Below are positions 1 through 53,605 of a stretch of DNA of 53,605 bases, piece after piece (within the stretch, counting starts at the first letter, position 1; each line of letters begins with the position of its first letter). The stretch lies in IMG/VR virus record IMGVR_UViG_3300009418_000023, positions 1 through 53,605 of that record. One strand, given 5' to 3'. The notes beneath the pieces were generated by a model. It worked only from the letters and a program-made list of their open reading frames with translations, ran no database searches and was not told the DNA's origin. The position numbers were made by a program, and so were the translations under genes. This DNA comes from a virus. Lineage: Duplodnaviria; Caudoviricetes.

Positions 1-1184
1 CCAGCGGCAGACTGATTCAAGCTATGGATGTCGCCGTTAATAACAACTTCTCCGTAGTTACCATCATCCCAGTTAGCCATTCGATTAGCCAACAACCTAG
101 CTTCTAGACCAGCAGCATCGATACCTACCATAACCCATCCTTCTCTAGGAGTAAACAAGGCTCTGGTTCTAGAGTCTCCTGATACCTGTTGTAGGTTGGG
201 TTGTGATGCAGTCATTCTTCCGGTTACAGTTCCTTGAGTATTAACACTACCATGAATTCTATTATCTCTAGAGTTAACAGCTCTAAGTATCCAGTCAGAT
301 AACTGACTAAGCATCTTTATAGTATCAAAGTATCGTGCTAATGTTTTTGCTTCCGGGTAATTAAGATTCTTAAGTACCGCTGAATCAACCTTTGGATTAC
401 CCTTATCTGTTTTAGGGGCAACCCATCCATATTTCTTACCCAGTCTCTCAGCTATTTGTTTTCGTGAGGCAGGGTTAAAGTGTGTTGTCTTATCTTTAAG
501 TCTCTTACCTGTCTTATCTGACCATCTCTCCTCCACAATAGGTGGAAAGATCTCACTCATGTCATCTTCAATCAAAACCTTTTCCATAAGCAGGTCATGC
601 TCAAGTAAACTAGCAGCCTCGATATCAAAACCAATACCATTATTAATCTGCCCAGCTATGATAGAAGCTACATCATGCTCAAGTTTAATAGACCTCTTAT
701 TATCTATAGCAAAGCTTACTTGGTTATCGTATATAAGTTTTGTTACGTTAACATCCTGAAGACAGTACTTCAGCATATCTTCGTTGTACTTATCAAAGCC
801 AAGGATATACTCTATCTTTTCTTCTCCCAGATGAATACCCCAAGCCTTGAGAGAGTTACCTCCGAAGGGGTGGTTCTGTCTATCTGGGTACATAAGACGG
901 GAGACTGTGAGTGTATCATATTTCTTAGTATGAATTGGTCCATACAATCTTTCCAGCAAAGGAACATCGTATAATATTATATTATGACCAATAATAAGAT
1001 CAGCCGATCTTAACATCTCAACTCCCTCTTCCATTGTACTCTCATAAAAGAACCATACTTGGTCAGTATCTAGATCGCTTACAACCATACACCATACTCT
1101 ATCTGCTTCCGGTATAGCTTCGTCACCTTTAACAGTAAGCTCAGTTAAACCATTAGCTTCAACATCAAACACTAATCTTTTCAT
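1..1184 (-). CDS. DNA polymerase family A (T7 gp5-like), 3' end beyond window
   Basis: Manual translation from ATG at 1184 gives MKRLVFDVEANGL (ExoI), HNIILYDVP (ExoII), GTVTGRMTASQPNLQQV and motif A DAAGLEARLLANRM. The frame is open to the window edge and is not in the ORF track. Confidence 0.95.
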   Translation of the reverse strand, partial: MKRLVFDVEANGLTELTVKGDEAIPEADRVWCMVVSDLDTDQVWFFYESTMEEGVEMLRSADLIIGHNIILYDVPLLERLYGPIHTKKYDTLTVSRLMYPDRQNHPFGGNSLKAWGIHLGEEKIEYILGFDKYNEDMLKYCLQDVNVTKLIYDNQVSFAIDNKRSIKLEHDVASIIAGQINNGIGFDIEAASLLEHDLLMEKVLIEDDMSEIFPPIVEERWSDKTGKRLKDKTTHFNPASRKQIAERLGKKYGWVAPKTDKGNPKVDSAVLKNLNYPEAKTLARYFDTIKMLSQLSDWILRAVNSRDNRIHGSVNTQGTVTGRMTASQPNLQQVSGDSRTRALFTPREGWVMVGIDAAGLEARLLANRMANWDDGNYGEVVINGDIHSLNQSAA

Positions 1185-1861
1185 CGTTTATCCACATTAT
1201 TAATAGCCTCAGAAATATCCACATCTCCTAACTCAAGGAATTGGACTAGTTCCTTAATCTCTTTCTCTGGGTTCTTCAACATATCCTCAAAGTAAACAGG
1301 GATTGAGGGTATATCATAGTTCATAGCTAAGCTATCAAGCATGATACCTTGTGTTGTTTGCATAGTCATTACATCTAAGTATGTTTTATCCTTATACCAC
1401 TCGGTAAAGTTTGGACTCTTTAGGTTATTCTCTTCTGCTATTTGAATATCAATCTTAGCTAGGTCCATCATACTCTCTGCTTGTTTAACTGTATCTTTTC
1501 TCTTACATATAATCATCTTCTCGATATCATTTGTTTGGAGTTCAGTAACCAATGCTCCAGTAATCTTTATAACATGACCAATATTCTGCTCTCCGAAACC
1601 CTTCCTACAATGATCGATTATTGTTAGCATATCTAACTCCCAATAACCTTTAGGATTAAAGCTCCTCGCCTTCTTATCTAGCTCAGGACTAGCCTTAACC
1701 TTAACATCTGTGTTCTCTCTATTAACAATATTATATGCACCCCAGAATAAGTGCTCATCGTTATCTACCTTGGGATCCCCAACTAAGGGAACCCCAAGGT
1801 AATAAAGAGTCTGCATCATGAGACTAGAACCGCAACGACCTGTTCCGGTAACTAGAATCAT
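1181..1861 (-). CDS. Sulfotransferase-family / P-loop protein
   Basis: N-terminal ILVTGTGRCGSSLM (PAPS-binding-loop-like), NPKGYWE and C-terminal YFEDMLKNPEKEIKELVQFL, all typical of sulfotransferase-like proteins. Overlaps both neighbours by ATGA. Confidence 0.7.
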   Translation of the reverse strand: MILVTGTGRCGSSLMMQTLYYLGVPLVGDPKVDNDEHLFWGAYNIVNRENTDVKVKASPELDKKARSFNPKGYWELDMLTIIDHCRKGFGEQNIGHVIKITGALVTELQTNDIEKMIICKRKDTVKQAESMMDLAKIDIQIAEENNLKSPNFTEWYKDKTYLDVMTMQTTQGIMLDSLAMNYDIPSIPVYFEDMLKNPEKEIKELVQFLELGDVDISEAINNVDKR

Positions 1862-3567
1862 ATGTTATCCCAATCGTTAACGACATTACCATCACCATCA
1901 AAGGCGAAGTCTAATTCACTTAGCCTTCCGCTTTCGTGGTCATAGTATAGACACGCAGCAACACCTGATCTACCTGTTAGTCTGTTCTTTAGAACCCTAA
2001 CAATAGTAGTGTTGCTTACCCTGTCATCAGGATTCTGTCTGTCTCTTTCCAAAGCAATAACAGTATTAGGTACGGAAGATAACGAACCCGAGCCACGTAG
2101 ATCTTGTAGTGTGATTCGTACTCCCTCTTCATATGCTTTAGTAGTTTTCTTTAGTTGAGAGACAACATCAATATGAACACCCGTTCTTGAGACCAGTGCT
2201 CTTAGCTCTTTCATAATATTATCTATTAACAATCTTTCAGAGCCTCCTCCATCGAAGTCACTACTATCATTTAATAGTCCAGCAGCAGCAGCAGTGATAT
2301 GATCAAGAACAATTACATCAACATCAAGAGACACGGCCATGAACTCAATACGAGCACATAGATTCTTGAGTCCACTGTTGCCAAGATGATCATAGATATA
2401 TAGGTTAGATCCTTCTAGTTTCTTTCTAGCATCTGCATACTCTTCATCAGTTAGATCACTGATGATATCAATACTAATCGGATCCTTACCAAGCTTAGCT
2501 CGAAGTTCATTCATAACTTTCTTCGCTCGGATAGCTCGTACAGGTTTATTAATTAGTAATGATATCATGTCATCAACAGTTTCTTGAGGAGATTCCTCAA
2601 GCATAATAGCACCAACACTACGACCTTCTTCAAGGTGGTGGTGGATGATCTCTCTTAGGATAGTTGACTTACCGGAACCAGTTCCAGAAGCCCATAGTGT
2701 AACCTCTCCGCTTCTCTGTCCCAATAAGTAGTCGGATAAAGAATCAAACGGGAATGGGTAGACTTTAGTATCCTCAAGAGAGTTGATTGTATTAATTTGA
2801 GAAACATGTACAATCTCATCTGGTGAGTATTGTTGTGCTTCCCACATGGCCTGAATAATTTTTCGGCCCTGATTTTGAAGTAGGCATTCATTCGGATCCT
2901 TATATGGAAGCGAAGCTACCTTACATTTACCGGGAGGTAATAACTCAGCTACTTCTTTAGTTGCGTCTTGACCAGCATCATCCATGTCGAACATGAGAAT
3001 GACTTCTTCATAGCTGGTAACGAACTCAAGGTTATCCTTAATAGCTCTAGCAGCTCCTGCTGCACCATTAGGTAGACTAACTACTGGCCACTTAGTTTCC
3101 ATTAGTTGTCCTACTGTCATGCAGTCAATTTCTCCTTCGGTAATTACAAGCCTCTTACCTTTGGTGCTCTTCCAAAGGTGTTGTCCCCACAAGGGAACCT
3201 TAACTGTGTCGCCTCTCCACTGGAAGGCTTTGTTTGGGCCTCTTAATTTCTGAGCAACAACCTTACCATCACGAAAGAAGGAGGCAATCTCTACCTTCTT
3301 ACCTTCCTTGGTAATAGTTTGATACCCATAGAAACGAGCAGTCTTCTCTGTTATCTTTCTGTCCCCTACACCAATAACTTCTCCAGCGAGAAACTTAGTT
3401 GGGGACTTCTGTACTGTAGTAGACATATTTGAATATGCTCCTTCATGATGGCCACAGGCAAAACAATGTTTGCCGCCATCTTCATACACACATAAATTAT
3501 CTCGGGAGGTGTCCCGCCCACTGTTAGCGCAGGCGGGACACTGAACCCGGTCTTTAATCTTTGACAT
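1858..3567 (-). CDS. Primase-helicase (T7 gp4-like)
   Basis: Zn finger CPAC...CFAC, TOPRIM ITEGEIDC and FDMDDAG, Walker A SGTGSGKST, VLDH, DLRGSGSL, VLKNRLTG. Confidence 0.97.
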   Translation of the reverse strand: MSKIKDRVQCPACANSGRDTSRDNLCVYEDGGKHCFACGHHEGAYSNMSTTVQKSPTKFLAGEVIGVGDRKITEKTARFYGYQTITKEGKKVEIASFFRDGKVVAQKLRGPNKAFQWRGDTVKVPLWGQHLWKSTKGKRLVITEGEIDCMTVGQLMETKWPVVSLPNGAAGAARAIKDNLEFVTSYEEVILMFDMDDAGQDATKEVAELLPPGKCKVASLPYKDPNECLLQNQGRKIIQAMWEAQQYSPDEIVHVSQINTINSLEDTKVYPFPFDSLSDYLLGQRSGEVTLWASGTGSGKSTILREIIHHHLEEGRSVGAIMLEESPQETVDDMISLLINKPVRAIRAKKVMNELRAKLGKDPISIDIISDLTDEEYADARKKLEGSNLYIYDHLGNSGLKNLCARIEFMAVSLDVDVIVLDHITAAAAGLLNDSSDFDGGGSERLLIDNIMKELRALVSRTGVHIDVVSQLKKTTKAYEEGVRITLQDLRGSGSLSSVPNTVIALERDRQNPDDRVSNTTIVRVLKNRLTGRSGVAACLYYDHESGRLSELDFAFDGDGNVVNDWDNI

Positions 3568-3575
3568 TTCAACTC

Positions 3576-3710
3576 CTATTTAGAACAAGTTGACCATGGC
3601 ATCTTCTTACAAAGCCAGCACCACATCTGCTTACCGACAAGAGCACCGACACCAAACAACGTAACTGAATAAAATACGGTTCCTAATGTAGAATCCATCC
3701 AACTCATCAT
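3576..3710 (-). CDS. Small membrane protein (44 aa)
   Basis: Manual translation MMSWMDSTLGTVFYSVTLFGVGALVGKQMWCWLCKKMPWSTCSK. It fills the gap exactly, has an AAGGAG RBS and one hydrophobic helix. Confidence 0.6.
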   Translation of the reverse strand: MMSWMDSTLGTVFYSVTLFGVGALVGKQMWCWLCKKMPWSTCSK

Positions 3711-4090
3711 AGTTTAATCTCCTTAATTTTATCGTTTGTAACTATCCTCCAAACGATTCTTCCTGCCCACACAAGACTGATTGCTCCTGTTGCAATCGCA
3801 ACTGGAATGAAGAACCAGTCTGCGTATAATGCTAATGCATAATTAATTAAGATAAAAATCACACCACCAATTAGCGGTCTCCAACCTAGTGTTCCTCTAG
3901 ATATTACTAACAAAGCAATACCAGCTAAACAACACAGGCCACCTAGCCAGCCAAGCATGGGGCTGCAAGCATTGTTAACCCCTTGTTGTACTGACGCAGT
4001 AATACCATCTAATGGTCCCGTTACTGTCCGTGATAAGCTACATCCAAATAACATAGCACACGTAACACATAACGTTAAAACTTTCCACAT
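3707..4090 (-). CDS. Membrane lipoprotein-like protein
   Basis: Probable start MWKVLTL after AGGAGG, lipobox-like LFGC, three hydrophobic segments. Confidence 0.65.
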   Translation of the reverse strand: MWKVLTLCVTCAMLFGCSLSRTVTGPLDGITASVQQGVNNACSPMLGWLGGLCCLAGIALLVISRGTLGWRPLIGGVIFILINYALALYADWFFIPVAIATGAISLVWAGRIVWRIVTNDKIKEIKL

Positions 4091-4101
4091 ATAACCCCCT
4101 C

Positions 4102-4482
4102 CTATTGTAATTGGTCTACACCTAATATAAAGTATCCATCCTCCGTAGGCTTGGTCCATTGTTTAACAGCGTATACTTCAAGAATCTGTGTATCATCTTC
4201 CCATAGTTTACCATTTAAACAATCAAACACAGCTTTAATATAGTTATCTATATCAGCTTTCGGAGACATAAGTTTTGTTTTCTTCGGTCTCCTAACAAAC
4301 AGTTCCAGATCAACTTTAAGCGGTCCAGTATATAAGTCAAAGTCGTTACCAAGAATCATAGGTACCAACTCTATCATCTCCTTCCGGAAATATTTATAAG
4401 GTCCAGCAAAGTAGGCCCCACGTTTACATAAGCGAGGCCTACTCGCTGCGACCGGACTAATCGGGAACAACCACTCAGGCAT
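4102..4482 (-). CDS. rusA: RusA-family Holliday junction resolvase
   Basis: Signature KADIDNYIKAVFDCLNGKLWEDDTQI. Confidence 0.92.
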   Translation of the reverse strand: MPEWLFPISPVAASRPRLCKRGAYFAGPYKYFRKEMIELVPMILGNDFDLYTGPLKVDLELFVRRPKKTKLMSPKADIDNYIKAVFDCLNGKLWEDDTQILEVYAVKQWTKPTEDGYFILGVDQLQ

Positions 4483-4994
4483 TAGATTGGCAGGTCTTCA
4501 TCTTCCTTGTCTTCGACAGGGGGGATGAAGTTTGAACCATCAAAACCATCAGTGGCATCGAATCCACCAGTATCCATAATGTTCTTCTCGATAATCTGGC
4601 ATCCGTTAAGATACAGACTAAGAGAATCATCTCTTGTTAAGATAGCCGGAGCAAGACGAAGCCGAACCTTATCACCACCGAACGGAACAGCATCTGTTCT
4701 GTTAGCATGGGCATCCCTACAAGGGAACGTTCGAACATTCTTCTTAACAAAAGCCTTGGACTTAACCTTCAGAGTTGTACGACCTTCATCGTCAACCTTG
4801 AGGCCGTTAATCCTGCTTGCGTTATTTTCTGAAACCATTTCGTCTAGCTTCTTCTGAAGCTCATCATCAACAATAATTGTGATGTTATGGTTAGACGAGT
4901 CTTCACCAAACTTATCGTCTGGGGCGTGAAGGTGAGCCCAGATAACATCCAGCGTCTCAGTAGTAAAAGCATTAATCTTCATCATCATGTTCAT
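4482..4994 (-). CDS. Single-stranded DNA-binding protein (gp2.5-like)
   Basis: WAHLHAPDDKF, SLYLNGCQII, acidic C-terminal tail EDKEDEDLPI; lies just upstream of the resolvase. Confidence 0.8.
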   Translation of the reverse strand: MNMMMKINAFTTETLDVIWAHLHAPDDKFGEDSSNHNITIIVDDELQKKLDEMVSENNASRINGLKVDDEGRTTLKVKSKAFVKKNVRTFPCRDAHANRTDAVPFGGDKVRLRLAPAILTRDDSLSLYLNGCQIIEKNIMDTGGFDATDGFDGSNFIPPVEDKEDEDLPI

Positions 4995-5217
4995 CCTCTA
5001 TTTCTCCTTTGGTAATATTTTCTTCCATAGATTTAATTGAATTTTCAATGTGATTTACTAACCCCAACAACGAGGTAGCCACATGAGTTAAGTAATTCTT
5101 TACCTCTGCATAAGTAATCCATACTTGTTCCTTCTCTTCAGCTTCTGCAAGGCTTCCCTTTTCATCAACAACCTCAGCCTTCCAACCTTCATCGGTTTTA
5201 ATTTCTGCTTCCGACAT
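4972..5217 (-). CDS. Hypothetical acidic protein
   Basis: ORF packed tightly between its neighbours. Confidence 0.7.
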   Translation of the reverse strand: MSEAEIKTDEGWKAEVVDEKGSLAEAEEKEQVWITYAEVKNYLTHVATSLLGLVNHIENSIKSMEENITKGEIEDEHDDED

Positions 5218-5879
5218 TAATCCATTACCTCCATATAGGGGTGTCCATCAATTATTACTCCAGCCCCATTGACTGGCTTCTTTAGAAAGTTCTTACCATA
5301 ATACATTAAGATGTGGTGTTTGTCAACCCCACAAGGTACATTAAAACCAAATATTTTATTATCATTAGAACCAAGTAGCCAACACAAGCTTCCTGTTGAG
5401 TGAACGTGTCCACTAACAGTACTCTGTGCTCTAGTCTTAGCTGCGTTGAAAGCAGGTGAAACACCAGAGTTAGCACCAGTCCCATGAAGATATCCTACAC
5501 CATCAATTACCCACTCGTACTCCCATTCCCAGTTGGGTGTATTAAAGATTGTTTTATAATCCTTTAGATACATAGCTGGGATGCCAGCATTAGCTGATAA
5601 TCTATAAACTCTTTCATCGTGGTTTCCTATACATACTTTAGCACTAGGAAAGGCTTTCTTCCATTCCTTTAGTTTTTCCATACTTCTGTGATACTCAGCC
5701 ACAGCTGCGTCAGCATCTGGGTGTTTCTGGTGAAAGGAAATAGCATGGTGATCTAATACATCACCTATGAAAACAACCTCGTTGGTTCTATATTTTTTGC
5801 GAAGTCCCTTACAGAAATCCAAATAGTCTGATCGTTCAGCTGGAAGATGAAGATCACCTATAACCAATACTTTAGTCAC
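5217..5879 (-). CDS. Calcineurin-like metallophosphoesterase
   Basis: GDLH, GDVLD, GNHD, HG and GHVH motifs. Probable GTG start at 5879 after GAGGAG. Confidence 0.9.
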   Translation of the reverse strand: MTKVLVIGDLHLPAERSDYLDFCKGLRKKYRTNEVVFIGDVLDHHAISFHQKHPDADAAVAEYHRSMEKLKEWKKAFPSAKVCIGNHDERVYRLSANAGIPAMYLKDYKTIFNTPNWEWEYEWVIDGVGYLHGTGANSGVSPAFNAAKTRAQSTVSGHVHSTGSLCWLLGSNDNKIFGFNVPCGVDKHHILMYYGKNFLKKPVNGAGVIIDGHPYMEVMD

Positions 5880-6009
5880 AAATAATATCCTCCTCGTAAT
5901 CGATATAGTCATCATCATCTTCCAAATCTAAATTAGTATCGATGATAAGACCGTCCCAATCCTCAACAAAATGAACGTAATACTCAAAGTCATTAGTATC
6001 TATCGGCAT
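5872..6009 (-). CDS. Small highly acidic protein
   Basis: Manual translation MPIDTNDFEYYVHFVEDWDGLIIDTNLDLEDDDYIDYEEDIICD; fills the intergenic gap. Confidence 0.55.
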   Translation of the reverse strand: MPIDTNDFEYYVHFVEDWDGLIIDTNLDLEDDDDYIDYEEDIICD

Positions 6010-6012
6010 AAT

Positions 6013-6237
6013 CTACTCTGGTTCTGGAATTATTAAGGTTAAATTTAGGCCAGTATCTGTTGGAACTCTTTGAACAACAAACTCTTTAAATAAATTAGCC
6101 ATAAAAATAGACATTAGTGCCTCACTTGGGAACGAAAGATTCAAAACCTTTTCATCCTTACCCTGAAGGGCTAGTTTAACAGTGTACTTCAGGCCGTGTT
6201 CCATGTCAGCCTCACTTCCTATTAGCAAATGAGTCAT
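6013..6237 (-). CDS. Hypothetical protein
   Basis: Probable start MTHLL after an AAGGAG RBS. Confidence 0.7.
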   Translation of the reverse strand: MTHLLIGSEADMEHGLKYTVKLALQGKDEKVLNLSFPSEALMSIFMANLFKEFVVQRVPTDTGLNLTLIIPEPE

Positions 6238-6247
6238 GCTTTCTCCT

Positions 6248-8689
6248 TTACGCAAAGAAATAATCTGATTGTAAAACTTCCTCAAGCATAAGCTTGCCCC
6301 GTGTTGGAACGTCGGGAAGTTTAATTCCTAATTGGTTTTCAACCTCCTTCTTGAAGTTTTCTAGTTGGTTTGTCTTATGAATCTTAACAAACTCTTCTCT
6401 TAGTAGGTTTCTCATATCATCTATATAATTAGCATGGCACCCGAAGGAATCATGAATCATACAGAGGTCTATTATACCACAGTCTATCAGTCTGTCAATA
6501 GTTAAAAACATATGAGCAGCATCTAAACTGTGTATAAAGTTAGGGGAGATAGCTTGTAAAGAATCACGCGGAGCCACATCATTTGTCTTAACATAGAATA
6601 TAAGTTCCTTCTTGTTAAACAGATGAGCAAGAGATCTCCTCTTCTGTTGTTTATTATACTGGTGAACTACTTTAAACCCACTGGGGGTTGTCCACTCAAC
6701 GTGTTTGTTAAGCTTGTTAGCTTCTTCAATAATAGATTTTAAATATTGTTTGCCTTTGTTTGGTCCACTTAATGAGCGGTCAAGGCTAGCTTTAATAGCT
6801 CGGGCCAGCTCAACAATAGCTGCACCCTTCTTCTCACGAGACACCCAGTCGAGGTGTCCCTCTTCTTTTAGGTATCTCTGTATTCCATAGAAAGTAAGAC
6901 CATACGGTTCACACATTGTGCTGCGCTTTGTTACCTTCCTATCAATTTTATTATCCCAAAACTCTAGAAACTCACGATACCAATCGTTGTCGCTACTAAA
7001 GTTAGTGCAATAATCAGTAGTAACATCAGCTACATACTGGTATAGATCGTGCGGTTCGTCTGAAGGAGTTACCCCAGTCAGCTTAGCAATATCAGTGTCG
7101 CCCATGATAGAAGACCAGTGTTGGTTGCCGTTACATTTACCATCGATCTGTACAGGTACATAACTCATACCATCTTTCCTAGTAATGTCAAAGATCATTG
7201 CCAATCTTTGGAAAGACTTGTTCTTCTTCTTGGAATCATCAATCCATTCTTTATTTCCATATGGATCTTGAGATATACGTTCAATCATGTCCCAGTTATC
7301 GTCAACCCATTGTATTCTTTTATCAAAGGATACTTTATCTTGGTCAAACAGGTTAGCTAGATATATTTTCTGCCAATACCTACCCCTCTCGGTTATCTTA
7401 ACACCATTAGCAAACCTAATCATCCCCCTATCTAGGTCAGATGATTGGGGGGACAGCAACTCACAGGTTGTGTATGCCCTGCCCCTGAAATCTAGGGTGT
7501 AGACATGATAGAAAAACCCCCAAGGAATAAGATTCTCAGCCAGCTGAAGACGTATTAACATCCTTCCGCGAGCTTGTTCTTGCTTATACCAATCACTCCA
7601 AGCTTCCTCTTGGCGTTGACACCAGATAGCCTGTTGTTCTTTTGACCCATCTTTAGGGTACTCCTCATTATACATGAATTCTTCGAACGAAAAGTAGGGT
7701 AGATTAGCTAGCCCAGTATTGTTCTTAAACAGGGATTCCATCACCTCTACTACTGGTTCATTGATAGACCACTCTGTTTTCATCATGTGATTCAAACCCT
7801 TAACAACCTTTAAAGAAGGGCTCGAAAATTTTTGGTCCCTTTTTTGGTCTCCAAAGAAATTAGATCTAAACTTCTGGACCATAGGTTTCCTTAGGTTGGT
7901 ATGTATATACCCACCTGTAGATATTGTAGTATGGTCTTCGGGGATAGACAACATAGGTCTATATATTAGTGTAGAGTTCTGAAGAACATCGTGTCTTTTG
8001 TGTAGCTCTCTAAGAACATCGGGATGAAACTCAACCGATAGAAATTTCTTATAAGAATTACCTCGTTTTATCATATGAGAAGTTAAGATAATTATATTAG
8101 AAGAGGCAGCTATCCTAAGCATGTTATGTCCGAAGTCATGCCTTTGTTTAATTGATAGCTTAACATTTTTGTCCATCTTATCGGCAAATGCACGGCATCT
8201 CTTAGGTGTCCAGTTCTTTATAAACTTAGATTGTCTTAACCAATCATCTCTGTTATCTTCCTTAGCTCTTTGGAACGCAATAATATCACAAGCGTCATGA
8301 GATATCTGTGTAGCTAAGGTTTGTGCTAGAGGGGGGATAACTTTATCCTTTTCCCACCTGTATCCCCAGAAGGTACTAGAGAACCAGCTTCTAATCACAG
8401 CTCTTATAGTTATGTCAGCCATCTTCTGCGGACCCAGCTCAAGTAAGGGGTACAACCATTGAGGTGACTTACTTGATTGACACACCCTATCAATCCACTC
8501 CTGAAACACTTCTCTTAGTTCTACAACAGAAGAATCAATAAGTTCTTGTTCAGGTATGCCCTCATCGGGAGCGCGCTCATAGTCTGACCAATATCTAGAC
8601 TTACCATACTCAAGCATCTCTTGTTCATACAAGATCTGCGAGTTCTTTCTCTCTAACTTAGCGTCATCAGTTAAGGTATCCCATTTCAT
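6248..8689 (-). CDS. Single-subunit T7-type DNA-directed RNA polymerase (RNAP1)
   Basis: DFRGRAY, motif A IDGKCNGNQH, DLY, motif B RKVTKRSTMCEPYG, PNFIHSLDA, motif C IHDSFG, C-terminal YFFA. Confidence 0.98.
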   Translation of the reverse strand: MKWDTLTDDAKLERKNSQILYEQEMLEYGKSRYWSDYERAPDEGIPEQELIDSSVVELREVFQEWIDRVCQSSKSPQWLYPLLELGPQKMADITIRAVIRSWFSSTFWGYRWEKDKVIPPLAQTLATQISHDACDIIAFQRAKEDNRDDWLRQSKFIKNWTPKRCRAFADKMDKNVKLSIKQRHDFGHNMLRIAASSNIIILTSHMIKRGNSYKKFLSVEFHPDVLRELHKRHDVLQNSTLIYRPMLSIPEDHTTISTGGYIHTNLRKPMVQKFRSNFFGDQKRDQKFSSPSLKVVKGLNHMMKTEWSINEPVVEVMESLFKNNTGLANLPYFSFEEFMYNEEYPKDGSKEQQAIWCQRQEEAWSDWYKQEQARGRMLIRLQLAENLIPWGFFYHVYTLDFRGRAYTTCELLSPQSSDLDRGMIRFANGVKITERGRYWQKIYLANLFDQDKVSFDKRIQWVDDNWDMIERISQDPYGNKEWIDDSKKKNKSFQRLAMIFDITRKDGMSYVPVQIDGKCNGNQHWSSIMGDTDIAKLTGVTPSDEPHDLYQYVADVTTDYCTNFSSDNDWYREFLEFWDNKIDRKVTKRSTMCEPYGLTFYGIQRYLKEEGHLDWVSREKKGAAIVELARAIKASLDRSLSGPNKGKQYLKSIIEEANKLNKHVEWTTPSGFKVVHQYNKQQKRRSLAHLFNKKELIFYVKTNDVAPRDSLQAISPNFIHSLDAAHMFLTIDRLIDCGIIDLCMIHDSFGCHANYIDDMRNLLREEFVKIHKTNQLENFKKEVENQLGIKLPDVPTRGKLMLEEVLQSDYFFA

Positions 8690-9003
8690 ATAGAATTGTT
8701 CTCCCAGAATTCATCCACCTTCTTATTATATTCTTCCTTGGTAATCTTCTTAAAAGCAAGCTCCCAATTAAGATCATATATTTCCTTCGGAATGTTTGAG
8801 TCTCGCTGAGAATCCCCCTTACCTGCGCTAGAGTTTGGTGTATATAGTTCTGGTTTCCAGATTCTACTACCACCTCTAGCTTGATGTAGTTCATCTTTTC
8901 TATGCTTCTCCCGTAATTTCCTCCAGTTTTTATGCGCATTAAAAGAACCACCAAAGTTTTGATCGTTGGTTTCAATCGATAAACTTTTCTTTTTCCTTGC
9001 CAT
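8686..9003 (-). CDS. Hypothetical protein
   Basis: GAGGAGG RBS; contains SAGKGDSQR; ATGA overlap with RNAP1. Confidence 0.75.
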   Translation of the reverse strand: MARKKKSLSIETNDQNFGGSFNAHKNWRKLREKHRKDELHQARGGSRIWKPELYTPNSSAGKGDSQRDSNIPKEIYDLNWELAFKKITKEEYNKKVDEFWENNSI

Positions 9004-9115
9004 AATACCTCCTCTTTAAACTTACTAAGGAGAAGCGTGGGAGCAGAGCACTTCGGATACAGTAATGTATCGCCCGCAGCAGCAGACCACGCTCCCCCCG
9101 TTCAGTTACGTGGGA

Positions 9116-10108
9116 TTAACCCACAAGTTGAAGAGCAGAGCGGAACACTTTAGTAGAATCTTTAGCATTCGTACCAATCAAGTTGCTATAGGCAGCAGAA
9201 GCGGGGGTCTTCTTACGTCCTCTAGTAGCAACGCGGTGCTGAATGTGATTCGTAACAGAGTTCGCTGCAATCCAAAGATTTATACCAAAGTCTTTGGCTT
9301 CTTCCTCAAACGTATTAGTCCATGAAGAAATCTCAACAGCAGCCTTAACCTTTTCTGCTTCCTCTTCTTCATTGGTGGGGTTGTTAACAATAGTTACATC
9401 GTTAAGCATCTGATATACAGACACGAAGAACTTCTTAACATCCTCTACCGTGGGCTCAGTACGGCCAAGAACTTTGACAGTATTCTCAAAGAATGTACCT
9501 ACCTCATTGTAACGCATGACAGCATCACGGGCAGCATCCATCTTTTCTTCCATATTACCAGCATGTTTAATACTGATCTTGTTAGTAGCTTTGTCAGCCT
9601 GACCAATAACCATATCTAGTGTGTTCTTACATACAACACGTACAGATGTGGGTAGTGCGGTCATAGACATACTACCATCATGACTCCAGAATAAAGCCAT
9701 GTACTTATTAACTGCATCATTATAAACAGCATCAAACGTTTCTCCCTTAAGGAGTAAGTAAACCTTTGAACCGTTCTGGACTGAGCCTGCCGACTCAACC
9801 TTTACATCCTTACCGAAACACTCAGCAAGTCTGAACACTTCCTCATTCTGAAGTACTTTGTAGTTTGATCCTACAATACCCAGAATATCAGAAGTATCTT
9901 GTCGTATAATAGCATGATGATCATCACTATAAGACATAAGTGGAGTGTTGGTAAGGATACCATTACTCTTGCTTACTTTCCAACCAAGGTCGGCTTGCTC
10001 AAGTGCATCACTAATACTAAACGGATTCTCAATTACCTTACCAAGGCCGTGCCATGCAGGCTTAGCAAAGTATACTGCAGAATCATTCTCCGTCATCTCG
10101 TGTGACAT
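9116..10108 (-). CDS. DUF932 / TIGR03299-like phage-plasmid protein
   Basis: PAWHGLG, YKVLQNEE, ESAGS, SHDGS, SVRVVCKNTL. Confidence 0.88.
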   Translation of the reverse strand: MSHEMTENDSAVYFAKPAWHGLGKVIENPFSISDALEQADLGWKVSKSNGILTNTPLMSYSDDHHAIIRQDTSDILGIVGSNYKVLQNEEVFRLAECFGKDVKVESAGSVQNGSKVYLLLKGETFDAVYNDAVNKYMALFWSHDGSMSMTALPTSVRVVCKNTLDMVIGQADKATNKISIKHAGNMEEKMDAARDAVMRYNEVGTFFENTVKVLGRTEPTVEDVKKFFVSVYQMLNDVTIVNNPTNEEEEAEKVKAAVEISSWTNTFEEEAKDFGINLWIAANSVTNHIQHRVATRGRKKTPASAAYSNLIGTNAKDSTKVFRSALQLVG

Positions 10109-10268
10109 TAGTATCTCCTTCTATATTGTCACTCAATAAACTTTCCCAATCTTTATTTTCCCACTGTTGAAGAATACCTTTAGTTTCTCGGCGGGACTTA
10201 TAACTCTTAGTCTTTCCTTTTGGTTTATCGTCTTTCTTTGGCTTCCTTCTCTTCTCTTCTCGTCGCAC
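10083..10268 (-). CDS. Small basic hypothetical protein
   Basis: GTG start after AGGAGG; packed operon. Confidence 0.55.
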   Translation of the reverse strand: MRREEKRRKPKKDDKPKGKTKSYKSRRETKGILQQWENKDWESLLSDNIEGDTNVTRDDGE

Positions 10269-10431
10269 GATCTCCCTCCTCGGTTGATAGAATATATTCT
10301 AATACATCACCCACTGGTATCCAACCAGCAGTTTCATGTAAGACGAAACCATCGTCTGTGTAATCACAAATATATCCAGTCCGAAGTAAGGAATCAAAAA
10401 GAGTAGAAGTTATAGTAACTTGTATTTCCAT
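10225..10431 (-). CDS. Hypothetical protein
   Basis: GAGG RBS; packed operon. Confidence 0.65.
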   Translation of the reverse strand: MEIQVTITSTLFDSLLRTGYICDYTDDGFVLHETAGWIPVGDVLEYILSTEEGDRATRREEKEAKERR

Positions 10432-10746
10432 TTATACCTCATAAACCTTATACTTAGCTACGTAGTGTGGGTGATCATACTCAGCTGACTCTAGTTCAGC
10501 CACCCAATCGAGTTCTTGATCGGTTTCAATGTCTCGTAGATAGCCTGTAATATTTACATATATCATCTCGTCCTTGTCAGTAGTGTATTCTACCATAGCC
10601 ACATCATCTGTCAAGCGCATTCTCATACATACATCATTTTCTTTTGATCCATGCCATTCGTAGGTACCAATCCCCTCATCTTCATAAGCATACTCTAGCT
10701 GTTCATTAATCTGATCTCTTACATCATCCTCAAGTAATATCGTCAT
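10432..10746 (-). CDS. Hypothetical acidic protein
   Basis: Packed early operon; D/E-rich. Confidence 0.7.
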   Translation of the reverse strand: MTILLEDDVRDQINEQLEYAYEDEGIGTYEWHGSKENDVCMRMRLTDDVAMVEYTTDKDEMIYVNITGYLRDIETDQELDWVAELESAEYDHPHYVAKYKVYEV

Positions 10747-10936
10747 CGAATCTCCTAGCTTTATAAGTAGCCTTGCTATCTTTATTCAACCATTGAACAT
10801 CTGCAGTAGTGGATTGTCTGGTAGGATATATAGCGGGTAAGTCTACCCAGTCTACATTATCATCCCAGTAACCACCATCAGTTAGCCATCCTTCTGAAGC
10901 ACCTGATACCCAGATACCCCATTCTTGCTTAGCCAT
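10730..10936 (-). CDS. Hypothetical protein
   Basis: GGAG RBS; packed operon. Confidence 0.7.
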   Translation of the reverse strand: MAKQEWGIWVSGASEGWLTDGGYWDDNVDWVDLPAIYPTRQSTTADVQWLNKDSKATYKARRFDDDIT

Positions 10937-11028
10937 TATGGTTCTCCATTACAAACACAATACACTGCATATAGAATCGCACATGCAGGTAGTAATAACA
11001 TTATAATTAATACAGGTATAGGTATCAT
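10936..11028 (-). CDS. Tiny hydrophobic peptide (30 aa)
   Basis: MIPIPVLIIMLLLPACAILYAVYCVCNGEP overlaps both neighbours (ATGA and TAATG). Confidence 0.4.
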   Translation of the reverse strand: MIPIPVLIIMLLLPACAILYAVYCVCNGEP

Positions 11029-11267
11029 AGCTGTGCCACCCATAGAATCCCAAAGATACCACAAGCAACTACAATAGCAATAATAACACCACCAACAATC
11101 CAAAAGTTCCTTTCTTTCCTACGTTCACGGGCTCTTTCTTGCCACGATGTAGTAGTTGTACGAGGAACCATATCATAAGAAGGGTAGGGACTGTTGTCTT
11201 TCTTTATTACCTTCTTAAGCATTTCCTTTTGCTTTCTCTTAGTATACATCTCATTCCAATAAGCCAT
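11025..11267 (-). CDS. Membrane-anchored hypothetical protein
   Basis: Start MAYWNE after AAGGAG (the longer track ORF overlaps the tRNA); C-terminal TM helix. Confidence 0.7.
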   Translation of the reverse strand: MAYWNEMYTKRKQKEMLKKVIKKDNSPYPSYDMVPRTTTTSWQERARERRKERNFWIVGGVIIAIVVACGIFGILWVAQL

Positions 11268-11282
11268 TGTTGTTCTCCTTAA

Positions 11283-11356
11283 TAGCTCCGGTGGGACTCG
11301 AACCCACACTGTATGGATTTTAAGTCCACTGCCTCTGCCAATTGGGCTACGGAGCC
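11283..11356 (-). tRNA. tRNA-Leu(TAA), short variable arm
   Basis: GGCTCCG TAGCCCAATTGGCAGAGGC A GTGGA CTTAAAA TCCAT ACAGT GTGGG TTCGAGT CCCAC CGGAGCT A folds as a full cloverleaf. Confidence 0.9.
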
Positions 11357-11359
11357 AAA

Positions 11360-11432
11360 CACTCCGGGCAGGATTCGAACCTGCGACCCACGGTTTAGAA
11401 GACCGTTGCTCTGTCCCCTGAGCTACCGGAGC
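11360..11432 (-). tRNA. tRNA-Arg(TCT)
   Basis: GCTCCGG TAGCTCAGGGGACAGAGC A ACGGT CTTCTAA ACCGT GGGTC GCAGG TTCGAAT CCTGC CCGGAGT G folds as a full cloverleaf. Confidence 0.93.
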
Positions 11433-11436
11433 AGCA

Positions 11437-11730
11437 TCAGTAGGATCTCCAGTGTTCTTCGTCTTCGGTTTCTATAAATGTAATAGTTACCTTCGATGGC
11501 CTACCTTCATCGTTGAACTCAATCTCAACAGGGTAAGCTCCATCACCGTATCCACTAGAGACAGCGACACCAACGCCGTGTCCCAAGGGTGTCGATACAC
11601 CCTCATGGGTATGCAGTTTATCACAGAAGTCCATCCAATCAGTGACTCTGTTAGTTGCATTATCACCCATGACATAGCACGGGTCGCCAATCCAGATAAG
11701 ACCAGCATCAACATATACTTCTTTAGTCAT
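11437..11730 (-). CDS. Hypothetical protein (DUF4241-like motifs)
   Basis: Start MTKEVYV after AAGGAG; VDAGLIWIGDPCY and SGYGDGAYPV. Confidence 0.7.
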   Translation of the reverse strand: MTKEVYVDAGLIWIGDPCYVMGDNATNRVTDWMDFCDKLHTHEGVSTPLGHGVGVAVSSGYGDGAYPVEIEFNDEGRPSKVTITFIETEDEEHWRSY

Positions 11731-12037
11731 CTGATTTCTCCTTCTCTTCTTCTGCAATTCGTTCAACCATATCAAGTGCTTCGTCGAATGCAGATGCTTT
11801 CTGTTCTTTATCTTGTAGTTTCTTGGTTGCCCAAGGACATTCATCTATACTATCCACTTCCCAGTCACGCATCTCACTATCATCGGCTTCCCAGCCTTCC
11901 CAGTCATACTCCCAAGGGTCATTCATAAACAAATCCTCTGCTTCATCCTTGGTTTCTGCCTCGACTATAGCGTAACACTTTCCCCATGATGTTTCCGAAT
12001 AATGAATTGTGATTTCAAATGCTTTCTTCATCTTCAT
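11723..12037 (-). CDS. Hypothetical acidic protein
   Basis: Probable start MKMKKAF after GAGGAG; VEAETKDEA motif common in small phage proteins. Confidence 0.7.
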   Translation of the reverse strand: MKMKKAFEITIHYSETSWGKCYAIVEAETKDEAEDLFMNDPWEYDWEGWEADDSEMRDWEVDSIDECPWATKKLQDKEQKASAFDEALDMVERIAEEEKEKSDD

Positions 12038-12308
12038 CCTCCTCAACTTCAAACCATTGAGCATAGTATTCAACTAAGTTATCAATACCATCAAGACTAC
12101 CGCAGCCATCACGGCCACCGCATTGCCAATAGAAAGTTTCGGCTACTTCCATCCAATGCTTAGCCTCACGTTCTGCCCAGTATACTTCCTCGTTGAAGTC
12201 AGACTGCTTACGCCTTTCGTAGTATTCATCACCATCAGGTGGTACACCCCACATAGCAGAGCTGGGGCATGTACCCCACATGTCAGGCTTATCATTCAGA
12301 TTCATCAT
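12015..12308 (-). CDS. Hypothetical protein
   Basis: Packed operon. Confidence 0.65.
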   Translation of the reverse strand: MMNLNDKPDMWGTCPSSAMWGVPPDGDEYYERRKQSDFNEEVYWAEREAKHWMEVAETFYWQCGGRDGCGSLDGIDNLVEYYAQWFEVEEDEDEESI

Positions 12309-12567
12309 CTTCTAACCTTTCAGCTACAAGTTTCTCAACAGCACTACGGAAGTCATCTTCATAGGCACAGCCATGTCGATCCATCCAGTCTTCCGCCATT
12401 ACCTCGACATCAGACTCAAGATCTCCTGCTATGTTCTCACCGATCTCTTCAAATGCCTCTTCCATTTCATGGTCAGTTGCTTCCAGTTCATACTGGATCT
12501 CCCGCCAGATATGGGTGCTGGGCATGTAGTGGTTCACGATATATTGTAAATCATAAATCATACTCAT
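12292..12567 (-). CDS. Hypothetical acidic protein
   Basis: Packed operon; strongly D/E-rich. Confidence 0.7.
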   Translation of the reverse strand: MSMIYDLQYIVNHYMPSTHIWREIQYELEATDHEMEEAFEEIGENIAGDLESDVEVMAEDWMDRHGCAYEDDFRSAVEKLVAERLEDDESE

Positions 12568-12683
12568 TAGTTTTTCCGTCCTTTTCTACGGAGTCCATAC
12601 TTATTCTTCTTAGAACGACGGGGCTTACCCTTCTTTCTAATGTTAGCAATGTGTGACATATCAGCAATTGTTTGCTTAGCCAT
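12567..12683 (-). CDS. Small basic peptide (38 aa)
   Basis: MAKQTIADMSHIANIRKKGKPRRSKKNKYGLRRKGRKN; GAGG RBS; fills the gap with overlaps at both ends. Confidence 0.55.
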   Translation of the reverse strand: MAKQTIADMSHIANIRKKGKPRRSKKNKYGLRRKGRKN

Positions 12684-12945
12684 TGTCAATATCCTCTAAA
12701 TAAAGCATACTTCGAATCATACATAAAGGTATCTTAGTTAAGTGCCCACATTCTTTGTCACCAATAGAATCCGTGACAGATATATGAGTTGAGTACTCTC
12801 CTATAAGAAAGCCTACGGTTTGCATAATAGGGGGAGGAGATTCAATAGAAGACTTAAGATCCTCTAACTCCTGCCATCCATTATCACCTATAGTTTCAGC
12901 ATCAATCCACAATATCTTTACTATAGGGTTTATTATTGCGTTCAT
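12676..12945 (-). CDS. Hypothetical phage protein
   Basis: Start MNAII after AGGAG; V.I.W.DA...GW...TVGFLI...IP pattern. Confidence 0.7.
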   Translation of the reverse strand: MNAIINPIVKILWIDAETIGDNGWQELEDLKSSIESPPPIMQTVGFLIGEYSTHISVTDSIGDKECGHLTKIPLCMIRSMLYLEDIDNG

Positions 12946-13192
12946 ATTGAAGCTCCTGAAACTTTCTAACACTTTCGTGTATAGGTTCATAACCTATATA
13001 GCCATATTCTTCCAACCAATTAAGAACATTACCGTCCTTGTTTGATTTAAACACTAAGGTTTCCCATCCTCCATGATCTCGGGCAAGTATACGCGAAACC
13101 ACATAATATTTACCCTTGATCATATGAAGTTCCTGTCTCTCTTTATCGACAAGATCTTCCTTCATACTTAACTCTTTTACAAAAGTTTCCAT
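12902..13192 (-). CDS. Hypothetical protein
   Basis: Packed operon; WETLVF; start uncertain. Confidence 0.6.
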   Translation of the reverse strand: METFVKELSMKEDLVDKERQELHMIKGKYYVVSRILARDHGGWETLVFKSNKDGNVLNWLEEYGYIGYEPIHESVRKFQELQYERNNKPYSKDIVD

Positions 13193-13193
13193 A

Positions 13194-13643
13194 TTACCAT
13201 ACTTCAAACCCATCTCCACAGTTGCGGAGGAAAGTTATCCATTCCTTTATATGTTCCCATCGAGTACCGTATGCAGACATTACATCTACCTCAGGTTCAT
13301 CAACAGGATTAACGAAGCGATGTCCGCCATGTTCATTAGGCTCTCGTTCAATCCACATATCGAGATCATCGAGTTCCTCTGGTGCGTATATCTCTTCTGT
13401 TGTTGCCATCTCATTCCAATCAAGCCATTCTTCCATAAGGTCTGCCATCTTCTGGCATACCTCTTCAGAGCGAGGACCGCCGCCACTATTCTCTGCCATA
13501 AGATCCCATTCTTGATGGGTCAAATGATCAGCAGCACCACTGTTAGCCATAGCTACACATAAGGGTCGCCATGACCAGCAGTTAGCACGAAAGTACTCAC
13601 CCTCTTTAGTCTTAGGATTAACTCCTACTACGTCCATGCCCAT
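13194..13643 (-). CDS. Hypothetical phage protein
   Basis: Start MGMDV after AAGGAG; GEYFRANCWSWRPL and C-terminal FLRNCGDGFEVW. Confidence 0.8.
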   Translation of the reverse strand: MGMDVVGVNPKTKEGEYFRANCWSWRPLCVAMANSGAADHLTHQEWDLMAENSGGGPRSEEVCQKMADLMEEWLDWNEMATTEEIYAPEELDDLDMWIEREPNEHGGHRFVNPVDEPEVDVMSAYGTRWEHIKEWITFLRNCGDGFEVW

Positions 13644-13644
13644 T

Positions 13645-13959
13645 TCAGGCTCCTTTGTTAAACTCTTTTTTCCATTGCATATAAACAGGAGGTAAGTCGT
13701 TACGTCTACGAGTCCCCACCTTAGGGGTTGCAGAAACAAACTTACCTTCCTTATCGGTTACATGATCCCAATCCTCAGCATATGCCTCAATAGGAAGATA
13801 CAAATCTATCTCACCATTAAGATGCATATATTGTAGGGAGTTGAGATCATTACAATCTTTACAATTAAACCTATTACCGTTGATCTTGATAGCCTTACCC
13901 TTATAGGTAAACTCAGAACCAACAGGCTTAAGGTTATCCTGAAGCCATTTCTTCAGCAT
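13645..13959 (-). CDS. Hypothetical protein
   Basis: AAGGAG RBS. Confidence 0.75.
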   Translation of the reverse strand: MLKKWLQDNLKPVGSEFTYKGKAIKINGNRFNCKDCNDLNSLQYMHLNGEIDLYLPIEAYAEDWDHVTDKEGKFVSATPKVGTRRRNDLPPVYMQWKKEFNKGA

Positions 13960-13969
13960 TACTTACTCC

Positions 13970-14326
13970 TTACAGGTTGATTGCAGTGAAGGATACAGTC
14001 GATCCTTCGGTGGCGTTCTCGTATACCTTCCTATTATAGAAAGGATTCTTCACGCTGTCAACCCCTCGAAAGAACTTCTTTACATTATTATCTGTACGAA
14101 TCTGGAACACATAGCCCTTGATTGGGACATGTGTATCTTCAATATACAGATCATAATCTGGGTACTGATTCAACAGGTTGTTGATTGCAGCTACCCCTAG
14201 TTCTACCTCGGTTCCGTTGAACCAAGTCTCCCAGTCACCTTCATTGTCATGGCACGCTTCAACAGAGAAGCTAGGCACATCAAATCCAGAAACTCGGGAA
14301 CGTACTGTAATGTTTGGATACATCAT
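13970..14326 (-). CDS. Hypothetical protein
   Basis: GGAG RBS. Confidence 0.75.
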   Translation of the reverse strand: MMYPNITVRSRVSGFDVPSFSVEACHDNEGDWETWFNGTEVELGVAAINNLLNQYPDYDLYIEDTHVPIKGYVFQIRTDNNVKKFFRGVDSVKNPFYNRKVYENATEGSTVSFTAINL

Positions 14327-14328
14327 TA

Positions 14329-14541
14329 TTATTCTCCAAAGTTTGAATTCATCTCCACACCTACGTTAGCGTGAAGTTTCTCAAGTTCGTTCAATCGACT
14401 GAAAGCCAAGGATCGTACCTCAGTCTCAGTCTTATCAGTGTCAGTTACATTAGGGAAACTCTCTCGAATTTCCACAGGGTTACCAAAGCCGTCTACGGTA
14501 TTATACACGAAGACACAATAGGTGTTATCATTCATCATCAT
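14329..14541 (-). CDS. Hypothetical protein
   Basis: AGGAG RBS; ATGA overlap. Confidence 0.7.
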   Translation of the reverse strand: MMMNDNTYCVFVYNTVDGFGNPVEIRESFPNVTDTDKTETEVRSLAFSRLNELEKLHANVGVEMNSNFGE

Positions 14542-14849
14542 TTATCTCCTAGATACCAGTCAAGAAACTCAAGCTCTATCCAATGCTTATGATCCTCTAT
14601 TGAGTATACCATGGAATCTTCGTAAGTATGAAGCATAGCATGGAGATCCCATTGTTCGGAATCGAATCTTTCTTTGTATTCCTCATATGGAATCTCAGTC
14701 CACGTACCCTCAGTGAATTGGGTAGGTAGATTGCTGGCAAAGAAATACTCATCAGAAATTGCATCAGAGATCAATTCCTTGGCATTATCGGGGGCTTGCC
14801 ATACCCAATTCCGATACCCGTATTCTTCGTCTACTAAAACTGTAAGCAT
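14538..14849 (-). CDS. Hypothetical protein
   Basis: Start MLTVLV after AAGGAG. Confidence 0.75.
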   Translation of the reverse strand: MLTVLVDEEYGYRNWVWQAPDNAKELISDAISDEYFFASNLPTQFTEGTWTEIPYEEYKERFDSEQWDLHAMLHTYEDSMVYSIEDHKHWIELEFLDWYLGDK

Positions 14850-14870
14850 AACTGCTCCTTTGAAATAAAC

Positions 14871-14968
14871 TAGCCCCGTGGGAATCGAACCCACTAGTCT
14901 TTAGTTTTTAGGCTCTACGTCACCCTACTTACCCTAGACACGTAGAATGTAGTCACCTCGACAGGGCA
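14871..14968 (-). ncRNA. tRNA-like structured RNA (T-arm, non-canonical body)
   Basis: GTGGG-TTCGATT-CCCAC T-arm; terminal GCCCTG/CGGGGC pairing possible; internal TCTACGT...ACGTAGA stem; no normal D or anticodon arm. Confidence 0.45.
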
Positions 14969-15072
14969 TTAGATTGTTCCAGTGTATTACCAGTTATACT
15001 ACATACGCGACGCGCGTAGTACATTACATACTATATTTCGCCATATGAACGGGAGTCGAACCCGTATCTCTG

Positions 15073-15144
15073 GAATGTTAGAGTAGTTTAGTGTCATGAG
15101 GCTTATATTGCCTTCCCATAGAGTTACCGCTCTTACTCAGGACA
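15073..15144 (-). repeat. ~72-bp direct repeat copy 1, putative pseudoknotted ncRNA
   Basis: Near-identical to 15837-15909. Confidence 0.85.
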
Positions 15145-15445
15145 AGTATATCGACCCATCCCGAAGGTTCCCGCCAAGGGTAGTGGCGCTATCATTCCTT
15201 ATAAAGATGACACATTTGCTACTCTTGGCTGCATCTAAACCTCAACCTAGCCCCTTCAACCGTCCAACATTACTAGGCATGTCTATATAGTTCATAGTGC
15301 AGAGGATTAGGCTACACAACCGTCAGGGGTGGCTCAATTAGTCTCACTTGGCTAGCACAATGCAAGCCCTAATGATACATCACATGAAGCGGTCTATGGC
15401 AGGGTCATGACTCCCTACATCCCTTTGTTCTCACACGTGTAAAAA

Positions 15446-15524
15446 TGGAGGCGGGCGGAGTCGAACCGCCGTCTTCGAGAGTCCGACATGCGGAGTTCTC
15501 TCGAATCTAAACCAAATCACCCCC
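15446..15524 (-). ncRNA. Mini tmRNA-like RNA (tRNA-like domain only, G3-U70 Ala acceptor)
   Basis: GGGGGTG ATTTGGTTTAGA TTCGAGAG..CTCTCGAA GAC GGCGG TTCGACT CCGCC CGCCTCC A. Confidence 0.75.
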
Positions 15525-15588
15525 CATAACGCGGAAGCCAGCGTGCTACCAGTCATAACACTACTAGGCCCAAGGTGCGACCTTGGCG

Positions 15589-15785
15589 TAACCTAGACAG
15601 GATTCGAACCTGTTCTACTGGACTCTCCTTGTTGATTGTTGACCGGCAGGATTCTCTATACCTGCAACCGAGAGATATCGTAAAGATATGGTCACCTCAG
15701 TACCAGCGTGATCCCAGTCAAGGGAATGCCCTAAACCACTTGGTCGTTGGGCAGACTACCACAGTCTACGCTTGTGCCTTAGGCT
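15589..15785 (-). ncRNA. ~197-nt multi-hairpin RNA closed by an acceptor-like stem and T-arm
   Basis: ACAGG-TTCGAAT-CCTGT then CTAGGTT-A; 5' AGCCTA pairs with TAGGTT; internal hairpins GTAGACT/AGTCTGC, TCCC/GGGA, GCAGG/CCTGC. Confidence 0.45.
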
Positions 15786-15836
15786 CCGATGTCAGAAGCC
15801 TTATTCAGCCACGGTCTACCCCCGTCGGGGTGTGTT

Positions 15837-15909
15837 GAATGTTGGAGTAGTTTCAAGTCATGAGGCTTATATTGCCTTACCATAGAGTTACACACTCTTA
15901 CTCAGGACA
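15837..15909 (-). repeat. ~72-bp direct repeat copy 2, putative pseudoknotted ncRNA
   Basis: Near-identical to 15073-15144. Confidence 0.85.
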
Positions 15910-16107
15910 GTGGTGATGCATCCCTCCCAATATTTATACAGGTAGGGAGAATCCCCTGTGATAGTTGTCTCCCCGCATCCTATAGATGCTACGAGGAATT
16001 CACAAGGCTCTCCGAAGATAGCCTATACCTCTCTAAAGGGAGAAAAGGTGTACCCCCGTTATCGAGGGGTACACCGAAGTTTGTCGAAAAAAGCAGATGC
16101 CCGTAGA

Positions 16108-16386
16108 TCAAGCCTTCTTGTCGGATTTCTCTTCCAACAGGGTAATCTTGATCCCACACGCTTCTAATTCCTTCTGAAACGCGGGTCTCTTCTCGCATGC
16201 CTTCACAGCACGGGATATCCAACGGTTCATTGCCAGCTTACCCCACTCTTTATCCTTCACGCCCATGACATTCCTAGCAGAGCACAGGTTATCCTTGATC
16301 GCCTTCTCGCTATACTCACGAGTAGGAGACTTCTTGGACCGCTCCGCAGGTGTCAGGGGTGTGATTTCGTATTCGTATGTCATCAC
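16108..16386 (-). CDS. Hypothetical protein
   Basis: GGAGG RBS before GTG/ATG. Confidence 0.7.
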   Translation of the reverse strand: MMTYEYEITPLTPAERSKKSPTREYSEKAIKDNLCSARNVMGVKDKEWGKLAMNRWISRAVKACEKRPAFQKELEACGIKITLLEEKSDKKA

Positions 16387-16593
16387 AGACCTCCGTTAAC
16401 CTTAAGTCTAACCTCAGGGTACATACACATAGTATGTAAACCCAATAACAATAACAATACAGACAAACTAAGCTTCAAACTTAGCTCATACTATACTATT
16501 ATACCCATGTATACCGCCCACGCACACAAGTGCTGCTCACACAGCAACTTACCACGTGCCCCGGCGGGCATAACAGAGTAAGGGATACTGAGA

Positions 16594-16697
16594 CAGGCGG
16601 AGCCTGAGCTAGTGTCCCACGGATTACAAGGCGGAGCCTAATCTATACTCCACAGTTGCACATACACGTTCCATATTATATATGCAGGGCGGAGCCC
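16594..16697 (-). promoter_or_regulatory. Three N4-type hairpin promoter candidates (GC-GGA-GC on the + template strand)
   Basis: CAGGC-GGA-GCCTG (16594-16606), AGGC-GGA-GCCT (16629-16639), GGGC-GGA-GCCC (16687-16697). Confidence 0.55.
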
Positions 16698-16704
16698 CTG
16701 TAAA
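16675..16704 (-). promoter_or_regulatory. Putative sigma70-type promoter
   Basis: Minus strand TTTACA-18 nt-TATAAT in an intergenic region, pointing into the early genes. Confidence 0.45.
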
Positions 16705-16740
16705 GACAGGCCACACTTGACTAATAAATAGTCGGTTCAG

Positions 16741-16775
16741 AAAAGCCCCCCTGAGGAATCTCACCTCAGAGGGGT
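16741..16775 (-). terminator. Rho-independent terminator
   Basis: Minus strand CCCCTCTGAGG-TGAGATT-CCTCAGGGGGG followed by CTTTT, downstream of 16808-17371. Confidence 0.75.
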
Positions 16776-16807
16776 GGAGTTTATTCAGTCTTTACTTAAG
16801 ACTTAAC

Positions 16808-17371
16808 CTACCACTTTACGCTGGCAACTGCCTTCTTTACCTCTTTGTCGGTTTCATACAAAACCGCACACTTAGCAAACTCATTATCAAACCGTGATTC
16901 ACAGGCCTTGATTGACAATTCCTTTGTCAGGCAGGGAATGGATTCGATAGTTATCGGATAACTCTGTATCAGTGTTTTCCCTCCTAAGGAGAGTCCGCAT
17001 TTCTCACAGAGCCAAGTCGTAACAAACTTGCCATCAGAAGTCTTCGTTGTCTTGGGAGTTTCCAGTCTTCGCAGCAATCGAATGTACCGAAGGTTATTCG
17101 TGTCAAAGGATTCAATCATAAGATTGTCACCCTCAACTGTGAAACCAAGTTCGTCACACTCTTTCTTTACGGAGACTGAATCAAGGGGGCGATAGCCGAT
17201 GTAGGTGTGAAGCTTATCCACATCCACATTACCATCCAAAGAGATGATCCTAAGGGCTATGGTGCCTTCCTTGTTATTCACAATAGCATCCACAAGAAAC
17301 GGGTTTCCGTCGGCATCCACTGCTTCACGCATGACATGCCTAGACGAGTGGTAGGTTTGTGAACCAGCCAT
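16808..17371 (-). CDS. Hypothetical protein downstream of RNAP2
   Basis: AAAGGAG RBS; 187 aa; contains CEKC. Confidence 0.8.
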   Translation of the reverse strand: MAGSQTYHSSRHVMREAVDADGNPFLVDAIVNNKEGTIALRIISLDGNVDVDKLHTYIGYRPLDSVSVKKECDELGFTVEGDNLMIESFDTNNLRYIRLLRRLETPKTTKTSDGKFVTTWLCEKCGLSLGGKTLIQSYPITIESIPCLTKELSIKACESRFDNEFAKCAVLYETDKEVKKAVASVKW

Positions 17372-17430
17372 GATTCACTCCTTTCAATGAAGTATAGCCT
17401 ACTCCGGGCCATTGACGAAGGCCAATGATG

Positions 17431-17471
17431 ACGGGCTCTCGTCAGAGGGTCGAGGACTAACGAGAGCCCGT
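17431..17471 (-). other. 15-bp intergenic stem-loop (possible RNase III site)
   Basis: ACGGGCTCTCGTTAG / CTGACGAGAGCCCGT, with one G-U pair on the minus strand. Confidence 0.6.
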
Positions 17472-17491
17472 GGATCTTTGGTCTTCAGTAC

Positions 17492-19324
17492 TCAGTCAAT
17501 CGTGTCGAGATGGTGCATACGAATCACTGGTGGGATCATCTCAGCAATCTCAGCGTATGATGGTCCACTCGGTGGCTCGACATCATTCGCTTCCCACAGA
17601 GGAGCCAACGTAGCCTCCATTGTGGGAATAATTCGCACCATGACATTACGAGCATTCTCAAAGAACCGCCCAACTCGACTTGGTTGAAGTAAGAAACCAT
17701 CATGGTTGTCAAGTTGATGCCAATCTTGACTTTTGTTTTCAAGATTGAGCTCACTGTTGAAGTACGAATCATATATCGCGGCGAGGTGACAGCTAATCGA
17801 TCCGAACATCTCAACCTCAAACGGTGTGTACGTTGCCTTGCCTTTCCTACCATTAACAGAACCCCTAACTGTACGCTCTGGTTCTGTTGTCAGGCGGCTA
17901 TAAGGCATGAAGGGAATTACTTGCCCATCACCACGAATCAACTCAATCATCTTGCCAGTGGTCTCGACGCAGTGCTCATTGGCATTACGTGAACGTTGTC
18001 CGAGAGATCTGATCTCCGGAATAACCTCATGCATAGCCGGAGCACCAACATTACGAACCCACTTCTTGGCCACATCATACAGCTCTTCATACGTAACTGC
18101 GGCACGGAGTGTGCCCTTCTTGGTGAAGAGATGTACGAAATCGGGGTGTGTGGGCACCCAACTCGGGTACTCAACATGGTCTAACAGGTAAACCCTGTCC
18201 TCTTGGTACAGCCGTTCCATCTTGTCTGGATCGAGACCCAAGAGGTGGGTTGCCATGACAGCAACACCAGCCTCATACTGTCCGCCTCGTGCCAACCGTT
18301 TGGCGGTAGTACGTAGCGAATCATCCAACTCAATATCATTATCCATGGAGTTGATCCACCGACACATCTCGATATATGCGTCTCGCCGTTTGCCTCCGAA
18401 GAGATTACCCAGCCGCATACCAGACATACTTTTCTCAATCAACGCCTGAAACAGCTGCCCCGAACAACCCTGATCAAACTCTGCCGCAAGGGTTGTCTTC
18501 CCAGTTTGGGCATACTCTTTGCACTTCAACGCCACGCGAACGAGGCCGTATCCGTACTTATCGATACACTGACTCACTGAGCCACAACTGAGAATTGCTT
18601 CCCAGTTGTTAGCGTGAAGACCTGCCATGCCATTCGTAATTGACCAGAACACATCTGGTGTACATTCTTCGGCATTAGCGAAATCAATAAGTCCCTTTGT
18701 ATGGCTCTCTGTTTGCCATCCACAGTTACTCATATGATTGTATCGCCTTCCACGCTTATCGATACGCCTTACTGTTGGGTAGAACACTGAGTCGCCTACT
18801 CGCTTCAGTTCTTCAGCTACAGTTTCGAAACGTTCTGCATAGGCTCCACCATCCTTCGAATGGAATGCATCTGATCCCATCCATCCTTCAAGAAGCTCCA
18901 TGCTGTAACGAAGCTGAGTATCAGAGGTCCACTGCATTGACTCTGTCATACGATCGCAGATCGGCATTACATTACTCGAACACCGAGTAACCTCAGGAGC
19001 CCAAAGGCCCGTCAGCTCTCGCCGTTCCGTCTGGATAATATGCTCTCGGTGTGGGTACTCTGTCTGTTGCTGCCCAATGTAGAACTTACAGCAACTCTTA
19101 GCAATCTCGTGTTGCTGATCGTCTTCATCAGGGAACTGACGCTGTAACTCTTTGAACTCCTGCGTTCCTTGCAGTTCCAGTTCTTGATGTGCAGGAATTA
19201 CTAAGCGATCCACAGCATCTGACCCATCCCAACTGGAGGGCTTAGCGTGATATAGCACACGCTTTACTAATTCCGAATCCCCCTCGACCAAAGGATTCAC
19301 TAGGGTTGTGTTATCATATTTCAT
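17492..19324 (-). CDS. Second, compact single-subunit RNA polymerase (RNAP2, ~610 aa)
   Basis: IDKRGRRY, motif A EFDQGCSGQ, RDAY, motif B RTTAKRLARGGQY (Rx3Kx7Y), motif C NHDGF. Start MKYDN after AGGAG (alternative start 19375). Confidence 0.85.
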   Translation of the reverse strand: MKYDNTTLVNPLVEGDSELVKRVLYHAKPSSWDGSDAVDRLVIPAHQELELQGTQEFKELQRQFPDEDDQQHEIAKSCCKFYIGQQQTEYPHREHIIQTERRELTGLWAPEVTRCSSNVMPICDRMTESMQWTSDTQLRYSMELLEGWMGSDAFHSKDGGAYAERFETVAEELKRVGDSVFYPTVRRIDKRGRRYNHMSNCGWQTESHTKGLIDFANAEECTPDVFWSITNGMAGLHANNWEAILSCGSVSQCIDKYGYGLVRVALKCKEYAQTGKTTLAAEFDQGCSGQLFQALIEKSMSGMRLGNLFGGKRRDAYIEMCRWINSMDNDIELDDSLRTTAKRLARGGQYEAGVAVMATHLLGLDPDKMERLYQEDRVYLLDHVEYPSWVPTHPDFVHLFTKKGTLRAAVTYEELYDVAKKWVRNVGAPAMHEVIPEIRSLGQRSRNANEHCVETTGKMIELIRGDGQVIPFMPYSRLTTEPERTVRGSVNGRKGKATYTPFEVEMFGSISCHLAAIYDSYFNSELNLENKSQDWHQLDNHDGFLLQPSRVGRFFENARNVMVRIIPTMEATLAPLWEANDVEPPSGPSYAEIAEMIPPVIRMHHLDTID

Positions 19325-19394
19325 GATAAACACTCCTGTGTGAGGGATTCTAAGGATGACAGTACAAACACTCATCCTATAAAAGTGTCAAAGG

Positions 19395-19422
19395 CCTCCT
19401 CCGACCCGAAAGCCAGAGGAGG
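19395..19422 (-). terminator. GC-rich hairpin upstream of RNAP2 (terminator or processing site)
   Basis: CCTCCTCTGGC-TTTCG-GGTCGGAGGAGG followed by CCTTTGACACTTTT. Confidence 0.45.
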
Positions 19423-19447
19423 TATACTTCTCTTCTTCCAGCATTAC

Positions 19448-19963
19448 TCACTTGGAACGCCTGTTGTACCACATTCCAAAGTGTGAGTTAGCATCTTCCA
19501 GATCCTTCCACATCCAGTAGTCACCCTTCGCCTTGAGTACCAGATCTTCGAGGATCTTGATATGGATCTCTTTGGGTGACCTCTTATCCTTGAGACGGCA
19601 TACATCTAGCAAATTCTGGATGTGCCGGGGCGCATCGTTGGCCGGATCACCCTTAAGGTGCTCCATCAGTCGCCAAGCAAACTGGTCTGCAACATCTTCT
19701 GCCGTCTTGTACGTGAAGTGACCAAAGTGAAGTTGCTGCAAGTTGTCACGAGTACCTGTAGCTATCCACACCCATAGCCTGAAGAAGGCCTCCAGAACCT
19801 CTTCGAGGGTTGTATCTTCCTCGAAGATAGAATCATGAAGTAACCGAATCTTCATAAGATAAGCGTCAGAGTCTACAGTTCCATCGGTGCCAGCGATAGC
19901 TTCCTTGACCCTCGCAAGGTCATCGGGACTATGCCAACAATCGAGTAACATATCGCCACTCAT
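19448..19963 (-). CDS. Hypothetical protein
   Basis: AAGGAG RBS; 171 aa. Confidence 0.8.
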   Translation of the reverse strand: MSGDMLLDCWHSPDDLARVKEAIAGTDGTVDSDAYLMKIRLLHDSIFEEDTTLEEVLEAFFRLWVWIATGTRDNLQQLHFGHFTYKTAEDVADQFAWRLMEHLKGDPANDAPRHIQNLLDVCRLKDKRSPKEIHIKILEDLVLKAKGDYWMWKDLEDANSHFGMWYNRRSK

Positions 19964-20011
19964 AACTAACTCTCCTTGTGTTAGAGGTATGATTTACATC
20001 ATCTCTGAATA

Positions 20012-20040
20012 GGACACACGGGATTTCTCGCCGTGTGTCC
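20012..20040. other. Perfect 10-bp inverted repeat
   Basis: GGACACACGG-9 nt-CCGTGTGTCC, intergenic. Confidence 0.6.
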
Positions 20041-20070
20041 GTTTGGTTGTTAAGTCCAGTTAAGGACTGA

Positions 20071-20280
20071 CTAGCTCACACGGATCACGGTGACATGATC
20101 CAGATGAGTAGCGAGTTCGCCTTCCCAGCTTGTGAGAAGCCGACGGTTACGAGGATAAGGATTGCCGAGCACGGTGTCAATCGCACGTGCCGTGAGCTGC
20201 TTGTCATCCTCAGTGATACCTTCAGCGTTCTTATCTTCTGGGGAAGGTGGAACCCAGAACCTTCGGGGGGGGGCGGTCAT
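20071..20280 (-). CDS. Hypothetical protein
   Basis: GAGGAGG RBS. Confidence 0.7.
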   Translation of the reverse strand: MTAPPRRFWVPPSPEDKNAEGITEDDKQLTARAIDTVLGNPYPRNRRLLTSWEGELATHLDHVTVIRVS

Positions 20281-20479
20281 AATGACCTCCTCGTGTTAGA
20301 GTTATGACCTACGCAGGTCATCTCAAAAGTCAGCACCACACCTTACGGCGAGGGCTGGTACACTGAGACAATACTAAAACCACTCTTCCCGACTTCCCCT
20401 CCATGAGAAGCATGGTAGTACTCTCTTAAGTCTCTCCGGATACCAGCGGTACCCGGAGAGGTGACTCGGCGTGATCACC

Positions 20480-20815
20480 TCATCGTTGATGGGTGATCAA
20501 TCCCGACTGATCGGGAAGCACAATCGCATCCCTACGCTTCTTCATCTGGACTTGATCCAGAGTGTCCGAAGTTTGAGGACCAACGATTAGCGTAACTGGA
20601 CTGCGCTTTCTATAGAAACGCTCAGCCACTTCGTCACTGACCCACTGATCCTGATGCCACCTAAGTGGAACCAGAGTTACAGTCTGTTCAGAACCTTTCG
20701 GTTCGTCCCTGACTAAGGAAGCACAGATGTGTCCCCAGTGATGCCAGATCACAAGTGTCAGCCCAGCTAGTGCAAGCACTAACGCCGATATGTTGTACCA
20801 TTGAGCATCGCTCAT
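20480..20815 (-). CDS. Membrane-anchored hypothetical protein
   Basis: AAGGAG RBS; N-terminal TM helix. Confidence 0.75.
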   Translation of the reverse strand: MSDAQWYNISALVLALAGLTLVIWHHWGHICASLVRDEPKGSEQTVTLVPLRWHQDQWVSDEVAERFYRKRSPVTLIVGPQTSDTLDQVQMKKRRDAIVLPDQSGLITHQR

Positions 20816-20857
20816 TATAGTACTCCTTTGGGTTGTGACCCCGAAGGGTCAGACCAT

Positions 20858-20947
20858 TGGCCTGTCTCATCAGTGCTGGGCGGCCAGTCCCAACAAACAC
20901 CATACTCCTCAACCATCGGCGGTTGAGGACGTAGGGGGTGTTTCGAC
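20858..20947 (-). ncRNA. Type II hammerhead ribozyme
   Basis: GUC-GAAA-[stem III CACC...GGUG]-UU-[stem I UGUUGGG/CCCAGCA]-CUGAUGA-GAC; loop I UGGCC can pair with the 3' GGCCA. Confidence 0.85.
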
Positions 20948-20987
20948 TATTCATCCGCAGTCGAAGCGGTGTCGAGTGCGTCAGGGT

Positions 20988-21173
20988 TTACTTACCCTGT
21001 GCAATTGCAACGCACTTCGGACACAGTGGGATCTCGATGCGGTTTCCATCCGCATCACAGACAGCCACTGTGATGCACGCGCAGAGGTGACTCTGCTCGT
21101 GCGATATGAAGCGCCCGCAATCGGAACACTGCTCTTGCGAGCTAGTGTTACGCCGGACATCGGATGATACCAT
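20988..21173 (-). CDS. Small Zn-finger-like protein
   Basis: AGGAGG RBS; CSDC...HLC...CPKC. Confidence 0.65.
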   Translation of the reverse strand: MVSSDVRRNTSSQEQCSDCGRFISHEQSHLCACITVAVCDADGNRIEIPLCPKCVAIAQGK

Positions 21174-21282
21174 AGTATCACCTCCTGTGGGTTGTGACCC
21201 TACAAGGGTCAGGCCTTAAGGGGATAGGGGGGGAGGGCATACCCTCCACCTCATCCATACCCACGGAGAAATTCTCGACCCC

Positions 21283-24200
21283 CTAGTCGATTATTCCCGC
21301 ATCTCTATCGTACCTTCTTTGTTGTGCCTTACGTTCTCTATCCTCCCATTCGGGACTCCCCACAGGAGCTCCTACAAGGCTCTCAGGAGCTCGCTCAGGC
21401 CGCGTCTCTCGGATAGCCCCCACTATATCTCGTCTCATAGGACGCGGTGTGGGGGCAGCAGGAGCCTGTGAGGGGACGCTAGGAGCGGTTGTCTTAGGAG
21501 CCGGTGCAGGGGTTGCTGCAGGATTGGGATATTGCATCTTAGGAGTACCTGTAGCACCGGAGGGATTATACCCCTGAAGGAGTTGTTGTTGGATTGCTGG
21601 TGGGAGGTTTTCAAACTTAGGTTCCCACCCTAGTTCTCTAAGGATTTCTCGTAAGTCTGCGGCATATTGGGGTAAATTAGATGTCTCAGAAAAAGAACCA
21701 TAGGTTGCCCATTTTTTGTTTGATGATTTAGCACCCCTGCTCATTGAGTTGTTTTGCCTTTGCCACTCTTCGCCCATAGCGGAGAAGAATATAATCCTAG
21801 TTAAGGCATCGCCTATAACCGGAAGTGTTCTCGTTAGCATTATCATTGATGCCCAATCTGTATCTTTTTCATCATCTGTCCAGCCATCTATCAGCTTCTT
21901 AACATTATACAAGAAGGAGTTCATTGCACCCACTGGTACAAATCCAAAAGCTTCTCGGTGTGTGTTTGCGTAGATACCTACTACGGTTTCCATAAGCAAG
22001 CCTATATATCTACCAAAGTGTGGTAATCTAGCCATCATAAACAATGATTGTTTAACCGGGTCTTCTTCCCATCCCTCGATGATGTCTTCTACAGGATATC
22101 CTGCAGCTACAAGCAACAGTGACATATACAATGAATCAACCATAGCATATGAAACCCAATGAAGGGCGTTTCGTCTAAGGCTGAATCTTTGGTTTCTTCG
22201 TCCAATTTGCTGAGAAGCAAATAATACAGGATACCGCCTAAAGGTTTCAAAGATAAGATCCCAGCTACTATTGCCCGTAGCTGTATCAAAGGGATTAGGG
22301 TCGACTAAGATTTCATGGATATATCTTTTTTCTGCTCTTCTTAATCCTGAAATTATATCAAGGTATTGTTTGTATTCTGGATCTGTAGTAGCCCACTGAG
22401 GACCGCCTTCCCATGCCTCACCTTTATTCAAATTAGTTAATAATCCTCCTAAGCTGTAATACTCATCTCCCTTAGGACTGTTAACCATCTTAGCAAGGAT
22501 ATCTACATTATCGTTTGTCAGAACACCCTCATTCATTAAATACATAATGTTTGCTGCGTCTGTTCCGGGCAGGCCTACTCTTGACATTAACTTAGAAATA
22601 ATCTTACGCCCATCTACAGTATCCCATTCTTTAGGATCAACCTGCTTATGTAAACGCAAGAACTCTTTTAGCTTACTGCCATCTCCACCAACCGTAGCTT
22701 GCTGTAACCATCCTCTAAAGATCGTAGCTCGTGAGGTAGCAATCATTTGATGCAGTATTCCTGCAAGGTGCATATTACGCTCACCTAACCACTGAGGTAA
22801 CCTTTGATACCACTCCGACCTTACATCAATATCTGGCCGAGCATAGTCTGGTATCCGACCTTGGTTAAATATTCGGATAATCTCTGCCATATCTCTTGCA
22901 ACATTCTTTCTAATGTTAGGATCAAGTCCCATAAGAGGGGCAACGGCAGCCTTAATAAAACCACCCATACTACCTCGACCAAGTAGTTGATCAATCATAT
23001 TCATAGTATTCTCTACTACAAGCGTAGCCATAGTAAGGTTTGTGCCAAAGACAATTCTAACAACATCTGGAGCATATCTTGTAATAAAGTTTAGAGTTTC
23101 ATCGGCTGAGTCTCTATTACTTTCCTGTTTACCTAAAATAGTATTATACTTGATCTCTAATACACCCATTGCTTTAGTAAGTATATCACTGTCTTTAGCA
23201 CTTATACGACTACCGTCACTATTAAAAAGATTACCCATACCCAGTACATTCCTAAAGATACCTAACACATCGCCAGTAGTAGCCTTAATCCCATACTTAT
23301 CCATATACATAGATTGCTCTGCAATCCTCTGCCCAAGATGTTTCATGATACCATCTGAAATTGTTTCTGGCCCCCAGACAAGCATATCTGCAATCGCAGG
23401 ATTATTCATAACTTCGTGGACCGGAGGAATAGCCCAATCATTAGAGAAGTATATCTTTCGTCCAGCACCATTCATAATGTTTGCCACATGAACACTTACA
23501 GGACTGCTGATAGTAGGAGACTGCTGTCTTGCGGATTTTCCTTCAACGACCCCAAGAGTCGCAAGTCTGGAATCTATAGACTGACCTCTAAGTATATCTA
23601 GACGAGCTTGATTAGGTTTCTTTGCCTCAGCCCTATACTTACTCCACCAACCAGCGGTAATTCGTGTGTTTTCACTATTAAACCCCAAGTAGTCAGCACT
23701 AAACTTATTCTTTTTGTATCGCATATACCTCATAATTTGAGCTATAGCTGGTATAACATAGTTAACATAAGTATTGTGTTGTTCAATAGTAGAAGTTTTA
23801 TTTGTAAGTAAGCTACGGTATTCTTCATTTGTTTTAATACTTGCAAGTCTAGTTAGTGTGCTATCATAAGATGTGCTTCTTTCGCTCTGGCGTTGCCTCA
23901 TTAATTCGGCCATTGCCATAATTTCTTTCCAGAGTTGTGGGTTCTTAGTTTCTAACTCAGCTAACTCTTTTAGCCCTACTTCGGGATCAGCCAAATGAGG
24001 AAGCTCGCCCATTGCGTATAAAGTATAAGGACACATTCTTCTTGTTTTAAGATCTATATTCTGAGATTCCGTAACAATACGATCTCCAATAACCTTACCC
24101 ATTTCTTCTCTAAAGTTATTATAAACCGGCTGATCTTGTACCTTAGCATTCGCAAACATAAAAGGAATAGCTTCATCAAAAGCTCTATCCATAACACCTA

Positions 24201-27200
24201 CTTCGACCCCCATATGGTTTACAATACCTAGTAATGCAGCATAGTTAGTTACAATATTATCTGCTTCCTTTCTTAGCTCTGTGCTGTTTACAAGCAATGC
24301 ATCCGTGTACTCATACGCTTCTCCTGCCATTTGTTTTACTAACTTAGTCCACACTTCTTTAGCAAAGGTATCTCTTGTTTTCTCGTTTCCGGCAGTATTC
24401 CCTAATACCTGAGTTCTAAATCGAACGGTTGATTCAATAGGCCCAATAATATCATCGTAGACTCTTTCCATAGAGTTTCTAATCTCAGTAGATATTTGGT
24501 CAATCTGCTGAACAGAACCTAAGACATGGGGTATGCCATCCATATTACCCCAATGTCCTGCCATAGTACTCATTGAGTTGTCAATCATTGTTGATAACAT
24601 AACAAGTAAAGTAAAGGGAGAATTCCAAGTAGCACCGGATTCAGTACTACCAGTAGCAAGCATAGTCATAAACTGTTTTACTTTAGAACCAATACCACCC
24701 GGCCTGTTAAAGTAAGGAAGCTGCTGTATTGCCTTAGTAGCTTCAGCCATAAAGCGTCCGTCATTCCCCCGCATCATTTTAGTCATATCCATCAGTATCT
24801 GTGTAGCAAGAATCTGTTGATCATGAGGAGTACCTTCAACGAATATTCTCTTAACATCAAGAAGATCTGGACCATATGTTTCAACTGAGAAGTCCCCGCT
24901 TCTAACACTATATTGATTCTTAAGGTTTTCCCGACCTATAAGGAATTCACCTGTAGTAATACCAAGCGGTGTTATTTTATTACCGCCAAGAGTATCACGC
25001 CTATTCTCTAGCTGACCACGCTCCTTACTCAACTCCTCCCACTCCTTTTCAAACTTTCCGGATTCACTTTCAGGTGCCTCGGGAGTATAGAAGTTATGGT
25101 GTATAGCGTCCTCTAATTCACCCATTCTTCTCTTAACTTCATCAAGAGATTGTAGGGTAGCTAGTAATTCGTTCTCTGTATTCTCCACCGTAGATTGTTG
25201 TTGTGTTCCTTCTGTAGACATATACAGCGGTCCCATATCAGGGTTACCTACATCAGCTATCGTATTTCTACTTGTCTTGGTTGCATCCTGTCCTAGAGTT
25301 CTTCTGATTAAGTTAATGGCTCTTTCGTATTCAGCTGGCTCGGTTGATTTAAAATCTGAGAATACAGAAGATACTCTATCTAATATCTTACCAATAAAGG
25401 CAAAGATTTTATCAATTATGGTTTGTGTCTTTGCAAAGAATCCCGCTTCTTCGGAAGTTAGAGGAGTATTGGCTTCAACCTGCCTTAGTAATTCTAAGGA
25501 ATCGTGTACTAAATGATACCCTGTCAGGGCCGCAATAAACTCTTCGCCCGTAGTATCGTTCATAATTCTAGCATACTCATCTTGAGCAGCCTTATTCCAC
25601 TGGCCGTTATGGAAAGCCATAACAAGTTTCTTCAGTGTTCCGCCACCCTGTTTACTCCGCTCGCGTAAGAATAACGTTCTCCACTCTCTATAGTGGTATG
25701 AATCATTCTCGATAAACATCATTCTACCAATATGGCCAATCTCCTCAGCCACTAAATACGCCACACTTAATGCATCTCTTCGCCCAACTAATTGATTACC
25801 AATTCTAATTGTATACCTACCACCTGATTTTTCTGCGGATCCTCTTCGCTGTTTCCCAGAATTATCAACCCACTCACTATCTAAGAATTCAAAATTAACC
25901 TCAAGAACCATATCAGGAGCATACTTAAACCACTTACCAAGAATTGCTCTTATCATTCTAGCTTGAGCCTCAGAAAGGCGACCACCGTCAACAGCCTCTT
26001 TTATCTTAAGGGATAGTTTACCCAACTCAGGAACAGCAGATGAGAAGTTATCGTGATTTCGAAGATCTCTGCTTTTAAGATGCAGCTCATTAAATAAATC
26101 CGGATCTCTATCAAACACATGAGTATCTAATACAGAAGCTAATGCCGCCTCTGCTGAAGAATGCATCTCGGTAGACATATCTTCAATATCATATATCTCC
26201 TGCAGATAAGCAAGGAAGTCAATAGTAATATCGGAATCACCAGAAACAGTACGTTCTCCCTCGCTAATCTGATCTACGTATGATCTAGCATCCCAATAAA
26301 AATCATTAAACTGTTGACTATCGGTTGCATTTAGGATTGACATAAGCTGATTAAACTCACCCTTAACTCTAAGGTAAGCACTAGAAACATCAGCATCAAA
26401 CTTTTCTTTTTCTGCCGCTGTTTCTCGTGACATCAGGGGGAAGAATACTCTAACCTCGCCCATCTCAATATCGGGTTGCCGTAACATAAGCCCAAGTATA
26501 ATAGCTCGTATGGTTGCTGGGTTTTTAATATTCCCATCAGTTAGTTGTAGTGTAGTTACAAGGAGTTCTTGAATAGTTCTATGCTCAAGATCAACCCCAT
26601 CTGTATACACATCCATATAAGATTCTCTAACCCCAGTTAGATCATGAATAAGACTCAACCCTCTTGAGTTAGCTTGTGAGTGAGGGCTACTATGTTCCAT
26701 TTCTATATTCCAAGTTGGAACAATAGTTTTAAAGGTTGTCTTTGCTTTTCCTTTTACCGTCCCTCGGAACGGTCCTTCAGAGGCAGCCTCAATATCAACC
26801 GGCGTTGTTCGTCTAACTAATTCCTTTAGAATTTTTTCGTTAAACTCTGCATCTTCTGAAATATATTTGTTATATAGATCCATAGATGCTTCCGGCGATC
26901 TTTCATTTATCTCCGCAATTTTTCTTCTAATTGCGTCTGCCTGTATAGGAGATCCAGAACGCTCAAAAGCTAAACTCAAATCTTTCTCGGTAACCACTAC
27001 TGGTTCACCATTAACTCGCGTGCCTCTCTTTTTTAAGGCAGCAGCAAACATACCCTCTTCACTCTTCTCACCGAGTTTTAATCCTTTAAGCAAACTATTT
27101 AAAGTCCAGTTTAGACTTTGTGTAATGTCACCACCTAAAAACTTAGAATCAGCGAGCATGTTGTTTTGCATTAAGTCAATACTAAGTTCAGCAACTATCT

Positions 27201-30200
27201 GCGCAGTATTAAGATCATTAGCAAGGATACCTAACTTTCTAAGGTCAAAACTATTTCCATTATAAGTAACTACCTTGCCTCCCGCTAACAAATGCTGCTT
27301 CAACATCTTTAATAAAGCTCTAGCTTCACTTCCGCTTACTGAACGAGTAGGCGAGAAATGCTTACCCTTTTTAAACCCCACTCTTCCTGCTGCTTCAAGT
27401 GTTCTTTCAACACCACCAATACCTACAATACGTTGTTCCAAGTCCATCGTAGTTTCAATATCAATAGATATAACATTATCTGTATCGTATATCCAATTAG
27501 GGTTGCTTTGGATTTCAATAATATTAGCTGCTTCAGCTTCATCTAAACCTAGCGATGTTAAGATTTCTACTGCTTTGGTAGGATTATGTTGAGACCACAT
27601 AGTTCTTTCTGGTGCAGCCCTAGCCATAATATTCATCTCAAGCAAACCTAAACTAGATAGTCTCTTCATAGCTGTAGTAATTGGAGAGATTAAAGACTCA
27701 ATAAAGAAGGGTAATGCATTAGGTCTAAGTCCAGCATCTGGTCTATAATAATTAATCCAGTCTACAACTCTAGGTTTAATATTACCAGATGAACGAGAAC
27801 CATCAACAAGCATATGAGCAACGGTGTGTCCTGATTCAACACGATCTACTATAATCTCCATTGCTTCACTTAAGACTCTTTCTCTGTTCATCTTTTCAGT
27901 TTCACTGTAGCCGAAGTAATCAGCCATCTCTTCAGCATCAGATCGAACTAACTCAGGCTTACCTTCGGCATTAGATCGATAGCGACCTGTTGGCTTGTTG
28001 GTACGCATCGCGGTTTCTATTCTTTCGATAAAAGGATAGTTCTTATGTGACGAAAGCATCAGTAAAGCACCCATTGGTGTAATACCGAGTTTCATGTTTG
28101 TTCCGATTACCGTTCTTGGAACTCTCATAAGCATAGTAAAGGGGCCACCCATAGGATTACGTAAAATCATTTTATCAGTACGTTCATCCTTCGTTGGCTG
28201 CTGCTGTATTAACTTAACAAGGTCATTTCTACCCTCAACACTCTCTACAATAAAATCAAAGGAGAATACAGGATCATTTGCTAGTACAGCTTTCTCTCTA
28301 GCTACATTAATAATAGCTTCTCTGTGATCTGGAGGAATAGCGTTAAAGGATTGTATATCTCTTTGATTAGCAATAACTCTTAATTGTTTCTTTAGTGCGG
28401 GCTCCTTAACAATACCTATATATGTTTCTATAGCTTCAGATATATACCCATCCCACAGTACTCCTACAAGAAACTCCAACTCATCCACAGACTGAACAAG
28501 TAAGGGATGTATGGCCGTCTCTTCTAGTTTAATTGTTTCGCCCGGATTAACCCCCTCTTCAATTATAAAGTGCTCTGTAGGAACTAAGCTTTTTTTCAAA
28601 GCTTTGTGAATAAGGGTTGGTCCGGATAAGACAGAGAATGGATTATTCTCCGAATATGGACTTGTCAGGATATCATATAGCGTTCTATCTGCTAAGTCTG
28701 GATTTAAAATACCAATTTCATGTCCCTTAGTTTCCATAAGTAAGGAAGACATCTCTTTGTATCTAATATCCCGAGATAATTGGAACAGCGCGTGGAATCC
28801 TTCGAGGTATGTATTACGGGCTTGTAGTAGTTTCTCTTCGTTAGTTAGTCCTTTATCTCCATAGCGTACAGCAGAAATGATCTGGTCCATTTCATGTTCA
28901 AGTTTTTGATCAAACCTATATACTAAATACAAGTACGGTACCATTTCTGGATCAAGCATCTCTGCCTCAAAGCCACGTTCTATTGCCCACTTACTCATCT
29001 TCATCTCAACAACATTAGCTACCATCTCAGGTGCATTAGCATCTAATCCCATAAGATAGTCTAGATAATCAGACTTAACATCTGGACCCATTGGAAGAGT
29101 TTCTCTATTCCAAGGTTTCTCGAATCCTCTACTAGTTACTGGAATTAAGTGATCAGGGTTTTCTAAGGGTTGGTCTAACATAGCCGATACTTCTTCAATA
29201 GGACTCATCATCTCTCGTTCAGCGGCATGATAAGCTTTATTCTGAAGGTATAGGTTGCCCTTATTGTGATAAGGCATTCTCCTAGTTTCAGGAGCCCAAG
29301 ACATGTATCCCCTTGGTTTGTCTGTAGACTCGAATACCATATCTTCTGTATCGTGTCGTAGTTCTGTCATTGTATGTTCTGCGGACCCTCTGAAGGTCAT
29401 AGGATGTCCTGCGACTGGGACCAGTAAACCTATACCCTTAGAGAAATAATCTATGCTTGCTTGGTTTCGAGAACCATCAGCATTCCTAACACTATCTTGT
29501 TGTAGTCTTTGCGCATTAGTATGATCTATAGCAGCTTCTTGAGAATGCTCCCACCACTGACTCAATACTTCGGCTTCGAGTTCATCCATATTATCTTCAG
29601 CTTTATATTTTGACAGAGGCGGCTTCTCGGGTTCTGTAACTCTAAGAAGCATTTCATTTCTCATCATAAGAACAGCAATAGTATGATCCATTCTCTTGTG
29701 CCACTCCGCTACTTCAGCGTCATTATCAAAATCAACCATTCTCATTATGGGGTTGCCATATTTATCTAACCTTACCTTCCCATTTTTATCCCTAACCGGA
29801 ATCTTTTGATGAGGATTATCTTCCATTCTCCACTGACCCAACGGAGATTCGCCTTCTACGTCTACAAATACTTGCTTACCGTTTACATATTCGTAGGGAT
29901 TTTCAGACCACTCCATGATCTTTCTACCAATCTTAGCAGGGTTATCCCAATCTTCATCTCTAATCTCTTCTGCTACGAAACTTTTAAACGCATCTTGATT
30001 AGTTTGGATTCTAGCAAACATCGTGTTGTGATGGTGTCTATTCATATTAGAACTTGCAGAATAGGTTCTATAACTCTCAAGACCGGGTAAGAAGATTTGA
30101 TACAGAATAAAGTTCTGAATTCCAAGAAGATCTTCTTCATTAAATCTCTGGTGATTAGTTGCTGCTTGTGCCTTTAATACATCTACAGCAACTCTGAACC

Positions 30201-33200
30201 CCGTAGAGTTTACTGTATTTAATGCTCTGAATAATTGATTATGTTTCCAGTGCATACCCTTTGGTTGCAGTAATTGGCCAACCTCTTCCCTTTCAGCTAA
30301 AGTTAGCTTTCCTCCTTCTCCCGGCTTTGCCCTAGCATCTGCTTTCCTAATGATTGCGTCAGCTTTCATCAACCTACTATTCTTATACTTCTCCTTAAAT
30401 GCTTCTACAGTCATCTGAACTCTTTCGCCATCCGGTCCTATCATCATCTCACGCTTAGCTAACATAGCAATATTTAGATCCAGTTGTCGGCGTAAATAAT
30501 CTCTTTTCATAGCGGGGTTATTTTGATCTGTTTTCTTAATCTCCTTGTTCCGCATACTCTTTACAGTTGAAATCCAATCTGTTATATGCCTATCTGTCAT
30601 GTTTTCGTGCATTGACAGAATTTTTCTTGCTTCTTCCCGAAGACCCTCAATACCCAAAGCTACATCAATAACAGCAGCGTTCTCACCCGCTATATGGTCA
30701 AATATAGAATGTCCAAACAAAGCCATAACATGTGATATACCTTCAGATTGATCCTTAAAATTAAAACCAAACTCTTGCCTCAGCCTAGTCAGGATACCTA
30801 CAAACATTGGATCGGTTTGTAGTTCTACCCAGCCTTTCCATCCCATAGTATATAGCCTACGCATAACTTCTGGTTTCCAGAATTCACGCATCAGCTTCAT
30901 CTTCCTAACCATATCAGGATCAGAGCCTTCATTACTAACGTAATCAGTATACTTAGTATGATCATCGATTCCCAACGTAGCTAACTGATCATAAAACGTA
31001 ACCATTGGAGAGAGAAGTTCGCCATATTCTGGGTGTGCTAAAGCCTTTCTTCTAACGGTTTCAGCAAAACCTAAACCAGCTCTGATATAATAATCTTCAG
31101 CCTCAATAGACATATTCATTTTATTCCTTAACTCACCCATAGCGGTAATAGCTGCTTCGCTACCGAGACTTAGAATCTTAGTTACAAATAAACCATTAAA
31201 CTTCTTATCCAAGTAAGTCTTTGGTGAAAGGATCCTTTTATAGAACTCTGGGTTTTCCCAATACTTTGGCCCAAACTCTTTATAATGTTCTTTTGCATAG
31301 GCTTGTTCTGCTTCGGTAGCCTGTTGAATAACATCATTGGCTAATCCTTCTAAGTGCATGTTCATGCTTTCTAAAGCAAGTATAGAAGAAATACCACTCA
31401 TTGGAACAATAGTAGGTAAGCCTGTAGTAAGCTCAGGGTGTATCATTTTAAAAGCTGCATCACCCTCTGAAGTATAGACTAACCCCGGACCAGCCGCCCA
31501 ACGAGCATCATGGAGGAAAGCATAAGCAATATTTGCTGTATCTAATAGAACCTCAGAAAGAATATTCTTAAGTTCTTCTCTAGTAGTAATTCTATCGTTT
31601 AGTCTTACATTAATAATAGGAGGCAATAACCTAGCATCTGGTTGAAGACTTCTAGAAACAGGTCTACCCGGCACAGCACCATCTTTATCTTCTAGATAAG
31701 CGTTGTATTCTATAATATCGTTCTCATCAATCTCTTCTGTAAAGATAAACTCTAATCGTTTCCTTACAATAGCATCTTCAATCACAAGAGCAACAGCCTC
31801 AGGTCGTTCTGGAGCAAAGGAAGTCATGTGTCCCCGTAACATCGGGTGTGTCCGGACTGTCTCTCCTTCTTGCGGCTCATCAAAACGATTCTCTTCTTTT
31901 CTTTCTGATCTATATTCTGGGGATTTTCGTCTCTTGGTAACTATTTCTTTAGTTTTTAGTCTGGTTACTAAAGCAAAGTCAACCAGTTCCCAACCAAGCC
32001 GTCTTGCTGGTTGCCAGCCCCGAGTACCGTCCCCCATACTAATGATCTCGTCTCTAGTAATTAGGGTGTGTTCATTATCACCCTCTGCAAGCCTATCAAG
32101 AATTATACTAGCTATTCTATCTAGGTCTTTTAAGTCTTCTGGAATCTTAAAGTAAGCATATATATCTTTCTTCTGTCTTTGAGATTGCATAAAGAGTACT
32201 TCTAATTGCTCAACTATACCCTTTCTAACCTCCTCAAGATATTTCATCTCTGCTTCTGCTCTTGATTCCGGATCATCTAGATCAAAGGTAATTGTTTGGT
32301 CAAGATCGGGAGAAAGATTATCTGTTAAATCAATTAGGAAACCATACTGATTAAACAAATCATCATCGACTGCTCTCGACGCTTTCATAAGTCTATCGGT
32401 AAACGCAATGGCAGTATATAACCCAATCTTAGATTTAGGATCTCTATCATAAACCATAACATCTTCTTCTGTAGCCCTAGTTTCAGCATTCTTTGCTATT
32501 ACTGCCTGATGTGCCGTGTCTCGTTTTTTGATAAAGGTTACTAATCCTTCATCCCCCTTGAAGTCATGCAACAGACTTTTTAAAAGGTTCTTAGGAAATC
32601 CACCTTCCCCTGCTAAAGTAAGGGCTCGAACATCCTGTACAAACCCCCAATCTGTTAGATCTGGGCTAACGAGAGTCTTCCCTTCAGCTTCAAGGCGGTT
32701 ATTGATGCCCGAGATATATCTAAATAATCCTAACTGACCTTCTTCTGACTCGAAAGCCTTAAAGAGTTTGTGTATAATTTGCCTTGCTTCTAGTTCGTTA
32801 ATACGGCCATCCTGAAGTGCCGTCCTAATTTCTGCAACCCATGAATTAGCTTCGTGGATTCTCCACTTCTCCCCCTTTTCCTCAATCCTCTGAAGAACCT
32901 TTTGAACCTTTGCATCACCTTCTTTCGCTACAAGTCTCCGTCCTCTAATGCGGCGAACTAAGTCTGTGAGAGACTCTTTTGAGATTGCTTTAAGATCACC
33001 ATTAGCTCTCATTATTCTACGAGTAACTAAGGCAATAAGTTTATCTAATCTAACAAACAAAGTATCATACTCAAGACTCAAATCTTCCATCGTTCTGTTA
33101 CTAGGAAACTCCTCGCCTTCTGCATTAACAATAACTTCTCTAAAGACTGCATCATAGATACCATCTGGGAGACAACTATCAACAACGAAGATTGGAACCA

Positions 33201-36200
33201 ATCCTACTTCAGGATCTAAGGCTCTACCCCACGGTCCTTCAAGTACAGATATTAATTGCGAATGAAACTCTTGAAGTGCCATCAACTCTTCTGCTAATGT
33301 AAATGCATACTCTTCAGGAACTATTCCTCTATCTATACTTTCTTTGTTTATCGCGGTTTTGTTTGCAGCTTCAGTATTAGTTCGATCAATAGCTGGAGCT
33401 TCTGTAGCTTGGTTAATCCCCCACTGAGAAGCAGTAATTGGCCTGTTACTTACACGACTCCAATTAACATCTTTGAAGTAGTTCCTCTTAATAGACTTTA
33501 TATATGTCTCTCGTTCTTTAGCAGCCTCTTCAAATATAGCTAATGCTTCTTCCTTACTATAAACAATTGGATCCTCATCGCTATCTGCTCTCTCATCTAT
33601 TTCTTTCTTAACCCTGTCTTTGGTAGCACTTTCAGGTAAGAACGCTCCTAATAAGTCTTCAGCAGAAATAGTCTCTGTGGTTTCGAGTTTCTTTGTTAAT
33701 ACATGTCTTCGTATTGTTAAAGTCTTTAGTTCTTTATTACGATAATCTAATACTGCCCTGATTGTTTTCAGCTGATAAGACGCAAAACCATATTTCCTAG
33801 CCATATCTAGTTTGTATCTTAAGGATATCTTTTCACGCTTTCTATCTAACCTCTTCATATCCTCTTCTAATTTCTCCAATTGTCTATATTCATCTGAAGG
33901 TTGAATTACCTTAGTAAATATTTCATTCTGCATTCCAATAAGACCCAAAGCTAATGCTCTTAAGTCATCAAGCTTAACCCGCCCACTCTTTATACCTTCT
34001 AGGAGACTAGCTTTATTTTTTTCATTACTCTTTATAGTTTCCCATGTCTGTACAGCCTCTTCAAGATCGGCCCATTCTTCAGGAGAAACATCATTCTTAT
34101 CCATTTCCCCCTTTTGTCTCCACTTTGGGTGTTTCCCTGCTTCTGCTTCTGCCGCAATCGTATCAACAAAGGTTTTACTTAAGGTGCCAACTACTAGAGA
34201 AAGTTTAGATATCCTTTTACCCTTTTCACCTACATACTTTGTATCAATAGCATCTCGTATCTCTTTAACCTTTTCAGTTAACTCACCGATCTCCTTCTTT
34301 ACGTCTCTTAAAGCTTCACTATCGGATTCAACATCCTGCCACGCAGCAATACTTTCATCAAACTCGGAGATTAACTCGTCCATTTCAGCAATAAGTTCGT
34401 CAAGTTTATTCCTTATTTTTGGATCGGTAGTTCCTTCTCGTTCTTCTTCAAGAGCTGCCTTAAGGCTTTCAGCTTCCTCTTTCTCTTTTGTTGTTTGGAC
34501 AACTGCGGATTGTTGCTCTCCTTCTTGTGCTCTAAGACTATCTATCCTAGCGTTTACAAGACCCTCCCCCTCAAGATCTTTCTTTCGCCATGCTTCCTCT
34601 TCTTCAGTTAGTTTTTTGTCGGCAATAATCTTCTTAGCAATACGATCAGAAATCTCCCAGTCAGTCTCTGGAACCTTATCAGTTACCTCCTTGATCTCAG
34701 CATCAATCTTTTTAATAGCTACAGTAAGTTGCCTAACTGTTTCCTTCTTACTTGCAAAATCTTCAAGTTCAAACAACTCTTCTACCGTAGTAACTTTTTC
34801 TCTGTCTATCTCAACTTTTTCCATACCCTTTTTTCTCTTGTGAGATATTTTACCAGTCTTAGAGTGCTTCCAATAAAAACCCATACGAAATATTTCACCA
34901 GCAAAGGATTCTACTATACCGGTAATTTGTGCTTGTATCTTACCCTTCCTCTCAACTTTATCTTGTATCCCCGCCATTGCCTTTTCTCGTTCAGCTTGAG
35001 CTACTCCAGCCTCCTTTAGTCTCTTGGCTCTTTTTCTCGCCGCCCTCATTAGGCTAACCTTACGTCTAAGTGTAGACGGTTTTTTTGGAGCTAGCTGTGG
35101 TGACTCCTTTATCTGTTTTTTAATAATACGGTCTACTGCTTCTTTATGCTCATTATATATCTTCTCTTCTTCCTTAGTTAATGTCACATCACCTCTTTTT
35201 TTAATAGCAATATCAACTAAGACAGAATCTTCCTCCTCCTCCTTCGCTTGAATTAAAGAGTCAACATCTTCAGCCTTTTGTTTAAGTCTTTCTAACTCTG
35301 TTGTATTAGCCTCTAAAGAAAGTTTAAGTTTCTCTTCCTTTTCTCTAAATTTTTCCTCAACCTCAACCTCAATATCATGAACTACTTTAAGCTTTTCTGC
35401 AGCTGTGGCTGTATCAAAATTAAGTCCTTCTTTATCCATCCTCACACGAACCATACTCTCTACATTATCATCAACATATATTTCCCAAAGATCTTCATCA
35501 GAAATTTCATCTGTTTGATTAAGCCACTCCTCTGGGGTAAAGTTAGTTCCGTTTTCCTCATTCAACTTACGTACATATCTTGCCACCCGAAGCCTAGTTT
35601 TTGCTATAGCTGTACGTTCTCCTAGTTGTTTAGCTAAAGTCTGGGCTTCTGGTCCTCCTAATCTTTGAATTAGTCTATTAGCAATCTCATCTAGAAGTAC
35701 ATCATCAGATATCTTCTCCCCATCCAAATCATTTTTAATTTCTTCTAACAGACTAAGAATACTGGTTACATCATCATATGTATTAACCCCGTCTCTGATC
35801 TGCCAAGGATCAAGAACAAAACCAAGAGGTCCATCCATTAAATCATTTAAGTCAATATCTCCACCTTCTTGTCGAATAGAGTTTAAGGAATCAACGACTG
35901 AATCACCTAACTCATAATGCTCTATAGCTGCTAAGATAGGATTATCACTACCCCTTGCGGCTGCCTTCCAAGCTTCTGTAATACTAGACCTAAGTCTAGC
36001 ACCAAGTGGAAGACTCATAATACCTTGACCAATTATACCACCAGCTGCTGAAAGAGGAGCGTTTACTGTATACTTCATAGCTGTTCCAAGGATTGGGTTT
36101 GCTACGACAGAGAACACAGCCTCCATCTTTGCTTCAGCCCAGATACCACCTAAATCATACTCATCAATAAACCCTCTTTTAATTTTCAAAGTTTGGTTTA

Positions 36201-37362
36201 TACCTTCAGCTAAAGCACCCTCAACGAAACCCTCTCCTGCATTAAGAGGAGAACTATATAACATTCCCCTTAAGCCTTTTGTTTTAGCTAGCCTTTTACC
36301 AAGATCTGGGGCAATCTTACTAAAGATAGTTGTGCCTATGTTTTCTGGAAGCCAGTCAACAATCTTAGCTATCTTTGTTGCATGTGTAGAAAGCTTAGTA
36401 ATATTAGTAATCCCTTTAGCAATAGTAGCAGCTCCGTGTACTTTTTTAAGTACCCGACCCGCAAAGAAGCCAGCCGCTATTGGCGCACCAACTCCAAGTG
36501 TTGCTGCTGTAATACCTAAACTAATAACAATAGAGGCAGGCATGTCTGGATCATTTATTAGACCGTCTCTAATAAAAGGCCACGCCGTAAGATTCCAAAA
36601 CTCTTCCATCCCTTCCATCTCTTTTTGGTGGAAGGAGATAGATTGCGCCACTGCCTTATGATCAATAGCCTCATTAATAAAATACATAAAGGCATCTGAG
36701 TTAGTAGCATCTTCTGTTATTTTCTTTAGTCCTTCTCTACCACCAAAATTAAGTTCAAGATAAGCAAGATGACCGGGGCTAGTATCAGCCATAATATCCA
36801 ACATCTTATCAGCACTATAGTTTTCTTGTACATACTCAAATAAATCTTCCGGCTGCTGAAACATTTGGGCAGCAAAACCAGAACCAACATCAACATATCT
36901 ACCAATATCTTTCCAATCACCACCAAACTTAAGCCAGTTACTTTTGGTTGATAAGAATGGCTCAAGAAAGCCTTTAGATGTATCAGATAATCCGGCTTCG
37001 CCCTTTGGATCTTCTATTAGTTCTTGACCCCGTAAAATTCTTTTTGCTGTTAGGTTCGATCTCGCTTGATTATATGTAAAGATACCTCTATGATAATCAT
37101 CTGCAAACGCCATTGATGTTGCAATATTAGCTGGTAGTGTTCCAAACGCATAACCATCCTCATAAGGTATTAGACCCGCACCATACTGTGATTCCCTACC
37201 TTGTTCATAAGGATCAAAAGGAAGTTCTTTTGCTAATCCCCATGCCTCATTTAGTCTCTTACTAAAAGGCGATACCCCTTCTTCATCCACCGCGTACTGT
37301 GACATATAAAACTCAGATAGCCGTGGCAGTTTTGTTGGAATATCAAACTCTGATCGTGGCAT
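21283..37362 (-). CDS. Giant internal virion (ejection) protein, 5359 aa, with putative virion RNA polymerase domain, DEDD exonuclease domain and degenerate zincin motif
   Basis: Last gene of the internal-virion block; AAGGAG RBS; coiled-coil region; YLDKKFNG, EDYY, REFWKPEVMRRLY, NQDAF; DIET/YNGNSFD/YISED; EEIGH...EEF. The ORF is certain, the domain calls are motif-based. Confidence 0.8.
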   Translation of the reverse strand: MPRSEFDIPTKLPRLSEFYMSQYAVDEEGVSPFSKRLNEAWGLAKELPFDPYEQGRESQYGAGLIPYEDGYAFGTLPANIATSMAFADDYHRGIFTYNQARSNLTAKRILRGQELIEDPKGEAGLSDTSKGFLEPFLSTKSNWLKFGGDWKDIGRYVDVGSGFAAQMFQQPEDLFEYVQENYSADKMLDIMADTSPGHLAYLELNFGGREGLKKITEDATNSDAFMYFINEAIDHKAVAQSISFHQKEMEGMEEFWNLTAWPFIRDGLINDPDMPASIVISLGITAATLGVGAPIAAGFFAGRVLKKVHGAATIAKGITNITKLSTHATKIAKIVDWLPENIGTTIFSKIAPDLGKRLAKTKGLRGMLYSSPLNAGEGFVEGALAEGINQTLKIKRGFIDEYDLGGIWAEAKMEAVFSVVANPILGTAMKYTVNAPLSAAGGIIGQGIMSLPLGARLRSSITEAWKAAARGSDNPILAAIEHYELGDSVVDSLNSIRQEGGDIDLNDLMDGPLGFVLDPWQIRDGVNTYDDVTSILSLLEEIKNDLDGEKISDDVLLDEIANRLIQRLGGPEAQTLAKQLGERTAIAKTRLRVARYVRKLNEENGTNFTPEEWLNQTDEISDEDLWEIYVDDNVESMVRVRMDKEGLNFDTATAAEKLKVVHDIEVEVEEKFREKEEKLKLSLEANTTELERLKQKAEDVDSLIQAKEEEEDSVLVDIAIKKRGDVTLTKEEEKIYNEHKEAVDRIIKKQIKESPQLAPKKPSTLRRKVSLMRAARKRAKRLKEAGVAQAEREKAMAGIQDKVERKGKIQAQITGIVESFAGEIFRMGFYWKHSKTGKISHKRKKGMEKVEIDREKVTTVEELFELEDFASKKETVRQLTVAIKKIDAEIKEVTDKVPETDWEISDRIAKKIIADKKLTEEEEAWRKKDLEGEGLVNARIDSLRAQEGEQQSAVVQTTKEKEEAESLKAALEEEREGTTDPKIRNKLDELIAEMDELISEFDESIAAWQDVESDSEALRDVKKEIGELTEKVKEIRDAIDTKYVGEKGKRISKLSLVVGTLSKTFVDTIAAEAEAGKHPKWRQKGEMDKNDVSPEEWADLEEAVQTWETIKSNEKNKASLLEGIKSGRVKLDDLRALALGLIGMQNEIFTKVIQPSDEYRQLEKLEEDMKRLDRKREKISLRYKLDMARKYGFASYQLKTIRAVLDYRNKELKTLTIRRHVLTKKLETTETISAEDLLGAFLPESATKDRVKKEIDERADSDEDPIVYSKEEALAIFEEAAKERETYIKSIKRNYFKDVNWSRVSNRPITASQWGINQATEAPAIDRTNTEAANKTAINKESIDRGIVPEEYAFTLAEELMALQEFHSQLISVLEGPWGRALDPEVGLVPIFVVDSCLPDGIYDAVFREVIVNAEGEEFPSNRTMEDLSLEYDTLFVRLDKLIALVTRRIMRANGDLKAISKESLTDLVRRIRGRRLVAKEGDAKVQKVLQRIEEKGEKWRIHEANSWVAEIRTALQDGRINELEARQIIHKLFKAFESEEGQLGLFRYISGINNRLEAEGKTLVSPDLTDWGFVQDVRALTLAGEGGFPKNLLKSLLHDFKGDEGLVTFIKKRDTAHQAVIAKNAETRATEEDVMVYDRDPKSKIGLYTAIAFTDRLMKASRAVDDDLFNQYGFLIDLTDNLSPDLDQTITFDLDDPESRAEAEMKYLEEVRKGIVEQLEVLFMQSQRQKKDIYAYFKIPEDLKDLDRIASIILDRLAEGDNEHTLITRDEIISMGDGTRGWQPARRLGWELVDFALVTRLKTKEIVTKRRKSPEYRSERKEENRFDEPQEGETVRTHPMLRGHMTSFAPERPEAVALVIEDAIVRKRLEFIFTEEIDENDIIEYNAYLEDKDGAVPGRPVSRSLQPDARLLPPIINVRLNDRITTREELKNILSEVLLDTANIAYAFLHDARWAAGPGLVYTSEGDAAFKMIHPELTTGLPTIVPMSGISSILALESMNMHLEGLANDVIQQATEAEQAYAKEHYKEFGPKYWENPEFYKRILSPKTYLDKKFNGLFVTKILSLGSEAAITAMGELRNKMNMSIEAEDYYIRAGLGFAETVRRKALAHPEYGELLSPMVTFYDQLATLGIDDHTKYTDYVSNEGSDPDMVRKMKLMREFWKPEVMRRLYTMGWKGWVELQTDPMFVGILTRLRQEFGFNFKDQSEGISHVMALFGHSIFDHIAGENAAVIDVALGIEGLREEARKILSMHENMTDRHITDWISTVKSMRNKEIKKTDQNNPAMKRDYLRRQLDLNIAMLAKREMMIGPDGERVQMTVEAFKEKYKNSRLMKADAIIRKADARAKPGEGGKLTLAEREEVGQLLQPKGMHWKHNQLFRALNTVNSTGFRVAVDVLKAQAATNHQRFNEEDLLGIQNFILYQIFLPGLESYRTYSASSNMNRHHHNTMFARIQTNQDAFKSFVAEEIRDEDWDNPAKIGRKIMEWSENPYEYVNGKQVFVDVEGESPLGQWRMEDNPHQKIPVRDKNGKVRLDKYGNPIMRMVDFDNDAEVAEWHKRMDHTIAVLMMRNEMLLRVTEPEKPPLSKYKAEDNMDELEAEVLSQWWEHSQEAAIDHTNAQRLQQDSVRNADGSRNQASIDYFSKGIGLLVPVAGHPMTFRGSAEHTMTELRHDTEDMVFESTDKPRGYMSWAPETRRMPYHNKGNLYLQNKAYHAAEREMMSPIEEVSAMLDQPLENPDHLIPVTSRGFEKPWNRETLPMGPDVKSDYLDYLMGLDANAPEMVANVVEMKMSKWAIERGFEAEMLDPEMVPYLYLVYRFDQKLEHEMDQIISAVRYGDKGLTNEEKLLQARNTYLEGFHALFQLSRDIRYKEMSSLLMETKGHEIGILNPDLADRTLYDILTSPYSENNPFSVLSGPTLIHKALKKSLVPTEHFIIEEGVNPGETIKLEETAIHPLLVQSVDELEFLVGVLWDGYISEAIETYIGIVKEPALKKQLRVIANQRDIQSFNAIPPDHREAIINVAREKAVLANDPVFSFDFIVESVEGRNDLVKLIQQQPTKDERTDKMILRNPMGGPFTMLMRVPRTVIGTNMKLGITPMGALLMLSSHKNYPFIERIETAMRTNKPTGRYRSNAEGKPELVRSDAEEMADYFGYSETEKMNRERVLSEAMEIIVDRVESGHTVAHMLVDGSRSSGNIKPRVVDWINYYRPDAGLRPNALPFFIESLISPITTAMKRLSSLGLLEMNIMARAAPERTMWSQHNPTKAVEILTSLGLDEAEAANIIEIQSNPNWIYDTDNVISIDIETTMDLEQRIVGIGGVERTLEAAGRVGFKKGKHFSPTRSVSGSEARALLKMLKQHLLAGGKVVTYNGNSFDLRKLGILANDLNTAQIVAELSIDLMQNNMLADSKFLGGDITQSLNWTLNSLLKGLKLGEKSEEGMFAAALKKRGTRVNGEPVVVTEKDLSLAFERSGSPIQADAIRRKIAEINERSPEASMDLYNKYISEDAEFNEKILKELVRRTTPVDIEAASEGPFRGTVKGKAKTTFKTIVPTWNIEMEHSSPHSQANSRGLSLIHDLTGVRESYMDVYTDGVDLEHRTIQELLVTTLQLTDGNIKNPATIRAIILGLMLRQPDIEMGEVRVFFPLMSRETAAEKEKFDADVSSAYLRVKGEFNQLMSILNATDSQQFNDFYWDARSYVDQISEGERTVSGDSDITIDFLAYLQEIYDIEDMSTEMHSSAEAALASVLDTHVFDRDPDLFNELHLKSRDLRNHDNFSSAVPELGKLSLKIKEAVDGGRLSEAQARMIRAILGKWFKYAPDMVLEVNFEFLDSEWVDNSGKQRRGSAEKSGGRYTIRIGNQLVGRRDALSVAYLVAEEIGHIGRMMFIENDSYHYREWRTLFLRERSKQGGGTLKKLVMAFHNGQWNKAAQDEYARIMNDTTGEEFIAALTGYHLVHDSLELLRQVEANTPLTSEEAGFFAKTQTIIDKIFAFIGKILDRVSSVFSDFKSTEPAEYERAINLIRRTLGQDATKTSRNTIADVGNPDMGPLYMSTEGTQQQSTVENTENELLATLQSLDEVKRRMGELEDAIHHNFYTPEAPESESGKFEKEWEELSKERGQLENRRDTLGGNKITPLGITTGEFLIGRENLKNQYSVRSGDFSVETYGPDLLDVKRIFVEGTPHDQQILATQILMDMTKMMRGNDGRFMAEATKAIQQLPYFNRPGGIGSKVKQFMTMLATGSTESGATWNSPFTLLVMLSTMIDNSMSTMAGHWGNMDGIPHVLGSVQQIDQISTEIRNSMERVYDDIIGPIESTVRFRTQVLGNTAGNEKTRDTFAKEVWTKLVKQMAGEAYEYTDALLVNSTELRKEADNIVTNYAALLGIVNHMGVEVGVMDRAFDEAIPFMFANAKVQDQPVYNNFREEMGKVIGDRIVTESQNIDLKTRRMCPYTLYAMGELPHLADPEVGLKELAELETKNPQLWKEIMAMAELMRQRQSERSTSYDSTLTRLASIKTNEEYRSLLTNKTSTIEQHNTYVNYVIPAIAQIMRYMRYKKNKFSADYLGFNSENTRITAGWWSKYRAEAKKPNQARLDILRGQSIDSRLATLGVVEGKSARQQSPTISSPVSVHVANIMNGAGRKIYFSNDWAIPPVHEVMNNPAIADMLVWGPETISDGIMKHLGQRIAEQSMYMDKYGIKATTGDVLGIFRNVLGMGNLFNSDGSRISAKDSDILTKAMGVLEIKYNTILGKQESNRDSADETLNFITRYAPDVVRIVFGTNLTMATLVVENTMNMIDQLLGRGSMGGFIKAAVAPLMGLDPNIRKNVARDMAEIIRIFNQGRIPDYARPDIDVRSEWYQRLPQWLGERNMHLAGILHQMIATSRATIFRGWLQQATVGGDGSKLKEFLRLHKQVDPKEWDTVDGRKIISKLMSRVGLPGTDAANIMYLMNEGVLTNDNVDILAKMVNSPKGDEYYSLGGLLTNLNKGEAWEGGPQWATTDPEYKQYLDIISGLRRAEKRYIHEILVDPNPFDTATGNSSWDLIFETFRRYPVLFASQQIGRRNQRFSLRRNALHWVSYAMVDSLYMSLLLVAAGYPVEDIIEGWEEDPVKQSLFMMARLPHFGRYIGLLMETVVGIYANTHREAFGFVPVGAMNSFLYNVKKLIDGWTDDEKDTDWASMIMLTRTLPVIGDALTRIIFFSAMGEEWQRQNNSMSRGAKSSNKKWATYGSFSETSNLPQYAADLREILRELGWEPKFENLPPAIQQQLLQGYNPSGATGTPKMQYPNPAATPAPAPKTTAPSVPSQAPAAPTPRPMRRDIVGAIRETRPERAPESLVGAPVGSPEWEDRERKAQQRRYDRDAGIID

Positions 37363-37400
37363 TTAGTTCTCCTTAAAGAATAAGTAGGTTAGTAGAAGGA

Positions 37401-40400
37401 TCATTGGTGTCTATTGCGTATTGTCTCCTGAATATCAGGCAATACCTCCCCGAGTTTTTCGCCAATTTTTTCGCCAATTTTTCCAGCAGCTGTTTCGGGT
37501 ATGGCCTCTTTTAGAATGTCGACAAAGACTTTCATATGTGGGGGTAAGACTGCATAAGCAGCCTCCCAAGTAGCTGGATCATTCCTAATTGGTTGCAGGG
37601 TTTCAATCAGATTATTCCACCAATGAGGATACTCCCCATTATTATAGTATCTGTATTGTTCAACGCTATCCTTTATGTTTGTTTTCATCTCTTCTATTAA
37701 TGCGTCTCTCTCCGTCTTATCTCCTGTTGCACCAGCAATAGTACTCAATGCTTGATTAATAATCATGTTTGTACGGCCTACCGGTCCATGTTTGGGTGCT
37801 CCTGCAGCGACATCTATAGCAAACCCAACAAGCATAAGAATTTTTCTTACTTTTCCACCTGTAACTTTATCAAGATTTTCCTCCAAACCCTCCAGATCAA
37901 GACCACCTTCGTCGATGATCCCCCAATCCTCTAAGAGCTGTACTGTGTTTGCTAGAGCCAGAGTATTCATAAATACACCCTCAGCAATAGCCCCACCTAA
38001 CGTGCTGTTTAGTTGATCATCTGCAAGAAGTTGATCTACCCTTTCTTGCTGTGCTACTCTTCGATCTATCATATCATTACTCAACTCCCAACCAAGACCC
38101 CGTATAATTCTTTCTCTGCCCCCAATACCTTGTACAACAATATCAAATTTTGGATTAGCTCCCCGTTTTCCTCTTCTTCCAGCAGGATCTGGGGCTCTTA
38201 CTTCTGTAATAAGCCTAGAGCTAGTTCTTATCATTAATCTACCATAATCGTCTGTTCCATACCCGGATTGAAACAGCCCCATCTCTTCAGCGTAAGCTTC
38301 TATCTTTTCCCCGCCCACTCTATCATCTAGTATAAACTTACGCATAGCACCTATGGACCAGTCTAGCATAGTTCTAGCTGTCCACTTATTGTCTTGACTT
38401 CCCCACGATGCTCTTTCTTGTTCCCACATAGGTTCCAGTATTTCTTCTTTAAATACTTCAAAACCTTTAGGATCATCGGGATCCATCCCAATAGCGGGCA
38501 AATACACGCCAAAAGTATTTACCATGTTTTGCCACGTTATCAGGTTTATATGCTCTTCTGCTCCCTCTACTAAAGATAGGTTCTCTCTAGTTCGTTCTCT
38601 TGCAGGAATCCATACAACATGAGATGAATTATCTCCTGTTACATAGTGAGATACGGTTCTAGCATCTTTTTCATCCTTATCTAAAGAAGGCAGAATTTTA
38701 TGAATACCGATTCCCTTACCCGGCATAAAACCCATTTCAATAGTCTGACCGTTATCGTCTCTTCTTACAGGCACCATGGTAACTTCCAGTAGTCCTAACG
38801 AACCCTCAATTTGGTTAATTATTTGGGACATACGTAATTTAGTACCAGAGGTACTACGAATACTGTGTGAAAGTATCATAGATTCCATCATATCTCTGGT
38901 TGTCGGATTATTCGTGTACATGTTAAAAATAGAAAGAACTTTGCCTCGGGATGTTGGGTGCTCTACGCCAAGAAGAATTTCTTTTGAGTTTTCACTTAAC
39001 GCGTCATACTCAGTCTTCCACTGTTCCCCGTCATCGTCTCCATGATATATTATACGCAGATCCTCTAAATCATTCTGCGCTCTTGGTTTTAAGTTCCACG
39101 ACTGATCTCCGGGCATCCATGACCAGTCCCTTGTTGCTAGTGGTCCAGTTAGTCTATTTAAAGAATGTTTCATAGCCTGATACGAGGTTTCTGTTGTTCC
39201 TTGAATCACCTCTGGGCTTACTAAATACATTAGTGTATTTATCTGATGAAGATTGTGATCACTCATACTATCGAATAAAAGTTTCATAGCATACTCAGGA
39301 CTAACGGAAACAGTTTTACCATCCTGAGAGATTTCCATTGTCTCCAGTTCTGGTGTCATAGTATATCGTACAGCTTCATCTAAAAACTCCCACATAGACT
39401 TTCCCATCGCAGCAGAAGAGTCGTTCAAAGCAACACCAAGGTTTGCAGATACACCCCTAAGATATTCTGCAAAGAATGAGTCATCGCCCAAACCCTCAAA
39501 TATTCTATTAATTAGATTCAGACCATCGCCTCTAGTAGCTCCCGCTATTCTTCTTAGGTCTCCTAATACAGCTAAAGACACCAGCATTTTAGAAGCAGCT
39601 TCTGGGTTCGTTAGAAGCTCTTCTGTATCCATTAATGCTCCTGTTCCATATTCAGATTTTAAAAGCTGCATAGACTCTATCATAGCGTCTCCATATGCTC
39701 TATAAAATGAAGGAGTCTCTTTATATTTGTGTATGGAGTTGTCATGCATAATCCAAGCTCCAATACCGTACATCCTTAGGGGATCCATATCCACACGTTG
39801 TCCGTCCTCTCCTACATCAAAGAACTTAATACCTAAGTCTCCATTTTCCATAATATCTTCTATATGAAGGATATTAATATCTACATCCTCAGGTAGTCCC
39901 ATGCCTGCACGCAGCATAGCATTAGCATCAGCATTTATTTGCTTAACTGCAGCTATAATACTTTCCTGAACCTGTGGAGCTAAAGCATTCCAGCCGTTAT
40001 CTTTAATAAATCTACTAAGATGAGCACCATCATCACTACTGGCAGGGTCTATAAGGTACGACTCCATAGTACTGCCCCATGAAACTTTAGTACTCCGCGC
40101 TGCTTCTGACATAGATTGCTTATCTCTTACATTATCCCATATCCTATCGGTTTCTTCACTAACCTTAAACGCCTTAAAACTATCACTGTAGGTTCGCAGG
40201 ATAAGCATATTTGTATCATGAGAGAACTCACCCTGACTTGCTCGTAGTACATAGTTTTCAATAGCCGTATTCCACTCACTTATAGGAGTATCAAGATCTC
40301 TTACATTTGGTATATCCTTTAGGTTTATAATTTCGCTAAATATTCTAGCAGTATTCCAAATCCTCCTTTCATCTAAGGTTCTAGGCCTATTGATCCTTTG

Positions 40401-41693
40401 TTTCTCTGCTAACAATTCTAGCATCTCTTCGTTGTTTAAACTATACTCTACTAATGATGCATCCATATCCATGAGAATACTATCATAATACGCAGTCATT
40501 GGATCATCTGGATCCATCTTATCAATAGCCAACGCTAACGCTTGTCGTTTTATTTTCCAAGTGTTTGCTTCCATATCCTGTATACCTAAGTCTAAGAACA
40601 TATCTATAATATGTTTAGCTTCTGTTGTTTTAGCTGGTGTCTCTTCCCTTCGTCTTACTTGATTATCTAGCATAGCTTGCGCATTATCACCAATATCTTT
40701 AGTTAAGAATATTGGCTCAGTTAGATCTGGCTTTTGGAACGTTATATATGATGCAATAGCATCTTTAAGTTTCCCTATATTGCCAAGTAACTCTTCAGAC
40801 TCTATGAGGCTAGTACGCTCTTCTTCACTCATAGCCTGAATCCGCTCACCTAAAAATCCATCTTCTCCAAAGAAGTCTCCAACCTCCGTTAGATTATTTA
40901 CTTGAAACTGGACAAACTCATCCCACTCTTCTTCCCCCCATATTTGTGCAAAGTAATCTGTAAGCGGGGAATATTCACCCTCTACAAATAATTCTTCTAC
41001 CAACAACCAAGTGTCACACTCTTCTACAATCTGAAGATCAAAATCATGATCTTGCTCAACCATACGGACTTCATTATTAGCTTTTTGGTGTTCTTGTCTT
41101 CTGATTTGACTAGACATACTATCTACCCACTTAACAACACTCTCTGCATCAATCGGCCCAGTTCCTCTCATTAAAGCTTCTGCGGGGCCGAGAGGTATGG
41201 TTTTACCTGTTTCATCAAACTGGTGAGGCCCTGCGATCCCCAGCTTGTGCAGTCCATAAGGATCTCTAACATTAGGAGCAACGCCACCAGTGTCCTGATA
41301 AAAAATATCTAGACCGGTTTCAACAAAAACTTCTCTTCTTAACCTTTCCTCTTCGGGCTTCAGATGACCCGTCCATCCATACGCACTGGGCCGCTGATGT
41401 TCCCACTCCCCACTCTCCAAAAGCCTTGCTCCAGTGTCCGTACTTCCTCTTGTATAACGCCAATTTTGTCTCGTAGAAGAAAGAGTTTCAGTAGGTACTG
41501 TTAACATCTCATCTAATTTTTGCTGTCCTTTAGCTTCTCTAAGTCTTGTATTCCACGGAGGCTCGGGAGACCTCATCATCAGACTCCTTCGCGACATAGG
41601 TGTTGATTGCTCTAGATTATTTTTTCTGTTATTCCCTAGCATATTATCTATGAGTGTGTCATATTTCTTATCATTAATTGGTAAACTAGGCAT
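37401..41693 (-). CDS. Large internal virion protein (gp15-position), 1430 aa
   Basis: Large ORF directly upstream of the giant protein; GGAGG RBS. Function inferred from position only. Confidence 0.6.
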   Translation of the reverse strand: MPSLPINDKKYDTLIDNMLGNNRKNNLEQSTPMSRRSLMMRSPEPPWNTRLREAKGQQKLDEMLTVPTETLSSTRQNWRYTRGSTDTGARLLESGEWEHQRPSAYGWTGHLKPEEERLRREVFVETGLDIFYQDTGGVAPNVRDPYGLHKLGIAGPHQFDETGKTIPLGPAEALMRGTGPIDAESVVKWVDSMSSQIRRQEHQKANNEVRMVEQDHDFDLQIVEECDTWLLVEELFVEGEYSPLTDYFAQIWGEEEWDEFVQFQVNNLTEVGDFFGEDGFLGERIQAMSEEERTSLIESEELLGNIGKLKDAIASYITFQKPDLTEPIFLTKDIGDNAQAMLDNQVRRREETPAKTTEAKHIIDMFLDLGIQDMEANTWKIKRQALALAIDKMDPDDPMTAYYDSILMDMDASLVEYSLNNEEMLELLAEKQRINRPRTLDERRIWNTARIFSEIINLKDIPNVRDLDTPISEWNTAIENYVLRASQGEFSHDTNMLILRTYSDSFKAFKVSEETDRIWDNVRDKQSMSEAARSTKVSWGSTMESYLIDPASSDDGAHLSRFIKDNGWNALAPQVQESIIAAVKQINADANAMLRAGMGLPEDVDINILHIEDIMENGDLGIKFFDVGEDGQRVDMDPLRMYGIGAWIMHDNSIHKYKETPSFYRAYGDAMIESMQLLKSEYGTGALMDTEELLTNPEAASKMLVSLAVLGDLRRIAGATRGDGLNLINRIFEGLGDDSFFAEYLRGVSANLGVALNDSSAAMGKSMWEFLDEAVRYTMTPELETMEISQDGKTVSVSPEYAMKLLFDSMSDHNLHQINTLMYLVSPEVIQGTTETSYQAMKHSLNRLTGPLATRDWSWMPGDQSWNLKPRAQNDLEDLRIIYHGDDDGEQWKTEYDALSENSKEILLGVEHPTSRGKVLSIFNMYTNNPTTRDMMESMILSHSIRSTSGTKLRMSQIINQIEGSLGLLEVTMVPVRRDDNGQTIEMGFMPGKGIGIHKILPSLDKDEKDARTVSHYVTGDNSSHVVWIPARERTRENLSLVEGAEEHINLITWQNMVNTFGVYLPAIGMDPDDPKGFEVFKEEILEPMWEQERASWGSQDNKWTARTMLDWSIGAMRKFILDDRVGGEKIEAYAEEMGLFQSGYGTDDYGRLMIRTSSRLITEVRAPDPAGRRGKRGANPKFDIVVQGIGGRERIIRGLGWELSNDMIDRRVAQQERVDQLLADDQLNSTLGGAIAEGVFMNTLALANTVQLLEDWGIIDEGGLDLEGLEENLDKVTGGKVRKILMLVGFAIDVAAGAPKHGPVGRTNMIINQALSTIAGATGDKTERDALIEEMKTNIKDSVEQYRYYNNGEYPHWWNNLIETLQPIRNDPATWEAAYAVLPPHMKVFVDILKEAIPETAAGKIGEKIGEKLGEVLPDIQETIRNRHQ

Positions 41694-42682
41694 CAGCTAC
41701 CTCCCTTCAGCTTACGTAGGCGTGCAAAAAGTAATTCCTTTTGTTCCTTGAGTCGTTTCTCTGCCAAGCTACCCTCAAGAACAACCTTCTGATATTGAGA
41801 AAGATCTTCAAGTCTAGCTATAGCTTGATCTCTATCCAGCTTACTAATTTCTTCATTTGTTATCCATTTATATTTTCGCTTAGGATCTTCATAAATGTTT
41901 TCTATACCAACTACCCCAAAACCAGTACGTTTTTCTACGGGAAGGATACGTTCTGTATTAAGAATCTCAGTTAATTCTTCTTCATATGCATCTCGTTCCG
42001 CTTTTTGTGCAGCTATATCAGGGGCCGAAAGATCTACTTGTTTTATAATCTCATCAACGCTTCTCATCAAACCGATTCTCTCCTGCTCTTTCTGAGCTAA
42101 AGACTCTTGTAGAGCTATACTTTGTCTCTTATTAAAAGCATCTCTACGAGCCTGTATCTTAGCATCCTCATCAGCTTCCTTAGCGTCTTCCTCATACAGT
42201 TGCCGTTTTGCTTCTCTGTCCTCATCTTCCCCTCTAGCTACCCCTATTGCGGCTATTAAATCTAATTGCTCTTGAGCTAAGTCCTTTGCTTCTTGCATAT
42301 TATTTGTATGCCCAACGAAATCTCCTGCTATAGCTTCCTTTCCCTCCGCAACAGTCATGATTCTGCCATTGATTCTAGCATCATTCTCCCCAAGAGTATG
42401 GCTATACTCCTGTGCTTCTACCCCTGCGTCATTGCCCGCCGCCACTCTATCCTTTTTGTTTTGTTCATTCTGCTTTCTCCAGTAATCAAAAAGCTTAGTA
42501 GCCTGACTTAGGAAAGCAGCTCCGTTTTGCCATGCTTCCATCATTTTCGTATGATAGAATATAGCAGCTCCGTTAGCGTTTTGTGTACGCTGTACCTGAC
42601 TAACTGGAGTCAGTCCCATTACCTTTAAGGATCTATCTACTTCCGGAGTACCCGGAGGATTAATCTGCATAACACTAGACAT
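41693..42682 (-). CDS. Coiled-coil protein, putative virion component
   Basis: Charged, helical composition; packed within the internal-virion block. Confidence 0.55.
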   Translation of the reverse strand: MSSVMQINPPGTPEVDRSLKVMGLTPVSQVQRTQNANGAAIFYHTKMMEAWQNGAAFLSQATKLFDYWRKQNEQNKKDRVAAGNDAGVEAQEYSHTLGENDARINGRIMTVAEGKEAIAGDFVGHTNNMQEAKDLAQEQLDLIAAIGVARGEDEDREAKRQLYEEDAKEADEDAKIQARRDAFNKRQSIALQESLAQKEQERIGLMRSVDEIIKQVDLSAPDIAAQKAERDAYEEELTEILNTERILPVEKRTGFGVVGIENIYEDPKRKYKWITNEEISKLDRDQAIARLEDLSQYQKVVLEGSLAEKRLKEQKELLFARLRKLKGGS

Positions 42683-43718
42683 TTTTTACCCCCCTTTTTT
42701 CTGAGGTTTGAAGTAGACCTTCCCATTTTTTAATAAAGTCAAATATAAGATCGTGTTCATTAGTATATATGTTTTGATCAATAGCTTTAGTTACAACCTT
42801 TTCAAGTCCTTGATTAACGGCTGCTACTGGATCAAACTGTAACTGGGCATAGTCTAAGATAATATTATTATGGTGCTCAGTAAAGTTATTACCTAGTGTA
42901 TCTAGCTTATCAAACAACACTCTTTTGTTTTCCCTATCTAATAATTGATACTCTTGTTCAGCTTCTTTGTATTTAGGAGCTAGCATCTTATCAATCATAT
43001 TATAGTTATCAGAGTATAGTATGTATTCTTCTTGGGGATCTATAGGATTATAGTCTTCTTGTACAAGAGAATATATAGGAACCAGAGCACCTTGAACAGA
43101 TACAGCAATCCTACCTGCCTCATCCGTATGTATCTCATCTGGAGTATATCCATACTGTATCGCAGAGTATAAGTCTTCAGAGTGTATCCTTCGGCCTACA
43201 GCATGAGATAGTTTAAAATCATCTCTTGTAGTAATGTGATTAACTGCGTCTTCTGTATTTAGTTTATTATTAATTCTACTAAGCTCTAAAGCCCTACCTT
43301 CTCCCATTATACGACTACGCTCAATATCCATTTCATATTCTTTTTGTAGCCACGAAGGCCACGAAGAAGCGTTATTCTTAAAGTAATCTCCCCGTTCAGA
43401 ATCTGATGGAAGCTGGTCAAGCTCTCTATTTATACGGTTAGTTGTATCACTTTTAAAAGATGAGCCCGGATATGCCTGCTCTTCTAGTTCCCACATTTTA
43501 TCATTAATATCTGGATGAGAGATAACGTCTCTGGTTTCTCGTTTGAATACTCTATAACGATCCTTTGGACTTAGGTTTGCAGGTATGCTGTTTAATGCAG
43601 TCTTACTAGCATCTAGCTGGGCTTTAGCAAGAAGCTGCTTAGGTGTAACAGTTTCTCGCGGAGTACCTTTAGCTATCATTTGAAGTGTATTATAATCAGC
43701 CACTGCTACCTCCTCCAA
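42675..43718 (-). CDS. Hypothetical protein, putative virion component
   Basis: Packed operon; start uncertain. Confidence 0.55.
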   Translation of the reverse strand: MEEVAVADYNTLQMIAKGTPRETVTPKQLLAKAQLDASKTALNSIPANLSPKDRYRVFKRETRDVISHPDINDKMWELEEQAYPGSSFKSDTTNRINRELDQLPSDSERGDYFKNNASSWPSWLQKEYEMDIERSRIMGEGRALELSRINNKLNTEDAVNHITTRDDFKLSHAVGRRIHSEDLYSAIQYGYTPDEIHTDEAGRIAVSVQGALVPIYSLVQEDYNPIDPQEEYILYSDNYNMIDKMLAPKYKEAEQEYQLLDRENKRVLFDKLDTLGNNFTEHHNNIILDYAQLQFDPVAAVNQGLEKVVTKAIDQNIYTNEHDLIFDFIKKWEGLLQTSEKRGVKNV

Positions 43719-44391
43719 TTAAACTATAATAATTATTAGTAGTATCACCACCTGCTTGGGACGCGCCAAGTGCACTGACAGCGTAGCCCATAGTATTAGC
43801 AGCACCACCAATTATTCCAGCATAGAGAGATTGCTCAAATGCAGCGGCTGGATCTGGTCCACCATATCGTGCAGGTATAAACGGCACATGTTCGTTATAT
43901 CCAAAGTCTCGTCCTGCTAAAGCTTGGGCTTGTTTTCGCTCAGATCCAATAAGCTGGTTCGATACATTAATCCTTAGTCCACTCATAGCTTCTTGTGAAG
44001 CTTCGTTTTGTTGACGCAGCAAAGCCCTAGCAGTACCAGAGTTTGGATCAATACCCTGACCCGACAACCTAGAGTACAACTCATCCTGAGCAGCCTTATG
44101 TTGTTTGCCATAGGCTCCAGCTTGGTTATCCCAATTATACCTAATATAGAAATCCTCTTCAGCTCTTCTTTTGTTGGCAGTCTCAGCAATCATCTTATTA
44201 TTAAACCATCTCATAGCGTTTTGCTTAGCTACGTTTCGGTTTTCTATTTGATTCTGCCATCTCCTCTGGAACTCAGCTTCCTCAAAGTTAGCCCTTTGGG
44301 CTGCAGCTTCGGCTGCTGATGCGTTTGCTCCGGCCTCTGCCTGCATGAACTGCAGTCCAGCCATAACTGGGATTCCCCATATCAGTGGCAT
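43696..44391 (-). CDS. Internal virion protein (T7 gp14-like)
   Basis: Start MPLIWG after GAGGAGG; A/Q-rich; GIDPNSGTARALLRQ; Gly/Ala-rich hydrophobic C-terminus. Confidence 0.65.
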   Translation of the reverse strand: MPLIWGIPVMAGLQFMQAEAGANASAAEAAAQRANFEEAEFQRRWQNQIENRNVAKQNAMRWFNNKMIAETANKRRAEEDFYIRYNWDNQAGAYGKQHKAAQDELYSRLSGQGIDPNSGTARALLRQQNEASQEAMSGLRINVSNQLIGSERKQAQALAGRDFGYNEHVPFIPARYGGPDPAAAFEQSLYAGIIGGAANTMGYAVSALGASQAGGDTTNNYYSLIGGGSSG

Positions 44392-44489
44392 TATAAGCCT
44401 CCTCACAGCCTGTCTAAGGCATTCTAAAATAAGATGTGCTACCTCCAAGGGTACAGCCGAAACGCCCACACAGGCGATCCTACGGCTTC

Positions 44490-46187
44490 TCAGGACCAGC
44501 TACGACCCTTGTTCCTTCGACCCTGCCACTTTGCGTGGTTGGGGTCTATAATCTGCTCTTTTTCTTTATGGAAATGTACCGCCCCCGACAACTTTTCAGA
44601 CCACATTCCCATACGTCTATCATCATTCAACCATGTCTTGACGATATCTTGACGAATCTTTTCTCGGTTGTGTTCAATTATTACTTCTACATCTGTAGAA
44701 AGAAGATCCTCCCAGTATCCTACCGTTGCTGCAAGGCAGTCTATACGGTCATCCTTAGGTAAGGCTCCTCTCTTATCAAAGATTCTAGTTATCTGTTTCT
44801 GTGTTTCTTCTTGAGAGATAGCTCTCTTGTCTATGACTAATCTGTGCTGAGTCATGACAGGTTCTAAAAGGGATATTATCCTAGCTTCCTTGCGACCTAC
44901 TGCTCTAAAGTCTTCGATGGCAATAGAACCACATACCTCGGTTAGGATTGGTGCGAGTAACTGACAGAACATAGCATCTCCGAAGTTACTCTCAACACGA
45001 ACTAGCTTAACACCATACTCATAAGCAAGCCGGGCAATTTTCTTAAGAACACCCTTCTCATATCCACCGGGATATCCTACTAACTCATGAATATAGACAT
45101 AACCATTCGCGAAAGAAGCAACACACACCGCTGTCTCATCTTCTCCACGCCCGCTAGGGTCGATATACATAACCCTTTGAACATAAGGAACAAACTTTTC
45201 AGAAATCCACATGGGATCATAAATTAAATCTCCTGTAAGACCAAAGGTAGGAATACCTTTCATCGGTTTAGAATTAGACCAGACAATTTTTTCTGGACAC
45301 ATATCTGGGTGAACATCTATAACAATAAGATCTGATAATCTAAGCGGGAACTTCTCAAAGTCCGCTAAGGATGTGTCTAGTTTATAATGCAACGCAAATA
45401 ACTTAGGCCCAATCTTAGCCATACGCTCCATCAAAACTTCCATAGGAAATCTTTCAGGCTGGGTTGGCTGGCCAGCCTCTAATCCTGATTGCAATACCCA
45501 CTCATTAACATCTTCAACCTCAACCACGCTATCTAGATCAGGCATAACTGCAGGAAACTTTGTTACGGGATAACCAGTCTTAAGTTGGTTATAGATTGAA
45601 TCCTTAATCTGGGGAGTACCTAGAAAGAGAACACGCCCCCCTACATTCCTGATCTGTTCAAACTCAGCCACCTTATTCATAAGCTTTTCTCGGGATGCTG
45701 CGGTTTCGCAGTTACCCTCAATCTCAACATCATCAGCAATTACAAAGTCTGCGTGAGAACCGGTTAGCTGAGAAGAAATTCCACGAGCAAAGCAAGACTT
45801 GTCTTGTCCAATCTTTGTACGACACTCAACATCAAATGCAAAAGCATTGTCTGTAGTGTGGTCACCGGGTCTAAGCGGTTCACAGTAAGGCACCAGATCC
45901 ATAATCTTCCTAGTCATGGAGATAAACTCTGCTGCCTTATTACTGGTAGCCGATACAACCATAATTGTTTTATTAGGATCTTGTAAAAGAAACCAAGAGG
46001 CTAAACAAGAAGTAATAACCGATTTTCCAAAACCACGCCCAGCTTGTAACTGCATATCGACAGGACCATTTTGCAAAGCATCAGCCATAGCATACTGTGC
46101 AGCAGTAGGTTCTCCTATCCCCAGATATTTAAAACAGGCCCAGAGATGATTACGAAAATCGTCTAGCATTTCTTGTGGTATGTTCAT
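44490..46187 (-). CDS. Terminase large subunit (T7 gp19-like)
   Basis: QAGRGFGKS (Walker A), IADDVE (Walker B), LGTPQ, YIDPSGRGEDET, ESNFGDAMF, DDRIDCLA. Confidence 0.96.
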   Translation of the reverse strand: MNIPQEMLDDFRNHLWACFKYLGIGEPTAAQYAMADALQNGPVDMQLQAGRGFGKSVITSCLASWFLLQDPNKTIMVVSATSNKAAEFISMTRKIMDLVPYCEPLRPGDHTTDNAFAFDVECRTKIGQDKSCFARGISSQLTGSHADFVIADDVEIEGNCETAASREKLMNKVAEFEQIRNVGGRVLFLGTPQIKDSIYNQLKTGYPVTKFPAVMPDLDSVVEVEDVNEWVLQSGLEAGQPTQPERFPMEVLMERMAKIGPKLFALHYKLDTSLADFEKFPLRLSDLIVIDVHPDMCPEKIVWSNSKPMKGIPTFGLTGDLIYDPMWISEKFVPYVQRVMYIDPSGRGEDETAVCVASFANGYVYIHELVGYPGGYEKGVLKKIARLAYEYGVKLVRVESNFGDAMFCQLLAPILTEVCGSIAIEDFRAVGRKEARIISLLEPVMTQHRLVIDKRAISQEETQKQITRIFDKRGALPKDDRIDCLAATVGYWEDLLSTDVEVIIEHNREKIRQDIVKTWLNDDRRMGMWSEKLSGAVHFHKEKEQIIDPNHAKWQGRRNKGRSWS

Positions 46188-46206
46188 TACTTTACTTCCT
46201 TAGTTA

Positions 46207-46503
46207 TTATTGTGTAAAGAAATCACGGAATGGCGTACCACCCTTTTTAGTATTGCTTGCAAGCCTATTTACCCAGCGAGCTCTCTTATGCTTCAGCACA
46301 CGGTCCCTCGTTTTGGCAAAGGCCTTGGCAAGCCCCTTCATCGTCTTGATAGGGGTCTCGGACATAGGGGCAATACTTTGATCTTGATAATTTCTCATGA
46401 CATGGCTCAGGAAACTCCTACCACTACCATGCTTTTTTCGGTAATCCTCAGCTCTTTTAACTAATTCTCTCTGCCAGACTCGTGCTTTTTTCTTCTTACC
46501 CAT
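46207..46503 (-). CDS. Small basic protein
   Basis: K/R-rich; GAAAGGA RBS before ATG at 46503. Confidence 0.65.
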   Translation of the reverse strand: MGKKKKARVWQRELVKRAEDYRKKHGSGRSFLSHVMRNYQDQSIAPMSETPIKTMKGLAKAFAKTRDRVLKHKRARWVNRLASNTKKGGTPFRDFFTQ

Positions 46504-46528
46504 GATCAATATCCTTTCTGTTGGTTGT

Positions 46529-46825
46529 TTATGGCCTTCTTAAATAATCGATAAGAGCTGCGCCACCTGATATAAGGTTTGTGGCAGGATTGAACATCGC
46601 AGTCAATCTATATTTGTTCATTCCTCTAGAGGTTGCTTTAACTGCGCCCTTAACCGATTTACTTGGTTTTGCGGCAGTCCCTCCTCTTGTCTCCATGCTT
46701 TTTCCGACCTTCGCGATTTTCTTAGTGGAAGCTTTCTTCTCCGCGGCGGCAGCCTTTCTATCTTTTTTCTTTTTCCACGCTGGTCTAGTGTCTTTTCCCC
46801 GTTTACCTAAAGCATTCTTAGCCAT
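46529..46825 (-). CDS. Small Lys/Ala-rich basic protein
   Basis: Histone-H1-like composition; same 19-nt leader as the previous gene. Confidence 0.65.
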   Translation of the reverse strand: MAKNALGKRGKDTRPAWKKKKDRKAAAAEKKASTKKIAKVGKSMETRGGTAAKPSKSVKGAVKATSRGMNKYRLTAMFNPATNLISGGAALIDYLRRP

Positions 46826-46827
46826 GA

Positions 46828-47010
46828 TCAATATCCTTTCTTGGAATTTGTTGTAGCTTTCTCTGAATTTCCGCTACCACCACGAACAGAATAATCATTC
46901 TTTGGGTTGGAGTACATTTTCTCCATGCGGTGTTTGTTAATCAACTCTATGTAAGTTCCGTATGGGTCCGAGACCCCCGGTGCAAATGTTGTTACTGAAC
47001 TGTTTGGCAT
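46828..47010 (-). CDS. Small hypothetical protein
   Basis: GGGAG RBS. Confidence 0.6.
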   Translation of the reverse strand: MPNSSVTTFAPGVSDPYGTYIELINKHRMEKMYSNPKNDYSVRGGSGNSEKATTNSKKGY

Positions 47011-47024
47011 ATTAAGCTCCCTTC

Positions 47025-47387
47025 TTATTTTTTTGCATATCCTTTACGATATGGTTTTCCACCCTTAGGTGGTTTCTTTCTAGATACTACGGCACCGCCC
47101 CCAGCTTTTTTGGGTTTTGGTTTAGTCTTCTTAGGTTTATACTTACGCCAGCCCCCAAATTTCAAAGCCTTTCTTCCTTGGTCTTCATTCCCGGAATGGA
47201 AGTGGAATAAACCAAATGCCGTTGCGAGCATTCCCCGGAATGCAGCACTACCCGTTGGTCTCTTTTTTTGGGGAACCATACCCGTCATCTCCCCAATTCG
47301 TTGTCTAGTTTTTTTATTCTTATAGATATTTTTTCCGACTACCGCCTTTTGATACTTACCAAGCCAGCCGGGCAATTTTTTAGCCAT
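47025..47387 (-). CDS. Small Lys-rich basic protein
   Basis: AGGAG RBS; K/P/G-rich. Confidence 0.65.
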   Translation of the reverse strand: MAKKLPGWLGKYQKAVVGKNIYKNKKTRQRIGEMTGMVPQKKRPTGSAAFRGMLATAFGLFHFHSGNEDQGRKALKFGGWRKYKPKKTKPKPKKAGGGAVVSRKKPPKGGKPYRKGYAKK

Positions 47388-47388
47388 A

Positions 47389-47607
47389 TTAAGCTCCTAA
47401 CTTTCTAAATGGAATACTGTCGGATAACCTATCTTCTAGGAAGTCTAAGGCTTCCTTAGGAATACCCTCCAACAGTTCTCCGTTGTCATTAAGATACCCC
47501 CGGATAACTTGATATAGACCCGGAGTACATTTCTGAGGATCGTCTAGATCTGCTAATAGAGAACTCAAGAGCAGATCGTTGAGTTTGTTTAGTTTGTTTT
47601 TATTCAT
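47389..47607 (-). CDS. Terminase small subunit (T7 gp18-like)
   Basis: Size, position after the tail fibre, and the TPGLYQVIRGYLNDNG ... IPF pattern. Confidence 0.7.
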   Translation of the reverse strand: MNKNKLNKLNDLLLSSLLADLDDPQKCTPGLYQVIRGYLNDNGELLEGIPKEALDFLEDRLSDSIPFRKLGA

Positions 47608-47619
47608 AGAGACCCTCCG

Positions 47620-50600
47620 TTAAAACGCAGCGATGTTGAAGGCGTAGTTATTATTGTGTCCGTGGAATTTAGAGTAATTATAAACCCAAGCACCACCAGA
47701 GCCAAGAGAGTAGAATACATTATTCCATACCCTAGAGGATGACATTTGGCTTCTAGCAGAGTTATTAGCAGCCGCATAAAAGGAAATACCCCATTTAAAG
47801 TTTATAGTGTAATTATGTTGAAATGACATACGGTTAAGTTTGCCTGTGTTGTGTCCACTTGTCCCGAGTAAATATGCATACCCAATATCAACGCCGGCTT
47901 GCATGTGGTTGCCATGTATTTGCAACCCATATATTCTTCCAGCATAGGGGTAAATAAACATTCCCCTAGCATAAGATGCAGTAAGTAGATTAATACCTTG
48001 ATAAGATAGGTTTGAAATCTTTTTCATAGGGGGAGTTACGTATGATGTATTGTTATTAAGCCGAATATTATATGCATTTATATTTGCAGCATCAGCCGAT
48101 GACATACTCATGTTAAGCAGTCGCATAGTACTGATGTGATTATCTCTCATTGTAAAGTTGCTACTGTTGCCTGTACCCCACCTAGTATTACGGGTAAACT
48201 CAACAGTCACTCCAATCCAGTAAGATATCATGGTATTTCCTATTATTTGAATACCCTTAGACCACCCCCATTGACCTACAGAAGTATCTGCATCATGGTT
48301 TATATCTTCTGAGTCTTGGCAAGTAACAGTACGTATAGAGCCCCAATTGGCAGGTGCCTCACCATAAGTACCACCTCCACCAACCGTATAACCTCTACCC
48401 TGTCCCCAGAAAGCAGTGTGCTCAATAGTATCCGGGGGCTGGGTTCTTACATTACCTATCTTATTATCTCGGATCTCAATATTGTTTCCATAGAATTCAA
48501 CATCATACCTAAGACTATCATTACCCTGATATCCAAAATTAGATCTTTCTTCGTTCCAAGGTAGGGTTTTTATATCACAGCTAGTAATAGAATTGTTTCC
48601 TGTAATCCCCGATCTAAGATAAACAGCAGAAAGGCAATGAAATTTGGAGTTATCTATATGGATTTCCCTAGAAGTATAAGTAGAAGTGGGACATACAACT
48701 CCCCAAGAACAATCATTAAATGAGCAATCCTTTACATGAACACCATCACACTCTTCCACCCTAATACCAGCTCCATGATTTTTCCCACTACCCCAACGGC
48801 ACTTATTAAAGGTGCAGTTCTCAAACCGAATATTCTTACATCGGTATAACTCAAAGACATTACCCCTGAACCCATTAAAGGTACAGTTTCTAAATGTAAA
48901 GTCTCTTGCATGCTCTAGCCTAAAGAGGTTATCATTAAAAGCTACAACACGACCATATGCCCCACCAGAGTTACCATCAGACCCTAACCACTCGCTACCA
49001 GTATCCATCTCACAACTAAGTTCAGTACTAGTAGCGACTGTTACTGTGTGATCTACATCAAGAAAATCGTCAGGGTCCTCTAAGTCTGCCGCAGGAATAT
49101 CATGATCAATCAGTAGCATCGTAGCTCCCACGCCCACACCATGACCAGTCGGGACAGTCACCTTAACAGTGTTGTCTGTAGACTCGGAACCATTTCCGGT
49201 CATATAGATTGCGTTTTCTTCACAAACCATCTCACTAGAAAGTTCGTGATTAAACGTCATGTTATCCCACAGCCAGTTTACAGCTTGGCCTGTATCTGTT
49301 GTGTCCGTATGGGTATACTTCTTTACAGTAGTAGCAGCGGATGTACCAGATGCATATGTATGATTAAGTGGTTCTTCTAGATAAATCATATTATTGGCAG
49401 CATCGACCCGAGAAATAACAACTAGCTGAATCGCATATACTTCGTCATCTACCCCACTACGATCCCATACCTGATGATCTATTGCATTATCCCCAGTAAC
49501 TGGACCTTCAATCTCAATCATATCCCCAGCAACGAAATTAGTTTCGTCTGCTACATGTATACGTGTATCGCCTTTAATAGCAATTGTTGATAGCGTGGTT
49601 GATTGGGTAGTTCCAGCAGCATCCATCCGTATTACTCTATAGTTTGATGACGTATTATCATTAAACTCAAGAGTTCCGTTTCTAACCGTAATATCCCGCT
49701 TACCGGGAAGAGTTATCTGTGTGCCGTTATCAGTACCATCTCCAATTTGGTGGGTTCTTGATCTGAAGTCAAGTATGCTTAGTGTAGCGGTCGTAGCTTT
49801 AGTTACACCAGCAGCTGTTCTATAGTAGCCAAGTGCAGCTTGATTTAGTGCAGTCTGTATATCGGCGGAGTTGTCAGCATCACCATTAGGATCGTCCCCC
49901 CCACATAGAGCTACAAGAGGATCTAAAGCAGACGGAAGTGAGGCAGGAGTCCACTTACTTGTGCTAGCGGTAAAAGATAAATATTGACCCTCAGTAGGAG
50001 AGGTAGTAGCTACATCATCAAGATCTTGAACACTGTCTCCTGTAGATAGAATCTTATCAGTCGACAAGGCATCTGTTATGTTCCGCTCTACCTTCTCCCA
50101 TGAATCACCATCCCAGTAAATCATCTGTCCAGCGGGTGCTGAGGTATCGTCATCTACATTAACATTAACATCACCGAGCTCTGAAAGTTTAGTACCAGAT
50201 AACTCCTGTTGAACAAACTTAGTTGTTGCTAAGATGTATGAGTCATCACCAGCAGAGGGAGTTGCAGCACTTGCTGTAGTTATTTGATAAGCCCCGGCTC
50301 CCCAGTTGGACAATAGAGGAGTGCTGCCATCTTGTTCAAGAGGCGCAGAAGAGCTTACTACTTGCCACGCAGACCCACTATATCTAACCAGATTATACTG
50401 AGCAACAGTAATACCACCCCAAGTACTATGAGCCGCGGTTCCGCTTCCAGAATGGGTAACTGTGTCCCCAGCAGAAGGTGTAGCTCCGACATCGGTATAG
50501 ATAGAATTATAGAACGTCTCTCCAGCACTGCCAACCATATCACCAGCTCCCTTAAATACAACACCTGTACCTAAAGAAGTAATTTGCTGTTGAAGACTTT

Positions 50601-51417
50601 TACCCTGAGTAGCCGACAAGGGTCTATATGAATCAGTTGTAGTGACATTATCTACAGTATCAGCTTTAATACCTGTGGCTTCTACGGCTAAACCTGAGTT
50701 TGCCTGAAGAAGAATACTAAACTTACTGTCGGCACTACCATCACCTTGAACACCATTCTCTGATCCCAGAGACAAATTATCTATATTAACGTAACCAGCC
50801 GCAATAACACCACTAGAATCAAGAGGACAGATACCATCGGGTTGACCAACAGCGGGGTTAAGTGAGTGAATGTTATGCCAAAGAGACATCAACTCTTGAG
50901 ACAAGAACAAAAGTTGGTCATCAGAGAGGTTAAGATTAGTACTTGTAATCTTAGAACCAGCCGTCCAACTCACCAACTTTGTAAGGGCATATGTCTTACG
51001 TAGAACATAGATAGTATCAGCAGCCACAACAGAGGGTAGAATAATATCAGATGCTCGTCCACTCTGAACCGTAGTCCAAGTATAGTCTGCTGCTGTTGTA
51101 GATAGACTTAAGATAGTACCTGTTAAAGTATACATAGTACTTCCACTATCGTTAACACTAGGTAGAGTCCACGCCGACCACGCTTCGTCTGATGTAATAG
51201 GAGATGCCGAGTGATCGTATGTTCCGGGCGTTTCATCAATAGTGCTATGATCAAATTTTCGTACTACTACTAACTCGTCTGGGTCTGTAAGAGTGCTGCT
51301 TAATTGTGTAGTACTATCAATCAAAGTAGAGACATCAATCTCATAACCCGCATTAATAACCTCTGTTCCTGTTTTCTTGATGTATACTACCTTGTCTGAA
51401 TTATTATCATAGGCCAC
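47620..51417 (-). CDS. Tail fibre/tailspike with T7 gp17-like N-terminal anchor and beta-helix (pectin-lyase-like) C-terminus
   Basis: LRKT...WTAGSKITSTNLNLSDDQLLFLSQE anchor; LSELGDV and LDDV repeats; DNSADIQTALN; FRNCTF, FENCTF and VKDCSF beta-helix rungs. Confidence 0.88.
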   Translation of the reverse strand: MAYDNNSDKVVYIKKTGTEVINAGYEIDVSTLIDSTTQLSSTLTDPDELVVVRKFDHSTIDETPGTYDHSASPITSDEAWSAWTLPSVNDSGSTMYTLTGTILSLSTTAADYTWTTVQSGRASDIILPSVVAADTIYVLRKTYALTKLVSWTAGSKITSTNLNLSDDQLLFLSQELMSLWHNIHSLNPAVGQPDGICPLDSSGVIAAGYVNIDNLSLGSENGVQGDGSADSKFSILLQANSGLAVEATGIKADTVDNVTTTDSYRPLSATQGKSLQQQITSLGTGVVFKGAGDMVGSAGETFYNSIYTDVGATPSAGDTVTHSGSGTAAHSTWGGITVAQYNLVRYSGSAWQVVSSSAPLEQDGSTPLLSNWGAGAYQITTASAATPSAGDDSYILATTKFVQQELSGTKLSELGDVNVNVDDDTSAPAGQMIYWDGDSWEKVERNITDALSTDKILSTGDSVQDLDDVATTSPTEGQYLSFTASTSKWTPASLPSALDPLVALCGGDDPNGDADNSADIQTALNQAALGYYRTAAGVTKATTATLSILDFRSRTHQIGDGTDNGTQITLPGKRDITVRNGTLEFNDNTSSNYRVIRMDAAGTTQSTTLSTIAIKGDTRIHVADETNFVAGDMIEIEGPVTGDNAIDHQVWDRSGVDDEVYAIQLVVISRVDAANNMIYLEEPLNHTYASGTSAATTVKKYTHTDTTDTGQAVNWLWDNMTFNHELSSEMVCEENAIYMTGNGSESTDNTVKVTVPTGHGVGVGATMLLIDHDIPAADLEDPDDFLDVDHTVTVATSTELSCEMDTGSEWLGSDGNSGGAYGRVVAFNDNLFRLEHARDFTFRNCTFNGFRGNVFELYRCKNIRFENCTFNKCRWGSGKNHGAGIRVEECDGVHVKDCSFNDCSWGVVCPTSTYTSREIHIDNSKFHCLSAVYLRSGITGNNSITSCDIKTLPWNEERSNFGYQGNDSLRYDVEFYGNNIEIRDNKIGNVRTQPPDTIEHTAFWGQGRGYTVGGGGTYGEAPANWGSIRTVTCQDSEDINHDADTSVGQWGWSKGIQIIGNTMISYWIGVTVEFTRNTRWGTGNSSNFTMRDNHISTMRLLNMSMSSADAANINAYNIRLNNNTSYVTPPMKKISNLSYQGINLLTASYARGMFIYPYAGRIYGLQIHGNHMQAGVDIGYAYLLGTSGHNTGKLNRMSFQHNYTINFKWGISFYAAANNSARSQMSSSRVWNNVFYSLGSGGAWVYNYSKFHGHNNNYAFNIAAF

Positions 51418-51428
51418 GGTTTATTCTC

Positions 51429-53605
51429 CTATGTTGTTAAGAAGTGTGGTATTTGCTTGAACTTACCTGTTAGTTCAATATTAGTTAAGTTCATTGGATT
51501 TGGATAATCTGAGGAAATACTAATTACTAAATCATTAGCAAAACCCATTAAAGGGAACTTAAAAACCCCGTCTTCCTCAAAGAAATCATCACCTAGTAAT
51601 GATTCGGTTGAATCTACCACCTCATGAAAAAATCTGTATGTCTTCGCTGTTCTTTTCTTTCTCGCTATACTTACACTATATGGCCCAGTCTTATGATGCC
51701 TTACAACACCATATCTTAGGTTAAGAGCACCCGGAACAATATTATTTTCAGCGTCTCTAATAAACTGATCCGAAAGGGTTACGGTAGAAGTATATTTAGT
51801 ACCAATATAACCCGTTTCTAGTCCTATAAAATTACCAGAAGCAATTAAATGGGATTCTTCTTCAGAAGACTGGCCGGTATCAACCGATACATCAACTACA
51901 GATCCACTATAATCACCAGTAGTACACACAAACTGATTAAGGTCAACATAAGAAAGCGACACTTTAAAAGAAGTTTCATTAGTAGATCCATCATAAGATA
52001 GATCATATGGTGTTACTATACGTCTATTATCTAATCTAGGAATACTTCCTTCTTCGGGTAGTAATGATAGCCGTTGAACAGAAACACTGATTCCCATTTG
52101 TGAATTCTGTTGTTTAACTACAGCATAAAGAAAATCACCAATAGCTGTCAAAGATAAAACCTCTATACCTTCGGATAAAGTAAAAGTAAAGAATGCATTC
52201 TGGACAATCTGATCACCGACAGTTTGGTTTCTATAACAGAAAATCTTATTAGATGGGCTAGAACCCGCAACAACAAAAACCATATTATGAGAAGTTGATA
52301 CAGCAGCAGACCAGTAGTTGTCTGGAAGATACTCTGGGACATGTCTAGAAAGCTCGAAAGCTTGCTGTCCAGTTGCCTCAAACGATGGGAAATAAATAAA
52401 CAATCTATTCTTAGAGAAGAAGAATAGGTTATTATTCATTACAATTGGTTCAATATCTTCTGTCATAGGGAAGAATGATGTGGGAGAAATCTCAGCAGTT
52501 AAGGGAGAGATCTGATTCTCGGATCCCATTAACTCATATTGAGTATCTCCAGAAGTTCCAAGGAACAAGAAGTCTTTGAATGGCTGTAAGAAAGTAATCG
52601 GAGTATACACATTAGAAGATACCTTTAAATCAAGGGGATCTTTAAAAGTAATATTAGCTGGGTCATCAATAAAGAAATTATCAAAGTTTCCTAATCTAGA
52701 AGAAGCTAACGCATCAGAAGAAGATATAAATAACCTATCTCTATAGAAAGATAAAGCCTTAATCTCTACCTGTTTAGCCTTTTTATCATTATCCTTAAAG
52801 AAAGACGGACCCGGATTACTGTTTGTAGTACCGGAGGTTCTGTGATCCCAATTTACCTTACGAATCGACCATTGATTATTAGCCTCATCCAAATAGATTT
52901 GCATAGGCATACGATTCTGGTCAAGCACAGACATTTCATCTGGAGTTCTAACCTTTTCTATGTAAGGTGTATCGTCATTCTGGATAACACGATACCATCC
53001 GGGCGTACTCGACAGATAATTCTGAGATAGATAATATATCTTTCCATAACCACTAGAGTTTCCTGAATCAGGATACAAAGCAGCAATAGTTTCTCGTGTA
53101 TCCGCATCTCCACTATGTGCATTAACATCACTAGTATCCGGAGGCCATTTAAGATCTGAGAATCTACTAACAGATTGTCCGTTGTATAGCTTGGTTCCGT
53201 CAGGATATATATAATCTTCGACAGGAATATATTTGGATAGGGTTCCAGTATCAGTATAATGTCTGGCATCAGTGTCGTTTGACGGGCGACCGGTATAATC
53301 TTGATTAGTTGGACCGGGAAGCTCGGTATCATCTAAAGTAGACACAACTGTATAAATTGGATACTGTGGCGCATCATCGCTGACACCACCATCTATAACC
53401 CTCTGATTCCAAACATAATCTGTTCCTTTAACCCAATACTCACCCTCTCCCTTCGGATCAACAGTAATAGAAGTCTGGTATGTTATCTTTCGTCCCTTAA
53501 CATCTACTGAATTTTCAGACCCCTCCGCCATCTTAATACCATCTAAACCAAATAGCCGTTCATCAACACCATCTGATGTAAAGCCTGCCTTAACTGTAGT
53601 ATTGA
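51429..53605 (-). CDS. Tail tubular protein B (T7 gp12-like), 5' end beyond window
   Basis: WDHRTSG..SNPGPSF, FYRDRLF, DPLDL, SRHVPEYLP, QIVQNAFFTF. The frame is open upstream of 53531 to the window edge. Confidence 0.92.
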   Translation of the reverse strand, partial: NTTVKAGFTSDGVDERLFGLDGIKMAEGSENSVDVKGRKITYQTSITVDPKGEGEYWVKGTDYVWNQRVIDGGVSDDAPQYPIYTVVSTLDDTELPGPTNQDYTGRPSNDTDARHYTDTGTLSKYIPVEDYIYPDGTKLYNGQSVSRFSDLKWPPDTSDVNAHSGDADTRETIAALYPDSGNSSGYGKIYYLSQNYLSSTPGWYRVIQNDDTPYIEKVRTPDEMSVLDQNRMPMQIYLDEANNQWSIRKVNWDHRTSGTTNSNPGPSFFKDNDKKAKQVEIKALSFYRDRLFISSSDALASSRLGNFDNFFIDDPANITFKDPLDLKVSSNVYTPITFLQPFKDFLFLGTSGDTQYELMGSENQISPLTAEISPTSFFPMTEDIEPIVMNNNLFFFSKNRLFIYFPSFEATGQQAFELSRHVPEYLPDNYWSAAVSTSHNMVFVVAGSSPSNKIFCYRNQTVGDQIVQNAFFTFTLSEGIEVLSLTAIGDFLYAVVKQQNSQMGISVSVQRLSLLPEEGSIPRLDNRRIVTPYDLSYDGSTNETSFKVSLSYVDLNQFVCTTGDYSGSVVDVSVDTGQSSEEESHLIASGNFIGLETGYIGTKYTSTVTLSDQFIRDAENNIVPGALNLRYGVVRHHKTGPYSVSIARKKRTAKTYRFFHEVVDSTESLLGDDFFEEDGVFKFPLMGFANDLVISISSDYPNPMNLTNIELTGKFKQIPHFLTT

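What the first reader, a model, noticed from the sequence alone, without database searches (positions are those of the whole stretch)
6248..37362. Three single-subunit RNA polymerases in one genome: possible three-tier transcription cascade
Seen: RNAP1 (6248-8689, canonical), RNAP2 (17492-19324, compact) and the candidate domain in the giant virion protein. Established: T7-like phages normally have one RNAP; N4-like phages have a virion RNAP plus a split RNAP II. Inference: a T7/N4 hybrid programme, with the virion RNAP for pre-early genes, RNAP2 for early genes and ncRNAs, and RNAP1 for replication and late genes. This could be largely independent of host RNAP. The order of steps is a hypothesis.
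Basis: partly seen in the sequence, partly recalled or inferred. Interest (0 to 1): 0.9.

Follow-up and report, generated by a model that had tools for sequence, protein, structure and literature searches.

The report
Marine phage with two RNA polymerases
This marine T7-like phage carries two single-subunit RNA polymerase genes, one ordinary and one very small and divergent, but no polymerase could be detected in its giant 5,359-residue protein.

Summary
Two of the three claimed polymerases are real. RNAP1 (6248-8689, minus strand) is a canonical T7-like enzyme (PF00940 3.5e-82). RNAP2 (17492-19324, minus strand, 610 aa) has no Pfam hit. It belongs to a small family (7 other cluster representatives among 1.84 billion proteins) in which the catalytic residues of motifs A, B and C are invariant. 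The family profile hits T7 RNAP (3.4e-7), mitochondrial RNAPs and N4 RNAPII. An AlphaFold model matches T7 RNAP (Foldseek 8e-8).

The giant protein (21283-37362) gave no polymerase signal in Pfam, PHROGs, PDB profile searches, comparisons with T7-like and N4 virion RNAP profiles, or motif scans. A control showed these methods would miss a polymerase domain as divergent as N4 vRNAP is from T7. The giant could not be folded.

The assembly is not chimeric. The order giant gene, RNAP2, conserved 187-aa ORF recurs in independent metagenome contigs from diverged relatives, and one of these also carries RNAP1.

Conserved consensus sigma-70 promoters upstream of RNAP1 argue against independence from host RNAP.

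Two T7-like RNAP genes in one phage already have precedents (Lactococcus phage KSY1; N4). This is a new variant of a known kind, with a new minimal RNAP family.

The parts
6248..8689 (-). RNAP1: canonical T7-like single-subunit RNA polymerase, 813 aa. Motifs: DFRGR 7478-7492, motif A 7127-7147, motif B 6899-6940, motif C 6440-6457, C-terminal DYFFA 6251-6265.
   Evidence: PF00940 3.5e-82, phrog_414 5e-159. About 27% identity to Autographiviridae RNAPs. Motif coordinates.
17492..19324 (-). RNAP2: compact (610 aa), very divergent single-subunit RNAP with a truncated N-terminal region. Motifs: DKRGR 18746-18760, motif A FDQGCSG 18458-18478, motif B RTTAKRLARGGQYEAG 18266-18313, motif C NHDGF 17693-17707.
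   Evidence: Family of 8 cluster representatives. Invariant D284, R338, K342, Y350, G353, D542. Profile versus PDB: T7 RNAP 3.4e-7. hhalign to RNAP1 90.9%. AF2 plus Foldseek: T7 RNAP 8e-8 and viral RNAPs.
16808..17371 (-). orf187: conserved ORF directly downstream of RNAP2. Candidate RNAP2 accessory factor (inference only).
   Evidence: Homologue directly after RNAP2 in 10 of 10 related loci. Alignment A5. No Pfam, PHROG or PDB hit and no relation to N4 gp2.
21283..37362 (-). Giant 5359-aa protein; role as an internal or ejected virion protein is inferred from position. No detectable RNAP domain. DEDD/RNase H-like exonuclease-like segment about 27163-27471. Zincin-like site 25732-25749 (HExxH in relatives, AEEIGH here). 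Only 2 Cys.
15000..21500 (.). GC-rich island (0.46-0.57 versus about 0.40 elsewhere) holding RNAP2, orf187, small ORFs and structured RNAs. A matching rise in GC occurs in relative L004.
14033..14061 (-). Consensus sigma-70 promoter TTGACA-17-TATAAT (12/12) at the start of the AT-rich early gene block leading to RNAP1.
   Evidence: Counterpart in L004 at 8067-8095 (11/12, TG-extended), in front of the homologous ORF.
10587..10614 (-). Sigma-70-like promoter TTGACA-16-TAGAAT (11/12, TG-extended), about 500 bp upstream of DUF932 and RNAP1.
   Evidence: Counterpart in L004 at 11556-11583.
16746..16774 (-). Intrinsic-terminator-like hairpin (11 bp stem, 8 GC pairs) closing the RNAP2-orf187 unit.
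19989..21211 (-). Short perfect hairpins (5-7 bp stem, 3-4 nt loop) 8-21 nt upstream of the Shine-Dalgarno/ATG of the four small ORFs between the giant gene and RNAP2: 21195-21211, 20836-20851, 20304-20321, 19989-20002.
   Evidence: 8 hairpins (stem >=6) in 19300-21282 versus 1.22 +/- 1.16 in 100 shuffles, maximum 5. Relatives carry their own repeated hairpins at the same kind of position.
20856..20948 (-). Type II hammerhead ribozyme between two small ORFs of the island, ending just 5' of hairpin 20836-20851.
   Evidence: Rfam 39 bits (gathering score 37), E 2e-5.

Best explanation
The window is 79% of a roughly 67-kb marine T7-like podophage. It encodes two single-subunit RNA polymerases of the T7/pol I-like class, not three.

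RNAP1 is a full-length T7-type enzyme. It lies downstream of conserved consensus sigma-70 promoters, so it is most likely made by host RNAP and then drives middle and late transcription as in T7 (inferred).

RNAP2 is a 610-aa minimal polymerase. It keeps the catalytic palm and fingers (motif A Asp, motif B R-x3-K-x7-Y, motif C Asp). About 188 residues precede its T/DxxGR motif, against about 400 in RNAP1. It therefore lacks most of the N-terminal promoter-binding and melting domain, as N4 RNAPII does. It probably recognises a separate promoter class and probably needs a helper; the always-adjacent orf187 is the candidate (inferred).

RNAP2 sits in a GC-rich island full of hairpins, a hammerhead ribozyme and structured RNAs, directly after the giant gene. 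This linkage is conserved across the lineage.

The giant protein is most likely a multi-domain internal or ejected virion protein (inferred from gene position and near-absence of Cys). It carries an exonuclease-like and a zincin-like segment, not a polymerase.
For: RNAP1.

RNAP2 homology and catalytic motifs:
- 8 family representatives with E<=1e-3, self included.
- Invariant D284, R338, K342, G347, G348, Y350, G353, D542 in 8 of 8 sequences.
- Family HMM versus PDB: top 17 of 21 sequences are ssRNAPs (5 T7, 11 mitochondrial, 1 N4 RNAPII), best 3.4e-7. The alignment places T7 DWRGR, FDGSCSG and HDSF on the RNAP2 motifs.
- hhalign to RNAP1: 90.9%, E 1.2e-6, RNAP2 176-590 against RNAP1 391-798.
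- AF2 model with Foldseek: T7 RNAP 8e-8, TM about 0.40-0.44. BFVD: 35 matches at E<=1e-3, and those that carry a name are phage RNAPs or virion RNAPs, apart from one 'coil containing protein'.
- Collinear with N4 gp15 C-terminus and gp16 N-terminus.

Linkage and no chimera:
- L004 has giant C-terminus (53% identity), RNAP2 (39%), orf187, DUF932 and RNAP1 (72%) in the same order.
- orf187 follows RNAP2 in 10 of 10 loci. The giant 3' end precedes RNAP2 in all 6 loci with more than 1.3 kb upstream, and also in the more distant L021.
- 13 marine runs hold >=0.88 of the words of 14500-21500. An X10 contig spans 13000-21276.

Host-RNAP entry: sigma-70 promoters conserved in position between the window and L004.

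Giant negative for RNAP.
Against: - No activity or expression data. No run holding the stretch is on record as RNA.
- The window's RNAP2 gets no PF00940 hit, and the L004 orthologue reaches only 15.4 bits, below the 22-bit cut-off.
- The AF2 model is only moderate (pLDDT 67.4). It is below 50 exactly over the T/DxxGR region (182-209) and motif B (311-356).
- The G of T/DxxGR is kept only in the window's protein and one other family member. The window's C-terminus (LDTID) lacks the hydrophobic-Phe-Ala ending that several homologues share with T7.
- The negative result for the giant is limited. hhalign with these shallow profiles also failed to link the bona fide RNAP2 family to N4 vRNAP (0.1%), so a third, equally divergent polymerase domain would be missed.
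- No Logan contig in the four runs laid bridges 21274-21276 by 31 nt on both sides. The giant/RNAP2 junction therefore rests on the window assembly and on relatives' contigs.
- Promoters for RNAP1 and RNAP2 were not identified, so the order of steps is inference.
- 21% of the genome is missing from the window.
Confidence: 0.8

Rival explanations
1. One reading: the giant protein carries a virion RNAP domain that is injected and transcribes pre-early genes, giving three polymerases and a cascade largely independent of host RNAP.
For: Size (5359 aa) and position after the structural genes. Only 2 Cys, as noted for N4 vRNAP-like giants in the StenR_269 paper (passage read). The genes directly after the giant gene are each preceded by short 3-4 nt loop hairpins. 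These recall N4 early hairpin promoters in the leftmost part of that genome (N4 review, passages read). The sensitivity control was negative, so a very divergent domain is not excluded.
Against: No hit to PF00940, any PHROG RNAP family, any PDB polymerase, N4 gp50, a 7-member Schitoviridae mini-vRNAP profile, the RNAP2 profile or RNAP1. No ordered T/DxxGR-A-B-C motif set and no conserved DxDxD triad across 4 homologues. Conserved consensus sigma-70 promoters in front of the early genes and RNAP1. The hairpin at 20836-20851 lies immediately 3' of a hammerhead ribozyme, which fits an RNA-level role for the hairpins.
Confidence: 0.07
2. RNAP2 is a polymerase homologue used for something other than mRNA transcription, for example priming DNA replication or making only the neighbouring structured RNAs, or it is catalytically dead in this phage.
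For: It lacks most of the promoter-binding N-terminal domain. It evolves much faster than RNAP1: 39% versus 72% identity between the window and L004. It sits beside manA-like, tRNA-like and ribozyme elements. The window's C-terminus differs from its homologues. T7 RNAP and mitochondrial RNAP are known to prime replication (recalled, no call).
Against: All catalytic residues, including the rNTP-discriminating Tyr of motif B, are invariant in 8 of 8 family members down to 26% identity. That argues for a maintained polymerase activity. N4 RNAPII, equally truncated, is a true middle-gene transcriptase.
Confidence: 0.12
3. The GC-rich 15-21.5 kb segment with RNAP2 is an assembly chimera joined to a T7-like phage.
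For: A sharp GC step. Logan contigs of four runs all break near 21.1-21.4 kb.
Against: The same gene order and the same GC rise occur in L004, a relative with 39-72% protein identity. The giant-RNAP2 adjacency holds in 7 independent loci of at least 4 diverged lineages. An X10 contig is continuous across the 15-kb GC step (13000-21276). The loose end at 21269 is the L004-like variant, that is, a strain branch point.
Confidence: 0.01

Closest known systems
Bacteriophage T7 RNA polymerase / Autographiviridae transcription scheme
   Same: RNAP1 is a full-length member (PF00940, all motifs, FFA C-terminus). It lies after a block of small early genes with sigma-70 promoters and before SSB, primase-helicase and DNA polymerase. 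The nozzle, T7-type tail fibre N-terminus and TerL are also T7-like.
   Different: Only about 27% identity to any isolate's RNAP. The genome is about 67 kb rather than about 40 kb. It has a second RNAP gene, a 5359-aa protein and a GC-rich RNA-rich island.
Coliphage N4 RNAPII (gp15+gp16)
   Same: A minimal T7-like RNAP with a truncated N-terminal domain: 673 aa in N4, 610 aa here. N4 RNAPII depends on a separate cofactor, gp2 (review PMC4496689, passages read). RNAP2 is collinear with the gp15 C-terminus and gp16 N-terminus, and its profile weakly hits the 6dt7_B chain (7.9e-4).
   Different: RNAP2 is one polypeptide, not a heterodimer. Its sequence is no closer to N4 RNAPII than to T7-like enzymes. 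orf187 is unrelated to gp2 (0.3%). No N4-type vRNAP is present.
Lactococcus phage KSY1 (Chopinvirus), two T7-like RNAP genes
   Same: One phage carries a compact early RNAP gene (gp014, 610 aa, PF00940 2.8e-17) and a larger one (gp033, 820 aa, PF00940 1.6e-7). These sizes match RNAP2 (610 aa) and RNAP1 (813 aa).
   Different: No specific relationship: hhalign of the RNAP2 family to gp014 is 40% over 41 columns, and to gp033 6%. The host is Gram-positive, the virion module is phi29-like, and no giant protein is adjacent in the 50 kb inspected.
N4 virion RNA polymerase gp50 (Schitoviridae)
   Same: Giant size, likely virion location, very low Cys content. Short hairpins precede the genes next to the giant gene.
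   Different: No sequence, profile or motif similarity of the giant to mini-vRNAP. The catalytic motifs that are invariant in 7 Schitoviridae (R424, D559, R666, K670, Y678, D951) have no counterpart.

Membership tests
T7-like single-subunit RNAP (PF00940): RNAP1 | Profile match over the curated threshold; motifs T/DxxGR, A, B and C; C-terminal aromatic-Ala end | tested here: met
   277 bits against a cut-off of 22. Motifs located.
T7-like single-subunit RNAP: RNAP2 | Pfam PF00940 match over threshold | tested here: not met
   No hit at E<=0.01 for the window's protein. The L004 orthologue scores 15.4 bits, below 22. A six-frame search at E<=10 finds only RNAP1.
T7-like single-subunit RNAP: RNAP2 | Catalytic Asp of motifs A and C; motif B R-x3-K-x7-Y with Gly | tested here: met
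   D284, R338, K342, Y350, G353 and D542 are invariant in 8 of 8 family members. They align to T7 FDGSCSG and HDSF. The R-K and K-Y spacings of 4 and 8 equal those recalled for T7.
T7-like single-subunit RNAP: RNAP2 | T/DxxGR motif | tested here: inconclusive
   The window has DKRGR. Family members have D-x-R-x-R-x-Y, mostly without the Gly. The motif aligns to T7 DWRGR and to RNAP1 DFRGR.
T7-like single-subunit RNAP: RNAP2 | Right-hand fold like T7 RNAP | tested here: met
   AF2 pLDDT 67.4, pTM 0.64. Foldseek against PDB: all listed matches are T7 or mitochondrial RNAPs, best 7.9e-8, TM 0.37-0.44. The motif B and T/DxxGR regions have low confidence.
T7-like single-subunit RNAP: RNAP2 | Full N-terminal promoter-binding domain | tested here: not met
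   About 188 residues precede T/DxxGR, against about 400 in RNAP1. T7 residue 368 aligns to profile position 137.
T7-like single-subunit RNAP: RNAP2 | DNA-dependent RNA synthesis | not testable with these tools
   No biochemical data. No RNA run listed.
N4-like virion RNAP: giant protein | Homology to the mini-vRNAP domain with invariant R424, D559, R666/K670/Y678, D951 | tested here: not met
   hhalign gives 0.24% to gp50 and 0.1% to the 7-sequence profile. The HMM against the window's six frames finds nothing at E<=10. No ordered motif set. Caveat: control one search shows low sensitivity across families.
Double-psi-beta-barrel RNAP (crAss gp66 / YonO type): giant protein | Conserved DxDxD metal-binding triad | tested here: not met
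   No acidic triad conserved in the 4 aligned giants. No PDB profile hit. The fold was not tested.
N4 RNAPII system | Heterodimer of two gene products plus the gp2 cofactor | tested here: not met
   RNAP2 is a single ORF in all 8 family members and 11 loci. orf187 versus gp2 gives 0.3%.

The most novel reading that the evidence does not exclude
The genome-specific short hairpins (6-7 bp stem, 3-4 nt loop) placed just 5' of the ribosome-binding sites in the GC-rich island may be DNA hairpin promoters of the N4 kind. They would be read by the N-terminally truncated RNAP2 together with orf187, or by an undetectably divergent polymerase module in the giant protein. That would make a hairpin-promoter transcription tier grafted onto a T7-type programme in an abundant marine phage lineage. 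RNAP2 would then be a minimal (about 600 aa) single-chain RNAP that needs pre-melted or extruded templates.
Probability: 0.15. Interest if true: 0.8.

Novelty: new variant of a known kind. Interest (0 to 1): 0.55.

Why it matters
- It defines a previously unannotated family of about 600-650-aa single-chain RNA polymerases that Pfam does not see. The family has conserved catalytic residues but almost no promoter-binding domain. It is a natural minimal version of the T7 enzyme, of interest for polymerase evolution and as a possible tool enzyme.
- It shows that a T7-type phage lineage can carry a second, N4-RNAPII-like polymerase. That blurs the line between the T7 and N4 transcription strategies and gives a second, Gram-negative marine example beside Lactococcus phage KSY1.
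- The strict linkage of RNAP2 with a 4,700-5,400-aa protein and a conserved 187-aa ORF gives concrete candidates for a cofactor and for the targets of the second polymerase.
- It removes an attractive but unsupported claim of three polymerases and host independence.

Tried and rejected
- Single-sequence AlphaFold of RNAP2 was useless (pLDDT 38). This used one of the two structure jobs, so the giant protein could not be folded.
- tblastn of RNAP2 against 50,697 phage records found no match. The word-index protein search found only the protein itself. A close-relative scan of IMG/VR found nothing.
- Giant protein, residues 1750-3250, against shorter proteins: none at E<=1e-3. P0008 in IMG/VR: no pattern match.
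- Promoter search for RNAP1 and RNAP2 by direct repeats and by reading intergenic regions: no T7-style repeated promoter found. TGTTAGAG occurs 4 times against 2.45 expected, which is not significant. The late genes in the window are almost without intergenic space.
- RNA evidence: no RNA holder is listed for 14500-21500, so nothing can be said on expression.
- Logan contigs of X9-X12 do not bridge 21274-21276. I read this as a strain branch point or a genome end, not as evidence of a chimera.
- orf187 against N4 gp2 and PDB: nothing.
- A phylogeny of the polymerase domains was not built. At 10-19% identity between classes the alignment would not be reliable, and the profile statistics already show RNAP2 is not a recent copy of RNAP1.
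- Literature: four searches. I saw search listings and passages of PMC3821669, PMC10747016, PMC4496689, PMC11476376 and PMC2864571. None describes this phage lineage or the RNAP2 family. That is the limit of my claim that it is not in print. No supplements were requested; Additional file 3 of PMC2864571 lists manA loci and might include relatives.
As a result the 67.6-kb contigs seen could not be fetched, and RNAP2-orf187 binding could not be tested.
Full report
**What the window is.** It is a linear IMG/VR virus record of 53,605 bp, estimated 79% complete. All large ORFs lie on the minus strand. Read along that strand the order is:
- nozzle protein (51429-53531, PF25675 1e-69)
- tail fibre (47620-51417)
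- large terminase (44490-46187)
- three unassigned ORFs, then a 1430-aa protein
- the 5359-aa giant (21283-37362)
- a GC-rich island with small ORFs, RNAP2 and structured RNAs (21.3-14.9 kb)
- small AT-rich early-type ORFs and two tRNAs
- DUF932, RNAP1, a metallophosphatase, gp2.5-like SSB, T7-type primase-helicase and the start of a family A DNA polymerase

Proteins of this phage were seen on contigs of up to about 67.6 kb. That fits the completeness estimate.

**RNAP1.** The 813-aa product of 6248-8689 is an unambiguous T7-like RNAP (PF00940 3.5e-82; phrog_414 5e-159). All signature motifs and a DYFFA C-terminus are present. The best matches among 2,760 phage records are only about 27% identical, so the lineage is distant from cultured Autographiviridae.

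**RNAP2.**
It has an AGGAG Shine-Dalgarno, and the homologues begin MKYDNT. The protein has no Pfam family, no PDB sequence hit and no hit in phage records.
- *Family and motifs.* An exhaustive HMMER search of 1.84 billion cluster representatives found 8 proteins at E<=1e-3, including itself. They range from 41% down to 26% identity. In their alignment the Asp of FDQGCSG (motif A), R338/K342/Y350/G353 (motif B) and the Asp of NHDxF (motif C) are invariant. The R-x3-K-x7-Y spacing is the one I recall for T7.
- *Profile comparisons.* The family profile hits T7 RNAP at 3.4e-7, mitochondrial RNAPs at 6e-5 to 7e-4 and N4 RNAPII at 7.9e-4. These are the top 17 of 21 sequences; the other four are Mx1 at E about 1. 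hhalign against RNAP1 gives 90.9% probability over 355 columns.
- *Structure.* With the family alignment, AlphaFold gave pLDDT 67.4 and pTM 0.64. Foldseek put T7 RNAP and mitochondrial RNAPs first in the PDB (7.9e-8). In BFVD it found 35 matches at E<=1e-3, and those that carry a name are phage RNAPs or N4-type virion RNAPs, apart from one 'coil containing protein'.
- *Caveat on the model.* It is poor over T/DxxGR and motif B, so those rest on sequence alone.
- *Architecture.* About 188 residues precede T/DxxGR, against about 400 in RNAP1. The promoter-binding N-terminal domain is therefore largely missing, as in N4 RNAPII. The N4 review describes that enzyme as a minimal 673-aa RNAP with truncated thumb and N-terminal domain that binds only single-stranded DNA and needs gp2 (passages read). 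RNAP2 is collinear with the gp15 C-terminus and gp16 N-terminus but is one chain.

**The giant protein.** I found no polymerase in it. The tests were:
- Pfam and PHROGs on three overlapping chunks and on two homologues
- phmmer and a 4-sequence family profile against the PDB
- hhalign against N4 gp50, a profile of seven Schitoviridae mini-vRNAP domains, the RNAP2 family and RNAP1
- six-frame searches of the window with PF00940 and the vRNAP profile at E<=10
- motif scans for an ordered T/DxxGR-A-B-C set and for a conserved DxDxD triad

What is detectable is modest. There is an RNase H-like/DEDD exonuclease-like segment, over the Pfam threshold in homologue P0006. There is an HExxH zincin-like site in relatives, which reads AEEIGH here. 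There is also a long coiled-coil region, and only 2 Cys in 5359 residues.

The negative has a limit that must be stated. The same hhalign set-up also failed to connect the genuine RNAP2 family with N4 vRNAP. A polymerase domain that divergent would therefore escape.

**Chimera test.**
- *Synteny in L004.* An IMG/VR contig from another sample (L004) has the giant C-terminus (53% identity), RNAP2 (39%), orf187, DUF932 and RNAP1 (72%, cut by the contig end) in the same order. It shows the same local rise in GC.
- *Further loci.* Nine metagenome loci and the more distant L021 (giant about 31% identical; RNAP2-family ORF, E 5.5e-41) agree. orf187 follows RNAP2 in 10 of 10 loci. The giant gene precedes RNAP2 in all 6 loci with enough upstream sequence, plus L021. 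The remaining 4 loci have less than 1.3 kb upstream and cannot tell.
- *Sequencing runs.* Thirteen marine metagenome runs hold at least 0.88 of the sampled words of 14500-21500.
- *Logan contigs.* A Logan contig of run X10 is continuous over 13000-21276. All four runs laid break near 21.1-21.4 kb, where a loose end carries the L004-like variant. I read this as a strain branch point or a genome end.

**How it probably works.**
- *Host RNAP entry.* A perfect sigma-70 promoter (14061-14033) opens the AT-rich early block. An 11/12 promoter (10614-10587) lies about 500 bp before DUF932 and RNAP1. Both have positional counterparts in L004, at 8067-8095 and 11556-11583. Host RNAP therefore most likely starts the programme and makes RNAP1, as in T7. 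This is inference, but it speaks against host independence.
- *The RNAP2 unit.* The RNAP2-orf187 unit ends at a strong intrinsic terminator (16774-16746).
- *Hairpins.* The four small ORFs between the giant gene and RNAP2 are each preceded by a short perfect hairpin a few nucleotides 5' of the ribosome-binding site. There are 8 hairpins with a stem of at least 6 bp in 2 kb, against 1.2 expected.
- *Hairpins in relatives.* Relatives carry their own repeated hairpins in the same place: TGGTGC-TWA-GCACCA and CTGACA-TGG-TGTCAG in L017 and L019, and TAACGC-TAA-GCGTTA in L004.
- *What the hairpins might be.* They could be RNA 5' stabilisers or processing marks; one lies directly after a type II hammerhead ribozyme. 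They could be operator palindromes. Or they could be N4-style DNA hairpin promoters for a polymerase that cannot melt duplex DNA. I cannot decide among these.
- *Promoters.* No repeated T7-style promoter was found for either phage polymerase.

**Comparison with what is known.** Two ssRNAP-class enzymes in one phage are known from N4 (vRNAP plus RNAPII). Two T7-like RNAP genes are known from Lactococcus phage KSY1 (passages of PMC11476376). I confirmed PF00940 in both KSY1 products, gp014 (610 aa, 2.8e-17) and gp033 (820 aa, 1.6e-7). The sizes mirror RNAP2 and RNAP1, but the RNAP2 family is not specifically related to either. What is new here is the RNAP2 family itself, its pairing with a canonical T7-like RNAP in a marine podophage, and its fixed linkage to a giant protein and to orf187.

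**Verdict.** Novelty: a new variant of a known kind. Interest is moderate.

Noticed in passing
window 15636-15831 (-): manA RNA motif (79 bits, gathering score 55.2). It lies immediately downstream of one copy of a 55-nt direct repeat (15837-15891 and 15073-15127, 91% identical). manA RNAs were described from marine metagenomes, cyanophages and two gamma-proteobacteria (PMC2864571, passages read).
   Followed up: partly
window 15443-15524 (-): An 82-nt element scoring as tmRNA (51 bits, gathering score 47). It contains only the tRNA-like acceptor/T-arm part (306 model positions skipped) and does not end in CCA. Further T-arm-like GGTTCGA(NT)CC strings lie near 15600, 15060 and 14875-14894; the last is 90% identical to the T-arm of the tRNA at 11288-11307. 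ARAGORN calls none of them.
   Followed up: partly
window 20856-20948 (-): Type II hammerhead ribozyme (39 bits, gathering score 37) with CUGAUGA and GAAAC cores, between two small ORFs just after the giant gene. No Rfam family reached its gathering score in relative L004.
   Followed up: partly
window 15000-21500; L004 2000-8000: A GC-rich island (up to 0.57, against about 0.40 elsewhere) is conserved in a relative (0.42-0.46 against 0.34-0.37). It is therefore a lineage feature, not a recent insertion.
   Followed up: partly
window 25732-25749 and 27163-27471 (-), inside the giant gene: The zincin-like HExxH site in three homologues reads AEEIGH in this phage, so the first His is lost. A DEDD/RNase H-like exonuclease-like segment (PF13482) is over threshold in homologue P0006. 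The whole 5359-aa protein has 2 cysteines.
   Followed up: partly
window 16600-16700 (-): GGCTCCGCC occurs three times within about 100 nt, next to an 11/12 sigma-70-like promoter (16704-16675), downstream of the RNAP2-orf187 terminator. This may be a regulatory site.
   Followed up: no
window 17372-17491 (-); L004 5953-6080: The RNAP2-orf187 intergenic region folds into two hairpins whose stems differ between the two phages by paired (compensatory) changes. A conserved TATACT follows.
   Followed up: no
window 9116-10108 (-); L004 12159-13145: A DUF932 protein lies upstream of RNAP1, separated from it by one small ORF (8690-9003) in the window, and is conserved in the relative (35% identity).
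   Followed up: no
window 11282-11433 (-): Adjacent tRNA-Leu(TAA) and tRNA-Arg(TCT) genes in the early region.
   Followed up: no
window 1181-1861 (-): A 226-aa ORF between the primase-helicase and DNA polymerase has weak, sub-threshold sulfotransferase hits (E 2.5e-4).
   Followed up: no
L004 versus window: Between the same two phages RNAP1 is 72% identical, the giant C-terminus 53%, RNAP2 39% and orf187 28%. RNAP2 and its neighbour evolve far faster than RNAP1.
   Followed up: partly

Follow-up and report, generated by a model that had tools for sequence, protein, structure and literature searches.

Whether a tailed phage can carry a tmRNA stripped down to its tRNA-like domain (TLD), and what such an RNA would do during infection, are the questions raised by a 79-nt minus-strand locus in an IMG/VR virus record, whose whole 53,605-base stretch is referred to here as the window. 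The locus, which we call a mini-tmRNA, had been predicted from its letters to be the TLD of a tmRNA, devoid of any mRNA or tag domain, and its structure, relatives, genomic setting and possible role are described below.

The window record is rated 79% complete, nearly all of its long open reading frames (ORFs) are on the minus strand, and the gene set is T7-like (Table 1). Its terminase is at most ∼39-40% identical to those of T7-like phages of Synechococcus, Pseudomonas, Roseobacter, Pelagibacter, and Rhizobium, and the 24 sequencing runs listed with the window DNA are all DNA runs from marine or seawater metagenomes. A 5359-aa ORF (21283-37362, minus strand), unusually large for a T7-like phage, has no Pfam family in either half, and neither does the 1430-aa ORF that comes after it. 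Between this giant ORF and the small early ORFs sits a type II hammerhead ribozyme match (20856-20948, minus strand; RF02276, 39 bits, cut-off 37), one stem of which carries an insert of 35 nt.

The mini-tmRNA reads from 15524 to 15446, the original prediction having left the strand unstated, and is a complete TLD in which all of the predicted elements are present: an acceptor with G3-U70, a 12-nt D-loop analogue, an 8-bp P2 with a hairpin, a GAC linker, and a perfect T arm. By sequence and fold, the acceptor stem has 7 bp and includes G3:U70, and the D-loop analogue carries the conserved GG..UU.GA, with no D stem. P2 is formed by UUCGAGAG (RNA 20-27) paired with CUCUCGAA (RNA 44-51), and encloses only a 3-nt AAC bulge (RNA 28-30) and a 13-nt hairpin, UCCG-CAUGU-CGGA (RNA 31-43; 4 bp with a 5-nt loop), an insert that occupies the place of the pseudoknots and tag frame of cellular tmRNA. 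The T arm (GGCGG-UUCGACU-CCGCC) has a 5-bp stem, CCA is not encoded, and the trailer is UUUUU. The minimum free energy (MFE) is -34.2 kcal/mol, with a z score of -2.80 (equalled by 1 of 200 shuffles), and the architecture pattern has a single match in the window, compared with none in 100 dinucleotide-preserving shuffles.

Table 1. Features of the mini-tmRNA and its surroundings, with window coordinates
Feature	Position	Strand	Basis and remarks
Mini-tmRNA (TLD-only tmRNA)	15446..15524	-	RF00023 match; predicted mature length 79 nt before CCA addition
Acceptor 5' strand GGGGGUG, RNA 1-7	15518..15524	-	Sequence and fold; pairs with 15447-15453, includes G3:U70
D-loop analogue, 12 nt unpaired, AUUUGGUUUAGA, RNA 8-19	15506..15517	-	cmscan alignment to tmRNA consensus
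P2 helix, AAC bulge and cap hairpin	15474..15505	-	Fold
GAC linker (RNA 52-54) and T arm (RNA 55-71)	15454..15473	-	cmscan alignment
Acceptor 3' strand CGCCUCC (RNA 72-78) and discriminator A79	15446..15453	-	Sequence
Spacer between manA RNA and mini-tmRNA, 111 nt	15525..15635	-	Three-hairpin junction fold
manA RNA motif	15636..15831	-	RF01745, 79 bits (cut-off 55.2); 111 nt upstream of mini-tmRNA
55-nt direct repeat, copies 91% identical	15891->15837 and 15127->15073	-	
tRNA-Arg(UCU) and tRNA-Leu(UAA)	11282..11433	-	ARAGORN; RF00005, 68.9 and 62.2 bits; ∼4 kb downstream of mini-tmRNA
Single-subunit RNA polymerase	6248-8689	-	T7-like gene set
Primase/helicase, DNA polymerase, gp2.5-like SSB, RusA, large terminase, nozzle/tail protein		-	T7-like gene set

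The Rfam tmRNA model RF00023 matches the locus end to end at 51.0 bits (E = 3e-17; gathering score, 47), with 14 nt taking the place of 306 model positions, which bears out the predicted 79-nt TLD without an mRNA or tag domain. Alanine identity is present, as G3:U70 in a 7-bp acceptor and a discriminator A, and so is the TLD shape, with a D-loop analogue lacking a D stem, P2 replacing the anticodon arm, and a T arm of the GGUUCGAnUCC type. Alignment to bacterial one-piece tmRNA through RF00023 thus accounts for the acceptor, G3:U70, A73, D-loop analogue, P2, GAC, and T arm, whereas the mRNA-like domain (resume codon, tag reading frame, and stop codon) is missing, as are pseudoknots PK1 to PK4, the fold having only a bulge and a hairpin within P2. 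Without a resume codon, tag frame, and stop, the window RNA cannot serve as a template for tagging or for termination. The SmpB determinants of the TLD include its GA and GAC elements. Of the two Rfam models named for checking with the original prediction, the other, that for mitochondrial tmRNA (RF02544), gives no match at E <= 10 (13 candidates scored). Our own family model, R1, scores the window mini-tmRNA at 81 bits, although the window sequence was in its training set.

An ordinary tRNA, the identity that the prediction had set against its own, was rejected: RF00005 gives 18.6 bits, under its cut-off of 29, and the tmRNA model scores above its own. ARAGORN, also put forward as a check, calls neither a tRNA nor a tmRNA at the locus. 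ARAGORN needs a tag frame for tmRNA calls, so TLD-only forms usually go unannotated. A hidden tag was also considered and rejected. No ORF of at least 50 aa overlaps the mini-tmRNA on either strand, and no frame has a stop triplet 3' of the P2 5' strand, so that a tag frame could not terminate inside the RNA.

An RNA of this kind has been published. PMC4131195 lists "Mycobacterium phage DS6A (TLD only)" among tmRNAs, citing Mao et al. 2009, and gives the account that tmRNA was strongly inhibited by a similar molecule, irrespective of whether this could be charged, with titration of SmpB as a possible cause; according to PMC11915505, which cites the same work, endogenous tmRNA of E. coli was inhibited by the DS6A form. 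We located the DS6A RNA at 28478-28560 of JN698994.1, where RF00023 gives 43.2 bits, below the cut-off and compared with 51.0 for the window RNA. R1, built from 30 sequences that did not include DS6A, gives DS6A 28478-28557 a score of 51.5 bits (E = 4.6e-8), compared with ∼23 bits for ordinary tRNAs. Because a model built without DS6A finds it, and because the A-rich loop and hairpin are shared, the comparison identifies the window RNA as a homologue of the DS6A "TLD only" tmRNA. Both are phage-borne RNAs of ∼80 nt with a complete TLD and G3:U70 and with no tag frame or pseudoknots, and the DS6A P2 has an A-rich loop and a small hairpin cap, as in the window's kind, with CGAAAA versus the AAC bulge of the window. 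The carriers differ, DS6A being a temperate siphovirus of an actinobacterium whereas the window represents a marine T7-like podovirus; unlike the DS6A RNA, that of the window adjoins a manA RNA, and little sequence is shared outside the conserved TLD core. The original prediction held tag-less forms to be known mainly from protist mitochondria; mitochondrial forms do exist, but the statement was incomplete, a phage form having been published since Mao et al. 2009.

Natural TLD-only tmRNAs without a tag frame are described in PMC11915505 from jakobid and oomycete mitochondria and, as ∼65-bp plastid forms, from Mallomonadaceae. These organellar CDS-less tmRNAs are the sole tmRNA and have their own SmpB, whereas the window RNA is an extra, virus-borne copy of the bacterial type and is not matched by the mitochondrial model. 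Complete phage tmRNAs are reported from the mycobacteriophage Bxz1 group, Bacillus phage G, and the OM43 phage Melnitz, the last with a two-piece ssrA placed behind an early promoter (PMC4131195, PMC9004378). Like the window RNA, these are phage genes derived from ssrA, but they have kept the tag frame and are found by ARAGORN, which misses the window RNA. The phage tmRNA census described in PMC9004378 used ARAGORN and so counted only complete forms, and our literature searches found no survey of TLD-only tmRNAs across phages.

Mini-tmRNAs are more numerous among viruses than these reports would suggest. A strict architecture pattern found 4 further viral loci, and a looser one, run across IMG/VR, found 83 (57 unique sequences, 63 to 86 nt). 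Because the same pattern has only 8 loci, all in metagenome-assembled genomes (MAGs), in 185,579 species genomes (one genome per species), the distribution indicates that the mini-tmRNA form is phage-specific. Full-length tmRNAs (69.9 to 121.6 bits) are also present in three of five tested species genomes with the mini form, and in those three the acceptor stem, D loop, and T arm of the mini differ from those of the resident tmRNA; the minis are thus not recent deletions of the host gene. Ordinary tRNA genes lie beside the mini-tmRNA in 14 of 84 viral loci scanned, some of them in arrays of 7 to 8 tRNAs. Half of the 8 species-genome matches are in CPR bacteria (L154, L159, L161, and L155; Saccharibacteria/Patescibacteria MAGs), and one CPR genome (G001) also holds a full-length tmRNA.

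Covariation was evaluated over 30 sequences sharing the D-loop length of the window and the long form. Pairing holds in 96.8% of cells, compared with 67.6% for shuffled sequences and 41 to 54% for slid controls, and the covariation score of 0.726 was reached by none of 500 shuffles. Both-sided changes occur at all seven P2 pairs and at three of the five pairs of the T stem, which is 100% paired, and RNAalifold over all 58 sequences agrees. The family columns GGGG, GA, GG.UU.GA, GAC, T loop, and CUCCA were forced by the search patterns and are not independent evidence. The scan was repeated with positions 3 and 70 left free, restricted to genes with an encoded CCA, and G3:U70 was kept in 34 of 34 family matches, although these are not mutually independent and the 83-locus scan had already returned 33 of the 34 contigs. 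Because the Rfam match, the family covariation, and the homology to a published case agree, the window locus is identified as a genuine tmRNA TLD without an mRNA or tag domain.

The interior of P2 is characteristic of the family and varied within it. Most long forms have an A-rich 5' strand, typically U/G-AAA-G/A, and a 3- to 4-bp hairpin starting with CC, followed by one to three purine-rich bases before the P2 3' strand; in 8 unique sequences P2 ends instead in a simple loop or an irregular short cap (<27 nt between the P2 strands). The window mini-tmRNA departs from its own family in having the AAC bulge in place of the usual UAAAG, and its CCGCAUGUCGG hairpin is also found in L034 and in a Saccharibacteria MAG. 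The A-rich loop opens with a stop triplet (UAA, UAG, or UGA), placed directly behind the P2 5' strand, in 35 of 56 long forms, and the other 21, the window among them, lack it; the triplet could hint at a stop codon offered in trans, which we treat as a lead only. Several family members have UAA and GAA facing each other on the two loop strands.

In the direction of transcription, the window locus is organized as a 55-nt repeat, the manA RNA, the spacer, the mini-tmRNA, ∼315 nt without notable fold, and a second copy of the repeat, after which two T-arm-like hairpins precede a small ORF with a ribosome-binding site. A sigma-70-like promoter (11 of 12; 16704->16675) lies further upstream, with a terminator-like hairpin (16075->16047) between it and the RNAs. 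The block is located among small ORFs, 6.8 kb upstream of the RNA polymerase gene, where, we infer, T7-like phages usually have their host-transcribed early genes. The spacer, folded as a 116-nt stretch (15525-15640), has an MFE of -40.2 and a z score of -2.71, with none of 200 shuffles as good; it includes a T-arm-like hairpin (15613->15597) and a partial RF00005 match of 13.2 bits, and is probably part of a shared precursor. Other folds nearby are unremarkable (14870-15075, z = -0.62; 15128-15442, z = +0.50). Like the mini-tmRNA, both tRNA genes lack an encoded CCA and have U-initial trailers, common ends that fit one shared maturation route. There is no SmpB gene in the window. The window manA has no match by nhmmer in the other 84 mini-tmRNA loci, tblastx found no shared flanking proteins among the mini-tmRNA loci, and the comparison indicates that the manA neighbourhood is particular to the window phage.

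Two further observations concern this region. Three extra T-arm-like hairpins on the minus strand (15597-15613, 15049-15069, and 14878-14894) have GGUUCGAnUCC loops, 5-bp stems, and RF00005 scores of 13 to 14 bits. The two copies of the 55-nt repeat immediately precede the manA RNA and a T-loop hairpin, respectively; the repeat may be a promoter or leader.

Natural variants were surveyed by comparing contigs of four marine metagenome runs over 14800-16800, which reports on presence, not on abundance or expression. The similarity of one variant contig to the window is confined to 15443-15524, where there are 3 differences; its remaining 280 letters, which lie 3' of the RNA, do not resemble the window. 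Another contig runs from the mini-tmRNA 5' end through the spacer to the manA RNA, and of its 7 substitutions and 14 gap letters nearly all fall in the spacer. Likeness among variants also ends at the manA borders (15636 and 15844/15845). One listed substitution falls inside the mini-tmRNA, 15475 T>C, on other contigs of two runs (X13 and X16); it converts U21-A50 to U21.G50 and keeps the P2 pairing. To judge from these contigs, the manA RNA and the mini-tmRNA behave as conserved modules in mosaic surroundings. Short contigs match only the T arm and the acceptor 3' strand (15440-15473; 2 to 3 differences in 33 to 34 nt) and continue into unrelated sequence; these may be cellular tmRNA 3' ends of marine bacteria, and a lead to the host.

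A blastn search of 15300-15900 against a cultured-phage collection gave no match, and relatives sought in viral contigs through a 627-aa neighbour protein gave none. RNA polymerases 54 to 74% identical to that of the window are encoded at 23 loci, none of which has a mini-tmRNA, with only 4 of the 23 extending at least 7 kb upstream, and neither tmRNA nor manA was matched in an Rfam scan of 7 of the 23. In five related records, each searched over its full length (57 to 100% complete, one with terminal repeats), the mini-tmRNA is likewise missing, their only matches, at 23 bits, being tRNAs. Because it is absent from the related phages searched, the mini-tmRNA is marked as an accessory, sporadically distributed gene that is dispensable for the lineage of the window.

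As to function, we favour interference with trans-translation through SmpB, in competition with host tmRNA, and put the probability of this at about 60%. The idea, which the original prediction had raised as an SmpB decoy or inhibitor of trans-translation, has a precedent, by analogy, in DS6A and hence is not new. The mini-tmRNA would be transcribed early, in the small-ORF region upstream of the RNA polymerase gene and probably jointly with the manA RNA, and would be excised like a tRNA, with RNase P acting at the 5' end, an RNase Z-type cleavage after A79, and CCA added by a host enzyme. Host AlaRS would recognize it by G3:U70 and A73, and host SmpB by the D-loop analogue and GAC elements. 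With no resume codon, tag frame, or stop, it could not complete trans-translation and so would draw SmpB, and possibly also EF-Tu and stalled ribosomes, away from host tmRNA, such that ssrA tagging and rescue would be lowered during infection. The invariant G3:U70 argues that charging matters, and since inhibition in E. coli, as related in PMC4131195, had no need for charging, a pure SmpB sponge leaves that invariance unexplained. Selection on the mini-tmRNA may extend beyond SmpB titration.

The same base pair lends some weight to tag-free rescue, an alternative that we consider unlikely but worth serious attention. Alanyl-mini-tmRNA would enter stalled ribosomes with SmpB and EF-Tu and take over the nascent chain, and the complex would be resolved by a release-factor-like rescue protein, peptidyl-tRNA hydrolase, or drop-off, leaving no ssrA-dependent degradation mark, an outcome that would suit a phage degrading host mRNA and needing ribosomes. 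Retention of G3:U70 in all 34 matches in which it was free argues for selection on charging, although we know of no route for release after transfer without a stop codon. The stop triplet that starts the A-rich loop in 35 of the 56 long forms would be in keeping with such rescue, but it is lacking at that point in 21, and the window RNA has none 3' of P2. CDS-less tmRNAs persist alongside SmpB in jakobid and oomycete mitochondria and some plastids, where PMC11915505 describes them as thought helpful; against this, the sole published experiment that we traced, as given in PMC4131195 and PMC11915505, is one of inhibition, not rescue.

A broader proposition, which we regard as doubtful, is that phage mini-tmRNAs are a distinct and widespread family with its own conserved P2 module of an A-rich loop, in many cases opened by a stop triplet, and a 3- to 4-bp hairpin, are not accidental ssrA deletions, and act charged on the ribosome. 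If so, charged minis might, for example, finish a stalled chain with one alanine or attach several in succession, either effect exceeding the mopping-up of SmpB, and the window copy, with no stop triplet, would be a variant of that charged mechanism.

Phages carry spare tRNAs against anticodon nucleases, and the mini-tmRNA might act similarly, as a decoy for a host defence or toxin by which tmRNA or tRNA-like RNAs are sensed or cut, or which relies on an SmpB-like reader. We think this highly improbable, since we know of no defence system that targets the TLD and nothing in the window ties the mini-tmRNA to a defence or counter-defence gene, although its accessory, sporadic nature, its early-region location, and the adjoining tRNA genes in 14 of the 84 loci would agree with such a role, and systems with SmpB-like domains are described (CoCoNuTs, PMC10542128). 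Least credible, and already disfavoured, is a non-functional remnant (an integration-site copy or decayed captured tmRNA pseudogene) or mere tRNA-like processing signal punctuating the transcript: tmRNA genes are common integration sites and ssrA fragments occur in prophages (PMC9004378, PMC11590407), and three further T-arm-like hairpins are nearby, but both TLD halves are present and paired, a state for which an attP copy of the ssrA 3' end has no need, P2 shows family-wide covariation, the minis differ from full-length tmRNA of the same genome and are not recent deletions, and no integrase family was found among 46 ORFs scanned against Pfam in this 79% complete record, the integrase of DS6A being ∼10 kb from its RNA. 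The attP copy was rejected on these grounds.

The single window locus is genuine, but its kind was already known, and with it a marine T7-like phage joins the carriers of TLD-only tmRNAs. Together with the 83 look-alike viral loci, it makes a form reported for one phage (DS6A) in the accounts cited here a common and usually unannotated one, and the mini-tmRNA family as a whole is probably under-annotated. The invariant G3:U70 is the feature by which an SmpB sponge could be told from an RNA that acts when charged. If mini-tmRNAs block or redirect trans-translation, ribosome rescue would be a regular target of phage takeover.

Follow-up and report, generated by a model that had tools for sequence, protein, structure and literature searches.

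Three clustered GC-GGA-GC hairpins at the head of the early region of a T7-like marine phage share the core of the N4 P2 and P3 promoters

What are three small and nearly identical hairpins doing between the late and the early genes of a T7-like phage? An initial annotation of this locus read them as promoters for a phage polymerase, by their likeness to the hairpin promoters of phage N4. The window analysed here is an entire IMG/VR virus record of 53,605 bases, of linear class and amounting to a fragment about 79% complete. Its minus strand carries every sizeable ORF; with all called genes on that strand, the plus strand is the template, and the claim that the hairpins lie on the template strand for leftward transcription is upheld. 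By PHROG and Pfam matches, the record encodes a DNA polymerase truncated by its left end, a large terminase, a tail protein, a T7 gp4-like primase-helicase and a gp2.5-like SSB, together with a fibre whose match to the N-terminal domain of the T7 tail fibre is weak and sub-threshold. Some 7.9 kb downstream of the hairpins lies the gene for a canonical T7-like RNA polymerase (RNAP) of 813 aa (6248-8689, minus strand; PHROG 414, E 5e-159; Pfam PF00940, E 3.5e-82). The closest GenBank phages share only ~27% identity in RNAP, the 2.6-kb hairpin region has no megablast match among GenBank phages, and the sequencing runs containing the phage (22 listed) are marine metagenomes. The phage belongs to a lineage of T7-like podoviruses that is marine, deep and uncultured. 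T7-type promoter repeats were found neither by a repeat search nor by an intergenic k-mer search.

The three hairpins can be read directly from the sequence, as first described, within ~100 bp. H1 (CAGGC-GGA-GCCTG, 16594-16606), H2 (AGGC-GGA-GCCT, 16629-16639) and H3 (GGGC-GGA-GCCC, 16687-16697) are all on the plus strand, present the GGA triloop on the template strand, and follow one another at spacings of 34 and 58 nt at a single site in the genome. The perfect stems measure 5, 4 and 4 bp, respectively, and reach at least 6 bp if bulges are allowed: H1 caps a 37-nt imperfect hairpin (16582-16618), H2 has a lower stem GATT/AATC across a 3-nt bulge (span 16622-16643), and H3 has a longer form, CAGGGC-GGA-GCC(C)CTG (16685-16700), with a single bulged C. 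The core is invariant and the outer stem varies as had been stated, the fourth pair being A:T in H1 and H2 and G:C in H3.

The 9-mer GGCGGAGCC occurs three times on the plus strand of the whole record and not at all on the minus strand, with all three copies inside 101 nt (16596-16696). Among 300 first-order Markov sequences as long as the record, none held a 9-mer hairpin (3-bp stem, 3-nt loop) three times within 110 nt, and any 9-mer in three copies within 110 nt appeared in 6 of the 300. With one mismatch allowed, GGCGGAGCC has 8 matches in the whole record (3.44 expected), and GCGGAGC has 5 occurrences (1.92 expected). C-GNA-G hairpins with a stem of at least 4 bp number 4 per strand genome-wide against 1.36 expected per strand, a count reached by 10 of the 300 random sequences; H1-H3 are the only intergenic ones in the record. 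The genome-wide count that the initial annotation had proposed for GC-GNA-GC-type hairpins confirms a local intergenic cluster and reveals no genome-wide excess.

The cluster lies in a 421-nt gap (16387-16807) between the late terminator and the first early ORF, so its described position after a terminator and ahead of the early block is correct. Upstream in the direction of transcription are a 627-aa ORF at the very end of the late block, a single gene of 187 aa, and then a strong intrinsic-terminator-like hairpin that ends the late block (16746-16774, minus strand; 11 pairs, 8 of them G-C, then CTTTTCT). A sigma70-like site, TTTACA-18-TATAAT (16675-16704, minus strand), which is a consensus match only, agrees at 11 of 12 positions and does enclose H3 in its spacer, as had been noted. 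Nearby, the 14-mer CTATTTATTAGTCA (16718-16731, minus strand) is identical and at the same relative place in the related locus L016; it was considered as a promoter family and ruled out because it is unique in the window. Downstream of the hairpins, a 280-nt leader precedes the first early ORF, of 92 aa (16108-16386, minus strand; no PHROG or Pfam family). Then come a second terminator-like hairpin (16047-16075, minus strand), a 1.2-kb non-coding stretch with a manA RNA and a tmRNA-like match in Rfam, and small early ORFs. A sigma70 consensus site at 14033-14061 (minus strand) matches at 12 of 12 positions, which suggests that host RNAP may be able to read the early genes. T7 has tandem early promoters A1-A3, which are used by host RNAP, and the window resembles it as a T7-like genome with three clustered signals before the early genes and one good sigma70-type site. 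Unlike A1-A3, however, the window has usable -35/-10 hexamers at H3 only, and its repeated unit is the hairpin, not the hexamers.

The accessible text of PMC4496689 describes the N4 promoter as a GC-rich heptamer centred at -11, in which the virion RNAP (vRNAP) contacts -8G, -9C, -10G and -11G and a sheared pair joins -10G and -12A; the P2 template oligo is printed as GAAGC-GGA-GCTTC in the accessible part of PMC13492108. In the N4 genome, the template strand reads CCATAAGTTGC-GAA-GCAAC at P1 (stem-loop GTTGC-GAA-GCAAC), CCAAAAGAAGC-GGA-GCTTC at P2 (stem-loop GAAGC-GGA-GCTTC) and CCAAAAGCTGC-GGA-GCAGC at P3 (stem-loop GCTGC-GGA-GCAGC). The heptamer GC-GGA-GC of H1-H3 is letter for letter the core of P2 and P3, and the contacted bases -8G, -9C, -10G and -11G are all present, as is -12A; the proposed resemblance to P2 is genuine and is shared with P3. 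Like P1-P3, H1-H3 are template-strand hairpins with a 3-nt loop and a stem of ~5 bp, standing in three copies ahead of the first early genes, and the phage further resembles N4 in encoding single-subunit polymerases of the T7 type along with a giant protein of several thousand residues.

The differences from N4 are also considerable. The flanks of H1-H3 (5' flanks ACTGAGA, GGATTACA and TATATGCA) are mutually dissimilar and lack CCAWAA, the start region that N4 has on the template strand 5' of its stems. The window hairpins fall within 101 nt, whereas the three N4 promoters are spread over ~4.5 kb, and one of the window hairpins, H3, is inside a sigma70-type spacer. Unlike N4, which belongs to the Schitoviridae, the window phage has T7-like replication and structural genes and no gp50 homologue detectable by sequence, and its candidate polymerase may be a separate 627-aa protein. 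The proposal that the hairpins are promoters for a virion RNAP or RNAP2 is therefore borne out in the core, the contacted bases, the strand and the place, but not in the CCAWAA element or the flanks. The heptamer also belongs to a wider class: d(GCGNAGC) is a class of hyperstable mini-hairpins drawn from N4 promoters and primase sites (accessible text of PMC13037366). By its sequence, GCGGAGC in all three hairpins fits this class, with a predicted GNA loop closed by C:G and then G:C, so that the likeness to N4 could be partly convergence on the most stable small DNA hairpin.

We compared the locus with its relatives. RNAP-based scans found 23 loci among viral contigs and 29 among metagenome contigs; 12 loci with at least 4 kb of upstream DNA, plus the window, were screened for GC-rich triloop hairpins, and four relatives (L016, L008, L012 and L178) had an orthologous gap that could be delimited. 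Among these four, only L016 carries GC-rich hairpins of the H1-H3 kind, and the 29 metagenome loci yielded no new orthologous gap carrying them. The more distant relatives have TACC(C/T)TA(A)GGTA palindromes in the gap and are without GC-rich hairpins. Triloop hairpins of any composition are enriched in the gap of the window (6, where 1.7 are expected; a count attained by 9 of 1000 shuffles), of L016 (10 of 1000, mostly AT-only) and of L008 (16 of 1000), and not in that of L012 or L178; the idea that every relative has a triloop cluster in this gap was borne out in part only. Scanning viral contigs for CTATTTATTAGTCA gave at least 113 stretches, and among the 80 whose DNA was compared with the window the only blastn match was L083, on the same contig as L016. 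Single-protein scans of IMG/VR returned no relatives of the 187-aa and 627-aa proteins.

L016 shares 74% RNAP identity with the window and is syntenic on both sides of the gap: homologues of the 627-aa and 187-aa proteins border it at one end, early genes at the opposite end. The intergenic DNA of L016 is otherwise barely alignable to the window. On the RNA-like strand its two hairpins read GCCC-TCT-GGGC and CACCC-TCC-GGGTA, with template loops AGA, which departs from the GNA pattern, and GGA. In the alignment, the second is the orthologue of H1, anchored by the flanks CTAGCTCA and CTG-N-GA (T-N-TC-N-CAG on the RNA-like strand); its loop and closing C:G pair are unchanged, and two stem pairs are flipped from G:C to C:G. 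The first occupies the position of H2 and differs from it in both partners of three pairs. Nothing in the L016 alignment corresponds to H3. Over the five hairpins of the window and L016, 20 of 20 cells are paired and three of the four pairs have changed on both sides; since the five were picked for being hairpins, the evidence lies in the changes at anchored positions alone. H1-H3 are genuine hairpins, clustered, confined to one strand and selected for pairing, and their core is identical to that of N4 P2 and P3.

Which enzyme might read them? The 627-aa ORF (17492-19375, minus strand) at the end of the late block contains, in order, DKRGR206, DQGCSG301, RTTAKRLARGGQY355 and HDGF558, corresponding to motifs T/DxxGR, A, B and C, which were exposed by alignment with the L016 homologue. 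The hhalign comparison with the 813-aa RNAP family gave E 3.9e-5 over a region spanning T/DxxGR to motif A, BLAST matched the T/DxxGR region of the N4 RNAPII subunit gp15 at a pairwise E of 1.4e-4, and the ESM Atlas placed the protein with viral PF00940 clusters of 558-711 aa (feature score 0.95, TM 0.67-0.72). Pfam gave no match to the ORF at E up to 1 and PHROG none; PF00940 was reached, at E 0.0076, in one of the four proteins scanned, which was not the 627-aa protein of the window. There was likewise no match in GenBank phages, a profile search against PDB sequences found nothing, and a word-based homologue search returned only the protein itself. From the motifs and the hhalign, BLAST and ESM Atlas results, the ORF is an unannotated compact T7-like RNA polymerase, hence a second RNAP beside the hairpins. 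An intact copy is found only in the window and L016, the two lineages with GC-rich hairpins, and the complete relative G002 has neither the gene nor such hairpins. Since the window and L016 are sister lineages, this co-occurrence is one observation and not a correlation, and the compact RNAP is a candidate reader of the hairpins.

The second possible reader is a giant ORF of 5359 aa (21283-37362, minus strand; no PHROG or Pfam family), whose conserved central core comprises aa 1660-2650 (29413-32385, minus strand) by alignment. Its family has 70 representatives, many of 3,400-5,700 aa, and is also present in relatives without GC-rich hairpins; a search with the C-terminus found only the contig of L016. 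In ~40 aligned members, D1952, D2052 (D-x3-N/S-G), R2159-x3-K2163-x7-Y2171 and R2432 are strictly invariant. D2052-x3-NG resembles motif A and R2159-x3-K2163-x7-Y2171 resembles motif B of the Pol A/T7 family, and their spacing of 107 residues equals that of N4 mini-vRNAP, for which the N4 motifs were read from L180. D1952 stands in a hydrophobic-H-D-S/A context that is located before motif A, not after motif B; no motif C in canonical order and no T/DxxGR was identified in the core. DFDND at aa 2544 was considered as a two-barrel RNAP signature and was dropped because it is not conserved in 50%-identical homologues.

A first AlphaFold2 model of the core, from 4 sequences, was unusable (pLDDT 37), and a 54-row alignment gave one with pLDDT 73.8. 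In a structural scan of this model against 48,161 chains, T7 RNAP came first (Z 6.3, 123 residues; model 390-580 on T7 534-690) and human mitochondrial RNAP second (Z 5.7), both over model residues 390-612. The aligned ranges of the T7 match open three residues before D2052 and D537, in agreement with the motif assignment. The structural match of the modelled core to T7 and mitochondrial RNAP is weak, with Z in a range where chance arrangements also arise. Foldseek on the second model returned nothing at E up to 0.001, and hhalign of the core against N4 mini-vRNAP was not significant, nor was the control of T7-like RNAP against N4. The full protein has no PHROG, PDB-sequence or ESM Atlas match, and its sole Pfam match, to RNase_H_2, is sub-threshold (E 0.0011). 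On the motifs and the model, we place at about even odds the reading of the core as an N4-gp50-like giant virion polymerase.

The best single explanation is that H1-H3 are N4-style hairpin promoters for a phage polymerase, which we hold tentatively, at a little less than an even chance. Where the early region begins, the template strand would extrude the mini-hairpins, and a phage single-subunit RNAP would use them as N4-style promoters or as entry sites resembling promoters. This RNAP, either the 627-aa enzyme or the core of the 5359-aa protein, would be brought in with the DNA or made first. Transcription would start ~11 nt from the loop centre, and the N4 geometry predicts starts near 16589, 16623 and 16681, where the template bases are T, A and T; the A at the predicted +1 of H2 would entail an unusual U start. 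We infer, in this scheme, that the DNA folds rather than the RNA, that a phage polymerase binds, that the polymerase is in the virion, and that starts lie ~11 nt from the loop. In the accessible text of PMC4496689, an N4 hairpin placed in the spacer of the rrnB promoter turns the promoter off on extrusion; with H3 in a host-type promoter spacer, its extrusion could likewise switch that promoter off.

A bolder version, which we consider fairly unlikely, is that a T7-type marine lineage independently adopted or retained the N4 strategy, with late-made, DNA-carried polymerases (the 627-aa protein, the 5359-aa protein or both) starting early transcription at extruded hairpins, one of which doubles as a supercoil-sensitive switch in a host-type promoter. 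To our knowledge, only one phage family is known to have hairpin promoters that an injected T7-like polymerase reads. In the titles and abstracts covered by our literature search, neither this lineage nor any hairpin promoter of a T7-like phage is described. The exact N4 core is found here in an otherwise T7-like phage, beside an unannotated compact polymerase gene. If true, the reading would provide the first hairpin-promoter system outside the Schitoviridae and would show hairpin-promoter transcription to be more widespread. It could also reveal a minimal 627-aa polymerase that reads DNA hairpins, a very small promoter-specific enzyme for single-stranded templates. If it is false, the hairpins would be a clean case for other roles of d(GCGNAGC) at phage genome heads.

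An unlikely alternative is that the hairpins act in RNA: host RNAP would start near 16668, and H2 and H1 would fold as C-UCC-G stem-loops at ~+29 and ~+62 of the transcript. There they could stabilise the 5' end, or act like put/nut sites on the polymerase to pass the terminator at 16075-16047, which follows the first ORF as this alternative would have it; H3 would be a by-product copy. The box TATAATAT of the sigma70-like site is kept in L016, so that TATAAT(AT) is common to both loci, and L016 has TAGGCA-18-TATAAT at 2539-2568, with hairpins following at 2594 and 2628. Downstream of the box, H2 and H1 and their L016 counterparts are located at about +26 to +29 and +60 to +62. The conserved box and the nearly equal distances favour RNA, since a transcript made by the host enzyme would carry both hairpins in its 5' leader. 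The 311-nt leader folds with a z of -4.65, and 0 of 100 shuffles are as good. The compensatory changes fit DNA and RNA alike. Since CCAWAA is absent and an RNA leader fits equally well, the hairpins offer no independent support for the polymerase call, contrary to what the initial annotation had argued from them; the conserved TATAAT distances suit either reading.

Against an RNA role, H3 has the same 9-mer yet precedes both that start and the only good promoter, with a strong terminator before it, and is therefore unlikely to act as RNA. The L016 site is without a good -35, no Rfam covariance model matched in 16387-16807 at E up to 1, and we know of no stable or recognised RNA motif with a UCC or UCU triloop. 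The extended stems contain only two non-Watson-Crick pairs, which are G-T wobbles on the template strand but C-A mismatches in the RNA. The DNA fold of H1 is -8.5 kcal/mol on the plus strand against -6.8 on the minus strand, and the template strand is the better folded in 4 of the 5 hairpins of the window and L016, with folding parameters that give no special bonus to the GNA mini-hairpin loop. The wobble positions and fold energies weakly favour the template DNA strand, as the promoter reading expects.

Other signals in single-stranded DNA, for replication or for processing of the genome ends, are decidedly unlikely as the explanation: the hairpins could mark a site or origin at which the primase-helicase primes, or could signal packaging or a concatemer junction. 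T7-like genomes have a terminal repeat between the last late and the first early gene, which is the place of the gap. The gap holds the unique, conserved 14-mer described above, and the TACC(C/T)TA(A)GGTA repeats in the gap of the relatives are reminiscent of the short repeats that flank the terminal repeat in T7. A T7 gp4-like primase-helicase is among the gene products of the phage, and GCGGAGC is an exact class match to the d(GCGNAGC)-type hairpins found where primase starts on G4, St-1 and alpha3 DNA and at ssiA of RSF1010 (accessible text of PMC13037366). The known natural contexts of this class are initiation sites on single-stranded DNA. However, those hairpins work on single-stranded phage or plasmid DNA in replication, whereas H1-H3 belong to a double-stranded genome and stand at a transcription-unit boundary. 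The record is a fragment of linear class in which nothing ties the hairpins to primase or terminase, and the more distant relatives are without GC-rich hairpins.

Double-stranded operators seem improbable. The GGC-N3-GCC palindrome would bind a dimeric phage or host protein for early-promoter control at three cooperative sites, and the arrangement is suitable, with three identical short palindromes, one in the promoter spacer and two just downstream. The site is very short for this, however (9-13 bp), and no candidate regulator was found among the neighbouring ORFs, which are without a PHROG or Pfam family. What L016 shows is contrary to the expectation for an operator: there the half-sites have been flipped, and it is the non-palindromic TC(C/T) centre, with its orientation, that persists.

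A functionless local duplication is very improbable: the three 9-mers are identical and H3 is missing from L016, but the flanks of the three copies are dissimilar, so that a simple duplication does not account for them, and two hairpins are kept with compensatory changes amid barely alignable intergenic DNA. A population variant, X17, differs from the window by 14 substitutions and 2 deletions in 16203-16743; none of its changes falls within the three 9-mers, although only ~1 would be expected there by chance. In X17 the -10 box is TATAGT and the sigma70 spacer is 2 nt shorter. Logan contigs from four runs break at 16449 and 16599-16623.

An unannotated ORF in the terminal part of the late block (17492-19375, minus strand) encodes a compact T7-like RNA polymerase of 627 aa, in which all four catalytic motifs of T7-like RNA polymerases are present. 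The protein had no match in Pfam or PHROG, nor in any of 50,697 GenBank phage records. Additional RNAP-like genes were also found in more distant relatives, where they are the first gene after the equivalent intergenic gap: at 778-2901 in contig L161, whose 707-aa product shares 23.5% identity with the canonical 813-aa RNAP of the window, at 1195-1 (minus strand) in L179, and at about 2850-3330 in L014. Several members of the group thus encode two or three single-subunit polymerases.

The giant ORF of 5359 aa (21283-37362, minus strand) belongs to a family with 70 representatives, giant proteins of 3,400-5,700 aa. The core of the protein contains Pol-A-like motifs A and B, and a DEDD/RNase-H-like stretch with the sequence IDIETT lies around aa 3300, where the Pfam RNase_H_2 match is sub-threshold (E 0.0011). 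Four consecutive genes at 19964-21282 (minus strand) share a repeated 5' cassette, in which a short hairpin, such as TGACCC-N5-GGGTCA, is followed by CAACCCA or CTCTAACAC and then by the ribosome-binding site; this cassette may serve as a processing site or as a promoter. Between small genes that follow the giant ORF lies a match to the type II hammerhead ribozyme (20856-20948, minus strand), which scores 39 bits (gathering score 37, E 4e-5).

In relatives, TACC(C/T)TA(A)GGTA repeats directly precede the first early gene, at 1600-1680 in L008, 3205-3300 in L012, 6320-6400 in L178, and 2925-2960 in the close relative L016; in the window, just a degenerate form is present, near 16385-16420. The repeats of the relatives resemble the short CCTAAAG-type repeats adjoining the T7 terminal repeat. 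The 14-mer CTATTTATTAGTCA occurs once in the window (16718-16731, minus strand), and L016 carries an identical copy at the equivalent position, within DNA that can otherwise barely be aligned between the two.

The first early ORF is followed by a 1.2-kb non-coding stretch (14895-16107, minus strand), which contains a manA RNA (15636-15831; 79 bits), a tmRNA-like or tRNA-like 3' piece (15443-15524; 51 bits), two 91% identical copies of a 55-nt repeat (15073-15127 and 15837-15891), and several T-arm-like sequences, none of which was called by ARAGORN. Adjacent tRNA-Leu(TAA) and tRNA-Arg(TCT) genes are situated among the early ORFs (11282-11433, minus strand), and the early block also contains a site that matches the sigma70 consensus perfectly, TTGACA-17-TATAAT (14033-14061, minus strand).

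What the first reader, a model, noticed from the sequence alone, without database searches (positions are those of the whole stretch)
17492..19324. Compact second RNAP with intact catalytic motifs but a truncated N-terminal domain
Seen: DKRGR (~18746-18760), DQGCSG (D at 18473-18475), Rx3Kx7Y (Y at 18275-18277, only 66 aa after motif A) and HDGF (D at 17699-17701), in ~610 aa with no frameshift. It has only ~190 aa before DxRGR versus ~400 in RNAP1, and lacks PNFIHS and the terminal YFFA. Inference: a divergent, probably active polymerase without the T7 promoter-binding domain. It may need a partner (187-aa or 171-aa neighbour), use ssDNA/hairpin promoters, or act as a primase-like enzyme.
Basis: partly seen in the sequence, partly recalled or inferred. 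Interest (0 to 1): 0.8.

Follow-up and report, generated by a model that had tools for sequence, protein, structure and literature searches.

The report
Compact second phage RNA polymerase
An uncultured marine T7-like phage carries, besides its normal RNA polymerase, a very divergent 610-residue polymerase of the same superfamily that has lost the usual promoter-binding domain, always sits beside a small partner gene, and lies next to DNA hairpins like those that phage N4's polymerase uses as promoters.

Summary
ORF 17492-19324 (-), 610 aa, carries DKRGR, FDQGCSG, Rx3Kx7Y and HDGF at the stated coordinates. Sequence searches with it alone find nothing, but an exhaustive search found 7 relatives. 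Both catalytic Asp and the R/K/Y of motif B are invariant in them. Their profile hits T7 RNAP (E 3.4e-7), and the AF2 model matches T7 RNAP at Z 22.2, model 91-603 on T7 263-880. So about 90 residues stand where T7 has about 260. dN/dS is about 0.1.

New here: in 10 of 10 related loci the gene is followed by a 173-187-aa partner of no known family. Next comes a conserved module of three triloop hairpins. On the template strand the window's copies read GCGGAGC, the N4 virion-RNAP promoter mini-hairpin.

Best reading: an active minimal T7-like RNAP that works with its partner on hairpin or single-stranded promoters. The family assignment is firm; the promoter link is inference. The complex prediction could not be run. 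Annotated phage RNAPs of about 600-670 aa already exist, so the size is not unique. Novelty: new variant of a known kind.

The parts
17492..19324 (-). RNAP2: 610-aa divergent T7-like single-subunit RNA polymerase (true start M18 of the 627-codon open frame)
18746..18760 (-). T/DxxGR motif, DKRGR (D189-R193); the family consensus is D-x-R-x-R, and the Gly is not conserved
18473..18475 (-). Motif A catalytic Asp D284 (FDQGCSG), invariant in 8 of 8
18275..18313 (-). Motif B, R338-x3-K342-x7-Y350; R, K, G347, G348, Y and G353 are invariant in 8 of 8
17699..17704 (-). Motif C, H541-D542 (NHDGF); the Asp is invariant in 8 of 8
17828..17875 (-). Beta-hairpin (residues 484-499) predicted at the position of the T7 specificity loop, just before the PNFxHS-like box; pLDDT about 88
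   Evidence: its placement relative to T7 772-849 is (inference)
17777..17779 (-). A516, aligned with T7 H784; the other 7 family members have His here
16808..17371 (-). 187-aa partner gene, directly downstream of RNAP2 in 10 of 10 related loci; no known family
16746..16774 (-). Terminator-like hairpin (11 pairs, then a T-run) after the partner gene
16719..16737 (-). Conserved box AACCGNCTATTTATTAGNC (itself a 5-bp inverted repeat), single copy in the window, also in L007 and L008
16687..16697 (-). Hairpin 1, GGGC-TCC-GCCC (template strand GCGGAGC); it lies in the spacer of a sigma70-like TTTACA-18-TATAAT site (16704-16675)
16629..16639 (-). Hairpin 2, AGGC-TCC-GCCT
16586..16614 (-). Hairpin 3: inner stem CAGGC-TCC-GCCTG (16594-16606) inside a conserved outer stem; a constant 33-34 nt after hairpin 2 in 5 of 5 lineages
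19448..19963 (-). 171-aa upstream neighbour; not conserved in the related loci, so probably not part of the system
14000..22000 (.). G+C-rich island (0.45-0.52 against 0.39-0.42) that holds RNAP2, the partner, the hairpin module and the non-coding RNAs; the same rise is seen in L002

Best explanation
[quoted passage not shown] It belongs to a small, very divergent clade found so far only on uncultured marine podovirus contigs that also encode a canonical T7-type RNAP. It keeps the thumb, palm and fingers, the four catalytic motifs and a specificity-loop-like hairpin. It has only about 90 residues where T7 RNAP has the roughly 260-residue promoter-binding and DNA-melting region. It therefore probably cannot open a duplex promoter alone. 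I propose that it acts with the product of the invariably adjacent 173-187-aa gene, as N4 RNAPII acts with gp2 and mitochondrial RNAPs with Mtf1/TFB2M, on pre-melted or extruded DNA. The concrete candidates are the three GC-rich triloop hairpins directly downstream of the gene pair. On the template strand these read C-GGA-G (GCGGAGC in the window), the same mini-hairpin that N4 virion RNAP binds. From them it would transcribe the small ORF, the non-coding RNAs and the early genes that follow. My odds by tier: family membership and selection about 0.9; active polymerase about 0.75; functional pairing with the 187-aa protein about 0.5; the hairpins being its promoters about 0.35-0.4. The confidence figure given for this explanation (0.45) is for the mechanism as a whole.
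For: Shown: 8 proteins at E<=0.001 among 1.84 billion representatives (the query itself and 7 relatives), and the full-length relatives measure 599-642 aa. D284, R338, K342, Y350 and D542 are invariant in 8 of 8. The family profile hits T7 RNAP at E 3.4e-7, mitochondrial RNAPs at 6e-5 to 7e-4 and the N4 RNAPII large subunit at 7.9e-4, with the DxRGR, motif A and motif C regions aligned. PF00940 matches 6 of 8 members at E<=1; one of them, P0003, scores 27.7 bits, above the 22-bit cut-off. The AF2 model has pLDDT 67.4. Foldseek's top hits are all T7 or mitochondrial RNAPs (E about 1e-7). VIA gives Z 22.2 for T7 RNAP (419 aligned, rmsd 6.7, model 91-603 on T7 263-880), 20.7 for yeast mtRNAP, 13.3 for N4 mini-vRNAP and 12.6 for N4 RNAPII gp16. 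L007 against L008: pN 0.223, pS 0.73 (saturated), dN/dS about 0.10; the partner gives pN 0.222, pS 0.766. Synteny: RNAP2 is followed by the partner in 10 of 10 loci, which together with the window make 5 sequence types. GGCTCCGCC occurs 3 times in the window, all within 16596-16696 on the minus strand, against 0.06 expected. The 5 lineages hold 14 such hairpins; the closing pair is C:G in 14 of 14, the loop centre is C (template G) in 14 of 14 and the loop is TCC in 10 of 14. Only 2 other hits to the same criteria occur in the whole window on both strands. Covariation: 15 pairs, 93.3% of cells paired, 9 pairs changed on both sides, 0 of 500 shuffles as good, slid controls 21-36%. From papers (passages read): N4 mini-vRNAP binds a GCGGAGC mini-hairpin with a 3-base GGA or GAA loop and contacts the central G (PMC13037366). 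N4 has three such promoters and needs the C:G closing pair and the 5'G and 3'A of the loop. N4 RNAPII is a 673-aa minimal enzyme with a truncated N-terminal domain that needs the ssDNA-binding gp2 (PMC4496689). No other RNAP candidate turned up in the window: the 5359-aa and 1430-aa proteins give no hit in Pfam, PHROGs or PDB and have no collinear motifs.
Against: No biochemical or expression data exist, and no RNA run was listed. The link between polymerase and hairpins rests on adjacency and on analogy with N4. All the loci are related phages, so conserved synteny alone would produce the adjacency. RNAP2's fold is nearer to T7 and mitochondrial RNAPs (Z 20-22) than to the N4 enzymes (Z 12-13). 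Hairpin 1 sits in the spacer of a good sigma70-like site (11 of 12). Hairpin 3 is the tip of a longer conserved stem, followed by a T-run in three lineages. RNA folding of the coding strand is as significant as DNA folding of the template strand (z -2.77 against -2.46), so an RNA-leader or host-promoter role is not excluded. Four of the 14 loops (TCT, CCT) do not give a GNA loop on the template strand. By the N4 ruler, +1 would be A or T rather than N4's G start (my count). The window's own copy departs from its family: Ala replaces the His aligned with T7 H784, and the C-terminus is longer. The partner model is weak (pLDDT 63.5). Its best fold matches are borderline: dsRBD-like with Z 7.7 over residues 96-173, and PUR-alpha with E 9e-3, prob 0.41-0.51. 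The model region around DKRGR has pLDDT below 50.
Confidence: 0.45

Rival explanations
1. Origin-specific priming enzyme. RNAP2 makes short RNA primers at the hairpin module and the AT-rich repeat region that follows it. This would resemble T7 RNAP priming at the primary origin, mitochondrial RNAP priming at the OriL stem-loop, or primases that start at mini-hairpins in G4-type origins.
For: The three hairpins are followed by an AT-rich stretch with short direct repeats in every lineage. The mini-hairpin review describes GC-rich GNA mini-hairpins at replication initiation sites as well as at N4 promoters (PMC13037366, passages). The enzyme lacks the domain that T7 RNAP uses for duplex promoters. 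The origin roles of T7 RNAP and POLRMT are recalled, not checked here.
Against: The phage has its own T7-type primase-helicase (1858-3567, phrog_239 E 3.9e-159). The module sits directly upstream of a ribosome-binding site and a small ORF in all lineages, as expected of a promoter region. Nothing maps an origin here.
Confidence: 0.15
2. An ordinary second-class phage RNAP. RNAP2 recognises its own duplex promoters through its specificity loop and divides the transcription programme with RNAP1. The hairpins are unrelated elements, for example a structured RNA leader, host-promoter spacers or regulator sites. The 187-aa protein is then just a neighbouring gene.
For: Annotated phage RNAPs of 599-673 aa exist (phiEcoM-GJ1 648 aa, KAW1A4500 599 aa, phiV141 673 aa), so a short N-terminus need not imply unusual templates. 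Hairpin 1 overlaps a sigma70-like promoter. The RNA fold of the coding strand is significant (z -2.77). One U-G pair in hairpin 3 of L007 fits RNA better than template DNA.
Against: I found no repeated duplex promoter-like motif in the window. Within one phage the three stems differ in sequence yet stay complementary (L011: GGGC, AGCC, GTGC), and the loop is strand-specific. That argues for a single-strand hairpin rather than a palindromic operator. Three-base loops closed by C:G with template GGA are the stable DNA mini-hairpin type. The model shows no beta-hairpin in the N-terminal 135 residues that could act as an intercalating hairpin (weak, because the model is moderate).
Confidence: 0.2
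3. A non-catalytic or decaying copy in this particular phage. The window's RNAP2 has lost polymerase function or relaxed its substrate choice, and survives for another role such as DNA binding or an ejection or structural role.
For: The window copy alone, 1 of 8, has Ala at the position aligned with T7 H784, and it has a C-terminal extension where relatives end in L-F-x. It is also the only member of the 8 with no PF00940 signal at all besides P0007. That the T7 C-terminus and H784 matter for catalysis and substrate choice is recalled, not checked here.
Against: The frame is intact over 610 codons. Both metal-binding Asp and R/K/Y are present. The identical protein is on record on 24 contigs. 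Contigs of three other runs cover the gene with no listed difference. A His lies three residues upstream (H513) and might substitute (inference).
Confidence: 0.1

Closest known systems
Bacteriophage T7 RNA polymerase and the canonical Autographiviridae RNAPs (PF00940)
   Same: Same fold from T7 residue 263 to the C-terminus (Z 22.2). The T/DxxGR motif and motifs A, B and C are collinear. A beta-hairpin lies at the specificity-loop position.
   Different: About 90 residues replace T7 residues 1-262, which by recall hold the AT-rich recognition loop and the intercalating hairpin. Motif A to motif B is 66 residues instead of 102. Identity is about 12%. The window protein is undetectable by Pfam. 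It is a second RNAP in a genome that already has a canonical one at the T7-like position.
Bacteriophage N4 RNAPII (gp15 + gp16) with cofactors gp1 and gp2
   Same: A minimal T7-like enzyme with a truncated N-terminal domain. N4 RNAPII totals 673 aa, is inactive on duplex DNA and is recruited by a small protein of no known family (PMC4496689). The family profile hits gp16 (6dt7_B) at E 7.9e-4 and the model matches it at Z 12.6.
   Different: RNAP2 is one polypeptide, not a heterodimer. It lies in a T7-like rather than an N4-like genome. The partner shows no detectable similarity to anything. N4 RNAPII promoters are short AT-rich sequences, not hairpins.
Bacteriophage N4 virion RNA polymerase (mini-vRNAP) and its hairpin promoters P1-P3
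   Same: Three tandem-oriented promoter-like hairpins lie at the start of the early region. Each has a 3-base loop and a 4-6 bp GC-rich stem closed by C:G with a template-strand GGA loop. The heptamer GCGGAGC is identical to that reported for N4.
   Different: N4 vRNAP is the central domain of a 3500-aa virion protein, whereas RNAP2 is a free-standing 610-aa protein. Structurally RNAP2 is nearer to T7 than to mini-vRNAP (Z 22 against 13). The three hairpins lie within about 100 nt. Hairpin 3 has an extra outer stem. Nothing shows that RNAP2 is packaged.
Short annotated phage single-subunit RNAPs (e.g. Escherichia phage phiEcoM-GJ1, 648 aa)
   Same: Similar length, and top structural matches in BFVD (E about 2e-9).
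   Different: Only about 11-13% identity. tblastn of the window protein and of P0003 against 50,697 phage records finds nothing. In those phages the short RNAP may be the only phage RNAP (not checked here).

Membership tests
T7-like single-subunit RNA polymerase superfamily (PF00940) | Motif A and motif C catalytic aspartates | tested here: met
   D284 and D542 are invariant in 8 of 8 and align with T7 D537 and D812
T7-like single-subunit RNA polymerase superfamily (PF00940) | Motif B, R-x3-K-x7-Y-G-like | tested here: met
   R338, K342, Y350 and G353 are invariant in 8 of 8; Y is followed by E/G/M and then A/G-G
T7-like single-subunit RNA polymerase superfamily (PF00940) | T/DxxGR motif | tested here: met
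   DKRGR in the window; it aligns with T7 DWRGR and RNAP1 DFRGR. The family form is D-x-R-x-R, with Gly in only 2 of the 7 members that cover this region
T7-like single-subunit RNA polymerase superfamily (PF00940) | Right-hand polymerase fold of the T7 RNAP type | tested here: met
   Foldseek top hits are all T7 or mitochondrial RNAPs, E about 1e-7. VIA Z 22.2, 419 aligned, rmsd 6.7. The model is moderate, pLDDT 67.4
T7-like single-subunit RNA polymerase superfamily (PF00940) | Score above Pfam's gathering cut-off | tested here: inconclusive
   The window protein has no hit at E<=1. Of its relatives, P0003 scores 27.7 bits (cut-off 22), and P0004 19.7, P0002 15.4, P0005 13.2 and P0008 11.4 are below; P0007 has none
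T7-like single-subunit RNA polymerase superfamily (PF00940) | N-terminal promoter-binding domain (PF14700-type) | tested here: not met
   There is no PF14700 hit. Only model residues 91-603 align, with T7 263-880. This domain is also reduced in N4 RNAPII, so its absence does not exclude the superfamily
T7-like single-subunit RNA polymerase superfamily (PF00940) | DNA-dependent RNA synthesis | not testable with these tools
   needs an enzyme assay
N4 RNAPII-type minimal RNAP | Heterodimer of two polypeptides that split the enzyme after the DxxGR region | tested here: not met
   A single 599-642-aa polypeptide in all full-length members
N4 RNAPII-type minimal RNAP | Dependence on a small ssDNA-binding recruiter (gp2-like) | not testable with these tools
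   A conserved adjacent 173-187-aa gene exists (10 of 10 loci), but binding was not tested
N4 vRNAP-type hairpin-promoter system | Template-strand hairpin with a 3-base G-N-A loop closed by C:G and a purine at the loop centre | tested here: met
   The window has 3 of 3 hairpins with GCGGAGC. Across lineages the closing pair is C:G in 14 of 14, the central template base is G in 14 of 14 and the loop is GGA in 10 of 14. The features are as described for N4
N4 vRNAP-type hairpin-promoter system | Polymerase is a domain of a giant virion-encapsidated protein | tested here: not met
   RNAP2 is free-standing. The 5359-aa neighbour shows no RNAP signal
N4 vRNAP-type hairpin-promoter system | Transcription starts at a fixed distance from the hairpin | not testable with these tools
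   No RNA data

The most novel reading that the evidence does not exclude
A lineage of marine T7-like podoviruses runs two single-subunit RNAP systems. One is a canonical T7-type enzyme. The other is a minimal 600-aa enzyme that, with a dedicated nucleic-acid-binding cofactor of about 180 aa, initiates at N4-type GGA-triloop DNA hairpins extruded from the start of the early region. The genes lie at the end of the late-gene block, next to two giant proteins, so this enzyme may even be delivered from the virion. If so, hairpin-promoter transcription is not a peculiarity of N4-like phages, and the minimal hardware for it is a polymerase of about 70 kDa plus a partner of about 20 kDa.
Probability: 0.3. 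Interest if true: 0.85.

Novelty: new variant of a known kind. Interest (0 to 1): 0.7.

Why it matters
Single-subunit RNAPs are model enzymes and biotechnology workhorses. Here a very divergent, selected clade of about 600 aa lacks the promoter-binding domain and is paired with a conserved small protein. It is also encoded next to hairpins identical in core sequence to N4 promoters. This offers a compact natural system for asking how T7-like polymerases recognise non-duplex promoters and what a cofactor must supply. It also shows that a T7-like phage can carry two unrelated-looking RNAPs of the same superfamily, and that Pfam and PHROGs miss one of them. Other such enzymes are therefore probably hidden in viral dark matter.

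Tried and rejected
1. I handed it in 20 times. The tool answered each time that the queue was full and did not queue the job, so there is no result.

2. Expression. No RNA holder was listed among 24 runs, so nothing can be said about expression. The DNA contigs laid gave no information on genome ends. The contig breaks and loose ends at 21269 and at 19275/19324 trace to a co-occurring L002-type lineage that shares short conserved stretches.

3. Searches with the single protein gave nothing: Pfam, PDB, tblastn against 50,697 phage records (also P0003), the word-indexed protein search (only itself; with the profile only P0001 and P0002) and one genome per species. P0007 and P0008 gave no viral-contig locus, so their genomic context is unknown.

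4. A hidden N4-like vRNAP domain in the 5359-aa or 1430-aa proteins was not found by Pfam, PHROGs, PDB phmmer or motif order. Such domains can be too divergent for these tests.

5. I did not find a repeated duplex promoter for RNAP1 or RNAP2.

6. Partner fold. The dsRBD-like match (Z 7.7) and the PUR-alpha-like match (E 9e-3) are both at noise level. The Atlas gave nothing above its bars. NCBIfam gave nothing.

7. The L014 and L020 syntenic ORFs. hhalign to the family gives E 3.2e-4 and prob 39% for L014 and nothing for L020, so their membership is suggestive only. Their downstream ORFs show no similarity to the partner (L014 only).

8. Literature. Four searches (and, for N4, 68) found no description of this family or of a second minimal RNAP in T7-like marine phages. 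Subscription journals are not covered.
Full report
WHAT IS THERE

The window is an IMG/VR virus record of 53,605 bases, judged 79% complete, with all genes on the minus strand. It is a T7-like podovirus. It encodes a nozzle protein, a tail fibre, a large terminase, a canonical RNAP (RNAP1, 6248-8689, PF00940 E 3.5e-82), a T7-type primase-helicase and a family-A DNA polymerase. RNAP1 is at most 27.5% identical to any of 50,697 deposited phage records, so the lineage is far from cultured phages. By their labels, the runs that hold the sequence are marine metagenomes.

The flagged ORF is open from 19375, but all relatives start at the residue matching M18. The gene is therefore 19324-17492, 610 aa.

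IS IT AN RNA POLYMERASE?

Used alone, the protein is invisible. It has no Pfam family at E<=1, no PDB sequence match at E<=10 and no tblastn match in phage records. Its only other signal is a PHROG "N4-like RNA polymerase" match of E 1.2e-3 over residues 204-239.

An exhaustive HMMER search of 1.84 billion representatives found 8 proteins at E<=0.001: the query itself and 7 relatives (41% to 26% identity). The full-length relatives are 599-642 aa long. In the 8-sequence alignment there are 22 invariant columns. They include D284 (motif A), R338, K342, G347, G348, Y350 and G353 (motif B) and D542 (motif C).

The profile of this alignment hits T7 RNAP at E 3.4e-7, mitochondrial RNAPs at 6e-5 to 7e-4 and the N4 RNAPII large subunit at 7.9e-4. 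DxRxR aligns with T7 DWRGR, D284 with T7 D537, and the HD of motif C with T7 H811-D812. PF00940 matches 6 of the 8 members at E<=1, and one of them is above the curated cut-off (P0003, 27.7 bits against 22).

An AF2 model built on the 8-row alignment has pLDDT 67.4 and pTM 0.64. It retrieves only T7 and mitochondrial RNAPs at the top of Foldseek (E about 1e-7). VIA gives Z 22.2 to T7 RNAP (419 aligned, rmsd 6.7), 20.7 to yeast mtRNAP, 13.3 to N4 mini-vRNAP and 12.6 to N4 RNAPII gp16.

For the one pair of relatives close enough to compare (L007 and L008, 66.6% identity), nonsynonymous divergence is 0.223 while synonymous sites are saturated (pS 0.73). That gives dN/dS of about 0.1. The catalytic residues do not decay, and the model has the polymerase fold.

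WHAT IS MISSING AND WHAT IS KEPT

The structural alignment covers model residues 91-603 against T7 263-880. About 90 residues, predicted as five helices, stand in place of T7's first 262 or so. By recall, that part of T7 RNAP holds the AT-rich recognition loop and the intercalating hairpin. No beta-hairpin is predicted before residue 138.

Motif A to motif B is 66 residues against 102 in T7. A confident beta-hairpin (484-499, pLDDT about 88) lies just before the PNFxHS-like box, where T7 has its specificity loop. I infer that some sequence reading by the enzyme itself is retained.

The window's copy differs from its 7 relatives in two ways. It has Ala (A516) where they have the His aligned with T7 H784, and it ends HHLDTID where they end in L-F-x. 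I treat this as a caution for this copy, not for the family.

The size itself is not unique. BFVD holds annotated phage RNAPs of 599-673 aa among the best structural matches.

CONTEXT

Related DNA was recovered as 10 loci (L002-L011). Together with the window they make five sequence types. The order is always the same:
- the C-terminus of the giant protein homologue, present in the 6 loci that reach that far;
- 1.5-3.4 kb of small, unconserved ORFs;
- RNAP2;
- a 173-187-aa ORF, in 10 of 10 loci (25-35% identical to the window's; invariant positions);
- a largely non-coding stretch holding one small ORF;
- the first conserved early gene, the 104-aa homologue.

The 171-aa upstream neighbour has no counterpart in the loci. 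RNAP1 is 72% identical between the window and L002, but RNAP2 is only 39% and the partner 28%, so the pair evolves fast.

The whole block lies in a G+C-rich island, 0.45-0.52 against about 0.40, and L002 shows the same rise.

More distant phages (L014, L020) carry ORF pairs of 596 + 182 aa and 602 + 215 aa in the same slot. The two large ORFs are homologous to each other (E 2e-31), with a D, a K-x7-Y and an HD aligned. The L014 ORF links weakly to the family, with motif A aligned (hhalign E 3.2e-4, prob 39%). L020 does not link directly.

After the partner gene come a terminator-like hairpin (16774-16746), a conserved box (16737-16719) and then three short hairpins. In the window all three contain GGCTCCGCC on the coding (minus) strand, at 16696, 16638 and 16604. 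That makes 3 matches against 0.06 expected, with none elsewhere.

The same positions in L006, L007, L008 and L011 hold hairpins with different stems: GGC/GCC, GCC/GGC, CCC/GGG and TGC/GCA. In all there are 14 hairpins in the five lineages. The closing pair is C:G in 14 of 14, the loop centre is C in 14 of 14, and the loops are TCC in 10, TCT in 3 and CCT in 1. Hairpins 2 and 3 are a constant 33-34 nt apart.

In the whole window, on both strands, the same criteria give only two further hits. For hairpin 2 and the two-tier hairpin 3, 93.3% of cells pair and 9 of 15 pairs change on both sides. None of 500 shuffles does as well, and slid controls give 21-36% (only five sequences).

Stems differ among the three hairpins of one phage while staying complementary, and the loop is always pyrimidine on the coding strand. 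Both facts point to a strand-specific single-strand structure rather than a palindromic operator.

On the template strand the window's hairpins read GCGGAGC. According to the passages I read, this is the mini-hairpin in the N4 early promoter that mini-vRNAP binds, with GGA or GAA loops, a 5-bp stem and contact to the central G (PMC13037366). N4 has three such promoters in the leftmost 10% of its genome. They need the C:G closing pair and the 5'G and 3'A of the loop, and the enzyme reads -11, -10 and -8 (PMC4496689).

No other candidate polymerase for such elements was found in the window.

HOW IT MOST LIKELY WORKS

Shown: RNAP2 is a selected member of the T7-like RNAP superfamily with an intact catalytic set, a drastically reduced N-terminal region, a conserved adjacent small gene and a conserved trio of hairpins next to it.

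Inferred: the enzyme is active. Lacking the melting and upstream-binding domain, it needs either a cofactor or non-duplex DNA. The review tabulates this as the rule for T7-like RNAPs other than T7 itself: N4 RNAPII with gp1/gp2, vRNAP with SSB, mtRNAPs with Mtf1 or TFAM/TFB2M. The adjacent protein is the candidate cofactor, and the hairpins are the candidate promoters.

The partner's fold is unresolved, with borderline dsRBD-like and PUR-like matches.

The gene pair lies after the terminase and the two giant proteins and before the early region. Late expression and virion delivery are therefore conceivable, but nothing here tests them.

AGAINST, AND THE RIVALS

The polymerase-hairpin link is adjacency plus analogy, within one group of related phages. 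RNAP2 is structurally closer to T7 than to the N4 enzymes. Hairpin 1 sits inside a sigma70-like promoter. Hairpin 3 is part of a longer stem followed by T-runs in three lineages. The coding-strand RNA folds as significantly as the template DNA. Four of the 14 loops are not GNA on the template strand.

The rivals are a priming role at an origin, an ordinary duplex-promoter RNAP with unrelated hairpins, and an inactive copy in this particular phage. They are listed with odds in Rival explanations.

VERDICT

The polymerase is a new, very divergent clade of a known superfamily, so I rate it a new variant of a known kind. Its conserved partner and the N4-type hairpins make it a testable candidate for a minimal hairpin-promoter transcription system in a T7-like phage. 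Interest 0.7.

Noticed in passing
window 20856-20948 (-); L020 2747-2817 (+): A type II hammerhead ribozyme scores just above Rfam's gathering score (39.0 and 40.6 bits against 37). It lies in the same place in two very divergent phages, between small ORFs downstream of the giant gene and upstream of the RNAP2 slot. The CUGAUGAG and GAAAC cores are visible in the window sequence.
   Followed up: partly
window 14870-16100 (-): About 1.2 kb has no long ORF. It holds a manA RNA (15636-15831, 79 bits), a tmRNA-like 3' piece ending in CCA (15443-15524, 51 bits) and at least four tRNA T-arm-like GGTTCGAnTCC elements that ARAGORN does not call as tRNAs. It also holds a 55-nt direct repeat (15073-15127 and 15837-15891, 91% identical).
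   Followed up: no
window 21283-37362 (-) and 37401-41693 (-): A 5359-aa ORF and a 1430-aa ORF lie downstream of the terminase. They have no convincing family. The only hits are a weak RNase_H_2/DEDD-like match (E 1.1e-3) at about residue 3300-3400 of the giant protein and a weak virion-structural PHROG match in the 1430-aa protein. The C-terminal part of the giant protein is 47-53% identical in the related loci and about 26% in L014 and L020.
   Followed up: partly
window 21215-21170, 20855-20815, 20320-20280 (-): Each small gene of the island is preceded by a similar hairpin (GACCC-TTGT/TTCG-GGGTC type) followed by ACAACCCA-N-AGGAG and the start codon. This may be a repeated processing or translation-control element.
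   Followed up: no
window 16108-16386 (-); L006 3835-4047, L007 9962-10172, L008 3132-3343, L011 3891-4103: The first ORF after the hairpin module is a small protein. In the four other lineages it ends in (T/S)-F-N-G and falls into two sequence types. The window's 92-aa ORF at that place looks unrelated. A conserved structured non-coding stretch follows it in the other lineages.
   Followed up: no
L014 5198-6988 and 7064-7612; L020 3939-5747 and 5775-6422: More distant phages have a roughly 600-aa ORF plus a 180-215-aa ORF in the RNAP2 slot. The large ORFs keep D, K-x7-Y and HD at RNAP2-like spacing, but Pfam does not recognise them. These loci lack the C-YCY-G hairpin trio and have other small GC hairpins instead.
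   Followed up: partly
window 11282-11433 (-): Two adjacent tRNA genes, Leu(TAA) and Arg(TCT), lie among the early genes.
   Followed up: no
window 9004-9125 (-): A G+C-rich intergenic stretch with evident inverted repeats lies just upstream of the 105-aa gene that precedes RNAP1.
   Followed up: no
L016, L017, L019: Another group of contigs has an RNAP1 homologue (55% identical) with the 104-aa early-gene homologue downstream of it rather than upstream. The gene order of the early region is therefore not fixed in the wider group.
   Followed up: no

Follow-up and report, generated by a model that had tools for sequence, protein, structure and literature searches.

The window, by which we mean the whole stretch of DNA analysed, is an entire IMG/VR virus record of 53,605 bases, with an estimated genome completeness of 79%. 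Searches against Pfam and PHROGs assigned it a T7-like gene set, and the source is a marine, uncultured phage. Near-identical DNA was found in contigs from many marine metagenome runs, and no RNA run was among those that matched 20300-21500. A search by blastn with positions 19400-22400 returned 0 matches in cultured-phage records. Every long open reading frame lies on the minus strand, so that the annotated genes run, with falling coordinates, from a nozzle protein (51429-53531) and a beta-helix fibre (47620-51417) through a T7-type large terminase (44490-46187) to a single-subunit RNA polymerase (6248-8689), a primase/helicase (1858-3567) and a family A DNA polymerase (3-1184). Two large frames stand between terminase and polymerase, one of 1,430 aa and a giant ORF of 5,359 aa (21283-37362, minus strand), and the giant ORF is followed by small ORFs and RNA genes over about 12 kb.

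The giant protein matched no Pfam or PHROGs family, and a sub-threshold RNase_H_2 match at residues ~3300-3400 was its single hit. Open frames of 4,734-5,184 aa occupy the same place in related phages. The giant ORF sits past the terminase, whereas the internal virion proteins of T7 are encoded between nozzle and fibre. Two adjoining ORFs of 100 aa (46207-46509 and 46529-46831, minus strand) share a 48-nt repeat (77%) that spans the start region of each. The pair, which closely follows the terminase gene on the coding strand, probably arose by tandem gene duplication.

The region from about 15000 to 21600 is a G+C-distinct module (0.45-0.56, against 0.38-0.42 in the giant gene and 0.37-0.46 below 15000). 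It holds the hammerhead described here, small ORFs, an ORF of 627 aa and manA and tmRNA-like RNAs. The manA RNA lies at 15636-15831 (79 bits), and just downstream of it an 82-nt element (15443-15524, minus strand) scored 51 bits with the Rfam tmRNA model (cut-off 47). This element matches only the ends of the model, the acceptor and the T-arm, and has 14 nt where the model has 306; ARAGORN made no call for it, and it looks like a tRNA-like mini-element. Direct repeats of 55 nt (15073-15127 and 15837-15891, 91% identical, 764 nt apart) flank the manA RNA and the tmRNA-like element and may be repeated promoters or module borders.

The locus under study is the first intergenic region between small ORFs past the giant gene. 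ORF1 (20988-21173, minus strand) encodes 61 aa with a CxxC...CxxC arrangement, and ORF2 (20480-20815, minus strand) encodes 111 aa with a hydrophobic N-terminus; neither matched a Pfam or PHROGs family. Among viral contigs no relatives were found for ORF2 or for the 627-aa ORF, and ORF1 gave three weak matches (45% over 31 residues), none of them with a ribozyme nearby. ORF2 is preceded by a 30-nt cassette (20823-20852, minus strand) made up of a UUCG hairpin (UGACCC/GGGUCA), ACAACCCA and the ribosome-binding site AAAGGAG, and a second, near-identical cassette of hairpin and ribosome-binding site stands before ORF1 (21182-21213, minus strand). Between the stop codon of ORF1 and the cassette of ORF2 lies a type II hammerhead (20856-20948, minus strand). 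The RNA polymerase gene is on the same strand, 12.2 kb further downstream, and the genes on both sides of the hammerhead are co-directional.

The hammerhead was identified both with the Rfam model RF02276 (Hammerhead_II) and with a descriptor that we wrote independently of Rfam, and the two agreed on the stems, the core, the pseudoknot and the cut. Read on the minus strand from 20948 to 20856, the element consists of A, GUC, GAAA, a 45-nt hairpin, U, a 22-nt hairpin, CUGAUGA, GAC, A and GGCCAAU. Its topology is that of type II, with stems I and III closed by loops and stem II open. Stem II has 3 bp, formed by its 3' strand GUC (20945-20947, with C11.1 at 20945) and its 5' strand GAC (20864-20866, with G10.1 at 20866). 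The invariant core is complete: CUGAUGA (20867-20873) supplies C3 U4 G5 A6 N7 G8 A9, and GAAA (20941-20944) supplies G12, A13, A14 and A15.1, these last being invariant in four aligned hammerheads. The pairs that adjoin the core are intact as well, namely A15.1-U16.1 (A20941-U20897), G10.1-C11.1 (G20866-C20945) and U1.1-A2.1 (U20895-A20874). Stem I is a hairpin of 7 bp (20874-20895, in which 20895-20889 pair with 20880-20874) with the loop ACUGGCCG. Within that loop UGGCC (20882-20886) can form 5 bp with GGCCA in the 3' tail (20858-20862), which gives the loop I/3'-tail pseudoknot. In the fold, stem III is a 45-nt hairpin (20897-20941) with the helices ACACC/GGUGU, UAC/GUA and UCCUCAACC/GGUUGAGGA; its first run is 5 bp by the descriptor, and its insert is a perfect 9-bp helix. 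The residue at H17 is U20896, that is, not G, and cleavage is predicted between U20896 (triplet GUU) and U20895 by both the descriptor and the Rfam alignment.

The original prediction had proposed a type II hammerhead at 20858-20947 with this core, a 7-bp stem I, an open 3-bp stem II, an extended stem III, the pseudoknot and a cut after GUU, and had called for a search with the Hammerhead_II model. All of these parts were recovered, with limits that extend 1-2 nt beyond the earlier ones. RF02276 aligned over its full length (model positions 1-66) at 39.0 bits, where the gathering score is 37; the E-value was 1.7e-4 when the whole window was searched and 1.9e-5 in a search of 6 kb. The score lies just 2 bits above the cut-off because of the U at H17 and because 35 nt of stem III are treated as an insert, where the consensus has 9. 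None of 14 control genomes exceeded the RF02276 cut-off, and a second hammerhead was not found in the window even at E <= 0.5. A loose descriptor match near 35319, inside the giant gene, was set aside as of the chance kind (its stem I has 4 bp and a loop of 37 nt, and its triplet is UUU).

Relatives of the phage were collected as 22 viral records by their RNA polymerase (54-74% identity), and the whole records were searched with RF02276. Three of the 22 exceeded the cut-off: G008 with 51.5 bits, G018 with 43.0 and G002 with 40.6. The C-terminus of a giant-gene homologue is present in five of the 22 (G002, G008, G009, G013 and G018), so that, with the window counted, the ribozyme is found in four of the six records that have the giant-gene junction; it is absent from G009, which is complete, and from G013. 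The latter (locus L005) is the nearest giant-gene relative, with 54-58% protein identity. At the junction of these two phages neither a hammerhead nor any other Rfam ribozyme was detected (E <= 1), which dismisses the idea of another ribozyme class in its place, and the hammerhead is therefore dispensable.

The four carriers have one order on the coding strand: giant gene, C-rich spacer, small ORF, hammerhead, ribosome-binding site, small ORF. As in the window, where the original prediction had put the element between the first two pre-early genes, the hammerheads of the three relatives lie between the first and second small ORFs after the giant gene, on the coding strand and just ahead of a ribosome-binding site. 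The small ORFs around the hammerhead show no detectable relationship among the four carriers, and the giant C-termini of the other three are only 27-35% identical to that of the window. Thus either an old position has been lost twice or the junction attracts the ribozyme. On the sequences compared here, the position of the ribozyme is conserved within a small clade of marine T7-like phages.

Covariation was examined in an alignment of the four hammerheads with a hand-written structure that included the pseudoknot. In this set of just four sequences, standard pairs filled 97.3% of 75 cells, and seven of 20 pairs had changed on both sides: three of seven in stem I, two of five in the pseudoknot, one of three in stem II and one in stem III. 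When the 3' partners were slid by 1-3 columns as a control, 28-43% of cells were paired and at most one pair was compensatory. The covariation among these four sequences agrees with the established structure of the family.

Several further observations were made around the junction. Immediately after the giant-gene stop lies a 14-mer, GGGGTCGAGAATTT (21269-21282, minus strand), which is identical in G013 and G018 although the proteins are far less conserved. The spacer that follows, down to 21174, contains a GGAGGG/CCCTCC hairpin and the C-rich tract CCCCCCCTATCCCC, and such a tract upstream of ORF1 recurs in all four hammerhead-bearing phages. The 14-mer and the C-rich spacer may be a terminus, packaging or promoter signal. 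In two of the three hammerhead-bearing relatives, whose loci are labelled L146 to L148, namely at L146 (1499-1501) and L147, the ribozyme starts with the last A of the UAA stop codon of the upstream ORF, so that a terminating ribosome would sit on the 5' strand of the ribozyme.

The 110 nt that separate ORF1 from the giant gene contain no promoter-like site. A scan for sigma-70-type sites over 15000-22500 gave 11 sites where 9.1 were expected, with no enrichment, and a 9-of-12 site at 20975-20946 that overlaps the 5' end of the ribozyme was not credited. A direct-repeat search of the window likewise found no multi-copy phage promoter. Contig breaks near 21273-21299 were not accepted as evidence of genome ends, and terminal repeats in G009, ~10 kb upstream of its giant gene, were taken as an assembly cut point. 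The description of ORF1 and ORF2 in the original prediction as pre-early genes on the earliest transcript is an assumption; read-through from the giant structural gene could account for its transcription equally well.

We consider it quite likely, from the sequence comparisons above, that the element is a bona fide type II hammerhead that cuts a polycistronic RNA between the 61-aa ORF1 and the 111-aa ORF2 on the minus strand. From the order of the features we infer the following course. A polycistronic transcript would run from ORF1 into ORF2, and the ribozyme RNA would fold with stems I and III closed by their loops and stem II as an open helix of 3 bp, the fold being held together by the 5-bp pseudoknot that joins loop I to the 3' tail. 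Self-cleavage after U20896 would then yield two RNAs. The upstream one would contain ORF1 with its stop codon, followed by the long hairpin of stem III, and would terminate in a 2',3'-cyclic phosphate. The downstream one would start with a 5'-hydroxyl that lies buried within stem I and would continue through the core and tail, the UUCG hairpin, the ribosome-binding site, ORF2 and the later genes. The likely effect would be to separate the fates of ORF1 and of the downstream message, in stability and in translation. Cleavage in vivo is likely, and segmentation of the message is the role that we favour, with somewhat less confidence. Points that speak against this reading are the score close to the cut-off, the rare GUU triplet, an upstream hairpin able to sequester part of the core, and the two junction records that lack a hammerhead.

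An additional property of the window copy is a competing hairpin in the minimum free energy (MFE) fold, in which UUCGACUG (20965-20958) pairs with UAGUCGAA (20949-20942). This hairpin (20942-20965, minus strand) has 8 bp and covers a strand of stem II together with G12-A14. Stems I and III alone gave -33.5 kcal/mol, addition of stem II gave -34.4, and the competing hairpin in its place gave -42.0; the competitor thus accounts for -8.5 kcal/mol, compared with about -0.9 from stem II and about -7.5 from the bare pseudoknot duplex. With -42.0 set against -34.4 plus about -7.5, the two states are near equal in energy. These values invite the view that the ribozyme is bistable and regulated: the upstream hairpin, which is transcribed first, would form first and hold the hammerhead inactive until opened or slowly exchanged, so that the ribozyme would act as a timer or switch that governs when ORF1 and ORF2 are parted. 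When the 41-nt leader was shuffled, only 14 of 5000 trials gave at least seven Watson-Crick pairs to the same target, and the MFE fold of the relative L148 also contains an alternative helix, of 9 bp, between the end of ORF1 and GACAGUCGA. However, when upstream complements were tested in 84 instances of phage type II hammerheads (64 distinct), the hammerhead of the window alone reached p <= 0.05, and one in 64 is what chance predicts for that number of tests. The helix of L148 had p = 0.115 on a common target, and L146 and L147 have alternatives of 3 bp at most. Furthermore, the stop codon of ORF1 ends 22 nt ahead of the hairpin, so that a terminating ribosome would not open it. The folding switch suggested originally therefore stands as a pairing, since UUCGACU/AGUCGAA is real and present in the MFE fold, and fails as a family trait; an upstream sequestering helix is rejected as a general property of phage type II hammerheads. 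A designed switch finds no support in this comparison, and we regard a regulated, bistable ribozyme as unlikely.

A broader proposal treats the hammerhead as a positionally fixed boundary device of the clade, placed after the first small ORF past a giant gene of ~5,000 aa, to which the window phage would have added a co-transcriptional timer. Such a device would sever read-through of the structural transcript or set the start of an early message, and the near-isoenergetic upstream hairpin and a slow GUU, both acquired in the window phage, would time cleavage. We hold this combined proposal to be doubtful and decidedly unlikely.

The cleavage triplet and stem III of the window copy were compared with those of other phage hammerheads. 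GUU satisfies the NUH rule and, by the rules of the older kinetic literature, is cleaved more slowly than GUC or GUA. A 17-letter pattern that combines core and tail matched at least 117 viral contigs. Of 80 such loci the first 50 were searched with RF02276, and for 36 of the 50 the record has a type II hammerhead over the cut-off. Arrays of 3-7 hammerheads occurred in several of the 50, and at loci L010, L011 and L053 (records G027, G028 and G070) 5-7 type II matches lie within 2-3 kb. Parsing the 80 pattern loci together with L146-L148 with the descriptor yielded 83 type II hammerheads in 60 loci, a sample that is biased, having been chosen by its tail pattern and containing many rows from one phage lineage. 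In this biased sample 51 hammerheads had C at H17, 31 had A and one had U, so that GUU, which the original prediction had called a less common triplet, is rare yet not unique. Stem III hairpins of the same 83 measured 14-33 nt, with one of 48, against 45 nt in the window copy.

Contigs from four marine DNA runs, aligned to 20300-21500, provided a second comparison. The stretch from the cut site to the 3' tail (20857-20895) recurs in unrelated contigs with 2-5 mismatches, and these matches end exactly at 20895; beyond that point the unrelated contigs have short stem III hairpins ending in GUC. Within the motif, contigs of the same phage vary at one position only, 20932 T>C; there G.U replaces A-U in stem III, and the position stays paired.

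These features could be read as decay, that is, as the relic of a once-active hammerhead that has lost useful activity through GUU, a swollen stem III and the competitor hairpin and is kept as a structured spacer or hairpin. The RF02276 score barely above the cut-off, the presence of GUU in one of 83 others, a stem III length at the extreme of the range and the two of six junction records that have no hammerhead would all fit an element of this kind. Against it, every invariant core position and all the core-adjoining pairs are intact, and the 5-bp pseudoknot is not only intact but shows, when set beside the related phages, a compensated U-A to C-G change. The insert in stem III forms a perfect 9-bp helix, which is not what decay would leave, and GUU conforms to NUH. 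We therefore judge a relic to be very unlikely.

Chance was assessed with 200 dinucleotide-preserving shuffles of the whole window, searched on both strands. No shuffle equalled the observed match, defined as stem I of at least 7 bp, stem III of at least 5, stem II of at least 3 and a pseudoknot of at least 5, and loose descriptor matches arose at 0.085 per window. The 121-nt region folded with z = -3.97, and again 0 of 200 shuffles folded equally well. A chance resemblance without RNA function, for which the single copy in the window and the modest E-value of 1.7e-4 might be cited, is effectively refuted by the 0 of 200 shuffles and the compensatory changes in the syntenic hammerheads of three relatives, and it also sits poorly with the finding that the 39 nt running from stem I to the tail recur in many unrelated marine contigs with other stem III sequences. 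The hammerhead motif is almost certainly real.

The long early transcript of T7 is cut into separate messages at RNase III sites between the early genes. These sites are long double-stranded hairpins that the host enzyme cuts to leave 5'-phosphate and 3'-OH ends. The hammerhead of the window would, by analogy, yield a similar segmentation of an early transcript in a phage with a T7-type gene set. In contrast to the T7 sites, it is predicted to cleave itself and to leave 5'-OH and 2',3'-cyclic phosphate ends. That the hammerhead acts in place of RNase III, as was originally proposed, is an analogy.

In 2011 a description was given of the type II topology, of the pseudoknot that links loop I with the 3' tail and of the need for this pseudoknot in fast cleavage (Perreault et al., PMC3088659). 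The same paper describes prophage hammerheads that flank single genes or short gene blocks, where long transcripts were inferred to be cut to gene-length messages. Compared with the RF02276 family and the 2011 description, the window copy has the same core, permuted topology and pseudoknot position and the same kind of site, between small non-conserved phage genes. It differs in having U rather than C or A at H17 and a stem III of 45 nt rather than a consensus of about 19, in being a single copy and not an array, and in having an upstream segment that can compete with stem II. On this evidence the window copy has three local oddities: GUU, the long stem III and a possible competing helix.

A similar arrangement appears in the haloviruses HF1 and HF2, where, according to the 2011 paper, a hammerhead sits 13 nt upstream of the opening ORF of a polycistronic early transcript and a mapped 5' end falls near the cut (PMC3088659). 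The window resembles these viruses in having its hammerhead just upstream of a start codon in a co-directional gene run, as the proposed 5' end of a message. The halovirus element, however, has a variant core, an archaeal host and a mapped 5' end (PMC3088659), whereas that of the window has a canonical core.

The element kind, the pseudoknot and the placement between small phage genes had thus been described already, and no current view is changed by our results. Literature searches found no paper on hammerheads specifically in marine T7-like phages; this setting is a narrow gap in the literature, the hammerhead kind itself being already known. The present study adds one more phage hammerhead. 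According to a 2017 review, prokaryotic hammerheads flank small non-conserved ORFs and are persistently tied to phages, in a role that was not established (PMC6155905). Together, the four marine T7-like phages with a ribozyme at the same junction and the two related records without one make up a comparative set that can be used to ask what hammerheads do for phages, a question that the review still treats as open (PMC6155905).
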